64,000 nt of DNA, taken from Ginglymostoma cirratum. Taxonomy: Eukaryota. The notes beneath the pieces were generated by a model, which made no database searches, was not told where the DNA came from, and saw only the letters and a list, made by a program, of their open reading frames with translations. The stretch is taken from the NCBI GenBank assembly GCA_024137785.1, contig JAHRHZ010000030.1, positions 5,372,220 through 5,436,219 on the forward strand, written 5' to 3'. Positions 1-64,000 of the stretch are shown here, piece after piece. Position 1 is the stretch's first letter; each line of letters opens with the position of its first letter. Position numbers and translations under genes: made by a program.

Positions 1-88
1 CTATGATGCTGCTTGACCTGCTGTGCTCATCCAGCCCCATGCTTGTTACCTCGGATTCTCCAGCATCTGCAGTACCTTTTATCTCTGA
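1..88 (+). mobile_element. 3' end of a PLE terminal repeat (family 1), cut by the window edge
   Basis: Near-identical to the tails at 41171-41260 and 54024-54109 (gatgctgcttgacctgctgtg...cagcatctgcagtaccttttatctctg). Confidence 0.85.
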
Positions 89-989
89 CTCTGTAGACAT
101 ATCATTCTCGACAGCAGATCATCTACACAGCAATGGACATGATAGTTGTAAATTAAAATAAAATGATCACAGTGCAACAGAACTCTAATATCGTCAGATA
201 TGTTCTAAGAATCTTTTGAATCCAGGCAGGCAGTTTGGAAGCCTCTGCAGTATATAATTATTACACTGTTGATATATATCACTTTATGATATATATCCAA
301 ATCTTTAGGACGATCAAAATGTTTCACTAATCCAGGCTAAATCCCGTAGGAATTAGTTTGAGGGGAGGGAATGGGTTGGATTAATCAGTTCTGATCCTAA
401 TGGGAAAAACAAATAGATAAACATCTATTTGGATTCTGAACATACACCAGAATCATCGGTTATTATCCATTATGCACTATTTCACAATCTCGAGGCCATT
501 TTCAGCAATTCAGGCTCTATATTTTGCTGCTTTGCTTTCATAGCTCTTAATAAGCCTGAGTTTTATTTATATTTTATTGTCATTATTAAATGTTGTTTTC
601 TTATTTCTGATGTATTAAATCAAGCTTTGCTGCAGGATTTTTTTTGTTCTAATGTAAGTTTTGTGTGTGAAATTCTTTGCAATGTTCTGACAGATGCAGT
701 AACAGAATATATCAGTTCAAATCCTTCCTTTTGATTGCCCTTAATTTTATCACCAATATTCTTCCTTCCTTCAGTTTGTCTGTCTTTCTTCCTTTTTTTT
801 AGGTTTTTCACTTTGCTTCCCTTACTTCTTTATTTGTTTTGACCCTTCTTCCCTTTGGTCCTTTATATCATTTGTTCTCTTTTTCCTTTCCTTTATTTAT
901 TTATCCATTCATTTTCCTTCTAATCTTTCCTTATTTGAATTCAACAATGATACAATATAATAATACTTCTCCAATGCAATTTTAATTTT

Positions 990-1272
990 AGGGGAGGCAG
1001 TGGCATGTGGTAATGCCGCTGGACTATTAATCCAGAACTGCAAGACATGGGTCCCATAGTAAAATACTAGTCAGATGGTGACTAAATGACTGTTGTTGGT
1101 TGTTGTCAACATCCATTTGGTTCACTGATGTCCTTTAGGGAAGCAATCTGGTGTTTTTATCTAATGTAACCTACATATGGCTCCAGATTCACAGCAATGT
1201 CCCTGGACAATTAGGGATGGGAATCAAATGCAGGCCAATCCAGAGATTCCCATATTTGATGAATGAATAAAA
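990..1272 (+). mobile_element. tRNA-derived Deu-domain SINE (SacSINE1-like), degenerate
   Basis: tRNA-like head, Deu core ggttcactgatgtcctttagggaag...ctccagattcacagcaatgt, and a gaatgaataaaa tail. Confidence 0.65.
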
Positions 1273-1924
1273 GACTTGTATTAATTAACCCAACTAGTTC
1301 ATAAAAATGATAAATTTTTAAATTCCTGATTTTCACTTATTCAAGGCATTTATACCATTTTGATAACCAGTTGTTCTCTTCTTCTAGTTCCTATCAGCTT
1401 AAGTAAGGGGCTGCACACAGAAAGAACATATGGACATCACCTGTTTCCATGTCTGAACCACTATGTTGTAAGAGAACTAAGAAATTTAGATTACTGGACG
1501 CTAGACATGTTCAATCAACGCAGAGCCTATTGAACGTGAAATAACTGGATTGATCTTTGAAAGAGCCAGGACAGACTTTATAGGAAAAATAATGTCCTTC
1601 TAAACCACTTGGCTGGTAGAGTTAACATCAGTGCAAGTCATGATACAATTGTACTCTAATTGGCAAAATATGAATTGTGGTATACCACAAGAATGTGTGT
1701 TGGATCCCATCTCCGCTGTTTTCATTACCAATTTAGAAGATCTTAAACAGAATAAGAGAAAGACAGGAAGCATTGTAAACAGTGTAATTGGGGATATAAT
1801 TTTGTAAAGAGAGTTCTAAGCTGCATCATTCAAACCAGTGTGGAAGGCATAACTTAGCAGTGATGAATGATCTTACTTTTGATTTTTCCATGAATTGGGG
1901 GTCAACACTTTCTAAAAGATGACG

Positions 1925-2130
1925 TAGTGTGGAGCTGGAGGAACACAGCAGGCCAGGCAGCATCAGAGGAGTAGGAAAGTTGTCATTTTGGGTCGGGACC
2001 ATTTTCAGAATGGGGGAAGGGGAAGGGAGCTTGGAAATAAATAGAGAGAGGATGGGTGGGGCTGAGGCAGGTAGTAGGATGGTGATAGGTGAGTGCAGGT
2101 AGGCAGTGGTGGGGATTGGTCAGTGAGGTG
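1925..2130 (-). mobile_element. PLE terminal-repeat fragment with a degenerate hammerhead
   Basis: Reverse-complement match to 43730-43930. Core eroded to ctgaaaat...caaaatgac. Confidence 0.8.
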
Positions 2131-2380
2131 GAAGTTGTTGTCTTCAAAAGAAAAGATTGTTTAAAAGGCAAGATGTAACATCACATGATATGGTCACAAT
2201 GACACCATTAAAATGAAAGTATCAGAGGTCTCCTGACAGTATTCTAAACACTTCAATCATGAAAAGATACTTACTGAAATTCTGCGTGAACTACATTAAA
2301 AGATTTCCTATCAACGTTTTATCTTCTGCTGAAAGTTCACTGAGTGTCCACTGGATGGAGCCCAAGTCAAATAAGGAATA

Positions 2381-2510
2381 GAAATAAAAGGTACTGCAGA
2401 TGCTGGAGAATCTGAGATAACAAGGCATGGGGCTGGATGAACACAGCAGGCCAAGCAGCATCATAGGAGCAGGAAAACTTGACGTTTCGGGCCTAGACCC
2501 TTCATCAGAA
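2381..2510 (-). mobile_element. Solo PLE terminal repeat (family 1) with an intact hammerhead core
   Basis: Minus strand reads ttCTGATGAagggtctaggcccGAAACGTCaag followed by the family tail. Confidence 0.88.
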
Positions 2511-3484
2511 AAAAAAAAGAAGAAAACCTTGTTTACAGATTTGTTCACATAACTGCAAAAAAACTAATACAGTGTAACGTACCAGTGAAACACCGATGAG
2601 AATTCTTATTATACTTTTATTGTACCTTCTTCAGTACTGATGTCATTAGATATTACTGGAGGCAAAGATGAGAATCATTTTGCAATTGCTGATAGACGGC
2701 AACATGGGAAAAGTAACCTGGAGTAACAGTGCAAGACTAATAAACTTAAATGTGGTAAAATAAAGTCGTGTAACATTTAAGTGAGTTCAATGTTTGCAAA
2801 ATTAATAGCTCAACTAAAACTATGGGCTCAATTTTAGACCAGTTAAAAAAAACACTCCACTCACAGAACTAAACATCAATCCCGGGAAAATTACTTTTGG
2901 AGGTCTTGCAAGATGTGAGCCTAAGTTGGAAATTGGAAATTAATATAACAGTGCAAATCTTTAAGCTAGAGTCACCAGTAGCAAGGTTTCATACTGGTAA
3001 CAAAGGCTAGTGAAATTACCCTTATATTTTACCATAGAATATTTCACAGAGCTTTATTGAAAAGATCCAATAACTCATTGCTCCTTCCTTAGAATGAAAA
3101 GGAGAACATGTGGTCTCTGATTATTAAACACTATGTATATTATGGCAAGATATGGTATGTGGACTGTGGATTAGTTTGATTGACATTAATCCGATGGTAT
3201 AAGTACATAATCAACAACATCACTCAATATTACAATTAAGGACAGCACTGAGATAATCTTGAATCATGGCTTCATTGTGTGATGCTCATTTGAACTTCAG
3301 TCCAATTATGATGAAGAAAATGAACGTCTGTGAATTATTGGCATGAGATCATAAATTCTATAGGCCTGTATTTACAGTGTGAGCATAATTTTATATGGGA
3401 GAAAACAACTTGGTAGGTCTTACAGACCAAGCGAATCAATTAGCTCTTGATCTCCTTCTCACCAGCTGTATAACAACCACACGC

Positions 3485-4912
3485 ATTTATACATCGGCGC
3501 CGCCTCCGGGCTCGAACAGTTCATCCACTTTACTAACACCTTCCACTCCAACCTTAAGTTCACCTGGACCATCTCTGATACTTCTCTCTCCTTCCTAGAC
3601 CTTTCTGTCTCCATCTCTGGTAACCACCTGGAAATTGATATCTATTTCAAACCCATTGACTCCCACAGCTACCTGGAATACACCTCCTCTCATCCACCTT
3701 CCTGCAAGAATGCCATCCCCTATTCCCAATTCCTTCACCTCCGCCGCATCTGCTCCCAAGATGAGGCATTTCACTCCCGGACATCCCAGACGTCCTCGTT
3801 TTCAAGGACCGCAATTTCCCCTCCACAGTGGTTGAAAACGCACTCGACCGCATCTCTCGCATTTCCCGCACCTCCTTCCTCACACCCCCCTCCCCGCAAT
3901 AACAACAAAGACAGAATTCACCTCGTCCTCACGTATCACCCTATCCACTTCCAGATCCAACGCATCATCCTCTGCCACTTTCGCCATCTGCAATCTGACT
4001 CTACGACCAAGGACATTTTTCCCTCCCCACCCTTATCTGCCTTCCGGAGGGACTGTATTCTCCACAACTCCCTTGTCTGCTCCACACTTCCCACTAGCCC
4101 CACCACCCCTGGCACTTTTCCCTGCAAACACAGGAAGTGCTACACCTGCCCCTACACCTCCCCCCTCAACCCCATCCCAGGCCCCAAGAAAACCTTGCAC
4201 ATTAAACAGATGTTCACCTGCACATCTGCTAATGTGGTAGATTGTTTCCGCTGTGGCCTCCACTACATCGGGGAAACCAAGCGGTGGCTTGGAGACCGCT
4301 TTGTGGAGCACCTATGCTCCGTTTGTGACAAACGTCTACACCTTCCAGTCGCGAACCACTTCAACTCCCCCTCCAACTCCTTGGACGACATGTCCATCCT
4401 GGGCCTCCTCCAGTGCCACAATGATGCTACCCAAAGGCTGGAGGAACAGCATCCCATATTCTGCTTGGTAACCCTGCAGCCCAAAGGTGTCAATGTGCAC
4501 TTCACAAGCTTCAAAATCCCCCACCCCCCGACCTCATCCCAAGACCAGCCCATCTTGTCCCTGCCCCCTTGACCTGTCCGTCTTTTCTCTCACTTACCTG
4601 CCCCTCCCTCCCCACTGACCAACCCCCATCCCAACTCCCCACCTACACTCACCTTTACTGCCTCCATCTCCCACTCCTTGACCTGTCCGTCTTCTCTCCA
4701 CCTAGCTGCTCCTCTATCCACCTTCCATCTTTGCCTCCCTGTCTCTCTACTTATTTCAGAGTCCCCTTCCCCCCACCCCCATTTCTGAAAAGGGGTCCAG
4801 ACCCGAAATGTCAGCTTTCCTGCTCCTCTGATGCTGCCTGGCCTGCTGTGTTCATCCAGCTCTACACCTTGTTATCTCAGACTCCAGCATTGGCAGTTCC
4901 TACTATCTCTGA
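3485..4912 (+). mobile_element. 5'-truncated Penelope-like retroelement (Neptune type): RT thumb, Cys-rich linker, GIY-YIG endonuclease and 3' repeat
   Basis: ORF 3832..4572 has GTFPCKHRKCYTC, FTCTSANVV, CGLHYIGETKRWLGDRFVEH and PVANHFN. Frameshifted; hammerhead at 4785-4812 is degenerate. Confidence 0.9.
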
Positions 4913-5096
4913 CATGCATTTATGTAATGCCTTTATTGTAATCAAGTGGCCTAAAACTGTGGTTATTCAAAGATTGGCAGCAAGCCACATAAGGAGATAT
5001 TAGGACATGTGAAAAGTTTTAAGATGCATTAACAAGGAAGAGAGACAGGCAGTGAGGTCAATTAAGGGAGTTTAAGGTTGTTTTAAATCTAAAGAA

Positions 5097-5288
5097 ACAA
5101 AAACAGAAGTTGCTGGAAAATCACAGCAGGTCTGGCGGCGTCTGTGAAGAGAAATCAGTGTTAACATTTCAGGTCCGGACGCGAAACACTAAGTCCGATT
5201 TCTTTTCACAGATGTTGCCAGACCTGCTGTGCTTTTCCAGCAACTTCTGTTTTTGTTTCTGATTTACAGCATCCGCAGTTCTTTCCAT
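5097..5288. mobile_element. Fold-back (inverted) unit of PLE-type terminal repeat, family 2
   Basis: Arms ~5095-5170 and ~5183-5260 are reverse complements. Flanked by ttttaaatctaaagaa / ttttaaatgtaaagaa. Confidence 0.8.
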
Positions 5289-5359
5289 TTTTAAATGTAA
5301 AGAAGATTGTGAGAATTAGTGGTAGGTCTGAAAATTAGGAACATCTCAGGAACCAGTAA

Positions 5360-7760
5360 AGATGACTAAAAAAGGAGAAAACAGACAATTAGAATATGCA
5401 AGGAACAAATATAAAACAGATCATGAAAACTTCTACAACTGTATAAAATGTGAGTAGCAAAAATAGAGGATTAGACTAAGAAATTAATAAGAAAAACTAG
5501 GAAATGGCAGAGGTTTTGAATAAATATTTTGTATTTATTTTCACAGTAGACAACACTAAAGCATCTCAGTAATAATAAACCAGAAAGAAAAGGGCAGAAC
5601 TGAATTCAATCACTATGGCTAAAATGCAAATCAATGGGAATAAGGACTAATAAGTCACTGACCTAATGGTTTGCATCCTTTGATCATAAAAGGGGTGGCT
5701 GCAGGAATTGTAGATACCTTGGTCATAATCTTCCAAAATTCCTAGATTCTGGAAAGGTTCCAGCAGATTGGAAAACCACATATGCAACAAAACAAAGAAT
5801 TGTCGATGCTGGAGATCTGAATCAAAAACAGAAATTGCTGGTAAAACTCAGCAGGGCTGGCAGCGTTTGTGGGAAGAAAGCAGAATTAATGTTTCCAGTC
5901 CAGTGACTTTTCATCAGATTTGGGGAGGGTGGATTTCTTATCCTGGGGTCCTTGATCGCAAGGAATGCCCACCACATTTTCTGTTTTTGTCACATATATA
6001 ACATCCTTGTTATGATGAAGACAGAAAGTAAGAAACTTTAGGCTAGCTTGTCCAACATCTGTCATTGGGAAAATGTTGAAATCTATTATTAATGAAGATG
6101 CAGGAGGACATTTAGAAAATCTCATTAGAATCAAGAGGGCCTTGGGAAATGGTTACCTCCATTGATTAAATGGCTAGCATGTGATCAGATTAAGGGCAAA
6201 ATTTGGGATTGAGTCCCAATCCTGGATATGGTTGACTCAGGGTTTACCTCCAGACTCATTTGTAGTAAAAAATATACAGTACCTTGGTGTGATTCAGCAA
6301 ATAATGACCAAGGACCTGTCTTCAAGCAAAGAAATTAAGAAGAATACAATCAAGCAGAATTAACATGGTTTTATGTAAGTAAAGTTACATTCAACAAATC
6401 TATTGGCGCTCTTCGAACATGTTTTAGGCACGGTGGATAATGGGAAACCAGGAAATATAGTGTATTTTGATTTCCAAAAAGCATTTGATAGGGTAGCACA
6501 TAAAAGGTTAATGTACAAGAGCTCATGATGTTAGGGTCATGTGTTAGCATGGGTAAAATTTTGTCAAAGTAATAGGAAACAGAAGTGAAAGTTGGGCTTG
6601 CCAAGCTGTAAGTAATCAGGGCCTACAGGAATCAGTGCAAGGACCTTAACTATTTGCAATTATAAATGATTTAGCTGAAAGGACTAAGTACAATTAATGC
6701 TCAACTTGCTAATGACACAAAGATAGATAAGAAAACAAATTTTGAGGAGCACACAAAAGATGGAACTTAACGTAAATAATGGGAGTCTTGTTTGCCAGCT
6801 GAACGTCTGACAAGTGACCTACCGTTTACTTTCGGTAAGGTCCACCAAATGTAGCAGCAATAAGCAACTTAACTAAGTAGTGGGGCTTTCTTGGGATCAA
6901 AGACCCAAGGGGAAGAAATCCCATGCCCCTCCCCAAAACCTAAGGGCTGCTGATCATTAGAGGACTGCTATGCACAGCTAGGCAGCATCACTTCGATTGA
7001 GGTGGCTGCTGCTGGAATAGTGTTGGTCTTCCTATCTCAGGAAGGGTGCTCTTCGTGTTGAGGGAGTGCAGCAAAGGTTTACCAGACTGATTCCTGGAAT
7101 GGCAGGATTGATGAATGAGGAGAGGTTGAATCGGTTAAGATTATATTCGTTGAAGTTTGGAAGAATGAGGGGGGAATATCTCTTAGAAATCTATAAAAAT
7201 CTTTCAGGACTAGACAGGATAGGTGCAGAAATGATGTTCCTGATGATTGGTGAGTCCAGAACCAGAGGTCACAGTTTAAGGATATGGGGTAAACCATTCA
7301 GGACTGAGATGAGGAGGAAATTCTTCACCCAGAGAGTGGTGTGAGCCTTGGAATTTGCTATCTCAGATAGCAGTTGAAGCCATTACATTGTATGATTTCA
7401 ACAAGGAGTAGGATATATCACTTGGGGCTAAGGGGATCAAAGGATATCAGGGGAAAAACAGGAACAGGCTAATGAGTTGGAAGATCAACAACAATCATAA
7501 TGAAACATAGAAAATAGGTGCATGAGTAAGCCATTCAGCCCTTTGAACCTGCATCACCATTCAATACGATCATGACTGATCATGTAATCTCAGTACCCCA
7601 TTCTCACCCTCTATCCATTCCCCTTGATCTCTTTAGCTGCAAGGGCCACGTCCAGCTCCCTCTTGAATATATGTAATGAACTAACCCCAACAGCTTCCTG
7701 GATAGAACAGGCTCGAAGGACTGAATGGCCATCTGTTGGTCCTATTTTCTATTTTTCTAT
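5360..7760 (+). mobile_element. CR1 LINE fragments (ORF2 RT and 3' end), interrupted by a family-2 repeat at ~5788-5920
   Basis: ORF 7066..7344 QRFTRLIPGM...RTRGHSLRI...FFTQRVV is typical of the CR1 ORF2 C-terminus. DFQKAFD motif near 6467; gaatggcc...cctatttt 3' tail. Confidence 0.82.
5788..5920 (-). mobile_element. Solo family-2 terminal repeat with a hammerhead motif
   Basis: Minus strand reads tCTGATGAaaagtcactggactgGAAACATTa. Confidence 0.78.
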
Positions 7761-10442
7761 GAGCCAGACTTTTTTATTGACCACGAAAGAAGAGTACAGG
7801 TGACCAGAACTAGAAAATATCGCATGATTTGACAAAATTTCCAACATTCCTGGTTTGCTTTGGAATCCCCAAGAATTAAAATTAATCTGTTGCGCACTGC
7901 TGTGAATAAGCTACTAGGAGCGCATGAAAATAATGTTTCTTTTAAAATTTTCTTTATTCACTTTTGTTTACTAGTTTTAATAAATATTGGTGTTAAGGAG
8001 AAAAGTCCGCTTGATTAAGTGGGCCAGTTTGAGGCAAGAATGGTGAAACATCCAGTAATACATTTAACCACAATCGCAAGCCCTTGAACTAAGCAATTAA
8101 CATGTGGTATTTAATGCTAATTTGAAGTACATTAATAGTCATTCCTTTGTGGTGATTTGTGTAACTATGTCTAAACACAAAGTTGGAAAACATTCTTGAT
8201 CACTGGGCACTATAGAAGTTATAATTGCTCGTGAACTGCACGTTTGATATCAGGCATGTTTTTGTAGCAAGGTCATGAAAGTAGACCAAAAGGTTTCTTA
8301 AAAAGGGCTGGGGACGAAATTCCACAAAAAAGCCCAGAACCAATATTACATTTCTCTTGCATTCAGATAATCTACTGTTTTTCACTTGTCCTGTAAATTA
8401 GCAGGTCTAGTTTCAACAGCACCATCGGAAATTAAACGAGATGGGCCTGCCCCCATAGAAGATTACAACATGCCTTAAAAGATCACTTCATTATGATAGT
8501 GACAAGTCTGATAATGCAATAAGCATTATCAGTAGCTGAACAAAATCATCACGACAGTAGCTTAACGTAAATAATATGATAGAAATACAACATCTCTTAA
8601 AGTCTTAAAACAGGAGAAGCAATAATAATCTTAGCAGTGAAATGGCCTATGACCAATGACGCTCCCATTAGGTCAACGGCTGAATTTGTCAGGTCCTATT
8701 TCATCATTTTGGAATTCATCAATACTACTAAGAGCTTTTCAAGGCTGACAACAGCCTGATTAGGATTGCTTGAAGGAACTGCAGGAGGATATAGAAGGAG
8801 CCATGAGTAAAGTTTTTACACTTAACACAACGTAGAGCAGGGAAGAATAAGGCTGTTGCGTCTGCCTCCATGTTAATTCGGCCAGCTGCTGAAGGCCTGT
8901 GCTTGGTCCCCTGCAAATCACTTTTACCCCAATTCAACCGGTTAGTCCATAAGAAATAGAAACAGGAGTAGACCAAACAGCGCCTCAAACCTGCTCTGCC
9001 ATTCGATAGGCTGATGGCTGATCCAACAATCCTCAAAAATACTTTCCTGCTTTTTCCCTTTCCCCAGAACCCTAAATTCCTTTACTGGTTGGGCCCTGGC
9101 CAGCTGTGTCATGATCTGAAGCTCTCTGCAATAAGGCCAAGTTGGGGTGGTCCTCAGGCCTACCATTTCCAGGTTATGATTCCAGCAGGCAGCCTAGTTC
9201 ATACTGAGAAAGAATACACTAATGAAATGAGCCCCACTGGACTCTGCAAAACATAAACAGCAATTCAGCTACAACAAACATGCTCAATAGCAGTTCAACA
9301 ATATGAATAAACAAACAGCAGCAAAAATGAATAAGAGCAGTCAAAGGCTGCCTGTAGAGAACCAATTGCCTGCCTTCCTCCTCAAGCTGTAAATGGAAGG
9401 CTTCATTGTTAGTGTCTGGGAAGGCAGGTGGTGCAGCAGAAATATCCACCTGATTACACACTACCTTGACGTTATTTCATTGAAAGTCAAATAAGTGGAA
9501 AATTGACAAATTCTACAATGGGTGGCTGATCTGCTCTGCCAGATCACTGCTTGGGCACTGAAGATAGAAATTTAACAATGATGTATGGTACCAAATTTCT
9601 GCAAAGGAGAAGAAAATACTGAACATTAATTTTAAAATAAAGTATGTTCAATTTTGCATTGCTGGTTACTTCATGTGATTTGTCATTATCACCTTGAAAT
9701 TGCTGCTGTGATGAAACCTATTGGCATAGGTAAATATACTGAGATGTATAACTGCAAACTGCAGCAAAGTGTTACTTCAAGCAGCTGCTTCTGTGTCAGT
9801 GCAGGTCATTCCTTAAACATAAATAGCAATGATTTCATTCAGTAAAACAGTCCAGAAACTCTCACGGGTAGTAACAACACAGCTATGATGACAATGACCA
9901 TTGCCTTTCTGGCCCGCCCAAGGCAATTATGGAGTCTTCAACAAACTAGACTTGACAAGTGAAATGCGAATCTTCTAATATATGTGTATTTTTAGTGCTC
10001 AAATCATTATATCTGTTGATATTTTAAATGTCTATTTATTTAATCAGAAATATTCAGCTCTGAAAAGGAGTTTTATCTCTCACTAAACTCACATTGAGAA
10101 TTCTAAATAGTCATCTTACTTTCACATTGTGAAAATTAAGAATGAATTGATTGTGTTTTAGTCATTCTTGTTTTGCCTAAAATCTAGATCAGAAAGATGG
10201 AAGATATGAGAAAATTCCCTCATGGCTAAAACCTGAGAGATTCTTGATGCCTTTTATGTTACAATACTTATATTCACGTCATGTTAAGAATTAAACTCAT
10301 TTTTGCTTGTTGAAAATAAAACCAAGCATACACAAAATACAATGCACAATGATCTCCTTGCAATGAATGCGTGTCCCCTGCTCAGAATTATTGATATTTT
10401 TAACATCAGTTCAAATAAAGCAACTAATTTTTTTAAAAATCC

Positions 10443-10766
10443 AGTCATAGAATCCCTACAGTGTAGAAGCAGGCCATTCAGCCTAGAATCTACACTGACC
10501 CTCCAAAGAGCATCCCAACCAGACCCACCCTACTTTCTTGTCCCTGTAACCCTGCATTTCTCATGGCTAATCCAACTATCTTGCACCTCCCTAGATATGT
10601 TGGGCAATTTAGCATGGCCAAGTCACCTAACCTACACATCTTTGGACTGTGAGAGGAAACTCACACAAACACAGGGAGAATGTGCAAATTGCACAACAGA
10701 CAGTCACTCGAGGCTGGAATCAAACTGTGGTCCCTGGCAGTGTGACATTTCTCCACTATGCTGCCC
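10443..10766 (-). mobile_element. HE1-like tRNA-derived SINE
   Basis: Homologous to 23651-23970, with a CR1-like tail ...acactgtagggattcta. Confidence 0.82.
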
Positions 10767-11104
10767 CAAAATCAGGTATTTATTCAACTCTACATTAGAC
10801 AATCCCTATGCGTGGTTCTCAAAATCACATCCTGTAGTAACAACTGTAGTTTCTTTTATTGGAGGTGGGGGTTTTTATGGATGTGTACAGGTCTTGCTCC
10901 ACTGATAGTAATAGCTTTATAGAGAGACAGATTATGAAAACAGGGATCTTATTGTGAAACATCAAAATAATGATTTAGCCTCAACTCAACTAATTTTTAT
11001 CTGAGAGTCACTTTATAAAAAGGTGAGAAGGCATTTGAAATGATGCAGACAAGATTTATCACAACCATTCCAGGAATTTGTCATTTACAGAAGGCAAAAT
11101 AGGA

Positions 11105-11250
11105 AGGACCTGAAGAAAGGTCACCGGACTCAAAATGTTAACTGTTTTCTCTTTGCGGACACTGCCAGACCTGTTGAGTTCCTCCCAGCAATTTCTGTTT
11201 TTGTTTTTGTTTGTTTCAGATATAAGCATCTGCAGTTCAGTGTTTAATTT
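11105..11250 (+). mobile_element. Solo family-2 terminal repeat, degenerate hammerhead
   Basis: cCTGAAGAaaggtcaccggactcAAAATGTTa followed by the family-2 tail. Confidence 0.72.
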
Positions 11251-11329
11251 TGAGGTAAGGCGATTGGAAAGATGTGTTCAAAATCATAAGGAGTCTACAC
11301 AGTGTAGAGAAACACTTGACCATACAAAT

Positions 11330-13650
11330 CGGTAGCAGGAATAGGCTATTCCACCCCTTGAGTCTGCTCCTCTGTTTAATAAGATCATGGTTGATCTGAT
11401 TTATTTAGATTTTTAGATTTTATTGTCACAACTCAAGTACAGGAGTACAGTGAAAAGTATATAATGTCGCCACCATCTTAGGTACCAAGGTACCTAGGGT
11501 ACAAAAATGCTTAGGTACAAAGTAGTGAGAGAAATGAGAGTTTAAAAATTAAGCATTACTACATAGAATAGGAGGAAGATAAAGAAATAGGTAATTGTTC
11601 ACATTGAAGTGTGGACTTAAGATTACCATTCTCACCAACCTTGATAAACTTTCAACCGTTTGTTTAACGAAAAACTCTCTACTTGTGCTTTAAAACTATT
11701 AAAGGACTCTGCTTCCATCTTTTCAGGGAGAGTGTTTCAAAGAGTCACGACCATCTGGGAGTAAAAGGTTAGTCTAATGGGAAATCCCTGGTTTTTAAAT
11801 TATCACCTCAAGTTCTAGATTGTCCCATACAGAGAAACATCCTCTCCACATCTGCACTGTTAAGAGCCTTCATGATTTTGTCTGTTTCAGTTAAGTTGTT
11901 ACTTTTCTGAACTCTAGTGGACACAAGCCTAAGTAAAAAGCAAAAAGAAACAAAAACAGAAATTGCTCAAAAAAGATCTGGCAGCATCTGTGGGGAGAAA
12001 TCAGTTGATTTTTTGGGTCCAGTGATTCTTCTTCAGGAGTCTGTGTGCGCGCGCGCGTATGCATGCATGTGCCTAGCCTATCCAATCGTACCTCCTGAAG
12101 CATTAGTTCAGAAAACCTTCACTGAACAGCTTCCATTTCATTTACATTCTCCTTGCACAAGGTGAGCAATAATGTACACAGGACTCCAGAAGTGGTTTCA
12201 CCAGTGCCTTGTATAATAGCAGCATAGCCTTGCTACTTTTGTATTAAATTCCCCTTGTGATTAGCCATCATAATTACTTGCTGTACCTCATTATAACCTC
12301 TTGCGACTCATGTGCAAGGACACCCAGATCCTTCTGCATCTCAGATGTCTGCAATCTCTCACCACTTACATAATGCTTTTCTTTCTCTTCTCTTCTCTTC
12401 TCTTCCTGCAAAACGAACAACTTCCACATTTTCCTGTTTGTCACATTTCTCACCGAACCAATCAATATTTTTTGTCACGTCCTTGTATCCTCTTCACAAC
12501 TTATTTGCCTACCTCCATTTGTGTTGCCAGCAAATTTAGCAATCATACCTTCCACCCCTTTATCTAGGTCATTTAGATAATTTATAACAGTTGAGGTCTT
12601 AGCAACACTTGTGGCACAGCATTTTCGCTAATGTGTCAACTTCAAAAAGATCATTACAATTACTCTCTGCTTCCTATTAGCCCGTCAACCTTCCATTCAT
12701 GCCAATATGCTATCCAATACACAATGAGATATTATTTTCTGCAATCACTTTTGATGTGGCATTATATCAGATGCCTTCTGGGAATGCAAATTCAGTACAA
12801 CCATCAGTTTTCCCTATACCCATACATTGCGTGCTATCTCAAAAGAACTTCAATAGATTGATAAATCTTGATTTCACTTTCATGAAACCTTGTTGACTCT
12901 GCCAAGTTATAAGTGCTCTGCTATAACTTCATTAATAACAGCTAATATTTTCCTGTAATTAATGTTGACCTAACTGATCTTTAGTTTGTTTTCCATCTCC
13001 CTCCCTTTTTAAAAAAGGGGTTACATCCATTGTCTTCCAACGTAATAGAACCATACCCTAATCAACAGAATTTTGGAAAATTAAATTCAATACATTAACT
13101 ATCTCAGTAGCCCTTTCTTTCATGACCCTAGGATGAAATCCATCAGGACATGGGAACTTGTCAGACTGCAACTCCAACAATTTTCGCAGTACTATATTTC
13201 TGGTGATTGTGATTTTCCCCAAGGTCCTTTCTTTTTTCCTTCTCCCGACTTAGCAGTATTTCTGGGATATTGCTTATATCTTCCCTAGTGAAGACGTGTA
13301 GATGCCGGTGTTAGACTGGGATGGACAAGGTCAGAAGTCACCCGACACCAGGTTATAGTCCAAAAGTGACTTCACTTGACGAAGGAGCAGCGCTCTGAAA
13401 GCTTGTAATTTCAAATAGACCTTTTGGACTATAACTTGGTGTCGTGTGACTTCTGACCTCTAGAATGAAGACGAATGCAAAATACCTATTAATTCATCTG
13501 CAGTTTCTTCATTTTCCATTATTCCTCCTCCAGTCTCACTTCCTATTCTGTAATGTCTGCCACTGCATCTCTAGTGACAAATCCTTTGTCTTAAAACTTG
13601 CTGATTTCTTTTTAAGCCAACTGTTTTTAATGCCCTCGTTATTGCCCCTA
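11330..13650 (-). mobile_element. Decayed CR1 LINE with nested small insertions (family-2 repeat ~11940-12037; family-3 hairpin ~13297-13460)
   Basis: ORF 12274..12465 contains QKDLGVLAHESQ. CR1 3' tail near 11335-11400. Confidence 0.7.
13297..13460 (+). mobile_element. Family-3 hairpin element with a hammerhead-like motif in the loop
   Basis: Inverted arms 13328-13366 and 13421-13459. Loop contains TTGACGA-aggagc-agc-gctct-GAAAGCTT; tgaagacg is repeated on both flanks. Confidence 0.75.
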
Positions 13651-14769
13651 ATTTTTAAAAAAAAAGTATTTTTAAACTCACTTCTTTCTCCTCCAAACTG
13701 AATATTAAATTTAGTGATATTGTGGCTGCTGCTACCTAGAGGACCTTCTCTATGAAATCATTAATTAATCCTGTTTGCATTAACAAAAGATTGAGAACTG
13801 GAAGACACTGATTTAACGTAGGTGGCCAAAGAACAATGTGACATAAGAAGAGATTTTTTTTAATGCAATGTCTGGTTAGAAACAGGAACACAATTTCTAT
13901 GAATGTCTGGGAGGGGGAATTCAGATAGGATTTTAAGGGAAATATATACAAAAACACTTGAAAAGAACTTTGCAGGCTACAGAGGGATCAGCACGACCAA
14001 CTTAGTTGCTCTTTTGAAAAGTTAGCATGTACACAACAAGGCAAATGGCCTCTATCCATGCTGAACACATTGTTGCTTTTAAAGAGTAGATGAAAAAAAG
14101 CTAGACTATTGTTTTGGACAGAAATTAAGGCATGTTGCATTTCAAGGCATTAATACAGTATGTTCCCTCAAAAAATTAACATTGCAGTTTCATGTTTGGA
14201 ACAGTTTATTAACAACATGATGCTGCTCATATAGCTGTGGTGTGAAGAAGATTGCTCGATTTCTCTGTTTGTTTGGTACTGTGTGTTTGCTGCGAGTTCA
14301 GTACAAGTCAGGGAATATTTCACAATAAACAGCCATTTACAGAGTAAGTCCATTATGGAAAATACATTTCAAGGAATGGGGTAGCATTTTGGAAGAATTC
14401 CATACTTCTGTTCTTTCACTGAAATTAAACTGATTTTTAAATAGAAATCCAAGGTCCCCCTAAGATGTAATAGTACACGTGTCAATCCACAAAAAGGCAC
14501 AGGAGACTATAGTCAGTCAGGCTCGTTGTGCTTCAAAATGCAACAAATGACAGGCTCTAATAGCTGAGGTGCACAGGGGGAAAAAAAAAAAAACACAGAT
14601 GCAATGACTTTCATCCTTTTTAATAGTCTCTCCTAAATACAAGATGAGCAGTAACTTCCGAATTTATTAGTGGCACAGTCTTAAAGAAAATAAATTGTAC
14701 TAGTTCATATTGGCATTGGTCTGATTATTGAGAATGAAAATGAGTGACTAGGCTTTATTGCAGTTGAAC

Positions 14770-16060
14770 ATGCATTATCTCACTTTTAAAAGCTTCCCTC
14801 TTGCCAGAAATCCCTTTACTTGCACACAGCCGCCCCTAAAAATCAACTTTTGAAACTTCCTGTCTAATACCGTCAAAATTAGCCTTGCACCAACTTGCGG
14901 ACTAGGCCTATCCATTTCCATAATAGTTTTAAAACTAATAGAATTATGGTCACTAGTCCGAAAGCCGCACCCCACTAGCACCTCAGTCATTGAGTTGTAT
15001 AGCACTGAAACAAACTCTTTAGTCCAACTTGTCCAGGCTGACCAGATTACCTACCTAAATCTGGTCCCATTTGCCAGCATTTCACCCATATCCCTCAACT
15101 CTTCCTATTCATATACCCATCCAGATGCCTTTTAATTGTACCGGTCTCCACCACTTCCTTACTCATTCATTCCATACACACACCACACTCTGCATGAAAA
15201 GGTTGCCACTTGGGTGTTTTAAAATCTTTCCTCTCTCACTTCAAACCTATACCTTCTAGTTTTGGACTCTCCCGTTCTGGGGAAGAGATCTTGCCCATTC
15301 ACCCTATCCATGCCCTCATGATTTTTTAGATATATCTATCTATATCTCTATACGACCACTCTTCAGCCTCCGAAGCTCCAGGGAAAATAGCTCCAGCCTA
15401 TTCAGCCTCTCCCTATTGTCAAGCCCGCCAACATCCTTGTAAATCTTTTCTGAACCCTTTCAAGTTTCACAACATCCTTCCTGTGGCAGGAAGGCCAGAA
15501 TTGCATGCATTATTCCAATAGTGGTCGAACTAACGTCCTGTACAGCTGCAACATGATCTCCCAACTCCTATTCTCACTCAATGCACTGACCAATAAAAGG
15601 CAAGCATACAAAACACCTTCACTATTCTGTCTGTGTGACTCTACTTTCAAGAAACTATGAACGTGCATTCCTTGGTTTCTTTGTTCAGCGACGCTCCCCA
15701 GGACCTTACCATTAGATGCATACGTCCTGCCCTGATTTGCTTTTCCAAAATGTTGCACCTTGCATTTGAAATTCAACTCCATCTGCCACTCCTCAGCCCA
15801 CGTGATCAAGGTCCCATTGTACTCTGCAGCAACCTTCTTCACTATCCACTACACGTCCAATTCACTTGCCCTGCCTTATTTCCCTAAAGGATGGGGAGTT
15901 TTGCCCCCTTCTCTAGAAGGGCCATCCACATTTGAGAAAGTTGTCCTGAACACAATTTCCTCCCCATCCAAGCCCTTAACACAATGGCAATCCCAGTCTA
16001 CATTTGGAAAGTTAAAATCCCCTAATGTTAGGACCCTCTTATTCTTACAGCTCTATGATC
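14770..16060 (-). mobile_element. Nested CR1 LINE fragments (endonuclease region split by an RT/3' fragment)
   Basis: ORFs 14775..15005 (SDHNSISF) and 15510..15842 (WAEEWQMELN, LYRTLVRPLLE). Confidence 0.8.
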
Positions 16061-16639
16061 TCATGTTTACACTTCATTAATTCATACAGGATATGCACTG
16101 AAATAATCGTAGGCTTTTGAAACAAGACATTATACCTTAACTAATAAAACTAGTTATATATCTTACTGTTGCTTATGGCAGTTGGGAATGCAAATGGCTG
16201 CCATATCATGATTATTATACCTGTGGCTACATTTAACATTCATTGGCTGTGAAGCATACTGGACATCCCAAGCCAATAAAAGACCCCAAATTTAGGCCTC
16301 AGAACATTTTAGAATTCAACACAATAGGAGGTAGCAATTAAATTCAGGACAGTTTCTCATACTCAATTATGAAACCTCAAACCTGAAAAGACTTTGTTTT
16401 TTGAAAAAACAGGCCTTCATTAGAAGTTCAGAAGAATGCCAACCAAAAACCCACCACACCAAGATCTGACAGCAATATAGAGGTATACTCAAGCAATATA
16501 AAATCAATACTTAGGAGTAAAATCAGTAACTGGAACAGGGAGACGAGAAACCCACCTGGGCATCCAATTATAGCCCAATGTGTTCCATCCGAGAGAAGCA
16601 TTAAAAATGTTCTACAAACGATACCTTGAAACCAAAGCA

Positions 16640-17784
16640 CTTCAATTAATACAAAAAAACTTTTATTGACATTTTTTTAATTAAAAAGGAATATAAAAAG
16701 TCAGAGTTAAATGTAGCTTAGGCAATTTTCTTGAAATGGAAATAAACCTAATTTATACAAAGTGAAAAAATAGATATCCCTTTCAGCAAGAGGCTACGCA
16801 CTAACATGACAAATCAACAATATATATTTTTAAAGTCTGAAACATTGTGCAAAGAACCTGATCTGTACAGAAACAGATGGAATCTAATAATTGCTGCTAC
16901 ATTAAGGCAACCCTATGAATAATACATTTTGGAAATTCCTTAATAAAGTGACACTGTAGATTATTCCTAACACACACGCGCACACACACGCACGCAAAGT
17001 CTTTGCATCTGAAAGATATACTGACCATGCACTTCAGGGTGGAGAATTTCAGTAACAAACCCAGTTTTTAAAACAACTCCTTGTAGTCATACTTCAGCAT
17101 TTTTGTCATGTCTTTTTGGTGGGTGTAGGAGTAGGCAGGGAGAAGTTGTACAGAACAACTGGATTTGCATATTGCAGAATTAAAAAGTATTTCTGCTGTA
17201 GACAATGTTCAGAATTTAAAAACAGGTTTAACATACAATATTTTCCACCCTGCAATATGTTTAAGGACAAATAAAGCTATTACACGCTGCAAATAATTCT
17301 GCACCATTGCACCAATGTTGTTAATTTTGGTGTCATTTACATGTGAAATTACAAAAAGGTTTAAAAATAAACTTATTTTTAAAAAGCATGTCAAAACATA
17401 AAAGTTCCAACACTACGGATGAATAATCCAAGAAACAAAATAAGATTCAGCTAAAGAAAATTGCTGAGGCAGTGTCATTACTTCTCCATTACAAGCTTCT
17501 GGAAGAAAATTCTACAGTACAAAGTTTTCTTGTCAACTGATAGTTTAGCAGTTGGCTTTAAAGCTGCCCAACCTTACAATACCATATGTGGCAGAGGTTT
17601 GTTCGAGAATCTTCAGTGTTTTGGAACAGTCCTGCCAAAACCTTTTATAATCCACAGAACAGAAAAAGGGAGCCAGAACAAGCTGCTGCATTTGTGTGAC
17701 CAAACATAGGCGTGCTTTCTAGTTTCTTCTGTAGTGTACATGACTGAAAAATCATACAGTCAGACCTGCTGACCCATAAAATGT
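16640..17784 (-). other. MYLIP: MYLIP 3'UTR (approximate) ending at the poly(A) signal
   Basis: AU-rich stretch without recognisable transposon sequence after the stop. AATAAA at 16667-16662 is followed by a GU/U-rich tract. Confidence 0.65.
16662..16667 (-). terminator. Polyadenylation signal AATAAA
   Basis: Plus strand tttatt; the minus-strand downstream context is gtgctttggtttc. Confidence 0.6.
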
Positions 17785-17874
17785 TCAAATTACAGTGAGG
17801 TTGAGAAGACTGGCACACGTGGGCAAGAATACTTGCTGAATGTGATCAATGTCAGATCGACAAACTGGACAGGC
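17785..17874 (-). CDS. MYLIP: MYLIP exon 7, RING C-half and stop (ACPVCRSDIDHIQQVFLPTCASLLNLTVI*)
   Basis: T-rich tract + cctag| acceptor. CPVCR motif and LLNLTVI C-terminus, TGA at 17787-17785. The exons sum to 1335 nt = 444 aa + stop. Confidence 0.96.
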   Translation of the reverse strand, partial: ACPVCRSDIDHIQQVFLPTCASLLNLTVI

Positions 17875-18089
17875 CTAGGTTTAAAAAAAAAGTTAGAAGT
17901 TAAACAGTGTAATTATTCAATTACTTAAAAACCAATTTTTTTTTAAAGAAACACCTTTGACCATTTTCATTTCAGAGGTAAATTACGCAAGTCCTAAGTT
18001 ATGTACAAAACTGAAGAGTAAACTGCCCTATGGAAAGTCGGTTCAGAAATCAGCAAGTTATTGAAACGGTAAAAATAACAAAATCTTAC

Positions 18090-18507
18090 CTGTAGCTGAT
18101 TAGCACAAGAACCACAGCAAACCATGTGTCCACAGGGGCAGAAGGCAGTATTAATCTCCTCACCACAGCAGACCATGCACAATAATGCTTCTTTCAGTTT
18201 TCGAATCTTTTCTTGAAGCACCTGACTTTGCTGGCAGCTCTCCCCTTCACAACTATTACAGTTCAATTCATGCTCTGAAGATTTAAGTGGAGAGTTCTGG
18301 CCATCTCGATTGTGTGGAACAAAGTCTACAATGCCAGCATGATACAAAGCTCTTCGTGTATGGTCATACACCTCCTTGGATGTGCGTTTGATGTCAAAAA
18401 CGTATTTCTTACCCAGGTTGATATTTTCATTGAGAAACAAAGAAGCAAGATGGCCCTTGAAGTCTCTGCTGTATTGCATCATGACAGCATTGGTCACAGT
18501 ATCACAC
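18090..18507 (-). CDS. MYLIP: MYLIP exon 6, F3c, linker and RING N-half ([15 protein letters not shown]...[30 protein letters not shown])
   Basis: Acceptor ctcttcag| and donor AG|GTAAGA. 418 nt with the C3HC4 RING signature; overlaps ORF 17994..18497. Confidence 0.97.
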
Positions 18508-18724
18508 CTGAAGAGGATATTAATTCAGTTAAGCTCCAAATGATGATGATAATAATGATAATGATGATAATAATAAGTTTAAAAATGTGATGTTCTAGAA
18601 AAAAAGTACATCATATTGCTGAGACTGTTCCAAATAACTGTTTTAAAGTCACAGAAGGCTTTTGGTTTTTAAAAGCTAAAACTACATTAGTCTATTGGAA
18701 GCCCTGCTTCAAAAATTTTTTTAA

Positions 18725-18945
18725 ATGGGATGTAGAGCATTGCTGACATAGCCAACATTTATGGCTCGTCCCCAATTGCCCTGAGGTGGTGGTGGTAGTA
18801 GTGAGCCACCTTTGAACTGTTGCAATATTTCCATAGTGGTTTATTATAGCCAAGTGGCTTACTAACTCATTTCAGAGGGCAATAAGAATCAGATATTACA
18901 AAATGCCTGCAAGTCACATGTACGTAAGAAAACCTTCCTCCCCAG
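18725..18945 (-). mobile_element. Deu-domain SINE fragment in MYLIP intron 5
   Basis: Reverse complement reads ...tcttattgccctctgaaatgagttagtaagccacttgg...ggcaattggggacg..., resembling the Deu core and tail. Confidence 0.55.
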
Positions 18946-19221
18946 TGTCCCCATCAAAAAACAAACAAAAAGGACCAAATATAACAGCCAATACAAAACC
19001 AGAGAAGTTGTTTAAAAGACTATTGCTCTTCAAATGTGAAGATATTACACAAGATGTGTACACTTCTTACACGGGACTCAATATTTCAGCTTCACGAAAA
19101 GCATCAACTCTCTCAAAAGAGTAAGAAATAGAACTACAGGAAGACTTGGAATGACTACAACACTCCTTGTAGTTAACAAAGGTCCACAGGAATGAAAACC
19201 AGAAGTGCAGTAATAGCATAC

Positions 19222-19386
19222 CTGTAAAATGCATGGGTTTCAGTTATCGCACGATAAAGGGCACTTGCTGCTCTAGTGCTGATCAGCTTCAATATTAGGA
19301 CTATACTGCTGCCAGACTCCCTTGTGATTGTAAGGTAAACATTTTTTGCAGATTGAGTAGCCATCTGGATAATAGGGTATGAAATC
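19222..19386 (-). CDS. MYLIP: MYLIP exon 5, FERM F3 ([18 protein letters not shown]...[14 protein letters not shown])
   Basis: Acceptor gtcctacag| and donor AG|GTATGC. 165 nt. Confidence 0.96.
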
Positions 19387-19694
19387 CTGTAGGACAAAAA
19401 TCAGAACATTCAAGAAGTTCATTGAAATCAAAAGGCAATTTCAGTTACACATCAACATCTTCCTAATTAAACATATTTCTTTTAAAAAAAAAAAACAAAC
19501 CACTCAGTTGACAGTCAGCAGCAGAGGAAAGGGAAATGAGACTGGACTATGGCAGCTGCGCTCTTCAGAAAAATGCTCTTAGTTTAACCATTATGATAAC
19601 TGTCCAGTAGTCAACTTTACAAAAGGATTACATGATCTAAAAACATACGCAAAAATAAAAAAATCCTTAGAGTTAAACTAAAAAGTTAACTAGC

Positions 19695-19892
19695 CTGTTA
19701 ATTAGGTTCAAGTTTTCTTTGCAGACAGATATGCCATCAGGACCCACTCCAATCATCAACTTCTGTCCATCACCATCCTTTACCGAATGCCATTCCACAC
19801 CATAGTGTTCCAGCATGCATGCAATCTGGAGAAGCCGGTACTCAGCTCTGCATGGACTCATTCCTTCCAATTCCTTGTGTTTCACAACAATA
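19695..19892 (-). CDS. MYLIP: MYLIP exon 4, FERM F2/F3 ([12 protein letters not shown]...LEHYGVEWH...IGVGPDGI...NLINR)
   Basis: Acceptor ttcaatag|, 198 nt. An in-frame join to exon 5 requires a GC donor (AG|GCTAGT) at 19694. Confidence 0.92.
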
Positions 19893-20014
19893 CTATTGAA
19901 ACAAGAGCAATACTTGTATTACTTAAAAGGGTAATGAGGAAGGACAATGAGAAGTCACTGCTCCCTGTTACAAAGCATGCTACGAGAAAGACAAAAAACA
20001 AACACTTAATTTGG

Positions 20015-21141
20015 GGATGGCCTCATTCTTCAAGGACCGCAACTTCTCCCCCCAGTAGTCGAGAACACCCTCGACTGTGTCTCTTGCAACTCATCCCTCA
20101 CACCCCGTCCCCGCAATAATAACCAAAAAAGAATCCCCCTCGTCCTCACGTACCACCCCACCAACCTCCGGATCCAACGCATCAGCCTCCGACACTTCTG
20201 CCATCTGCAATCAGACCCCACCACCAAAGACATTTTTCCCTCCCCACCCTTGTCTGCTTTCCGGAGGGACCACTCCCTCCGCGACTCCTTGTCCGATCCA
20301 CACTCCCCTCCAGCCCCACCACACCCGGCACTTTTCCCTGCAACCGCAGGAAGTGCTACACCTGCCCCCACACCTCCTCCCTCACCCCAATCCTAGGCCC
20401 CAAGAAGATTTTCCACATCAGGCAGATGTTCACCTGCACATCTGCCAATGTGGTATACTGCATCCGCTGTACCCGTTGTGGCTTCCTCTACATCGGGGAA
20501 ACCAAGTGGAGGCTTAGGGACCGCTTTGCAGAAACACCTGCGCTCAGCTCGCAACAAACAACTGCACCTCCCAGTCGCGAACCATTTCAACTCCCCCTCC
20601 CATTCCTCAGACGACATGTCCATCCTGGGCCTCCTGCAATGCCACACGATGCCACCCGAAGGCTGCAGGAACAGCAAATCATATTCAGCCTGGGAACCCT
20701 GCAGCCCAATGGTATCAATGTGGATTTCACAAGCTTCAAAATCTCCCCTCCCCCAACCGCATCCCAAAACCAGCCCAGCTCATCTCCGCTTCCCTAACCT
20801 GTCCTTCCTCTCACCTATCCCCTCCTCCCACCTCAAGCCCCACCCCCATCTCCTATCATCCCGCCCCCTTGACCTGTCTGTCCTCCCTGGACTGACCTAT
20901 CTCCTCCCTACACCCCCACCTACACTCACCTTTACTGGCTCCATCCCCGCCTCTTCGACTTGTCTGCCTCCTCTCCACCTATCCATCCTCTATCCGCCTC
21001 CCCCACTCTCCCTATTTATTTCAGAATCCTCTTCCCCTCCCCCATTTCTGATGAAGGGTCTCGGCCCGAAACGTCAAGCTTTCCTGCTCCTATGATGCTG
21101 CTCGGCCTGCTGTGTTCATCCAGCCCCACACCTTGTTATCT
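20015..21141 (+). mobile_element. 5'-truncated PLE (GIY-YIG + 3' repeat with intact hammerhead) in MYLIP intron 3, antisense to the gene
   Basis: ORF 20426.. reads FTCTSANVVYCIRCTRCGFLYIGETKWRLRDRFAE. 12-bp TSD cacttaatttgg at 20003-20014 and 21142-21153. Confidence 0.93.
21045..21078 (+). ncRNA. Minimal type I hammerhead ribozyme motif
   Basis: ttt-CTGATGA-a-ggg(tctcgg)ccc-GAAA-C-GTC-aag. Complete catalytic core, predicted cleavage after 21075. Confidence 0.8.
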
Positions 21142-21395
21142 CACTTAATTTGGTCTACCCATTCCTTCCCAAAATAAAACACTTTGCATGCAGGTAAGCT
21201 TACTTTAGTGGCACTTTCTTTTAAAATAAAGGCAATGATTTTAAGAGAAAGGAAAATACAGAAGCATAGTAAACTTAAGTTACAAGCTTAGATTGGCAGA
21301 AGGATTTGTCAAAACTCTTGGAAAAGGTCAGGCTTATTCAAACTTGCTAGAACAAACAAGAGGAGGCTGACCACAACTTTATCCAGCTGACTCAC

Positions 21396-21581
21396 CTGTT
21401 CAAAGTGGTAGTGTTTAATTCATTCGCACAGAGGTCTTCATAACAATACTTGGCAGTGTTTTGATTGTAGTCTCCGAATTCTACTTGTGCTAGAAGTGCA
21501 CTCAAGTCCAGAGCCTGCTCTGGTGAGCAGAGCAGACGTCCGTTTAGGAGGTCATCCCGGACATGCAGAAAAAATTGATGC
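21396..21581 (-). CDS. MYLIP: MYLIP exon 3, FERM F2 ([18 protein letters not shown]...[15 protein letters not shown]...)
   Basis: Acceptor ctccag| and donor AG|GTGAGT. 186 nt, phase 2/2, with the FERM QxEFGDY motif. Confidence 0.95.
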
Positions 21582-23650
21582 CTGGAGTTTGGGAGAGGAT
21601 AAAAATGACTTGAAGAAAACTCATTCCATAGAGATTTTAGAATGTTTATTCAGTACAAATCCTTACTACAGTTTAGGCACTTGTGGGGAAAACAACGTCC
21701 AGGTGTAGTTTGTTAATCATACATTTTAGTAATGTTTGTTTAGAGACAATAGGAGAACGACCACCCAATTAGTATTACCACCTTGGAATTCAGTTGAACT
21801 TATGTTTTAACCAAGAAGGTTTAAAGCTTTGATTGATTAAAAATAAACTGCTTTAAGCACATTATGTTCAGTAATTCCTACTGAACTTTTAACCAATATG
21901 ATACTTATGCTAATATTTCTATGTAAGATTCAGGAATTAGCCAACACTGGGCAGGACAAGGGGCAACAGATTGGATTTAAATTCACCCACCGTAATTTGA
22001 ATTCCCCAAGTTAAAGTTTGTTTTTCCACACTGTGCAAGTTCAATTTCCCACTTTTAAAGGAAACCACAGTAATGACTTCTTTAGGAGTAAAATCTATGC
22101 AACCAATAGAATAGCTTCCACAAATATAGAAGATCTGTCAAGGTCTGTTCAGATAGATAAGCAAGTTTTGTTGCTCCATAATAAGTTTCAGAAACTGATG
22201 AAGCTGGGCAACTTCAAACCCAAGCAATTTCTAGTGAAATGCATTCTTTTGATGCGTATCCTCTCCATCACCATGAATACAAAAACACTGATTTATGCAC
22301 TACATTAAGCAACAGTATTTAAAGTTTTCACATAACTTCAGTGAAATTTCAGTCAACTATGATATATTCAGAGAGTGGCAGATGGTATTTGGCACACAGT
22401 CAAACTGTTTCTGAGAAATGAAAATTGGGAATTTACCTTGCTAAGCAAGAAACAGAAGATAAACTAGCTCCATTACACACAACTTTGAATTCAAAGTGGA
22501 ACGTCATTCCAATTTCAATAACAGTAGAGGGCAATCTGCACGCAATGCTTTGAAGCACAATAGAGGAACCAGAGGAATGCAAAATAAATGGTACACTGTC
22601 AAATTCTAGAGGGCAAAAACACTGCCACGGAAGGCAGTGTGGGAAGGGCAAGACATGAAACAAAATTAAGTTAAGGGAGAAATGAGTCCATGTGAACTTG
22701 GGGACAAGGGAGCGAAGGGAAACAACAGTTCAGACACCGTCTAAAGAAAACAAAAGGCAAATGCAAGAGCAGACAAATCATTTAGGCTGGCCCCTGGAAA
22801 AGAGTATGGCAATAGCATTAAAACTTGGTACCCAAAGTAATTATCACAAATGCCATAAGAATCCCAAAAGTAACAAATTAAATATTGGAAGATCAACAGT
22901 ACGTGTGAAAGTTGGTTATTATCTCATTTAGTTAAAAGGCATAATAACTCCAGAACACCATATCTGCAAGAGGTTACTCTCGGTCAAATGTTAACAATGT
23001 AAACAAAAGGTTACTAAAGGACAAGCATGCATCAACTGGCAACAGAAAAAGGAAACAGTTTCAATATCACAAAACCACAGACAATCAAACATTAAGTTAC
23101 ATGACTAACCAGAAAATACAAAAAAAAATTCCAGAATCCAGTGAATAACCCAGAGTTCAGCAGGCTAATAATTTCAATATTGAATAAAAAGATTAATTCT
23201 TAGCGATGCCCTGCTTTCTCAAATGTCATTTAACATCAGTACCTCAAACAAATTCTAAATCAGACCACCTGCTATAAGAGCCAATATAAAAGGATGATAC
23301 CTCCTCTACAAAGCAAAATTGCACTTTTTTCCAGCATGGATTCCAGAACAGGCCCACAGTTATTGTCAATTCTTCAACAGCTGCCAAACAGTTGGAAGCC
23401 ACAGCGAATGCACAGTGAACCCTGAGAGTGCTATGCCAGAAAAAGTTATCTACAATTGCTCACTCACATTTTGTGCAAGATGACAGTTTATGTACAGATA
23501 AAAGATAAAGTTCCAGGATTCCTTCAGGGTCAGAATTAAAACCAAACGTTTCAAAATGTTCAGGGCAGTGAATTCAGTTTGCTTTGAGCAACTGATTTGT
23601 AATTTTTTTTCCTTTACACTGAATGGGATACACCCCATGGATCAGGGTTT

Positions 23651-23970
23651 TTAGAATTTAGAATCCCTACAGTGTGAAAACAGGCCCTTCGGCCCAACAA
23701 GTCCACACCGACCCTTGGAGCATCCCACCCAGACCCATCCCCCTATAACCCACACATCCCTGAACACTATGGGCAATTTAGCATGGCCAATCCACCTAGC
23801 CTGCACATCTTTGGACTGTGGGAACGAAACCGAAGCACCCGGAGGAAACCCACGCAAACATGGGGAGAATGTGCAAACTCCACACAGACAGTCACCTGAG
23901 GCTGGAATCGAACCCAGGTCCCTGGCGCTGTGAGGCAGCAGTGCTAACCACTGACCCACAGTGCCACCCC
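23651..23970 (-). mobile_element. HE1-like tRNA-derived SINE in MYLIP intron 2 (well preserved)
   Basis: Head gggtggcactgtgggtcagtggttagcactgctgcctcacagcgccagggacctgGGTTCGATTCC has A/B boxes. CR1-type tail gggccgaagggcctgttttcacactgtagggattcta. Confidence 0.88.
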
Positions 23971-26106
23971 TGTTTTTTTTTTGGCAGACTGCAGTTTAAA
24001 CTTGACATTAAAAACCAGTCGATTTCAGTGATGCCTTTGCACTCCCACCTCTGTCCAATGTTTCGTCAATTATCGGATGAAATTCTAGAATAAGTCAGGC
24101 ACCTGAACAATTCAAAGTTCCTATCAGAAGGTGACAAAATCTAGATGGTCCACTTGCATGACTTCTAGTTCAACATTAGCACATTATGAATTGTCACTGA
24201 TGAAGGGAGCACTGAGCACCTCTTGGTCTAACATCCAAAAAATTTTTTAAAAAAGGACAAAATTCAACAGAAATACAAATATGTACAAAGTTTTCACTTA
24301 AAATACAGTAAAGACAAGTACAACGGAACAGCTGGAAAATGCACTATCAGCCAGACACCTTAGTTGGTAGCTATGACTCAATGGATAGGACTCTTGTCCT
24401 AGACTCAAAACACGCTGGACTCTAAATAATCAATCCAGTATGTGGATGTTAAGAACTTCCACCATTATTACAAAGCTCTTTAATGCCCTGGCTAATACTT
24501 AGTTCACAGCAAAAACAGATCCACCATACAGCTGTTTGTAGGATGATCAAAAGTCATGAAAGACATTACATAAATGTTTGTTGTGCTGGGAGTTGAAGAA
24601 AATAGTGCGACAATGAGACAGTATGTTAAATTGAACTGCCAGAATACAAGATATGATTCGTCCAAAAAAGTTTTGATCTCTGCCTGATTTGGACACAGCT
24701 TAAATGAAGTGAGCTGCTTCCACCATATCTAGTAATTTCTCTGACAACTAGCTAATTCAACAGCAAAAAATTAGAGACTAGATAACATACTTCCCGTTTG
24801 TCGATTTCAGGGAGAAACTGTTTTGGTTTGGCTGGGGAATAAAAATGCCTGCAGGCTTGCAGTAGGCTATATTCAACCATCCTGCAATTTTAGTTCCGAA
24901 ACCAGCGGGAAAAAAAACAAACATCTTGAAGCAAGAGCTACCAATCACAAAGCTACTTATTTTCTCACTGTACTATGGCCCAGTGGCAACACTGTGGGTG
25001 GCTTTACACCAGGAAGTAAATGGTCAGCAGACGTAACAACCAGTCAACTCACTCAAACGAAACGAAAAGTAATTTTTCTTTGTTTCACATTTTGTTAGAC
25101 TTGAAGTTTCTAAATATATTCAAATTCATTGGTGGAAGAGTGAGACCTGACATTTAAACAATTCGGGTTTGGATCAAATAAAATCGTCACAAGACAATAA
25201 AAACACAGCCAAGCAATAAAACCACGGACATTTAATACCAGAAGTTTATGCAAACCCTGGTGGCGGCATTGCTTCTCTCAATACTTAATTGAGAACTAAT
25301 TACAACAGACAGCATTTAATGGAGCTTGCACTGGGGAATAGTAGGGCAGAGTAGGACCACAGTTGTGCCAAAACCAGCAATGACAGAATTGTCCTCCCAC
25401 ATGCCCAAAGCTAAACAACAAGAAAAGTTTGCATTTTTCTGCATTAGGTTAAAAATAATGCCCTGTCAATTCAGTCAAACCAAAGTCTTTGTAGATCAAT
25501 AGTTATTCATACAAGCTTTAAGAAATAAACCATTCTGTCTGGTTTCAATTCTTGTACTAACACTACACAAACTGCACTTTTGGAAAACTATTTCAAGCTT
25601 TCACTCGTTTACCACTATTCTTCAAACAAAGGAATTAAAAAGATAAATAAAAAGTAATTTGAAATCATGCAGGACAACCCATTCTCGAAGAATCCATTTC
25701 AAAACATTTTTCGTGAACTATGGTGGATGTTCGAATCTGACATTTACCTCAATTAGTTAAAACAGAATCAAAATTGCCGATACCACACCGACACGCATTT
25801 CAGCTCAGCTAAACCCGAGATTTAAACAAGTTCAATGAAATAAGCCCGGAGCGCTAGGACCCAGTAGTGTCTGATTACAGTTAGAACGCTAGTTTCTGCT
25901 ACAATGACCCATAATAACACCAACAGCGAGGTTACTATCGGTCATCTGGAAGTACAAGAACAAACTAGCAAGGAATCATTAAGTTTGTTCAAGTCGATAC
26001 AACGAGACTTAAAAAAACCACATGCGAAACGCAAAGTAAAAAGATTAAATATCAGACTTTCATTTAAGCCAAGAAACAAAAAGCTCCAATTTATTAAGAA
26101 ACACAC

Positions 26107-26297
26107 CTAGTTTGCTCCTGAAGTAAAAGATGAGGTTCCACAAAAAATTTAACTCGGAGTTTGAATCTATAAGGAGGCATCCCTTCGATCTGTTGAGAGA
26201 TTCTGTTCCTCAGGTTCAGCCACAGAGTCTCCCCCTTGTTCGCAGAGTACTGCAGACCCAAATAGTCATCCTCTATAATGCCGAGCCTGTGGCAGAC
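26107..26297 (-). CDS. MYLIP: MYLIP exon 2, FERM F1 ([17 protein letters not shown]...[17 protein letters not shown])
   Basis: Acceptor ttctcttgcccag| and donor AG|GTGTGT. 191 nt, open frame with FERM motifs WLNLRNRI and RVKFF. Confidence 0.96.
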
Positions 26298-26399
26298 CTG
26301 GGCAAGAGAAAGGAGAGACCCCCCTTACACTATTTGAAAAAAGAATGATTGAACTACCGTCTCATCTTCCAAAATACACAGACTAATCCTCCCCACCTC

Positions 26400-27300
26400 T
26401 AAAATAAAAATAGAAAATGTAAACCCCAAAACAAAACGACAAATTCCCTCCGCCGCAACGAGAGTAGGAACCCGAGGCAAAACAAAGCAGAGGGTACTAC
26501 AATCCGTTAATAAGAAACTTAACTGGTTATAAACATGGGGAGGGAGGGCAGATTTAAAAACAATATCTACGTTAGAAAAGAATGTATCAATTCAAATGGG
26601 CAGTTCGGCTTTGGGAAAAAGTCCAAAGGACGTTACATCTGGTCCAAGCTCTAATAATCAATTTGGGTCTTTTGATCAGCGATAAATTGAGGGGTATTCG
26701 CGGGGGAGAACGGACAAGAATGTGGAGTCAAGGCCACAAACGAAACCTTCCCGAATGGCGGAGCAGGCGGGTGTGGAAACCGAATGGTCTATTCCTGCTC
26801 CTGACGATCCAGTGGCACGGAGAAATCCGGGGAAGTGCTGCGGGCCTTACCTGGTTCAGACAGTCCTCGCCGTTCGCTTTGGGATCCACCTCCACTTCCA
26901 TCACCACCGAGTCGGGCCTGGTCACGTAGCACAGCATGGCGATACCAGGACTCTCGGGGATCCGGATCACTGGCCGTCACTCTCCTTTTCGATACTGCGG
27001 ATAGCACCCCACTCCCCTCAAACTGGCATCAAGGCTCAGCCGGACTTGACCAGCCTAGGCCGCCGGTACCAAGCACTGGGCCCTGTTCACATACAGCTGT
27101 CCAGCTCCAGGCCTTAACCCGGTAGGAGCCCCCGGCTTTGAGTTCTTGGACCTAACAGCAGATTGTACCCTCACACACAGCCCACTCTCCGAGTTCTAGA
27201 CGCTCCGTTCCAGTTTCTTTCCACAAATACCCGGCTTGACGTCAGCTAGACGGCAGAAAACCAATTGCAGAAAAGCATTACTGTTCTCTGACCAATAGGA
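26400..27300 (-). promoter_or_regulatory. CpG-rich MYLIP promoter/exon 1 region with a CRE and two CCAAT boxes
   Basis: CpG density is visibly elevated. TGACGTCA at 27237-27244; CCAAT at 27261-27265 and 27292-27296. Confidence 0.7.
26851..26937 (-). CDS. MYLIP: MYLIP/IDOL coding exon 1 ([29 protein letters not shown])
   Basis: gccATG at 26937. The 87 nt encode the characteristic MYLIP N-terminus. Donor AG|GTAAGG at 26850, phase 0. Confidence 0.97.
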
Positions 27301-27529
27301 AAACATGTAGCTTGAAGGGAGAAACAGAAAGAAACTGGATCGAGTCTCTTCAAATGAGATCACCGGCTCTCTGTGGGATCTTTATCCCTGAGATCACCAG
27401 TGTTCTCAGTGAGATCTGCCACAGTGGGGTTACAGGCTCTTTCCGTGGAATCTCTAATCAGCGAGTGGCTTGTAAGAGGAAACTGGTGTTACACAATGCT
27501 ACCACTGAGCATCAGAAGTGAAGGGAGAG

Positions 27530-28400
27530 TACATCATAGTCATACAGCATGGAAGCAGACCCTTCAGTCCAAACTAAACTAGTCCCACGTGCCTGCGCTT
27601 GGCACATAACCCTCTCAACATTTCTTATTCATGTACTTATCGAAACGTCTTTAAAACGTTGGTAGCAATACTTGCATCCACCATGCCACTCCTCAACCCA
27701 TTGGCCCAATTGATAAAGATTCCTTTATAATCTTAGATAACCTTCTTCACTGTCCACTATGGCATAAATTTATGTCATCTGCAAACTTACTAACCATGCT
27801 TCCTAAATGCTCATCTGAATCATTTATATGAATGACAAACGACAGTGGACCCAGCACTAATCTCTGCAGAAGCATTATGTAATTAGTTGTCCTAAACATG
27901 TCTATGCTGTTTTAACTTTATTAATCTACATTTGTCCACTGTTACTGTTAAGTTTGTCCTGGATTATCCTCCCAAAAATTTTCCAATTACTGACTTGCCT
28001 GCACTTATCTGGCTATGATGGACTTATCATTGCATTTTTTGAAACAAAGCTATAATATTTACAATTCCCAAGCCTTCAGGTGACAGCTCTGTACCCAAGG
28101 AGGATGGAAAGATTATAGCCACTGTCTTTGTATTTCCACTCTTACTCTTCTGACAACTTTAGATTCAGACAGCTTTCTGATACTTCCTCTTTAATCAATT
28201 TTTAGCTCATCTAGTTTCTCAACTACCTTCTCTTTCACTATGACATTATCAGCAGTTTCTTCCTTGGTAAAGACAGAACCAAAGTACTCATTCATTACCC
28301 CCAGCATTTCGTCTAGCTGCATGTACGAATTGAGCTTCTATTCGTCGTCAGCCTTACTCCTGCTGTCACTGCCCCTTTAATCTGAATTTCTTTAGATTGT
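27530..28400 (-). mobile_element. Decayed CR1 fragments
   Basis: CR1 3' tail at ~27540. gtcatctgcaaactt is the reverse complement of KFADD. Confidence 0.6.
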
Positions 28401-29099
28401 CTCAGCATGATTCTTCTTTCTTAAGAGAGAGAAAATAGGAATTAAGTACTCAGTGAAAATGGGCAGATTTCTCAAAGAGAGACAGAAATAAGGAGAAGAT
28501 GGAGATTTAAAAAGAGCCCATTAACAGCAAAAGAGAGAATGAGGGACTATCCCATTTTAAGAGACAGTATTCAAGTTGATATAAACCCTATTGAGAAAAT
28601 ATAGGGACTAGTGAGAGCTTCTATTGTCTGAGGGATCAAGTAAGAGACCTTATTATGTTCTTCTTCCCTGTTGTTATTAGACTGCTGAATGGACTTATCT
28701 AACTTCAACTCTAATGGTGATCTTGCTTCTGCAGCTGTAACCTTGTTATCCTCGCTCTGTCTAAACACTCAATGATCTGTATGTCTTTGTATGTTGTGAT
28801 CTGCCTGTAGTGCTCGCAATACAAAACTTTTCACTGTACTTGGGTACATATGACAATAATGAATCAAATCAAATATGCAACAGCAATCTACTGATAGAAA
28901 TCGCATTGTAAGTTATAAGACAAAAGGAAGGGCCTAACAAAGAGAGAGAATGATTCAATTATGATTATTAGATGGTGAGATCCTGCTAAGTTAGAGACCT
29001 TTTTGGGAAAGATCCTATTGTGAAAAGAGAGCAAGATGAGGATATCCCAGCGTGAGGCAGATTGGAAAAGATTTATTCAAGAAAAGAGGGGGACAGAAA

Positions 29100-29755
29100 G
29101 CAAGAGACTACAGACTAGTTTGTTTGACTCTAGAATCTAATGTAACAAGGTTATAGCAGGGCACTTAAAGAATCTTAATGCAACGAGGCAGAGTCAACAT
29201 GGTTTTGTGAAAATGAAATTGTGTTTGATGTGTTTATTATTTATCAAGGAAGTAACAAGCAATGCTGTTCTGATGAATTGTCACTGGACTGGAAACGTTA
29301 ATGCTGTTTTCTCTTCACAGATGATACCAGAAATTCTGGACTTCTGCAACGATTTCTGTTTTTGTTTGTTTTGTATCTTCAGCACCTGCAGTTCTTTGTT
29401 TTGTTTCAGTGAATCAAGAGGAACCTGTATGTGATGTATTTGGATTTCTAGATTTGACAAGAAGCCAAGTCAAAGGTTATTCATACTGTCGACTCTAACA
29501 CATTTACAAAGATAGAGGTTGGTTAGTTATTTGGGGCAACAGCACATGCATAACTATCATTTTTGGGCTGACTAGATGTAACAAGCTGGATACCACAGGG
29601 ATCAGTGCTGGGGATTAAATTATTTACAAACTACATCAATTACCTGGATGAATGGATTGGATATATAGTCACTAAATTTGCTGATGATTTAAAAAGGTAG
29701 GTAAGAGATTAAGTTGTGAAAAGGATACAGGAGTCTGCAAGTGGATTTAAATGGT
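29100..29755 (+). mobile_element. CR1 RT fragment interrupted by a family-2 hammerhead repeat (29268-29409)
   Basis: QHGFVK, PQGSVLG and KFADD coding remnants. Confidence 0.72.
29268..29302 (+). ncRNA. Minimal hammerhead motif, family 2
   Basis: ttCTGATGA-att-gtc(actg)gac-tg-GAAA-C-GTT-a. Confidence 0.6.
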
Positions 29756-32126
29756 GAACCCTTACAAATATGGCATCCAGTCCGTTTCACATCAGAAGGA
29801 TATATAGATATACAGGTGTAATTATCAAATTTGAGTAAACTCCATAGCTTCCAAGCTCTCTTCTTGCTCTAGAGAGTAAAAAAAAGAAGCATTATACAAA
29901 CTGCATGTAAGACAAAAAATGTCTGTAATAAGAACATGAGGTAAAACAGGAATGAACTGAAAGAGAATTAACAGAAAATGTGGAGGGTGTGAACAAAAGA
30001 AAAAAAAATGAGAAGCAGAGAGACAGAGAGTGAGAAACAGAAAAAAGAGGGGAGAGAAACAGACAACATGAAGATAGAAACAGAAATTAAGGGCAAGAGA
30101 ACCAGAACAGTTTAAATGGGGGTCTACACATTGACTGATATGTTGCTGTGCTATAAGTTCTATGATTCTCTAGTTCAGAGACGTGAACATAAGTGAATGA
30201 GGGAAAAATATAAATGGAGAAAAGGGATGCATTTCTGTAGAATTATTAATATCAGTGTTCATAACTAAATCACTGAAAGGCTATGAGAAATTCTATGAGG
30301 GACCCAGTCAAAAAAGTGTGGAAATGACAATTATGACTAATGACGACTTTAATTGGCTTCACTGGAGTCATTCATAAAGAACACATGCTCAACTATATTA
30401 CAGGAGCACTGCAGGTTGAAGAATGAAGCAAAAATGGCACCATATGCAGACACATGTTGGTGAAGGGTGAAGAGAGAAGGAGAAAGTCATTCTTGAGCAA
30501 AGAGAAAGGCAGCTCCTAATGAGAATACAACTAAGGCAAAGGGAGCAGAGAGAGAGAGGGAATAACACCACACAGGAAAATAGAGGAAAGAAAGAGAAAA
30601 GGAGAAAAAGCAATGAGTGGAAAATGCTGTATTGTGAGGGTGACAGACAGAGATAAGATTGGATAGAGTCTTACCTAGTGAGTTGGAGCAGTAGAAGAAA
30701 GAGATTGAGAGAGGGAATCAATTTTTGGAATTCATCTCTGGCTATGTTAGAATAGATAAACCATCACTTTCAAGGCTTTATGGCACTACAGTAAAAGACA
30801 AAACACCTTTAAACTCACAAGAAGGAATGTAATTATTTTGCCTCACCAAGAAGACATTTTAAAAGTCTGGTTTTTAATGGCTATTGTAAGAAATCTGTAT
30901 ACTGTTTAAATTGTTGGTATTTCAGGCAAATTGTTTTGTAAAATAATAACAAAAAACTGCATTAAATGAGCTAAAGAGAGCCAAAAGATGCCCCTAGGAG
31001 CATAGATTCACTGAAAAAATTCTTGTATTCTTCATGTCTGTTTGTTTGGAATATAGGAGTCAGTGCAGGACTCATGCATCATTCATTTTCCTTAACTGTG
31101 AAATTATTTTCTTCTAATGCTTTCTAATTTTCCAGTTATAATGTTGGGCAGGTGAGCTGCTCAGAGGTTTCTATATTGATGTGACAGCAATTCATTAGGC
31201 TTTGGCCTAAGGGATGACTCTTCTGACTATTCTTCCCTGTATTTGAAAACCATTTAGCTACTCAGCAATGTTTTCCAGTGCAGTATGGATGGCGTTGTAA
31301 ACTTATTGGGATCATTGTGCAAATCCACCTTGATTTAATTCCTAATAAAGAAAACCAACATTTATTTGTACAAGAACCGCATCATTTCTCCTGCCAGTTT
31401 TTGTACTTTATTTTGGCCAGTTTCCATTGAATGTTAAGGAAAATGTAACAAACAAGTAGAATTGATGGACTGAAATCCCAGCCCACAGGTCAGAGATAGA
31501 TTTAAGACACGACCACATAAGTTGAGTTTCCATACAGATAGGCTCGTCTAGGGACACCGCCTGTTTGTGTAAATTCAACAGTTCCTAAGAATAAGTGTAA
31601 CTTTTATGACGGAGTACTCCTGGCACAGAGAATCATGTGATGGAATAATATTGGGAATTTTACTGTGAAGCTCAGCATGTTCCCTTTGTGGTCTGTATGA
31701 TAATTTTGTGTTGCAAATCAAGTGTGGAAGCCTGCATAGCTAAATTCCTATCAGCCTTGCCAAGTCAGCTGGGAAGACCAATGGCAGATGGACTTCAGCC
31801 CAGAGAGGTGTGAGGTAATGCACTTGGGGAATGCTAACAAATCAAGGGATTACATGATGAATGATAAGACCCTGAAAAGTACTGAAGATAGGAGGGACCT
31901 TGGTGTGCAGGCCAAATAAATAAAGAGGATAGGAAGGCACTTGATTTTATCAGTTGAGGCATAGAATACAACAGCAGGGTGCTTATGCTAAAACTTTATA
32001 AAATACTAGTTGGCCACAACTGATTGCAGCTCTGGCCATCACATTATAGGAAGCTGCAGAGGAGATTTGCCAAGATTCTGGCTGGGCTGGGCATTCCAAC
32101 TATAAAGAAAAGTTGGATAGACTGGG

Positions 32127-34077
32127 GATAACGAGGTGTGGAGCTGGATGAACACAGCAGGCCAAGCAGCATCAGAGGTGCAGAAAACCTGACGTTTTGG
32201 GTCTAGACCCTTCTTCAGAAATGGGGGAGGGGAAGGGGATTCTGAAAGAAATAGGGAGAGAAGGGGAGGCGGATAGAAGATAGATAAAGGAGAAGATAGG
32301 TGGAGAGGAGACAGACAGGTCAAAGAGGCGGGGTTGGAGCCAGTAAAGGTGAGTGTAGATGGGGAGTTAGGGAGGGGATAGGTCAGTCCACGGAGGACAG
32401 ACAGGTCAAGGAGGTAGGATGAGGTTAGTAGGTAGGAGATGGGGGTGGGGCTTGAGGTGGGAGGAGTGGATAGGAGGAGGGATGAGCTGGGCTAGTTTTG
32501 AAATGCGGTCGGGGGAGAGGAGATTTTGAAGCATGTGAAGTCCACATTGATACCATTGGGCTGCAGGGTTCCCAAGCGGAATATGAGTTGCTGTTCCTGC
32601 AACCTTCAGGTGGCATTGTTGTGGCACTGCAGGAGGCCCAGGATGGACATGTCGTCCAAGGAATGGGAGGGGGAGTTGAATTGGTTCGCGACTGGGAGGT
32701 GCAGTTATTTGTTGTGAACCAAGCATAGCTGTACCACAAAGCGGTCCCTAAGCCTTGTCTTGGTTTCCCCGCTGTGGAGGAGGCCACATCGGGAACAGCG
32801 GATGCAGTGTCCCACATTAGCAGATGTGCAGATGAACATCTGTTTGAAGTGGAAGGTCTTCTTGCGGCCTGGGATGGGGTTGAAGGAGGAGGTGTAGGGG
32901 CAGGTGTAGCACTTCCTGCGGTTGCAGGGAAAAGTGCCAGGGGTGGTGGGGCTGGTGGGGAGTGTGGAGTGGACAAGGGAGTCACGGAAAGAGTGGTCCC
33001 TCCGGAAAGCAGATAAGGGTGGGGATGGAAAAATGTCTTTGGTAGTGGGGTCAGATTGCAGATGGCGGAAGTGTCAAAGGATGATGCGTTGGATCCGGAT
33101 GTTGGTGGGGTGGTACGTGAGAATGAGGGGGTTTCTGTTTTGGTTGTTATTGCGGGGAGTGGGTGTGAGAGACGAGTTGCGGGAAATGCGTGAGACACAG
33201 TCGAGGGCATTTTCGACCACTGTGGAGGGGAAGTTGTGGTCCTTGAAAAAAACGAGGACATCTGGGATGTCCAGGAGTGGAATGCCTCATCTTGGGAGCA
33301 GATGCGGTGGAGGCAAAGGAATTGGGAATAGGGGATGGCATTTTTGCAGGAATGTGGGTGAGGGGAGGTGTACTCTAGGTAGCTGTGGGAGTTGGTAGGC
33401 TTGAAATGGATATCGGTTTCCAGCTGGTTGCCAGAGATGGAAACAGAGAGGTCCAGGAAGGAGAGAGAAGTATCGGAGATGGTCCAGGTGAACTTAAGGT
33501 TGGGCTGGAAGTTGTTAGTGAAGTGGATGAACTGTTCGAGCTCCTCATGGGAGCACGAGGCAGCGCCGATACAGTCATCAATGTAACGGAGGAAGAGGTG
33601 GGGTTTAGGGCCAGTGTAGGTACGGAAGAGGGATTGTTCCATGTATCCTACAAAGAGGCAGGCATAGCATGGGCCCATGCGGGTACCCATGGCCACCCCC
33701 TTTGTCTGTCGGAAGTGGGAGGATTTGAAAGAGAAGTTGTTAAGGGTGAGGTCGAGTTCAGCTAAGCGGATGAGGGTGTCAGTGGATTGGAGGGGGATTG
33801 GTTGGGCCTGCAGGACAGGAAGAAGTGGAGGGCCTTTAGGCCATCTGCATGGCGAATGCAAGTACCTAGGGACTGGACGTCCATGGTAAAGATGAGGGGT
33901 TGGGGACCAGAAAATTGGAAGTTTTGGAGGAGGTGAAGGGTGTGGGTGGTGTCACGGACGTAGGTGAGGAGTTCCTGGACCAAGGTGGAGAAAATGGAGT
34001 CAAGATAAGTGGAGACAAGTTAGATGGGGCCGGAGCAGGCGGAGACAATGGGTTGACCAGGGCAGTCAGGTTTGTAG
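32127..34077 (-). mobile_element. Longest PLE copy (Neptune-type RT + GIY-YIG + 3' repeat), frameshifted, inserted in a CR1 fragment
   Basis: ORF 32425..33861 has NNFSF, QTKGVAMGTRMGP, FLRYIDDC and SFLDL; TMDVQSL lies upstream. Hammerhead at 32191-32218 has GAAA>AAAA. CR1 sequence flanks it at 31770-32126 and 34080-34490. Confidence 0.93.
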
Positions 34078-35789
34078 ATGATTGCCTTAAGTAGCAAAAA
34101 TTAGAAGGGGACTTGATGGTGGATTATAAGGGGCAGAGATAGGGTAGATAAATGGCAGTTTTTCCTACATTGTGGTATAAATAACCAAGATACGTAGATC
34201 TAAGGTAAGGGGGAGAAGGTTAAGAGGAAAGTTGATGAGAAATTGTTTCACTCAGAGGGTGGGAAATCTGGAACACACTTCCTGAAAAAATGGTTAAGTC
34301 AGTAACTCTTGTAACATTTAAGCAGTAATTAGATATTCAATTGTGGTGCCATAGCTGGCAAGGTTACAGAGCTAAGAGCTGGAAAATTAGATTAAATGTA
34401 GTCAAATCTTTGTTGACTGGCATGAACACATTTGGCCAAATGGTCTCTCTCTGTACTTTAAAATGTCTACAGGTCTATGAGTCTATAGACCAAAGTCGGT
34501 CTGAGATTGAGTGTTTCACTTCTGCATTGTAGTAGTGTTTTAGCAGGACTAAATGTCAGGAAGGCAAGCTTTTGGTCTTACCAGAAAGGGCAGACTAACA
34601 CCTGAAGGTAGATCAAATGTCAAACTAAATTCTGAATTTGATTGGAAGGATATAGAAGAATCACAGTAAGGTCTTACTAATTCTCATGAAACTGAGCTTT
34701 AGTGAAGACTTTTACAAGCATTGTAATAAATTATTATTTTCAAACATCCCTTCTCACCAATTTCTGATTAATTAATTAAAAATTGCTTACTGTTTTGATT
34801 GCCAAAAAAAATTCAAGTCAATTGGCAATCATTAAATCCATTAAAAATTCTTCTGTTTCAAATTCTGCATGTCAATACAGTTGGGTTATTTAGAATTGTT
34901 AAAGATGATTCAAAAGGATCTGTTTAAAAACAACAAAATTCTCAAATGACACTCCTTTCCAAGATGTATCCAGAATGTTTCTGTGTAGGCCTGAGTCCTG
35001 TGTATTTTGGGGTCTGGAGTGACTGTATTTTAAGTGGAAAATCTTTGACAATATCACCCTCAAAAGCGAGGCAAAGCAATTCTGCACGTGATTGTATGTC
35101 TCATTGATCCTGGAAATTTAGATAGGACTATTCTTGCCTTGTTCTCTCACTGTTGAACAAGTATTAGATGGATCTATTAATATCAAGGATGTAGTACATG
35201 TTATACTTCCCATATCCAGTAATCTGTAGTCTGGCACCGACTGAACTTTTAGTTTAACGCCACCACCCACTGCACCCACTACCTCTATAGTGCAATTTTG
35301 AAGTTTATTTTAAATAGTTAACTCTTAACAACAAATGATTTATTTTGAGTTACAGGGGGAGTAATGGCTGGTTACCATGGAGTTTACAGCTAGTTACACA
35401 CTGGACTTGCTAGTTAGAGTCCTGGTTAGATCACTTTCACCTTGTCACTCTCAGAGCTCCTGGAGGTGCTGTTATTCAGAAGCACCTCTTCCAACACCTC
35501 ATTCTTCTTGGGAATGTTGGCAGCCACAGGGAGCAGGCAGATAAGCCACAAATTAGGCTTCAGTTTCACAGTGAGAAGATGGCACAAACGAGGAGCATAG
35601 GATAGCATGTTGGACAGATGACCTCCCGTGGTCCAACAATTTCTGTGGTCTGGCAAAGGCCCAATCTCAAGGCTACTGCATTACAGAGGAATAACTTGTA
35701 TCAGTATTAATATAAAGTAAATACCTTGTTTGCCTACACAAGCTTCTGGCTCAGAGACAGAATGCTAGCACTGCATTACAAGATATCCC

Positions 35790-37620
35790 ACCTTGGAACT
35801 ATAGAAACAGAAGAATCAGGAGTCAACTAATTGGCCCCTGAAGCCTGATCAAGGGAGAGTTATGACCTAATTCCAGAGATATATCTTTGTTCATTATTCA
35901 TCAACACCTTTGATAATTATTAATCTGTGATTAAATAAAAATGTAACAGTTGATCTGCATCAATTGCTGTTTAATGAAACTAATTCCTACCTTCTACCAC
36001 CTTTTATTATACCCTCCGAGTGATAGAGTCATTACGGCTCAGAAGGCACCCATTTGGCTGACTGAATTCATGTTTCTTTTAGAAATGATTCCTAACTTCA
36101 CCGTTGAAAGGTCTGGCTGTAACTTTTAAACTATATATCCTAATTCTAGACTCCCAAAAGAGCAGAAAAATCTTTTGTTCATCCATCTATTCCCTGAGTA
36201 CCCTGAAAACACTAATCAAATAGTTTCTAAAATCCAAGGAATACAATCATATTTGTTCAATTTTCTTCTCCTCTATTACGATTCTCATAAATTTATGTTA
36301 CATTCCCTCCAAGATCAATCAATATATCCTCCCTAAGATGTGGTGACACTTTCGATACTCACTTTAAATACTTCAAGTACAGTCTAACCAGGGTTCTATA
36401 TAGCCAAAGAATGGTCCCTCAAAAGGTCATCATTTCATTTGCTTTTTATTACTTGCAGCATCTGTTTATGACATTTTAAATGATCCTAAGTCTCTTTGGA
36501 CCCATGCTATTTCTAGCTTTTTTAAAAAATCTGGACCCATTTGTATCAATTTTGGTGAATCATCCAGTGGCTTTTAAATAATTCCATCCAATCTTCCAAG
36601 CATAATCCAATGGACTTACTGTGGAAAGGTGTCCTCTGGAGATTCCTTGGCACTTAAATTTCCAAAACTCTTGTTTCTTTGAACAAGGATTCTATTCTTA
36701 CCAGTCCTCTGCTTGGTAGTTAACCCAAAAGCAGTCCTTTTCTGTTGGCCAGAATAGCAGCTCCTGTATTTGATCTTTTCTCCCCTTCCTTTCTAGTTAA
36801 CTCCTAGAGTCTGAGCAGCAACGCAAAGAGATGGCTTCTCTTTTAAATTTTACGCCTGACGTGGAATATATTTCAATTTGAATTTATGTTTTCATAGTCA
36901 GCAAGTCACATAGGCCTTTCTTCAGACATACTCAGCATTAGGTCCTATTTTCCCCTTTGCCAAGTTACTTCATTTTATCTTGAATTTTAAAAAGAAAGGA
37001 ACTTTAAAACCCTACCAACTTACCAAGTCTCATTTGTAACACTATTATGAGGGATTTTATCAAATGCTCCTGCAAGTCCATACAGACGACATTTGCTACC
37101 ACTTCAGGAATAAATTCAAGTCCAACTTGCTCATTACAAAAAGTCTATGCTGGTTCTCAGCTCTAAATGTTTGAGATGTTCAGTCACATTTTCTTAACGA
37201 CTGACTTCAGCTATTGCACAACAACAAATGCTAGTCTAACACTTCTATAATTGCCTGCTATTTCTCTCTCACCTTTCTTAATTAATTGAGCAACATGTGC
37301 AGGTTACCAATCTAAAGGAATGATACCCAAATTGAAAGAATTTGGAAGATTACAGGAAAGCCATTTTGTAATTTTCTCACCTATTTCTTTTAAAACCTTG
37401 GGATAAAAACTATATGGTCCTAGAGATGTGACCCTCTTTAATTCAATTATTTACTTCTGTACTTTAATTTGCTTCTGTTAATTCTAGTGAACTCCCATGC
37501 CCTTGATTCAATATTAGTTTCCTTAGGATGTTTTGTTATGTGGACTTCGCTTCTTCTTTAAACTACTGTTGCAAAATAATTACTCAGCTTGCCTGTCATT
37601 TTCTTTGTCTTCATTGACAA
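35790..37620 (-). mobile_element. Old CR1 LINE fragments
   Basis: CR1 3' tail at ~35800 and degenerate RT-region sequence. Confidence 0.55.
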
Positions 37621-37870
37621 ACAGCCTTTACCAGTTTGTAGCATCTTTCATCGAATGAACATGTGGAATGGGGCTGATCACCAAAATATAGAGCAGTCAA
37701 CTAACATTTATTGGTCCTAAGAATCACTAAGGAATTGTAGCTGGTGAATTGCCTTGCCTTCCCCTATCAGACCATGGGATTTTTTTCATCATGGCAGATT
37801 TCATGGGTTTGAGAGAAGTGGCCTTTGGTTGTGAAGTTGTGCGGAACCAAAGAATGGTGCCCCACCAAAA

Positions 37871-38138
37871 GTCATAGAAACCCCTACAGTGTGGAAGCAG
37901 GCCATTCAGCCTATCAAATCCACACAGACCCAGCCCCCAACCTGTTCCCTGCAACCCTACATTTCCCATGGCCAATCCACCTAGCCTGCACATTTTTGGA
38001 CTGTGGGAGGAAACCTCAACACCCAGACAAAACCCACGCAGATGTGGAGAGAATGTGCAAACTCCACACAGTCAGCCAAAGGTAGAATTGAACCCAGGTC
38101 CCTGGCACTGTGAGGCAGTAGTGCTAATTGCTATACCA
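37871..38138 (-). mobile_element. HE1-like SINE
   Basis: Homologous to 23651-23970. Confidence 0.82.
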
Positions 38139-40043
38139 CTCATAAACCAGTTTGTTAATTTTTATTGGAGTTCCGCACAGTCCTCCTCACAATATTTTCT
38201 AGTCTAGTGTCACCTGCAAAGCAATCAGACCCATTGATAAACTGAACATGTTCTTTAAAAGATTGAAGAATGGCTAAAAGTGCAAGAACCCCAAATTTCA
38301 AAATGGAGGGCCTGTACAATTAATACATTTATTTCCAAATATTACTTTTTTAAAATTGTTTTGTCCTTCTGGGAATCATGAACCAATATTTTCCAAAAAT
38401 GCAAGTGTCCTTGGTGCAAGATATGAAGAGAAGGAGACCCATCCATTACCGAAAGTGGGAAGAGGAAGCCCTTTAGTCATTTCCTCAGGAGGGAGAGAAA
38501 AGAGTAGTGTCAGAGTTTGGCATTAGGAGTGGAGCTTCCAAAACATGGATGCAGTGCAAGAAGAGGCTTGTGATTCTACTTAAGTTTAATCATCACTGGT
38601 AAATCCTACTAACTGCACAAATAAGTATACCTACTATACAGCCCCAGGGCTCAATATTGAATTTCACAAATCCAAAGCATGACCTCATGACATCTGTCAT
38701 CCATTTTTCTTCCATTCTTACATAATGTGTTTGTCTTGTTTGTGTCCTGTTTACTTTGGTCTCAGCTAAGAGGACTCATTTCACCCTTCACACCTTAATG
38801 TACATTTATTTTACATCTTTATTTCTGTTTTAGCCCAATTAGCAACTCATTTAGCAGGTGTGGTGGTTAATGCCAGTTTGATAGAAGGTGAAAGTGTACA
38901 CTCGTTGAAAAGTCAGTTGAGGGTTTTGATGGTCTGTGCTACAGAAGAAGTTTTTTTGATTAAAGCAGTCATACATGGTGCACTGATGGTTTAACAGAAA
39001 GGCAAAGAACATGAAAGAATCTCAGAGTTGAGTCTTGCAAGCTTAGGTATTACAGTTGCAGCTATCACTTTTCAAAAGAGCTTCCAGTACATCACAGAAG
39101 TTCAAAATTGTGAAGAGTGGCAGTGGCTCCATGGGAAAGGAATCTGCTGTGGCTTTCAGAATAGCAGGACTCCCACCCTTGCCACCCCTTTATCTGCCAG
39201 CCAGCCCAGATTGACACAGTCATGTCAAAGTGAAGCATTCTGAAGGTAGGCCCTCTAGACCCAGAACTATGCAAGGAAGTCCTCAAGGACAATTGTAATT
39301 TCCTCACTTGAAAGCCAGCAATACTCTACCATCTGTGTCGCAGTCACTGGAGAAGAACTTTGTGGGAGCACTAGAATGAACATAGAAGATTTTGTAGACT
39401 TGCTATACTTGTGGCAATGAGTTGGTGTTGTGAACTAAAGTCATAGGTGATTTACCCTTGTCATTTGGAAGCCAGTTTCTGCCTTGGCCTCATGGTCTGA
39501 TCCAGCTGGAAAGGATGATTACCAGGATATCAAGCATTCATCTTCATCATATACTACCAGTGGTTGCAATACAGCTACACATCGAGGGAGTGGAACGCCT
39601 TTCAGCTGATAAAAAGAGCCAAACTCAGCAGAGGATTGTGAGTGTGCAATTGATGGCACTCTGCACTATGGGAATGCCTCCAATCCATTCTGTGCTCATT
39701 CCAGTTGCTTGTCTCGAGCAGGAAAGATTGAGATGAAGCAGACACTCCATGGGTAGCAAGCCTCAGCCACCTCTCTGATGTAACAGCATGCTGCAAACTA
39801 TAGATGTTGATTACCACTCAAACAATACCCTAAAATAAGTCAGAACCATAAAAAGAAAGAGCCATGATCACCATCACAGCCACAAACAATTCCATTCATA
39901 TCCTACTTTGAGCTAAAATTTGTAGCTGCAGAAATTAACAGATTTCATTCATAACTCCTTTTGCAAAGTAAAGACATCTCACTCATTCAGTATCACTAAG
40001 TTGAGATCAGAGAATTTTGACACAAACACAGCAACAAAATATA

Positions 40044-40170
40044 ACTGAGGAAGGGTCACTCAACCCAAAAGGCTAACTCAGATTTCTCTCCACAGATGCT
40101 GCCAGACCTGCTGAGCTTTTCCAGCATTTTTTTTCTGATTTACAGCATCCGCAGTTCTTCACTTTTTATT
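40044..40170 (+). mobile_element. Solo family-2 terminal repeat, degenerate hammerhead
   Basis: aCTGAGGAagggtcactcaacccAAAAggcta followed by the family-2 tail. Confidence 0.7.
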
Positions 40171-41170
40171 TAAGAGAATTTTGTCTTGAAGATACATGTC
40201 AGATATGGCCTCAGGCTGAGTGCTGAACTCCCTGTTCCTCCATCTTCTCCATCTTGTCTCGCTTTGTGTAACCTTTTATCATTGTCTTACTGTTGCTCAA
40301 TTCCCAGAGGAAGTTGTACCATGAAATCTACCATGACCAGAAGTAACTATTTTCAGAACAAGTTTTTATATGTCAAAAAATGTACTGAAAGACCATGCTA
40401 CGTGGGCTATTCAAACTTTAGCCAAATATAGGATGCCTCCAAAAATATCTACAATTGAACCAGTGACCAGAATAAATCATGAAGCAATTGAGCTGTAAGA
40501 TCTTCATAGCCCTTTAAATAGTGTGAATAGGAATTCCTTCATTTTGTTTAATGCCATTTTAAGATGTATGAGTTTAAGTCAGTGTGATAACTGGAAATGG
40601 CAAGATTGGTTTCAGATTGGTGTTGCACAGTGATTGGCATTTGATGTCCGTATTCTACTTTCTGGAATTAATATTTGTTGTTCAATTTAATCTCTAATAT
40701 GTGAAAACAATCAAATAATCAGCTGTGATGTCAAAGACTGTTTTACATAAGAACCTGAGAACTAGGAGCAGGAGTAGGCAATTCTCTTCCTTGAACCTAT
40801 TCTGCCATTCAATGGTATCATAGTTGATCTCATCTCGGCCTCAACTCCACCTTCCCGTCAGCTTCCTATAACTCTTCACACTATTATTAAGTAAAAATGT
40901 ATCTCTTCCTTAATTTACTCAATGTCCCAGCATCCACCACACACCGAGGTAGTGAATTCCACAGATTCACCACCTTTTGACAGGAGTAATTTCTCCTCAT
41001 CTCCATTTTAAATCTGCTATTCCTTATCATGAAACTATAATCTCTCATTCTAGACTGCTCCACATGAGGAAACATCCTTTCTACACCTCCTTTGCCAAAC
41101 CCCTTTGTGATCTTATATACCTCAATTAGATCTCCTCTCATTCTTCCAAACCTGAGAAGATATAGACCTA

Positions 41171-41826
41171 GAGATAAAAGGTACTGCAGATGCTGGAGAA
41201 TCCGAGATAACAAGCATGGGGCTGGATGAACACAGCAGGTCAAGCAGCATCATAGGAGCAGGAAAACTTGACATTTCGGGCCTAAACCCTTCATCAGAAA
41301 CCCCCATTTCTGATGAAGGGTTTAGGCCCGAAACGTCAAGTTTTCCTNNNNNNNNNNNNNNNNNNNNNNNNNNNNNNNNNNNNNNNNNNNNNNNNNNNNN
41401 NNNNNNNNNNNNNNNNNNNNNNNNNNNNNNNNNNNNNNNNNNNNNNNNNNNNNNNNNNNNNNNNNNNNNNNNNNNNNNNNNNNNNNNNNNNNNNNNNNNN
41501 NNNNNNNNNNNNNNNNNNNNNNNNNNNNNNNNNNNNNNNNNNNNNNNNNNNNNNNNNNNNNNNNNNNNNNNNNNNNNNNNNNNNNNNNNNNNNNNNNNNN
41601 NNNNNNNNNNNNNNNNNNNNNNNNNNNNNNNNNNNNNNNNNNNNNNNNNNNNNNNNNNNNNNNNNNNNNNNNNNNNNNNNNNNNNNNNNNNNNNNNNNNN
41701 NNNNNNNNNNNNNNNNNNNNNNNNNNNNNNNNNNNNNNNNNNNNNNNGAAGGGTTTAGGCCCGAAACGTCAAGTTTTCCTGCTCCTATGATGCTACTTGA
41801 CCTGCTGTGTTCATCCAGCCCCATGC
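41171..41826. mobile_element. Insertion whose visible parts consist only of hammerhead-bearing family-1 repeats (inverted + direct), spanning an assembly gap
   Basis: 14-bp TSD aagatatagaccta at 41157-41170 and 41827-41840. Cores at 41270-41297 (-), 41310-41337 (+) and partial 41748-41770 (+). Confidence 0.85.
41348..41747. other. Assembly gap (400 N)
   Basis: Run of N. Confidence 1.
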
Positions 41827-42917
41827 AAGATATAGACCTAAACTGCTCAATCTCTCCTCACAAGACTAATCTCTCAATTCTGGAATAAATCTAGTGAACC
41901 TCCTTCTCTGAGCCATCTCCAATATAGCTATATTCCACCTAAAGTTAGAGGACCAAAACTGTATGCAATATTCCATGTGTGGGCTCATTAATGCTTTGTA
42001 AACTTCCCTACTTTCAATTCTTGATTTCAGTAGCAAAAACTGCCAAAATTCCATTTGCCTTTCTTAACACCTGCTGTACCTGCACATTAGTTTTCTGTGA
42101 TTCATGCATGAGGATACCCAGATCCCACTGCAGCTGAAGCACTCTGAAGTTTCTCTCCATTTAGATTATAAATTGTCTTTCTAGTCTTCTGACCAAAATG
42201 GCTGACCTCATGATTTTCCACATTAAATTCCACCTGCCAAATTTTGAACCGTTCACCTAACTTATTTATTCCTTATTTTATATTTCTTATTTATTAATTC
42301 TTTAATTACTTATTTCTTTATTGCAGCTTACTTTCCCACATATTTTAGTGTCATCTGCAAATTTGGCTTTAGTACATTCTATCCTCGCATCCTAGTTATT
42401 AATATAGATTATAAGTAGTGGGGCCCAAGGACCAAATACTGTAGTATCCCAATAGTTAAATCTTGCTAACAAGAAAAAACACCATTAGTCCCAAACTCTC
42501 TGCTTTCTGTTGGTTAGCCAGTCCTCTATCCAAGCTGATAAATTACTCCCAACCTCATGTGATCCTGTATATTAACCTTTTGTGCAGCACCTCATCAAAT
42601 ATCTTTTGAAAGTCCAGACATGCTACATCTACAGGATCCCTTTCATTCACTTGTTTGATGGATTTTTGAAAAATTATAGCAAATTAGTCAAATATAATTT
42701 ATCCTTAATAAAACCATTCTGACTCTGATCAATTGTGTTTTAACTTTCCAAACGTCCTGTTATTATTTCCTTAAAATGGATTCAAACAATTTCCCAACAA
42801 CAAACATTAAATGAACCCTTCTATATTCTGTGCTTTATAACTCCACCCCCCCATCTTTATTGAAAAATGGCATTATGTCACCATTTTTCCAATCTATTGG
42901 AACCTTTCCCACATCCA

Positions 42918-43970
42918 GGGTCAGATTGCAGGTGGCGGAAGATGTGGAGAATGATACGTTGGATCCGGAGGTTAGTGGGGTGATACGTGAGGACAAGGGG
43001 GATTCTGTCTTTGTTTTTGTTGTGGGGAGGGGATGTGAGGGCAGAGATGCGGGAAATGCAAGAGATGCGTTTGACAGCATTTGACCCCACAACCAGGGAT
43101 ATATTTCCTTCCCCACCCCTATCTGCCTTCCATAGAGACCACTCTCTCCAAAACTCCCTCGTCCGCGCCACACTCCCCACTAGCCCCACCACCCCTGGCA
43201 CCTTTCCCTGCAATCGCAGGAAGTGCTACACCTGCCCCTACATCTCCCTTTCACCTCCATCCAAGGGACCAAAAAAACCTTCCACTTCAGACAGATGTTC
43301 ACCTGCACATCTGCTAATGTGGTCTACTGCATCCACTGCTCCCGATGTGGCCTCCTCTACATTGATGAGACCAAGCGAAGTCTCAGAGACCACCCTGTAA
43401 AGCGTCTGTGCTCTGTTTGCGACAAAGGACAACACCTTCCAGTCACAAACCACTTCAAATCCCCCTCCCACTCCCTGGATGACATGTCCATCCTGGGCCT
43501 CCTCCAGTGTCACAACCAGTGACACCACCCGGAAACTGGAGGAACAGCACCTCATATTCCGCCTTGGGAGCCTACAACCCACTGGTCTCAATGTGGACTT
43601 TACTAGCTTCAAAATCTCCCCACCCCCAGCCTCATACCATGACCAACCCTCCCTCTCATCCCCACCTCCTTGACCTGACACAACCTGTCCGTCTTTTCTC
43701 CCACCTATCCGCTCCTCACACCTCACTGACTAATCCCCACCACTGCCTACTTGCACTCACCTATCACCATCCCACCTACCTTCTCCAGCCCCATGTTTCC
43801 TCTCTGTATTTATTTCAGAGCTCCCTTACCCAACCCCCATTTCTGAAGAAGGGTCCTGACCCGAAACGTCAGCTTTCCTGCTCCTCTGATGCTGCCTGGT
43901 CTGCTATGTTCCTCCAGCTCCACACTGTGTTATCTCTAACTCCCGCATCGGCGGTTCTTACTGTCTCTGA
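42918..43970 (+). mobile_element. PLE copy with a 5' inversion, GIY-YIG remnant and intact hammerhead (43843-43870)
   Basis: 42918-43080 is inverted relative to 43081-43970. FTCTSANVVYCIHCSRCGLLYIDETKR; CTGAAGA-a-gggtc(ct)gaccc-GAAACGTC. Confidence 0.9.
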
Positions 43971-44568
43971 TAGAGTTAAAATATAATTTGTTTTACTTCC
44001 AAGATTAACTTCTCTACTGAATAGGCCTGAAAGGCTGGAATTGTTGTGTTGTTACATAATGATGGATCCTTGATGGCTGCTGCTTGCATTGCATCAGACA
44101 ATAATATATAAGATCCTGTTTCAGGATATTAATGTTTGTCTGCTGAAATCAGCACAAAACAGTTACTGTGGACAGAGAAAGGTACATATGAAAACAACAC
44201 GGATAATAATATTGCAGTATAGGTCAAAGAGATTTTTCCAAAGAACATTTCTCACGCATTTTTGATTCATTGGCAATGTTCCAAAAGTAATATTATTAGC
44301 TGATCATGTCATGGAAGTTATTTTCAAGGCGTGATGGCATGAGGTAATTCTTTGAGATGTGCCAGAAGTTTAGTGTTCCCCACTGTGAGCACATTTACTT
44401 GTATGTATCTGAGTAAGACACTTGGAAACTTAAACATCCATAAAGTCTTTCTTCCTAATAGGTGCCTCTGTGCATAATTTCAGGTTGGTCCTTGTGTGCA
44501 GTTGTGCTGTTCACTGATGCATCAGTACATCACAACCAAAGCCTTGCAACACTTTCAATCACTGCCTG

Positions 44569-45205
44569 AGATAACAAGGTGTACAGCTGGATGAACACAG
44601 TAGGCCAAGCAGCATCAGAGGAGCAAGAAAGCTGACGTTTCGTGTCTGGGCCCTTCTTCAGAAATCGGGGAGGGGAAGGGGATTCTGAAATAAATAGAGA
44701 GAGATGGGGAGGCGGATGGAAGATGGATAAAGGAGCAGAAAGGTGGAGAGGAGACAGACAGGTCAAAGAGGTGGGGTTGGAGCCAGTAAAGGTGAGTGTA
44801 GGTGGGGAATTAGGGTGGGGATGGGTCAGTCCAGGGAGGATGGACAGGTCAAGGAGGCTATCCGTCCTCTCTGGACTGAAAGCCTCCTTGACCTGTCCAT
44901 CCTCCCTGGACTGACCCATCCCCACCTTAATTCCCCACCTACACTCACCTTTACTGGCTCCAACCCCACCTCTTTGACCTGTCTGTCTCCTCTCCACCTT
45001 TCTGCTCCTTTATCCATCTTCCATCCGCCTCCCCATCTCTCTCTATTTATTTCAGAATCCCCTTCCCCTCCCCCATTTCTGAAGAAGGGTACAGACCAGA
45101 AACGTCAGTTTTCCGGCTCCTCTGATGCTGCTTGCCCTGCTGTGTTCATCCAGCTGTACACCTTGTTATCTCAGATTCTCCAGCATCTGCACTTCCTACT
45201 ATCTC
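44569..45205. mobile_element. Fold-back element of two inverted PLE 3' repeats (~290-bp arms), one hammerhead per strand
   Basis: Arms 44567-44859 and 44882-45173 are near-perfect reverse complements. 14-bp TSD tcaatcactgcctg at 44555-44568 and 45206-45219. Confidence 0.92.
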
Positions 45206-48200
45206 TCAATCACTGCCTGTGTCTTTTAATGAATAAACAATGGCCTCAACAGATATGGGACATACACATGACCATTAAAATTAGGAAAGAAGTTGGCCAT
45301 TTGGTCCTTCAAACCCACTCTGTCACTCTGTAAGATCATAGCTGATCTGCTTGTGTTCCAAATTCCACATTCCCATCTACGCTAACAGCCTTTGATTCTC
45401 TTTTTCCTTGAATAACACAATTTAAAACCTAAACAAAATTATACTGCAGCAAATCTCTCACTGTTTTCAGTGGGTGAGTTTCTGTACAAACATAGGCAAT
45501 TTTCCAATTCCATACTTTCCAAATGGGTGGGGATCCATTCAGAGATCTGGTTCACTATGACTTTCACCTGCCCATCCTTAGCAATACTGCCCTTGCTGAA
45601 CTTTCCAAGGCCAGCTTAATTATATTATTGGGGTCAGGTTTGAGGCAGTCTGGATGCCTGTGTCTAGGAACATGTCCATTTGAGGTGAGAGATATCACGG
45701 GTGGAATTTTCAAGCCTAGCCTGGAGCTTTTGGAAGGATGGGAGGCAAATTTTTGTTTCCCTTTTGCAGATTAAACTTTTAGTATTAAATTCTCAGAGAT
45801 TTTCAGGCACGCTGGTCCTTTTCCAATTGAATTTCCTTTGTATTCATTGGCATGTCATGAACACCTATTATCAACCAGTCCGCTTGAATTACATTACTGT
45901 GCACAGTTTTGTTAAGGAAGAACAAGAAACAGCTTTGTTAGACACACAGTTATATATACAAGACATGTTCCTGGTGGAGTAGACTTCCTTCTATGAGCTC
46001 CGTTAAGTTTACAACTTTGATCCTTCAGATACAGACAGATTTCTTGTACAGATGCTTGTCTTGAATAAAGGATTAGCGGTGAAACAGATTCTCAAAGGGA
46101 ACAGGAACTGGAGTGCAGACTTCAAAACTTAAATGATTATAGTGTTAGGGGTGAAGATTTACAGGATCATTAGATTGCTCAATCCAGAGCAGTCACACTG
46201 CTTCATGTAAACCAGAGGTGAACAGACAAGCATGCCTAAACTAAAAATGGTGGTTGAACTCAAATGCAACAACTAATAAAAAGGGAATAGAAGGTAAAAC
46301 TGGGATCAGCAAATAAACTCATGTGCGGACAGCCTGTAAAGGAAAGAAAGTGTATGGTTATGGGAAGCAGTTTAAAGTTCACAGGGAATGGAGACAGCGA
46401 AGTGGAATGAAGAGGGTTGTGTGACTATTATAAGGTTAACAGGGACAACAGGGAGGAGGATGGAGATGGATATAGCTTGGACAGTAAGATGAACTCACTT
46501 TTACTGCTGGGGAGTATTACTGCCGAAAAGAAACAGTTGGACTGAATAAGAAAAAGTGTATGGGTGATACTGCGCAATGGGATTTGAATGGGGATTGGCT
46601 CAGCTGGAAAGGAAGGCATTGGAAGGGAGAGAGTGAAAGGCCCCAGATTGGAAGGGGAGTGAAGATGAACAGAGGGGAAAGGAAAAAAAAAGTCATATAA
46701 TAATGGGGTAGGTATTGGTGGAAGTGTTATCGATAGAGAGAGGGTAAAGGAGGACAGATTTTAAAGTAAAGTTGATCATGATCTTTGCACTCTTCAATAT
46801 TGTTCTCAAAAGGAAGAATAATGAGAATGTGTAGTGCAAAATGGAAAGGCCCAGACCTGCTTTCCTGTGCTTTAGTCAGAGTGAATTCACATTCCCAAAA
46901 AGTTCATTAAAAACAAACCTGCAAAAACATAATGAGCAATTATTCCTCAGTTGCTTTGCATTGAAGGCAAACGGAACTTTGCTGTCATTGTGCACACAGC
47001 TTGCAAGTGCTTTACCGTGCATTGATTTGCCTTTGGTTGCTCTGCCTCCTCAGCCACTGATACCAGGGTCAAGTACTTCTGTCTTGCCTTGCCCTTTAGC
47101 ACAGGCACAAAGGCAGGATTCTTGTTATGGTTGTCAGCAGCCGCAATCAAGTCATATGGGATAGCCTTTGCTCAGGGGTTCTGACAATAAGTCAAGGCCA
47201 GCCTCCAAAATCAACCCAGGACACAGTCAGTCAGTCACCTGGGGCCTTAGAGTCAGGATGCTCACCACCTAAGGGGTAAGGAGCAAATTTTGGGAAGCCC
47301 ACCACCTGCCTTGATCTTTTCTGCCCAACTGGGGTCTATTTTCCTTATGAAATGAGAGAGAAGCAGGTTTTAATTGAGTTGAAAGTGGGTGGCACGTCTA
47401 TTAGGATGGGTGCATGTGGGGAGCTTTCCTGAGCAAGTGAATAGGCAGTGCAAAGTGCATACAGGGTTAGTGGTACTGGATGTTTGGGTTGGTGACAGCA
47501 AGTGGAGAAGATTTTGAAGGCAGTAGTGGAAGTGGTAGAGCAGGAGTCTTGGTGGGAGTAACTGTGAGGTATGACAGAGAAAAAGGACATGGACCTTCTT
47601 TTTCCTGGACTGGGCATTCAACCAGACAGCTTAGATTGATCTAAACATGGACTAGGCTGACATTGTCTAGTGTTGTGGTCTCCTCTTCTGGTCCTGAGAG
47701 AGAAGGGGAAGTCACATACTTGCAACACCCAATCCAGTAGGATCTCCAAAGTGAGATGACAATTTCTCCCTATTTGCCACTTTCAGAGCAAATCCGAGGA
47801 ACCATTCAGAAAAACTATAGAATGACAGTGTTTTTTCAGATGCACAACAGGCTCTTAAAAATGCCACACACGTAAGGGATGCTAGTTTTTTTGGCAGATA
47901 TTTGCTGAGTGCTGAGTTGTTTTGCATATGTGTGGGGTAGATGGAGCAAGAGTTGGATGTGAGGACACTATAGGGCTAGGATAAATAGTTAATGAGCCGT
48001 GTTTTCTAAGATACATTTAAAAATCTTGCTTGGCCTCACAGCAGGAATACCTCCAAAAAATTCCATTTAACTCAGATTTTGTGAAATAAACTACCTTTCG
48101 ACACATGCATTTTATCATAAAGTGCACTTATTCAACATCTTGAGCAAAGTAGCGACATATAAGTGGAAACTGACTAATGGGTTATGAAGGAATAGCCTTT

Positions 48201-48569
48201 GTATGACCAGGTGGCATGTGGGCAGATCTTCAACCACATCAGGAGCAGCCTGAAAAGGGGCAAGGGCTTCATTGTCTATGTTACAAATTTGAAATGAGAA
48301 CAGAATTCAGATTTTTGCTTTATGTTCACACAGAATGACTCCCATACCAAATAAATAAACCGGAATAGAAATTTATTGTCACTGCACATTTACATAAAAA
48401 ATACAGTGAAAAGTTTTATAAGGCACTCCACCACAGCACTTACATCAATGACAGAAGTTATACAAAATATTAAAAAATGTAAAACTGAGATAACGTTCAT
48501 CACAGTTTAGTTAACAGCTCTTGGGCTTGGGGAAGGTTGATTTAGGAATGATGGAATACCCTGAAGACG

Positions 48570-48830
48570 CTGCCAGGATGAGACTGCCATGCTGGCCACT
48601 GGGTACTAGGTTGGAAGCCTCTGCTGAAGAAGACTGCCATGCTGGGCGGGGACTGCCACTCCTGGATGACACTGGCTGCTGGGCTGCTAGAACACCTGGA
48701 CACTGAAGATGAAGACGATCTCCAGATGATGATGAGATCTCCATGCCAGGACAAGACTGCCATGCTAAGACTAGACTGCCACATCGGGAGACCGCCGCAG
48801 GGAGACTGCCACTCCAGGCTGAGACGACCT
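48570..48830. repeat. Degenerate GC-rich array of GACTGCCA-containing units
   Basis: gactgcca recurs at ~48582, 48632, 48651, 48755, 48774 and 48804, with a variant gaccgccg at ~48790. Confidence 0.6.
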
Positions 48831-50679
48831 TTCTCCTCCTTCAGTGGCAAGAGATGAAGAAGTCAAAGGAAGTCTACTGAAGTACTCAACATACAGGATC
48901 TCTAAATCATTCTTTGTTTACTGCATCCTGAACAACCCGGTTCGATATCAGTGTGAAACCTTACAAAAAGTAGAGATGGAGCACTTTTTCTAAGGTTTCA
49001 CATTGATATCAAACCAGGTGCTGAGGAAGCCAACACTGATGATAGAGATATAGAGTAAGCCAAGACAGTAGTGATATGAGGCAAACAGACCTGAGACAAC
49101 CTGATAGAAAATGCATTAGAGGATTCATTGTTTTCCATTCACATTTATGGGCACTCAGCAGTGACATTGATTTGGGATGTGGAGAAGCTTCTGACGCCAA
49201 GGGAATGGTTCTTTGGGAGCCATTAGCCTTCCTGAAAGTCTGATTGTCATACATATTAATTTCACTCACTTTGAACCAATAAAGTCCTGTTAAGATTGCT
49301 CGTCAGAGCACCAGTGAGGGGTTTGAGGCTTACATGAGGATGATGCTGAGAAGTGGTTAATCTTGCTGTAACAATAGACAATCATATGTGAAAGAAATAT
49401 CATGCTTCTACACTTCAGTGGGTTTCTCCTGACACACACCCATGTAGTATATGTTCCCTTTTTATATAGATCACCTTCGCCCAGATGACAGCAATGAATG
49501 ACAGCCTAACAGCTTCTCACAATGTTGCACTGATGCATATCAAATGCATCATGACCTCTCCTCATTGTCTGCAATGACGTCATGAACAGTGATAATTTTT
49601 GAAAGACTGAATGAGAGTGTCTTCAGTTGATGGAAGCTGCTGACTGGATGTTCTCCTTATTTCAGATGATTTTGGTAGATGCCCTCTGGCTTCCTGGAGC
49701 TGGGTGGCTCCTGCAGAGTGCAGGTGTGACTTGCTCAGCCTGAGAAAATGGAGTGTTTGGGTTATTGACAAAGAGGAGGTAGTGCAGCAGTGCACCCCTG
49801 GAGCATCCCGAGATAATAATTCAGCCCCTCCAGCCTATCCTGCCATTTGATAGAAGAATAGCTGATCTTAGTTCAGCCTCGACTCCACCTGCCCACTCTC
49901 TGTAACCCTTCAATCCATTGCTAATTAAAAGTCTGTCCATCTCCTCCTTAAATTTACTTGGTGTCTCAGCATCCACTATATTCTGGCGTAGTGAATTCCA
50001 TAATTTCATGACCCTTTGACGGAAGGATGTCTCTTTTAAATCTGCTACCCCTTATCCTAAAAACTGTGACCACTCATTCTAGATGGCACCACATGAGGAA
50101 GCATTCTTTCTATGTCTACTTTGTCAATCTTTGTTGGCATCTTACAAATCTCAATTAGATTTCCTTCATCTGCCAAATTCTGTCCCATTCACCTAAGCTA
50201 CCTATATCCATTTTTAAGTTTCTTATCTCTTTGTTGCAACTTACTTCTCCACTATTTTAGTGTCATCTGTAAATTTGGCCAGAGTATTTTTTATCCCAAC
50301 ATTCAAGTCACTAATATAGATTGTAAATCAGTTGGGACCTGAGGATCTAACCCCATCTTACCCAACTAGTTAAATCTTGCCAACCAGAAAAAGAGCCATT
50401 TATTCCAACTCTCTGCTTTCTGTTGGTTAGCCAATCCTCTATGTAAGCTAATAAATTACTCTAACACCATGTGAACTTACCTTGTGTATTAACCTTTTGT
50501 GCAACACCTTATTAAATGTCTTCTGAAAGTCCAGCTTTACTACATCTATGGGATCCCCATAATCTACATTGTTTGTTGTAACTTCAAAGAATTCTAGCAA
50601 ATTATTCAAAAATGATTTATCCTTCATAAATCATGTTAAGTCTGATGGGTTTGACTTTCCAAATGTCCTGTTATTAGAG

Positions 50680-51182
50680 TCAAAAAGTCATATAACACAG
50701 AAACAAACCCTCCGGTCCAACTCGTCCATGCCAGGCACCCTAAACTGAACTATCCCATTTGCCTGCATTTGGCCCATATCCCTCTAAATCCTTCCTATTC
50801 ATGTATCTGTCCAAATGTCGTTTAAATGTTGTAATTTTACCGGCTTCTACCACTTCCTCTGGCAACTCATTCCATACACGCACTACCCTCCATATGAAAA
50901 CGTTGCCCTTCAGCTCTCTTTTAAATCTATCCCCTCTCATCTTAAACCTATGCCCTATAGTTTTGAATTCCCCTACCCTTGGAAAAAGACCTGGGCTTTT
51001 TACCTTTTCAATGCTTATCATGATTTCAAAAACTTCCATAAGGTGTCCCCTCAGCCTCTCACCTACATGGGAAATAGCCCCAGCATATTCAGCCTCTTCC
51101 TTTGGCTCAAAACCTCCAACCCAGACAACACTACTGTAAATATTTTCTGTACCTTTTTTAACAACATCCTTCCTATAGCAGG
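50680..51182 (-). mobile_element. Younger CR1 3' fragment nested in the long CR1
   Basis: ORF 50740..51186 VVRVWNELPEEVVEAG...FKRHLDRYM...GYGPNAGKWD. Confidence 0.85.
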
Positions 51183-51944
51183 ACAATCAATTTCCCAATG
51201 ACACATGTTAAACTAACTGGTATGTAGTTTCCTACTTCCTGCCTCCCTCCTTTTTTGAATAACAGTTTTATATTAGCATTTTTCCAATCCACTGGAGCCT
51301 TTCCCACATCCAGGGAATTTTGGAATACTATAACCAATGGATTCACTAACTTTGCTGCCACTTCCTTTAAGATCCTGTGATGTCCTGGGGACTTGTCTGC
51401 ATCAATCCCAATAGCTTTCTCAGTACTTTTTCCCTAGTGATGATGATTGTACTAAAATCATCCCTTTCTATTACCTTCGCATTACCTGTTAATATTGGGA
51501 TGGTATTAGTGTTCTTCACTGTAAAAACTGAAGAAAATATTGATTTAGTGTCTCTACTGTTTCTGTGCTTCCCACTATTAACTCCCGAATCTTACCCAAT
51601 AAGGAACCAACCTTCATTTTAGCTAAATCCTTCCCAAACATATACACATAGAAACTTTTGCTATCCATTTTTATGTTTTGCGCAGTTTTCTTTCATAATT
51701 TACCTTTGCTGTTTTAATGACTTTTTAAAGTAATTCTTGGTCGATCTTTAAAAGTTCCCCAATCGTCCAGCCTGCCATTCGTCTTTGCAATATAATATGC
51801 CTTAGTTTTTGACTTTATATTATTTTTAACTTCCTTGCTTAGCAATGGATGTTTTATCTCCCAGTACAATTTTTCTTTCTTTCTATAATACATTTTAATT
51901 GGTAGCAATTTAGTATTTCATACTGCTCGTCAACTAACATACTT

Positions 51945-52056
51945 TTCTGAAGAAGGGTCTCGGCCCGAAACGTCAGCTTTCCTGCTCCTCTGATGCTGCT
52001 TGGCCTGCTGTGTTCATCCAGCTCTACACCTTATTATCTCAGATTCTCCAGCATCT
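51945..52056 (+). mobile_element. Solo family-1 repeat with an intact hammerhead (51947-51974)
   Basis: ttCTGAAGAagggtctcggcccGAAACGTCagc plus tail; atactttt is duplicated on both sides. Confidence 0.88.
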
Positions 52057-52686
52057 GCAGTTTCTACTATCTCTGAAATACTTTTTTGTCTTCCTACCCA
52101 GTCCACTACAGTCAGATCTGTCCTCATGGCTATGTAATTACCTTTGTTTAACTCTAGATCAGCAGTGTGGAACTCTAATGTCTTGGCCTTCAACTGAATT
52201 GGAAATTCTTGCATGCTATGATCACTCTTCCCTAGAAGATTCTTTACTATTAGATCATGAATTAATTCCAACTCATCACACAATATCGAATCCAGAATAG
52301 TTTGCTCCCTTGGTTGGTTTCCAACATATTTCCCCAAGAACCAATCGCTAACACATTAAATTAACTCTTGCCTGAGGCTACTCGTGCCAATTTGATTAAT
52401 CCAGTCCTTACGCACATTTTAATCATTCATGACTATTGGCGTTCTTTTCTTACAAACCCCATTATTTTCTGGTTTATACTGTGCCCCACTGTGGGACAAC
52501 TGTTTGGGGAACCTATAGATTACTCCTACCAGAGTCTTCTTTCCCTTGCTATTTCATAATGCTACCCAGGATATTTCTACATCTTGATCTCCACTGCTAA
52601 TATAATTTCTCACTACAGCACTGTCCTCTTCCTTTATTAACAAAACTACATCACCTCTTTTTCCTTTCTACCAATCCTTTAGAAAA

Positions 52687-52975
52687 GCGGCATGGTAGTT
52701 CAGTGCTTAGCATTGTTGCCTCACAGTGCCAGGCACCCGGGTTTGATTCCAGCCTTGGGTAACTGTCTGTATGGAATTTGTGCACTCTTCCTGTGTCTGT
52801 GTGGGTTTCCTCTGGGTGCTCCAGTTTTCTTCCAAAGATGTGCAGGCTAGGTGGATTAGCAATGGGAAATTTAGAGTTACAGTAATGGGGTGGGTCTGGG
52901 TAGGATGCTTTTTGGACTGTTGGTGTACACTCAATTTGCCGAATGCCCTACTTCCACACTGTTGGGATTCTATGA
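52687..52975 (+). mobile_element. HE1-like SINE
   Basis: tRNA head gcggcatggtagttcagtgcttagc...gggtttgattcc and a CR1-type tail. Confidence 0.82.
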
Positions 52976-53439
52976 AACACTGAGTACCCTTGGATACTCA
53001 ATTCCCGAACCTGGTCACATTGCAACTATGTCTTAGTAATCACCTCCAAACCATACCATTTGTTTCTATTTGCACTGTTAACTCATTAATTTTATTTTGA
53101 GTCTTTCAAGCATTCAGATACAAAATCTTTTAAGTTTATTTGATGATCAAGTTTCTCTACTCTTGTACAACTCCTTGGTGTGAAACGGCATTCACAAATT
53201 CTGTTCCTTCCTTTCTTTTTTGTTAATACCTGGACTCATCATTCACCTGCACTCCCACCTTCTCCTTCAACTTAATTTTCTAGTTTTCCATCCAACTGGA
53301 CTCTTCCTCCCCATGATTTAGTTGTAATCTCCATTAACAGCCCTAGTTATGTGATTCACAGGACTCGGGTCCCAGCATGATTCAGGTGGAGCCCATTTCA
53401 TTGCGAGACCTCCCTCCTTCCCCAGTACTGATGCCAATA

Positions 53440-54200
53440 AGACCATAAGACCATAAGACATAGGAGCAAAATTAGGCCATTCAGCCACTGAGTCTGCTCC
53501 ATCATGGCTAGTATGTTTCTCAACCCCATTCTCCTGCCTTCTCCCCATATCTCTTGCCCCCCTTACAAATCAAGGACCTATTTATTTCTGTCTTAAGTAC
53601 ACTCAATGATTTGGCCTCCACAGCCCTCTGCGGCAATTAGTCCCACAGATTAATTACCCTCTGGTTGAAGAAATTCCTTTTCATCTCGGTTCTAAAGGCT
53701 CGTCCATTCACTCTGACACTGTGCCCTCAAATCCTAGTTTCTCCTACTAGTGGAAACATTTTCTCCATGTCCACTCTATCCAGGCCTGTCAGTATTCTGT
53801 AAGTTTCAATTAGATCCCCTCTTACACGTCTAAACTCCATTGAGTACAGGCCCAGAGTTCTCAACCACTCCTCATATGATTAGTTCTTCTTCCCCGGGAT
53901 CATTCTTGTAAACCTCTTCTGGACACTCTCCAATGCCATCACATTCTTCCTTAGACACAGGACCCAAAATTGCTCACAATATTCCAAATGCAGTCTGACC
54001 ACAACCTCACACAGCCTCAGCAGAGATAACAAGCATGGGGCTGGATGAACACAGCAGGTCAACCAGTATCTCGGATTCTCCAGCATCTGCAGTACCTTTT
54101 ATCTCTGATACAGCCTCAGCAGTACATCTCTGGTCTTGTATTTTGGCCTTCATGAAATAAATGCTCACATTGCATTTTCCTTCCAACTGCCAGCCTCCAG
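53440..54200 (-). mobile_element. CR1 3' fragment with a (ccataaga)n tail, containing a mini PLE-repeat insertion at 54024-54109
   Basis: LEYCEQFW...LESVQKRFTRMIPG; short tandem tail at 53438-53462. Confidence 0.82.
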
Positions 54201-56854
54201 GTTAACTTTAAGGGAATCTGAAGTAGGACTTCAAGACCTTTTCTGCTACAGATTTCCAATTATTTGTGTCACACATAGTAATCCAGAGATTATTACCTTT
54301 TAGACTCTGCCTTTTTAATTTAGCCTCAACTCTGCTCTATTGCCCAAATGGAATATCCTGAGCCCAGGCATGAGGCAGGCAATAAAGTTCTGACTCTCAA
54401 TCCTGGCCACACGAACAGTGTCTATTCCCCTGACTATACTATTCCTAATTACAACTCCATTTCTCTTTTCTACCTCCTCTTGAATGGCTCCCTGTACCAT
54501 GTTGCTACAGTCAGTTAGCTCATCCTCCTTACAGCTCCCATTCTCATCCACATAAGGAGCAAGTATCTCCAAACTGTTGAACTTGGACAAAGGCTGAGGG
54601 TCCTGCAGGACTAGCTCCTGGATCACCCATGTTTACACTCTTCTGTCCCTGTGTTCATCAAATTCAAATTTGTTAATCTAAGTGGTGTGACTGTTTTCCT
54701 AAAACACAGCATCCAGATAACTCTCTCTCTCCCTGATAGTGTCACAATACTTGAAGTTCAGACTCCAGCTAATCAACCCTGAACCTCAAGCAACCAACAC
54801 TTACTACACATGTGGTCACTATGAGCCACAATGGGGTCCACCAGCTCTCACATCAGGCAAGTACAAGACGTCACCTGGCCCCTGCATCTCTGTTTTGTTT
54901 ACTTAGCTTTAAATTTGTTTTCTTTAAATTTCTGATTGGTCTTTTAGTATATAATCTGTAAACATATGTGCTGGGTGATGCCCAGACTGGGTTCCACTAG
55001 GTCACTCAGCTCCTGACCTCATTGTAGCCTTGGTTCAAACAAGGACAAAAGAGCTGACTTCCAAAGGTGAGTTTACATTATTACATTTGGAGTCCAATTT
55101 GTGGTGTCTGTCCTTATAGCTTGTAATCGGTGAATAACACAAGTTCTTCAAGTTGGAGTAGGTGCGGGAAAAAGATACCAAAAAGTGTTGTTACTGTTGT
55201 CACCCCAATCTTCTAGGTGTGTGGTTTCTGTAGTGGCTTACATGCTCGTGTGTGTGTGTGTGAGGATAGCCAAATTTTCTTCGGTAAATAAGCGCAATTC
55301 TGCAACTATTTACTGGTTATGAGAATAGGCTGTACATTATACAAAGACTGCGGGAAGAACCTAGCATTAGGTGTGTGTCCCACAGATCCTACTTGATTCT
55401 CCAATCAAGTCTCCATGATATCATCATACTGGGTGGTGCTTATTGTACTTAATCAAGAATTAACCCTTTCTGACCTCTCTTGACCCATATACAACAAAAG
55501 GGAGGGGGATGAGAACCGTACAGTAAAATGAGGAGACATTTTCAAATGAGAGGCCGGAAGAGCTGATGGCAGAATTCAAGGGTGTAAGATGGCAGAATAA
55601 TAAGGGAAGCTGATAAAAGGGGTGTTAAAAAAAGTATAAATTGGGTCTGTACGCAGTGAAAGTACCTTTATGAATTGGAATGGCTGGGTTAGACATGTGA
55701 TAGTAAACGTTAAAACTATTTAAAGGTTTACTTGGTACTCTGACACTATAATTTACTGACTGTATTCATGCTTTTCCCCCTTAAGTATATTGCAACGAGT
55801 CTTTCTGCACTTGAAAAGCTCTATAAAAATACATATCATGTTCTTTGCATTCAAATTTATGTATTTAAAAATAGTCTATGATTTGTAACTGTGCCAAAAA
55901 AAATCTGATGTTGTAAGTCAGCAGCAGGTAATAATTAATTGCATTATTTCTAATTCACCTATTTTATCTTTAAACATTAGTCCCCTGTGCTTTGCTCAGT
56001 TAATATTACCAACTGTGGTGCAAACTTGTGACTTGTAATAACTACTATACTGTGCATTTATAAATCCAATACTTCCAACTTTTAATGCTGAATCACAAAA
56101 TTCTTAAAATTATACAATATCCACAAAAATGTTAACAAAATCAAAATTTTCTAGAAGAAACAGCTCAGGGAATTTTTTTTTTGCCTCACTTCTCTCTTTG
56201 AAAGTTTCAAAACACTTTGCAAAAGTATTGTACATTTGATGACTTCTATTTTCATCCTACAGAGCACAGCTGCATTTAAGTCTTGGTTGTTCATGTCCCA
56301 GTGTAGTTCAACTTAATTATTCCTTTTTATTCATTATATGTGAAGTTATTGAGATCCAGTTTTCAAGCAAAACAAACTGAACTAGGAAAGGTGATTTCAA
56401 AGCACTAATAAAAACCCTGAATTTTAATATCAACACAAAGGTACTTATTCACTTGCCTTGAAGCAGTGGCCTTGGTTGGAAGCCACAGGAGTAAAATAGA
56501 ATTTAATAGCGTGAAAACCATTGCAGTTATTTTTTCTATCTTCTGTATGGATGCATATTTTTCTTGTTTTTGTCAAAAGCTGTTGATTCTAAATGTCTGC
56601 CATTTTAGGTAGCTACAGGTATGAGGTTAAGTAACTTTTGAGGGAAGATTGACACATGAGTCACCTGGACCTGATTTCCTCTTATTCATTTTCTAAAGAG
56701 CACCCTTGATTTCTGCGAACCAGTTGTCTGCATTCATTTTGAATAATGATTGGTATGTAACGTAGTTAAACCACACAAATGTGCAGTGCAAAAATATATA
56801 GATCACAGATGTCAAAATGCGTTAGATTGGTCAACATATGACACAATAATTATT

Positions 56855-57895
56855 ATTAGGGAAAAAGTACTAGATAAACCACTGGAGCAAAATGCCAACA
56901 TCCACTGAACCTGACAGCTTGCATCCTAAAATATTAAAGAAAGTAGCTTCAAAGGGAGTGGATGGACTGGTGGTAGTTTTCCAAGGACCCTTAGATTCTG
57001 GAAATGTCCCAGATGACTAGAAAACTGCTAGTGTAATACACATATTCAAAAAGGGAGGGAGATATAAAATGGGTAACTATTGACCAGTTAATGTAACATC
57101 TGTCATTGGGAAATTAAAGTCTAGTACAAAAAATGTGTTAGAAAACATAGCATTTAAAAATACATAATGTAACAAACACATTCAGCATAGCTTAATGGGG
57201 GGAAGTCATGCCTGACAAATTTATTAGAATTCTTTGAGGAGGTAGCAAGTAGGATAGATAAAAGGGAACCAGTGAATATTATGTCTTTGAACTTCCAAAA
57301 ATCATTCAATGTGGTACTGCACTTTGGGCCACTAAATAAGAGGCAATGGTGTTGGGAGCAGTTTTAGCATGGATAGAAGATGGCTAACTAATAGAAGGTA
57401 TAAGTTGGAATAATTTAGACTATTTCAGGATGGAAAACTGTAACTAGTAGAGTACCACAGAGATCAGTGCTCAGGCTACACTTATTTACAATACAAATCA
57501 CTGCAATTTAGTAGAATGAGAAATGATCTTATCGAAACAGATTTTTTTTTGTGGGCTTGAAAGGATAAATGCAGCAAGGTTGTGTCCCCTTGTGGTAGAG
57601 TCAGGGACCAGACAGCATAACCTCAGAGAAAGTAGTCACCTATTTAAGACAGAGATGAGGAGGAGTTTCTAGTTTCAGAGTGTAGTGAATCTGTGGAATT
57701 CTTTACTGTAGTCATTTGTAGAGGTTGAGCCATTAAGTATACTCAGGGCTAAGGTGGACAGACTTTTAATCAGTGAGGGAATCAAGGATTATAGGGAAAA
57801 GACAGGAAAGGGAAGTGGAAGATTATCAGATCAGCCATGATCTCACTGAATGGTGAAGGAGATGCATTGGACATCCTAAGTCTTACAGTCTTATG
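56855..57895 (+). mobile_element. CR1 LINE fragment with an internal deletion
   Basis: HPKILKEVA, SCLTNLLEFFEEV and VVNLWNSL remnants. Confidence 0.8.
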
Positions 57896-60265
57896 GTTAC
57901 CGTCGTGCAATCATTCCTGATTGACAAGGCGTCCCCGCACAGCCATGTGTATGCAGTCAACAGTGCTCAGGAACAGGAAGTTCACAATCCTGCCAATCCC
58001 ATGTGCCCTTACATCCTGGTTTTTCCACCTCAGGGAAAGAGGGTGAAATCTCCTCTTTTCCTGTGCAGCTTATGTTATTTCCTGGACACTTTAGTGTGTG
58101 GCAAACTGTGACATATTTACTGATGCCACATGCATCCATTTGGAAGGAACCAGTTTGCAAGATTCTGATAATACTGCTAATTTTGGGGATACTATATTGA
58201 TTTGAAGTAACATTTTATGATTTTGTCTTAGATTTCTTTTTAAACAATTTAGTTTGAATTTTTTGCTAGTGGGACAATTAACAGTTAAGACAGCTGCTTG
58301 CAAGACTGTGTTTAAATAATCTAAGGATGCCAAAGAATCTAGGTTAAGCAACTGCATCTGTTTTTATTATGCTAAGTACGATTCAATGTGCATCAGCTTT
58401 AAAGAAATAAGTGAAATGTTTGAACTTCGCAAATTGAAATGAGTCCGACACCTATCTTTAAATAAGAATGATGTATTTCGAAAAAGTTTTATTTTGCTGA
58501 GTGATTCAGTCAATTTACAAAAATTGTAGAACAAAACGTAGATAAAAAGGACATTTCGATATTCTGCTAGAAACAGTTTTTCTTAATTGCTTCAGTATTC
58601 CTGAGGATGTTAGGTTAAAGGGTTTATTATGGTTGGCATTATTAGTAAGAGGATATAACATTATTTATACAACTTCTCTGTATCTAAATGGGTGTGTCAA
58701 TGACTCAAACAATGAAACATTGATTTCTGGGACCTAGGGAATAAGAAATGAACATTTGCTTAGCCTACATATATCGAGGTACAGAGGTAGGGTGCCACCT
58801 GAAACTCTCAACCTAAGCCTTGAAAAGAATCAATTCAACCTATTTCTTAATTAGGACTATGAATCCCTCACAATTAGGGACTAGAGTTTGAAACACAGAG
58901 TGTTTTGTGGCGCAGTTTTACCTTATCTTCTATGAAGTAATACATATAAGACGCAATTCAAAGTAACTTCACTTCAGAGACAGGAGACGAAAGGCATCAT
59001 CTGTGCTGGCAACATCTAAGGCATCTGGACCTTTAAGAATAAAAAAACCTCTTTACTGCTTGTTTGCTAAATACTTCTAAAATCTTTCTCAATAAATTCT
59101 ACTTGATTCATGAATACTTGTTATTCATATCTTGATAAGTCATACAGAACTGTGGATACTATCATTATAAATTAAGAGTTTTTAAGTAATGGGGGTTTTA
59201 ATATTCAAAACTTTGTAAATTTACAGGTTGCAAAGAGGAAAAGGGCGACAGTGACCTTCACAGCCACTAAGAGAGATGTTATCACCTGACCTCAGGCTTT
59301 ACCTCTAAATCAAGAAAGTAACAAAACTTTATTACCATCACCTTTTGAAGTGCTGCCTCCTGAAACACAGGGCATTTCTGGGTAGGGAGAGCTCACCTTC
59401 TCCTGCTTCCTCATGAAGATTTTTCTCTCTACCTCCTCTTCTGCATATCCTACCCATGCTACAGCGTAATTTGTATTTAAACTATCACTCCAGACTTATG
59501 TAATGAAATGTTATTTTCTACCTTCCTGTAGTAGGCTAAAATCTCACAGGCTATGTTTGCTGATACCCACCAGCATGCAAAGTAGCAGTAAAATTTCTGA
59601 AATAAATTAAAATTGAAACAAAAATAAAACAAACATATAAGTGAAGAGAATAAAAATCTTGTTAAATCAAGTTTTTGTTTTAATTTTTTAAAAAATCAGC
59701 TTTATACTGATTAAATGTATGCACATTTCAAGAAAAATTGGAGGTGAGCTTTCACAGTCAGCATTTATCATTGGATCTTTGGTATCAGCAGAGATTCCAA
59801 CTCTCAAATGACTGACCACAAGTCTTTCAACCAATATGCCTCCGCATGAGTAATTCAAAAGCACATCAACTCCAAATTATTGAAACACCCTTCTTGAATA
59901 TTCCCAAAACAGAGCCAAACTGCTTCAAAATGCTGGATTTCAGGAGTGTATAAGGAGGGTTTATTGAACACTCATTGTCCAATTTTGGTACTTTTTAGAG
60001 CATTGTTCCATGAGTTCGATCTCATCTTTTCAAATCTCTAGGTGCACACAGACTGCACGCACGATTCCAGTCACATGACGCTATGCAAACAGCTCAGAAG
60101 CAACCAGCAGCATCTCCCCACTCCAGAAGAAGTATGTCTGAAACATTTGATCACTTTTTGAACCCATCCACAAAAATTATCGATTCATTCAGCACTGAAG
60201 GAGACCATTCATCCCATTGTCCTTATCTTATTTTCTTTCAAAAAAAACCACAACTAATCCCATAA

Positions 60266-60495
60266 AAGCAAATAACTGTGAATGCTGGATTTCTGAAGTA
60301 AAAACAGAAAGTGTTGAATAACGTCAGCAGATGTAGCAGCATTTCTAGAGAAAGAAAGAGTTAACATTTCGAGTTCAAAGACTCCTCTTCAGAACTGTTC
60401 CATCGAAAAGTCATATTGAACTTGAAATGTAAACTCTGTGCCTCTCTACAGATGCTACCAGACCTGCTGAGTTTCTTCAGAATTTTCTGTTTTCA
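60266..60495. mobile_element. Old family-2 fold-back unit with two eroded hammerheads
   Basis: Inverted arms around ~60393. Minus core reads ctgaagaggagtctttgaactcgaaatgtta. Confidence 0.68.
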
Positions 60496-62794
60496 TCAAA
60501 TTAGTTTTACTTTTCCGCCTTTACAAAATCATGTGTTGCTATTCACGCTAATTGCACCTCAATATATTTCTCTTCTTGATAATTTGACCTTATACAGGCA
60601 TATGGAAGATTCTTCACATAATTTTGCAGAATTATGTAGAAAGCAGTCAATGATTCAATCAACATGGTGTATTTACAAATGTTCAGTGCAGTTTCTTCCT
60701 TTCTTTTGATCAGCTACTGACATCCCCACACATATCACACTGACAAAAGCTTTAAGATTTGCAAAAAAAACCAAATCCACAGCTTTTTCACAACACAAAC
60801 AAGTGCGTATCAAATTTAGAAGATTCAAGAAAGAAATCACAGAAAGAAGACTAAAAAAATCAAGATTTTCACATTCTCAGTAACATATACAGGGTAATTT
60901 TCCAAGCAAAGAGTCCTGATGCAGGATTGAACATGTACAGATTGCAGAATTGGCATTTAGAATCTGATTTCAGACTCCTAAACCCACAGATCCAGTTTTC
61001 ATGTTGGAAACCTTGCTTCACAAAATTACCACTGTAGTTTAATTTAAAAAAAAAGTCAAGAACAAGCCAAATTTTTAACAGCTTTCAGTTTCTGTATTAC
61101 TCACTGATGATAAAGAGCACATGCTGTCTTGTTTTTCTCAAGCCACATACAGATTCAGAAGCATTATTTACATGACACAATTGCTCAGCCATCTGGAACC
61201 TTTTAGCAATGGACCCTTGCCACCACCACAAGCCTTCTGGGCACTGCTAACTGATGCATCATCGGGTTAAATTAAGAACTGTTTTTCACTCTGTGCTTGT
61301 TTATGAACAATGAAAATAAGCAGCCAGGACTTTCTGGCTCACCATCATAGATATTTTGCTGTAGTCTAATCATTAGATGCTTGAGCTGGAGCACTAATTT
61401 ACAAGATTGTCTTTTAATTCATTCAATTACAGGAATAGTCGGGGATTTATATTGTGACTGGATAATTATCTGACAATGATCTAGTGAAGGCAGCAAACTT
61501 GAAAAGAAAACTATTCCTGAAGCAAACGTCTGGGCATGAATGAAAATCTATTTAAATAAGCAAAAGTGATTAGTATATAATAATTAAATGGCTAATTTTC
61601 TAGTTATAAACCTAACAAAAACTGCATACTAAACATCCTTAGTTACAGGAAAGAACTCTGCTAAGCTGAACCTGAACCAAATCCAGTCTAACAATTGAAT
61701 CAATTCTTTTAGAAAAGCATGTGATAATTCTTTTCATTTTCCAGTGCGTTGTTTTCAAATACTTAGAGCTAGCTGCAATTTAGATGCAAAACTGCTTTCA
61801 CTGTTACCCTGAAATAAATGACCCAGAAAAGAAAGTTCACACACTTTTTGCTGGCTGGGACCTGGAGGTGCTGGTTTACATGGTGGTGGAAAGAAGAGCT
61901 GTCCTTCTTCCTGTTGACAGTCAAAAGAGGCCATGGTACCATACTCAGTCGGCCTGATTTGAGATAGCAGCCCTGGTGAGTGCAATGTCCCAGGTGAATA
62001 GCAATGCACAGCAGAAATAAAGTTAATGGCCTTCTGTGCTCCAGAGGTTAAATGCCACTATTTTCACTCTGCTAGCTCACACTTATTCCAACACTGCACA
62101 CACATCTCACATAAGCTCATGGAGTACAACACTCATTATGGCATACATGATCAATGGGTCTTGATCCACGTTATCCTCTAAAACTACTAATCCTTCCTGC
62201 CCTCTGCACTTCGTACTCATTCACTGGGGACACCGCACCATTCCTGCCTCTACTTTACCTTTAATGGCTCTTCCATCCACTTCTATCTTACCAAGTTGTC
62301 CCTTTTGTCTCATTGCGGGAAAGAAATATCTCATGGTCATGCTGTCTCCAGCATGCCTGCTTCCACGGATTAGCTTAGACACCTAGGTCCAACAAAGTCA
62401 GTTTTGGCTGGATTTGTAAAAGGCCATACTTGCCAACATTTTAGCCACAGAACCTCAGGATCAGTGGCAAGATAAAATGAAGATGAGAAACTCAACCACA
62501 TTCCTGGTGCCCCTTCCTCTCAGAGACACTGGGTGGTACCAGAAGGCACCTACAGGAAGGAGGTGGCACACACTGGACACCAAGAGGCTCCTCTCAGAAC
62601 ACCAGAGGTGCCCACCTTTCTAACTTGCTTGTCTGGAATGAGCAGAAGGAGAGAGTAAGGTTGCATTTGGGCAGTACACTCTCAGCCCCCAGGGTCATTC
62701 AGTGAAGTCTTTCAGGCCAACAAGGTCAGGTGCAGAGAAAGGTCACTGAAACCTATCTGTGGAAGTTGGAACAGCACTTAAGAAGTGGTGAGAG

Positions 62795-62908
62795 AGAAGG
62801 AAAAATGCCATTCTTGCTGGTCTAGCCTGCACGTGACTCCAGACTCACAGCAATTTGGTTGACTCTAAACTGCCCTCTGGGCAATAATTGCTGGTCTAGC
62901 CAGTGTCG
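62795..62908 (+). mobile_element. Deu-domain SINE fragment
   Basis: gtgactccagactcacagcaatttggttgactctaaactgccctctgggcaat matches the Deu core as recalled. Confidence 0.65.
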
Positions 62909-63019
62909 CTATTAAAAATATTATCTACAATAGAAGACAGAAACTATGGATATCCTGGGCCATCGTCATCGACGGGCAATCTGCTGGAGTAGGACTTGTG
63001 CTCAGAAGGAATGGGTGAG

Positions 63020-63570
63020 GATCCCATCCCACTGGCCACCAAAGTTACATCTCCTCGGAATTTTTATGCCAATGGCTCTTTCTAAAGAACAACTTGAGAT
63101 CGGTGTGGCATCTCCCAGTCCACAATCTACAAACACATTAGGACGTCACTGATGTCATTTCTCACATTTTACAAATTTATATTCTTCCACTGTGACAAGG
63201 AGAGTCAAGCAGCTCGGCCAACTTTGCTAACTTTCCCCACGTAACGGCACTATAGATTCTACAGAGATTGTTTCAAGAGTGCCCTGTTACAAACCTGCAG
63301 CAGTTGTCAATTTCCACTCCATCAATCTCCAGCATATCTGTGATCATTGATACTAGATTTTGGAGGCATGTGCTTGACATTTGGGAAATGCCATGATGCG
63401 TACATACCAAAGAACTCAGAGGTTCCTGTCACCTGGCCATTTGGGGACGCAAGGGCTAACCTTGCAAATATGCCCCATGACACCTTTATGAAACCCTTGG
63501 ACTAACATAGAGGCCTGTTACAGTGCTCTGCAATATAGCCCAGAAAGCATTTGCTGCGCCATTAATGCAA
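63020..63570 (+). pseudogene. Fossil PIF/Harbinger (HARBI1-like) transposase
   Basis: Manual translation across stops and frameshifts gives PLATKVT..NFYANGSF, CGISQST, FPHV.GTIDST, FHSINLQHICDH, CHDAYI and GD..G.PLQ...MTPL. Confidence 0.72.
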
Positions 63571-63589
63571 TTGATACTTGGAATGAGTT

Positions 63590-64000
63590 ACTAATTTGGA
63601 TAGGCTGGAAAGGCTGTGCTTGTTTTCACTGGATTTAGAGGATTGGGGATTGGGGTACGTGGTGGAGGTGGGGTGACTTGATTGAAGTGTATAAGATCCT
63701 GAATAGTCTTTACAAGCTGGCCATGGAAGGGATGTTTCATCTTGTGGGTCAGTCCTGAACTAGGTGGTACAGTTTCAAAATCAGTGGTCATCTTTCAGGA
63801 CACTAATGACAACAATTTATTTCTCTCAGAGAACTGTACAATTCGGAATCCTCTTTCTCAGAAGCCAGTGGAAGTATGTCATTGAATATTTTTAAGACCA
63901 AGTGGACAGATTGTTGTTTATCAGGTGAATCAAGGATTATCGAGAGTAAATAAGAACACTAACAGATCAGTCACAAACTTATTGCATGGTGAAGCAGGCT
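63590..64000 (+). mobile_element. CR1 3' fragment
   Basis: GDLIEVYKIL remnant and CR1-like 3' region. Confidence 0.7.

Follow-up and report, generated by a model that had tools for sequence, protein, structure and literature searches.

What are the short repeats with a hammerhead-like motif in a 64,000-nucleotide stretch of the Ginglymostoma cirratum genome (contig JAHRHZ010000030.1, positions 5,372,220 to 5,436,219; hereafter the window), and does the motif keep the repeat families apart? An earlier note on this DNA described three unrelated families (F1, F2 and F3) with one ribozyme architecture. It proposed that a swap between ACGT and AGCT in a loopless helix III could make dimerisation family-specific. 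We find that F1 to F3 are very probably decayed terminal-repeat (pLTR) fragments of three Penelope-like (PLE) families with a minimal type-I hammerhead that likely folds active only as a pair, through the ACGU or AGCU palindrome. The motif is real, and its kind has already been published for other animals, the swap included.

Penelope-like families behind the repeats

An RT/GIY-YIG remnant is linked to every ribozyme family. The F1 ribozyme lies behind its own remnant in the window elements and at long-ORF loci. F2 is linked to a PLE ORF at three loci (L099, L121 and L129), and F3 at L142 and L191-L205, where the RT pieces are 32-45% identical to those of F1. The ORFs of F2 and F3 are indeed missing from the window, as the earlier note held: F2-linked ORF DNA matches the window ORFs, which are those of F1, at 64-70% only, and F3-linked DNA has no blastn match. 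RT and YIGET motifs share one stop-free frame, 786 codons long at L259, there and at 5 other loci of 14. The endonuclease (GIY-YIG) assignment comes from motifs read by eye; Pfam found RVT_1 in the window remnants below cut-off only (E 0.0014 for the longest frame) and no match for GIY-YIG. A PDB sequence search with an RT remnant gave nothing useful. A C-x4-C-x2-C linker zinc finger is present in F1, F2 (L121) and F3 peptides. The CX2-5CxxC zinc finger of the RT-EN linker is a Neptune trait common to Nematis (PMC8557442), and by its residues the linker of F1-F3 appears to be of this type.

The kinship of F1 and F2, which align across core and tail, corrects the description of three unrelated families. 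The helix II and flanks of F3 differ from theirs. In a peptide tree of 30 rows, in which two pairs were mislabelled through adjacent insertions, F3 stands apart from F1+F2 at 100/100 and F1 is not separated from F2. These comparisons indicate that F1 and F2 are sisters and F3 a distant lineage. A fourth family adjoins a different-looking RT remnant, and its helix III is also ACGT.

The pLTR with its tail, inverted 5' copies and short target duplications are all present in the window and at the long-ORF loci (Table 1). Target duplications of 8 bp were found for the F3 insertion, whose direct repeat at 13289 and 13466 is likely a target-site duplication, and for one of eight other short copies tested. 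In a small, selected sample of 14 F1 loci with long ORFs, no clear direct 5' pLTR adjoins the ORF, and thus a two-ribozyme transcript was not found.

Table 1. Copies of the three families in the window
Feature	Position	Strand	Description
F1 short pLTR copy	2379..2511	-	core starts 2508, intact, ACGT; copy begins 3 nt ahead of core
F1 5'-truncated element	3451..4927	+	RT end, Cys linker and GIY-YIG remnant ahead of the pLTR; decayed core at 4785 (no G8; ATGT)
F2 head-to-head tail pieces, partial cores	5092..5295	both	5178-5092 minus, 5175-5295 plus
F2 short copy	5777..5922	-	core at 5917, reads GAAACATT; helix III decayed to ACAT
F2 short copy	11109..11213	+	reads AAAATGTT (11110); G12 lost, ATGT
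F2 short copy	11930..12038	-	reads AAAAAATC (12036-); 3' half of core destroyed
F3 insertion	13297..13465	both	inverted tail piece (minus) head-to-head with ribozyme copy 13369-13463 (plus)
F1 truncated element	20086..21192	+	linker and GIY-YIG remnant; motif 21048-21075 intact, with a TATA-like box 35 nt upstream of the core
F2 short copy	29265..29392	+	sole cited F2 copy with GAAACGTT; helix II base broken
Longest F1 remnant	32121..33951	-	508-codon stop-free frame, RT motifs, linker, EN remnant, pLTR; core at 32218 (G12 lost)
F2 short copy	40045..40159	+	reads AAAAGGCT; G12 and palindrome lost
F1 head-to-head copies	41160..41827	both	core 41297 minus ATGT; 41310 plus intact; another copy past N gap
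F1 truncated element	42918..43993	+	EN remnant; intact motif at 43843
F1 head-to-head inverted pLTR pair	44553..45219	both	302-nt arms, 96%; cores 44661 minus, 45079 plus
F1 short copy	51944..52087	+	motif at 51947 intact; copy flanked by an 8-bp direct repeat
F2 head-to-head pair	60272..60493	both	core 60392 minus, ATGT, reads GAAATGTT; tail piece 60417-60493 plus

The animal non-LTR retrozymes (bioRxiv 10.64898/2026.07.22.740005) have type-I hammerheads related to those of PLE pLTRs and are reported in one chondrichthyan. Retrozymes form tandem arrays, whereas the copies in the window are dispersed solo or head-to-head inverted ends tied to ORF remnants rather than head-to-tail tandem units.

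The hammerhead and its decay

Eighty arbitrary 10-kb stretches (800 kb, of which 286 kb are N) were scanned with the bases after GAAA left free. The scan found 50 sites, against 3-8 in each of five Markov-shuffled sets; 29 carry ACGT and 10 more the CpG-decay forms ACAT or ATGT. The family patterns, read backwards as a control, matched 0-1 times. Chance matches, or three independent inventions of one fold, therefore have a vanishingly small probability: the difference of F3 from F1/F2 in helix II and flanks could suggest separate origins, but homologous PLE ORFs precede all three families at similar distance, and this homology refutes the idea. None of the 23 matches of an Rfam scan of the window at E<=1 is to a hammerhead family, and the top ones (miRNA models at the inverted pair of 44.6-45.2 kb) are artefacts of that palindrome.

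At the level of the family the core is complete and the helices are present, helix I at varying length. The extra base between 9 and 10.1 lies at offset 1 in 41 of the 50 scan sites (0-2 allowed). It is A in 86/87, 59/59 and 85/85 copies of the pattern-anchored sets, whose patterns favour A, and in these sets the commonest 10.1-11.1 pair is G-C in all three families. Exact core and stem sites number 10,605 for F2 and 116 for F3 genome-wide. Base pairs were counted by core anchoring, MAFFT having shifted F3 by one column and set one row on the wrong strand, and the helix II counts are inflated by the search patterns. Helix I is about 4 bp long and swapped between families (U-A, U-A, G-C, A-U in F2 vs C-G, A-U, C-G in F3). 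It has 4 bp in F2 (6-7/7 copies per pair), 3-4 bp in F3 (11-12/16 per pair) and 2-4 bp in F1, depending on subfamily. In F1 the 2.3-1.3 pair forms in 16 of 36 copies only and the AGCT-tailed subfamily has 2 bp; with so weak a helix I, part of F1 may never have cut.

The copies in the window are decayed. F1 is as first described, since core and ACGT are kept in 7 of the 11 copies with a visible core (2508-, 21048, 41310, 43843, 44661-, 45079 and 51947). F2 is not. The stem quoted for it, agtc-actg-gact, is a decayed form of the family stem GGGTC..GACCC, and the six copies cited as sharing a core sequence do not share it: only 29270 reads GAAACGTT, itself lacking G10.1-C11.1, and none of the six is a complete ribozyme. 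The F3 copy with its core at 13376-13404 does carry AGCT, but that core is incomplete (it starts TTGACGA, with C3 lost, and has T at 11.1). Most F2 and F3 copies of the window have thus decayed. Consensuses of F2 or F3 without a complete core, which the note had named as evidence against itself, were not found: the sequences of both families have one.

In PLEs, the minimal hammerhead (min-HHR) with its extra base and loopless palindrome, and a dimer model for it, were already described by Cervera & de la Pena 2014 (PMC4209133). The min-HHR of metazoan PLE pLTRs in that study and F1-F3 share the CUGANGA core, a single base separating 9 from 10.1, G10.1-C11.1 and a loopless palindromic 15.2-16.2. 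In both, a genome holds several families, and their copies are mostly solo, with head-to-head pairs also present. Helix I is 4-5 bp there, against the lengths given above; the helix II of 4-5 bp found here is unlike theirs. More than 92,000 exact F1/F2 sites are present here vs approximately 4,000 in coelacanth and 9,000 in frog. The 56 rows of that study that we examined include no cartilaginous fish, and no report of a shark PLE hammerhead was found in the open literature searched. Lunse, Weinberg & Breaker (RNA Biol 14:1499), as cited in PMC6765202, reportedly found that small PLE hammerheads cleave as dimers; those and F1-F3 alike have a very short palindromic stem III. Three very abundant families, four with the fourth, are added here to the described class, and the published structural rule is confirmed. 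For genome annotation, the motifs are dead retroelement ends and not host ribozymes.

The motif could instead be a hairpin for protein binding or RT recognition whose cutting activity has been lost in these families, with the palindrome as inherited baggage. Helix I is weak or broken in about half of the native F1 copies despite massive amplification, and alternative monomer folds are predicted, those of F1 placing the core onto the cleavage site. In other PLEs, activity in vitro is low and no reads stop at the cut site (PMC11167929, PMC4209133). Counting against the paired fold itself, the double hammerhead was absent from RNAcofold minimum-energy structures of six copies, folding programs being ones that do not model the core. 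However, the catalytic positions, G10.1-C11.1, the UC/UU cleavage site, the palindrome and the swapped helix I were kept across lineages with RTs only about 35% identical, and we regard a non-cutting hairpin as distinctly unlikely.

One swap in helix III

Where ACGT or AGCT has no loop, two molecules are needed for the 15.2-16.2 pair to form. Genome-wide, helix III is ACGT in 92,825 of 93,704 sites with F1/F2 stems and AGCT in 1,609 of 1,682 with F3 stems. Among copies unselected on helix III, ACGT is found in 33/48 of F1 and 25/51 of F2, and AGCT in 31/38 of F3; the F1/F2 copies missing ACGT mostly reflect CpG decay. The single-change forms ACCT and AGGT together make up only 854 of the 93,704 F1/F2-stem sites, so single changes founded no families. 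Twenty of 25 AGCT matches with F1/F2-type stems resolve into nine F3 copies, eight 6-nt deletions in F1, two true double changes (about two are expected by chance) and one ambiguous case, which rules out an AGCT subfamily within F1/F2. An ACGT subfamily within F3 is likewise ruled out, both matches having F1 tails. No AATT or ATAT family was seen among the first 100 of 1,641 matches, nor a second AGCT lineage among the first 100 of 535, all but about four of which have F3-type stems by eye.

AGCT is a single lineage. Because nearly all of the AGCT sites that we examined have stems or flanks of F3 type, the swap, real between families, reads as one event on one branch. It keeps the palindrome. 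The proposal that the swap is dimer covariation holds to this extent, and single changes are rare; repeated covariation is not supported. In F1 the helix III CpG has decayed at the same rate as neighbouring CpG (20/120 vs 18/122). Non-CpG differences amount to 1.8% in the F1 core vs 6.7% in the tail, a contrast that may reflect subfamily differences and alignment-end bias and does not prove neutrality. The F2 set in these comparisons contained F1 copies.

Helix III as a family-specific dimerisation code, selected against cross-family RNA cutting, is very unlikely. ACGU with AGCU makes just two of four canonical pairs, and F3 has retained AGCT while coexisting with far more abundant ACGT families; no heterodimer test of Penelope hammerheads was found in print, in a search that did not cover the content of Lunse 2017. 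However, only four codes are possible, and F1, F2 and the fourth family all use ACGT. The 41 loopless motifs in Fig. S3 of PMC4209133 comprise CG 29, GC 5, UA 5, AU 1 and CA 1 (our count from the text), and this genome has a single swap event. In a strand-swapped dimer, helix I alone is predicted to block F3 with F1/F2 (mean 0.1-1.0 bp vs 2.3-3.7 within families). Helix III incompatibility is thus predicted for F3 against the rest only, where helix I would already exclude pairing. ACGU and AGCU more probably mark two old lineages than encode family identity.

Copy ends and a possible role in the life cycle

Copies start at -15 to +5 of C3 in 36 of 95 F1 and 40 of 82 F2 matches, against 7 and 4, respectively, within +-4 of the cleavage site, where there is no peak. 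Among short copies, homology stops at -3 (F1), about -5 (F2) and about -9 (F3) relative to the core, and inserted copies retain an uncut site. Short copies thus start 3-9 nt ahead of the core and do not cluster at the cleavage site, which makes uncut RNA their likely template. Copies mostly end 60-115 nt beyond that site. This fits an RT start like that of Poseidon PAc of Anolis carolinensis (Frangieh et al. 2024, PMC11167929), in which a pLTR hammerhead is followed by a tail of approximately 110 nt where the RT starts on uncut RNA. PAc, of the Penelope/Poseidon clade, has an ORF that begins within the ribozyme, whereas F1-F3 have the Cys linker described above.

TATA-like boxes lie at -35, -33 and -38 of C3 in the three families and an initiator-like CA at -4, -4 and -7, a spacing of 31, 29 and 31, and helix I begins at or just past the predicted +1; this is a putative promoter, read from the sequence. 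The Pen2a_Av pLTR of Adineta vaga resembles F1-F3 in its putative TATA followed by an initiator-like TCACT and in its inverted pLTRs and short target duplications, of 8-10 bp there (Arkhipova et al. 2013, PMC3846280). In Pen2a_Av 20 bp separate the two promoter elements, and the passages on them do not relate the start site to where a ribozyme helix begins. A search of the open literature for a link between TATA or start site and the ribozyme found nothing beyond that paper. Raw reads of two runs on L114 have a family-wide origin, with strands alike and no pile-up of starts or ends; their library type cannot show caps or cuts and they count neither way.

We propose that transcription would start 4-7 nt before the core, some 30 nt behind the TATA-like box in the pLTR. 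The element RT would then start on uncut RNA, within its tail and about 60-115 nt beyond the cleavage site, and copy back to the RNA 5' end; the abundant short solo copies and the head-to-head pairs would arise in this way. Slow, dimer-dependent and protein-assisted cleavage is probable, and it would not be required for copying. Selection on active source elements may have preserved the palindrome.

The function of PLE hammerheads is treated as an open question (PMC11167929, PMC8557442). A ribozyme placed right at the transcript's 5' end could act as a dose-sensing brake, in which abundant RNA pairs and cuts off a capped leader of about 32-36 nt, ending translation and copying. The regular TATA-CA spacing, the ends of short-copy homology beside helix I and the uncut sites of inserted copies agree with this, and ribozyme mutants of the anole element left in vitro insertion unaffected (PMC11167929). 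However, start sites and cut ends are predicted rather than observed, and the T's at F1/F2 junctions could come from an AT-rich target preference. In D. virilis an intron ends where helix I begins, and the promoter has no TATA box. A splice acceptor could therefore explain the boundary here, and F1 and F2 have upstream pyrimidine tracts with AG. We consider such a brake unlikely. Decidedly improbable is its extension to three lineages in which transcripts would begin with the opening bases of helix I, some 30 nt downstream of TATA. There, a pair-only hammerhead would be a concentration-sensing, self-decapping switch limiting its own spread, and a barcode of helix III and helix I would let the rare AGCU lineage escape cutting by abundant ACGU families. 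For studying element restraint and cross-cleavage, the families supply natural ACGU/AGCU pairs, and their predicted transcription start directly abuts helix I.

Abundance and kinship of the hammerhead repeats

The repeats are a real, abundant and decayed set of minimal hammerheads of Penelope-like elements (PLEs). The class is already described, and the families F1, F2 and F3, which are pLTRs of PLEs, add further examples. A descriptor that ignores helix III was applied to 80 arbitrarily chosen stretches of 10 kb each, 800 kb in all with 286 kb masked; it found 50 matches, as against 3-8 in each of five shuffled sets. The helix III of these 50 was ACGT in 29 and a CpG-decay form of ACGT in 10. 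Across the 4.36-Gb genome (289 contigs), one core and stem pattern of F2 has 10,605 exact sites and one pattern of F3 has 116. In two pattern sets that overlap slightly, F1/F2-type stems carry ACGT at 92,825 sites, AGCT at 25, any C/G pair at 93,704 and single changes at 854, and F3-type stems carry AGCT at 1,609 of 1,682.

An earlier note on this DNA considered the three families unrelated. They are homologous, as seen from the homology of their PLE ORFs and from the alignment of F1 with F2 through the core and the tail. The F1 ribozyme is preceded by remnants of the RT, Cys-linker and GIY-YIG regions, in the window and at long-ORF loci elsewhere in the genome. The F2 ribozyme is preceded by an F1-related ORF remnant at three loci (L099, L121 and L129), and the F2 ORF DNA is 64-70% alike to that of F1. 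F3 follows an ORF remnant of its own, for which a search seeded with locus L142 listed 100 matches; RT pieces with 32-45% identity to F1 were present in 9 of the 15 F3 loci retrieved. A linker-peptide tree (n=30; no outgroup, rough bootstrap values, two duplicate pairs mislabelled) sets F3 apart from F1 and F2 at 100/100, with F1 and F2 left intermixed. The motif C-x4-C-x2-C is found in all three, and is the linker of Neptune and Nematis in the part of PMC8557442 available. The note had wished to see the autonomous partners of F2 and F3 identified. Both families follow PLE ORF remnants at other loci, so their partners are PLE ORFs in other parts of the genome.

A fourth hammerhead family (Table) has T as the extra base, a helix II of 5-7 bp, ACGT and a helix I of its own. 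Its L073 copy adjoins an RT remnant of different appearance, which may be Poseidon-like.

No Rfam model caught the motif in a scan of the window, and the copies there were catalogued by direct scans. These bear out the earlier description of F1, with core and ACGT intact in 7 of the 11 window copies with a visible core. The description of F2 was overstated: GAAACGTT is present in one of the six copies cited, and a complete ribozyme in none. The F3 window copy does carry AGCT; it has lost C3 and C11.1 (hammerhead numbering). A head-to-head pair of F1 pLTRs lies at 44566-45174, with arms of 302 nt that are 96% complementary and a 5-nt spacer. If transcribed it would give a long RNA hairpin, and it attracts false miRNA matches in Rfam. 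The hammerhead copies lie in or around a MYLIP-type ligase gene. The stretches at 7021-7344, 50740-51186 and 23651-23995 are presumably fragments resembling LINE reverse-transcriptase ends, together with a common SINE-like repeat; Pfam gave no match on 7021-7341.

Table. Locations of features in the window and at comparison loci (L-numbers) of the same genome
Feature	Location	Strand	Remarks
Fourth hammerhead family	L073:3492	+	from helix-III-blind scan
Fourth hammerhead family	L083, L033	minus	from helix-III-blind scan
F3 copy, single head-to-head-pair insertion	window, 8-bp direct repeats at 13289 and 13466		bounded by the repeats
MYLIP/IDOL E3 ligase gene exon (FERM end + RING)	window 17994-18524	minus	E 6e-35 to PDB 6qly
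TATA-like box ~30 nt ahead of initiator-like motif	window 21013-21047; L114:1468-1500; L142 upstream of 1501		
6-nt-deletion loci	L143, L147, L151, L153, L156, L158, L159, L160		

Helix III and the ACGT/AGCT difference

Helix III is a loopless four-base palindrome, ACGT in F1 and F2 and AGCT in F3. The note's logic here is sound: without a loop, positions 15.2 and 16.2 are adjacent, so they can pair only between molecules. Its reading of the difference as covariation holds in part, in that the swap is real and the palindrome is retained; the data amount to one event. Inspection of 20 of the 25 AGCT sites with F1/F2 stems gave nine F3 copies, eight deletions, two true double changes and one unclear case, and about two double changes are expected from the single-change rate. 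Other AGCT sites are nearly all F3-like among the matches listed (100 of 535), and no AATT or ATAT family occurs among those listed (100 of 1,641). A candidate ACGT subfamily within F3 was rejected, both F3-stem ACGT matches being F1 copies. A lone swap would land on a palindrome by chance in 3 of 15 cases. The strong evidence for the palindrome rule is the published cross-species set and not this single swap. The sections available of PMC4209133 (Cervera & de la Pena 2014) define the minimal motif and reason that it functions as a dimer. The emergent features listed there are G10.1-C11.1, a palindrome at 15.2-16.2, a base lying between 9 and 10.1, and families "full of covariations". Counted from the text of its Fig. 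S3, 41 of 56 motifs are loopless (CG 29, GC 5, UA 5, AU 1, CA 1). They report no monomer cleavage and weak dimer cleavage; the portion available of a review (PMC6765202) credits dimer cleavage to Lunse et al., and that of PMC3088659 (Perreault 2011) likewise remarks on the palindromic stem III.

The deletions are a recurrent 6-nt loss between short AA repeats, which turns F1 GAAACGTCAAGCTT into GAAAGCTT (8 of 20 loci). This is a single-step route from ACGT to AGCT that skips the non-palindromic intermediates, and it puts helix I out of register.

That helix III serves as a family-specific dimerisation code appears distinctly unlikely. ACGU and AGCU are predicted to be incompatible, and we found no heterodimer test in the published literature; however, ACGT is common to F1, F2 and the fourth family, and just four palindrome codes are available. 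In a strand-swapped dimer, moreover, helix I is likewise intermolecular. Its contiguous pairing averages 2.3-3.7 bp within families, 2.0-2.8 for F1 with F2 and only 0.1-1.0 for F3 with the others, so that F3 would be isolated with or without the swap.

The active dimer was absent from the minimum-energy folds (0 of 6). The third helix I pair is broken in half of the native F1 copies, and helix I has only 2 bp in a large subfamily of F1 in which AG follows the cut site (window 43843, 45079 and 51947; also genome-wide). The core of this subfamily is predicted to be able to form an inactive hairpin with the strand that carries the cleavage site, and the subfamily has amplified widely despite its weak helix I. 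The comparison with neutrality gave a muddied signal, in which the CpG of helix III decays like the neighbouring CpG.

Copy ends and promoter-like signals

Most copies lack native upstream sequence (F1 51/87, F2 52/59, F3 69/85; pattern-anchored, loci partly selected). Their homology stops at -3 (F1), about -5 (F2) and about -9 (F3), counted from C3. Family sequences were built from 30, 6 and 41 native copies, respectively. In an unbiased sample plus the window, profile matches start at the beginning of the ribozyme in 36 of 95 for F1 and 40 of 82 for F2; the matches that start at the cleavage site number 7 and 4, respectively, and F3 contributed only 6 matches. The F1 and F2 matches end mostly 60-115 nt beyond the cleavage site.

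A TATA-like box lies at -35 (F1), -33 (F2) and -38 (F3), and an initiator-like CA at -4, -4 and -7. In all three families the initiator-like motif falls where helix I starts and where the short copies have their 5' ends. We infer that the RNA begins at helix I, that the RT would initiate within the tail of the uncut RNA and proceed to the RNA 5' end, and that cleavage may be a side or control reaction. The text available of PMC11167929 (Frangieh 2024) reports that protein assists cleavage, that the RT initiates in the tail and that ribozyme mutants were without effect on insertion. Putative TATA and initiator motifs in the pLTR, as in F1-F3, are already reported for rotifer elements in the portion available of PMC3846280. 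A live alternative is that the boundary at helix I is a splice boundary instead of a transcription start: the Penelope of D. virilis is TATA-less and has an intron end at helix I, according to the parts available of PMC2377424 and PMC4209133. A dose-sensing decapping switch, with helices I and III as a barcode, seems unlikely.

Stop-free F1 frames of 580-840 codons are kept at several loci among L258-L271, which suggests that F1 was active fairly recently. Most of these loci have the 5' part inverted and lack a direct 5' pLTR, and no direct two-pLTR element was present among 14 loci inspected. At L114:1330-1352 an F1 tail runs without a spacer into an F2 element, whose native 3' region and pLTR follow (X20, L114:1351-1500), and at L154, L007 and L177 F3 tails are joined to F1 pieces. 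Insertion of the families into one another, or template switching between them, may account for this.
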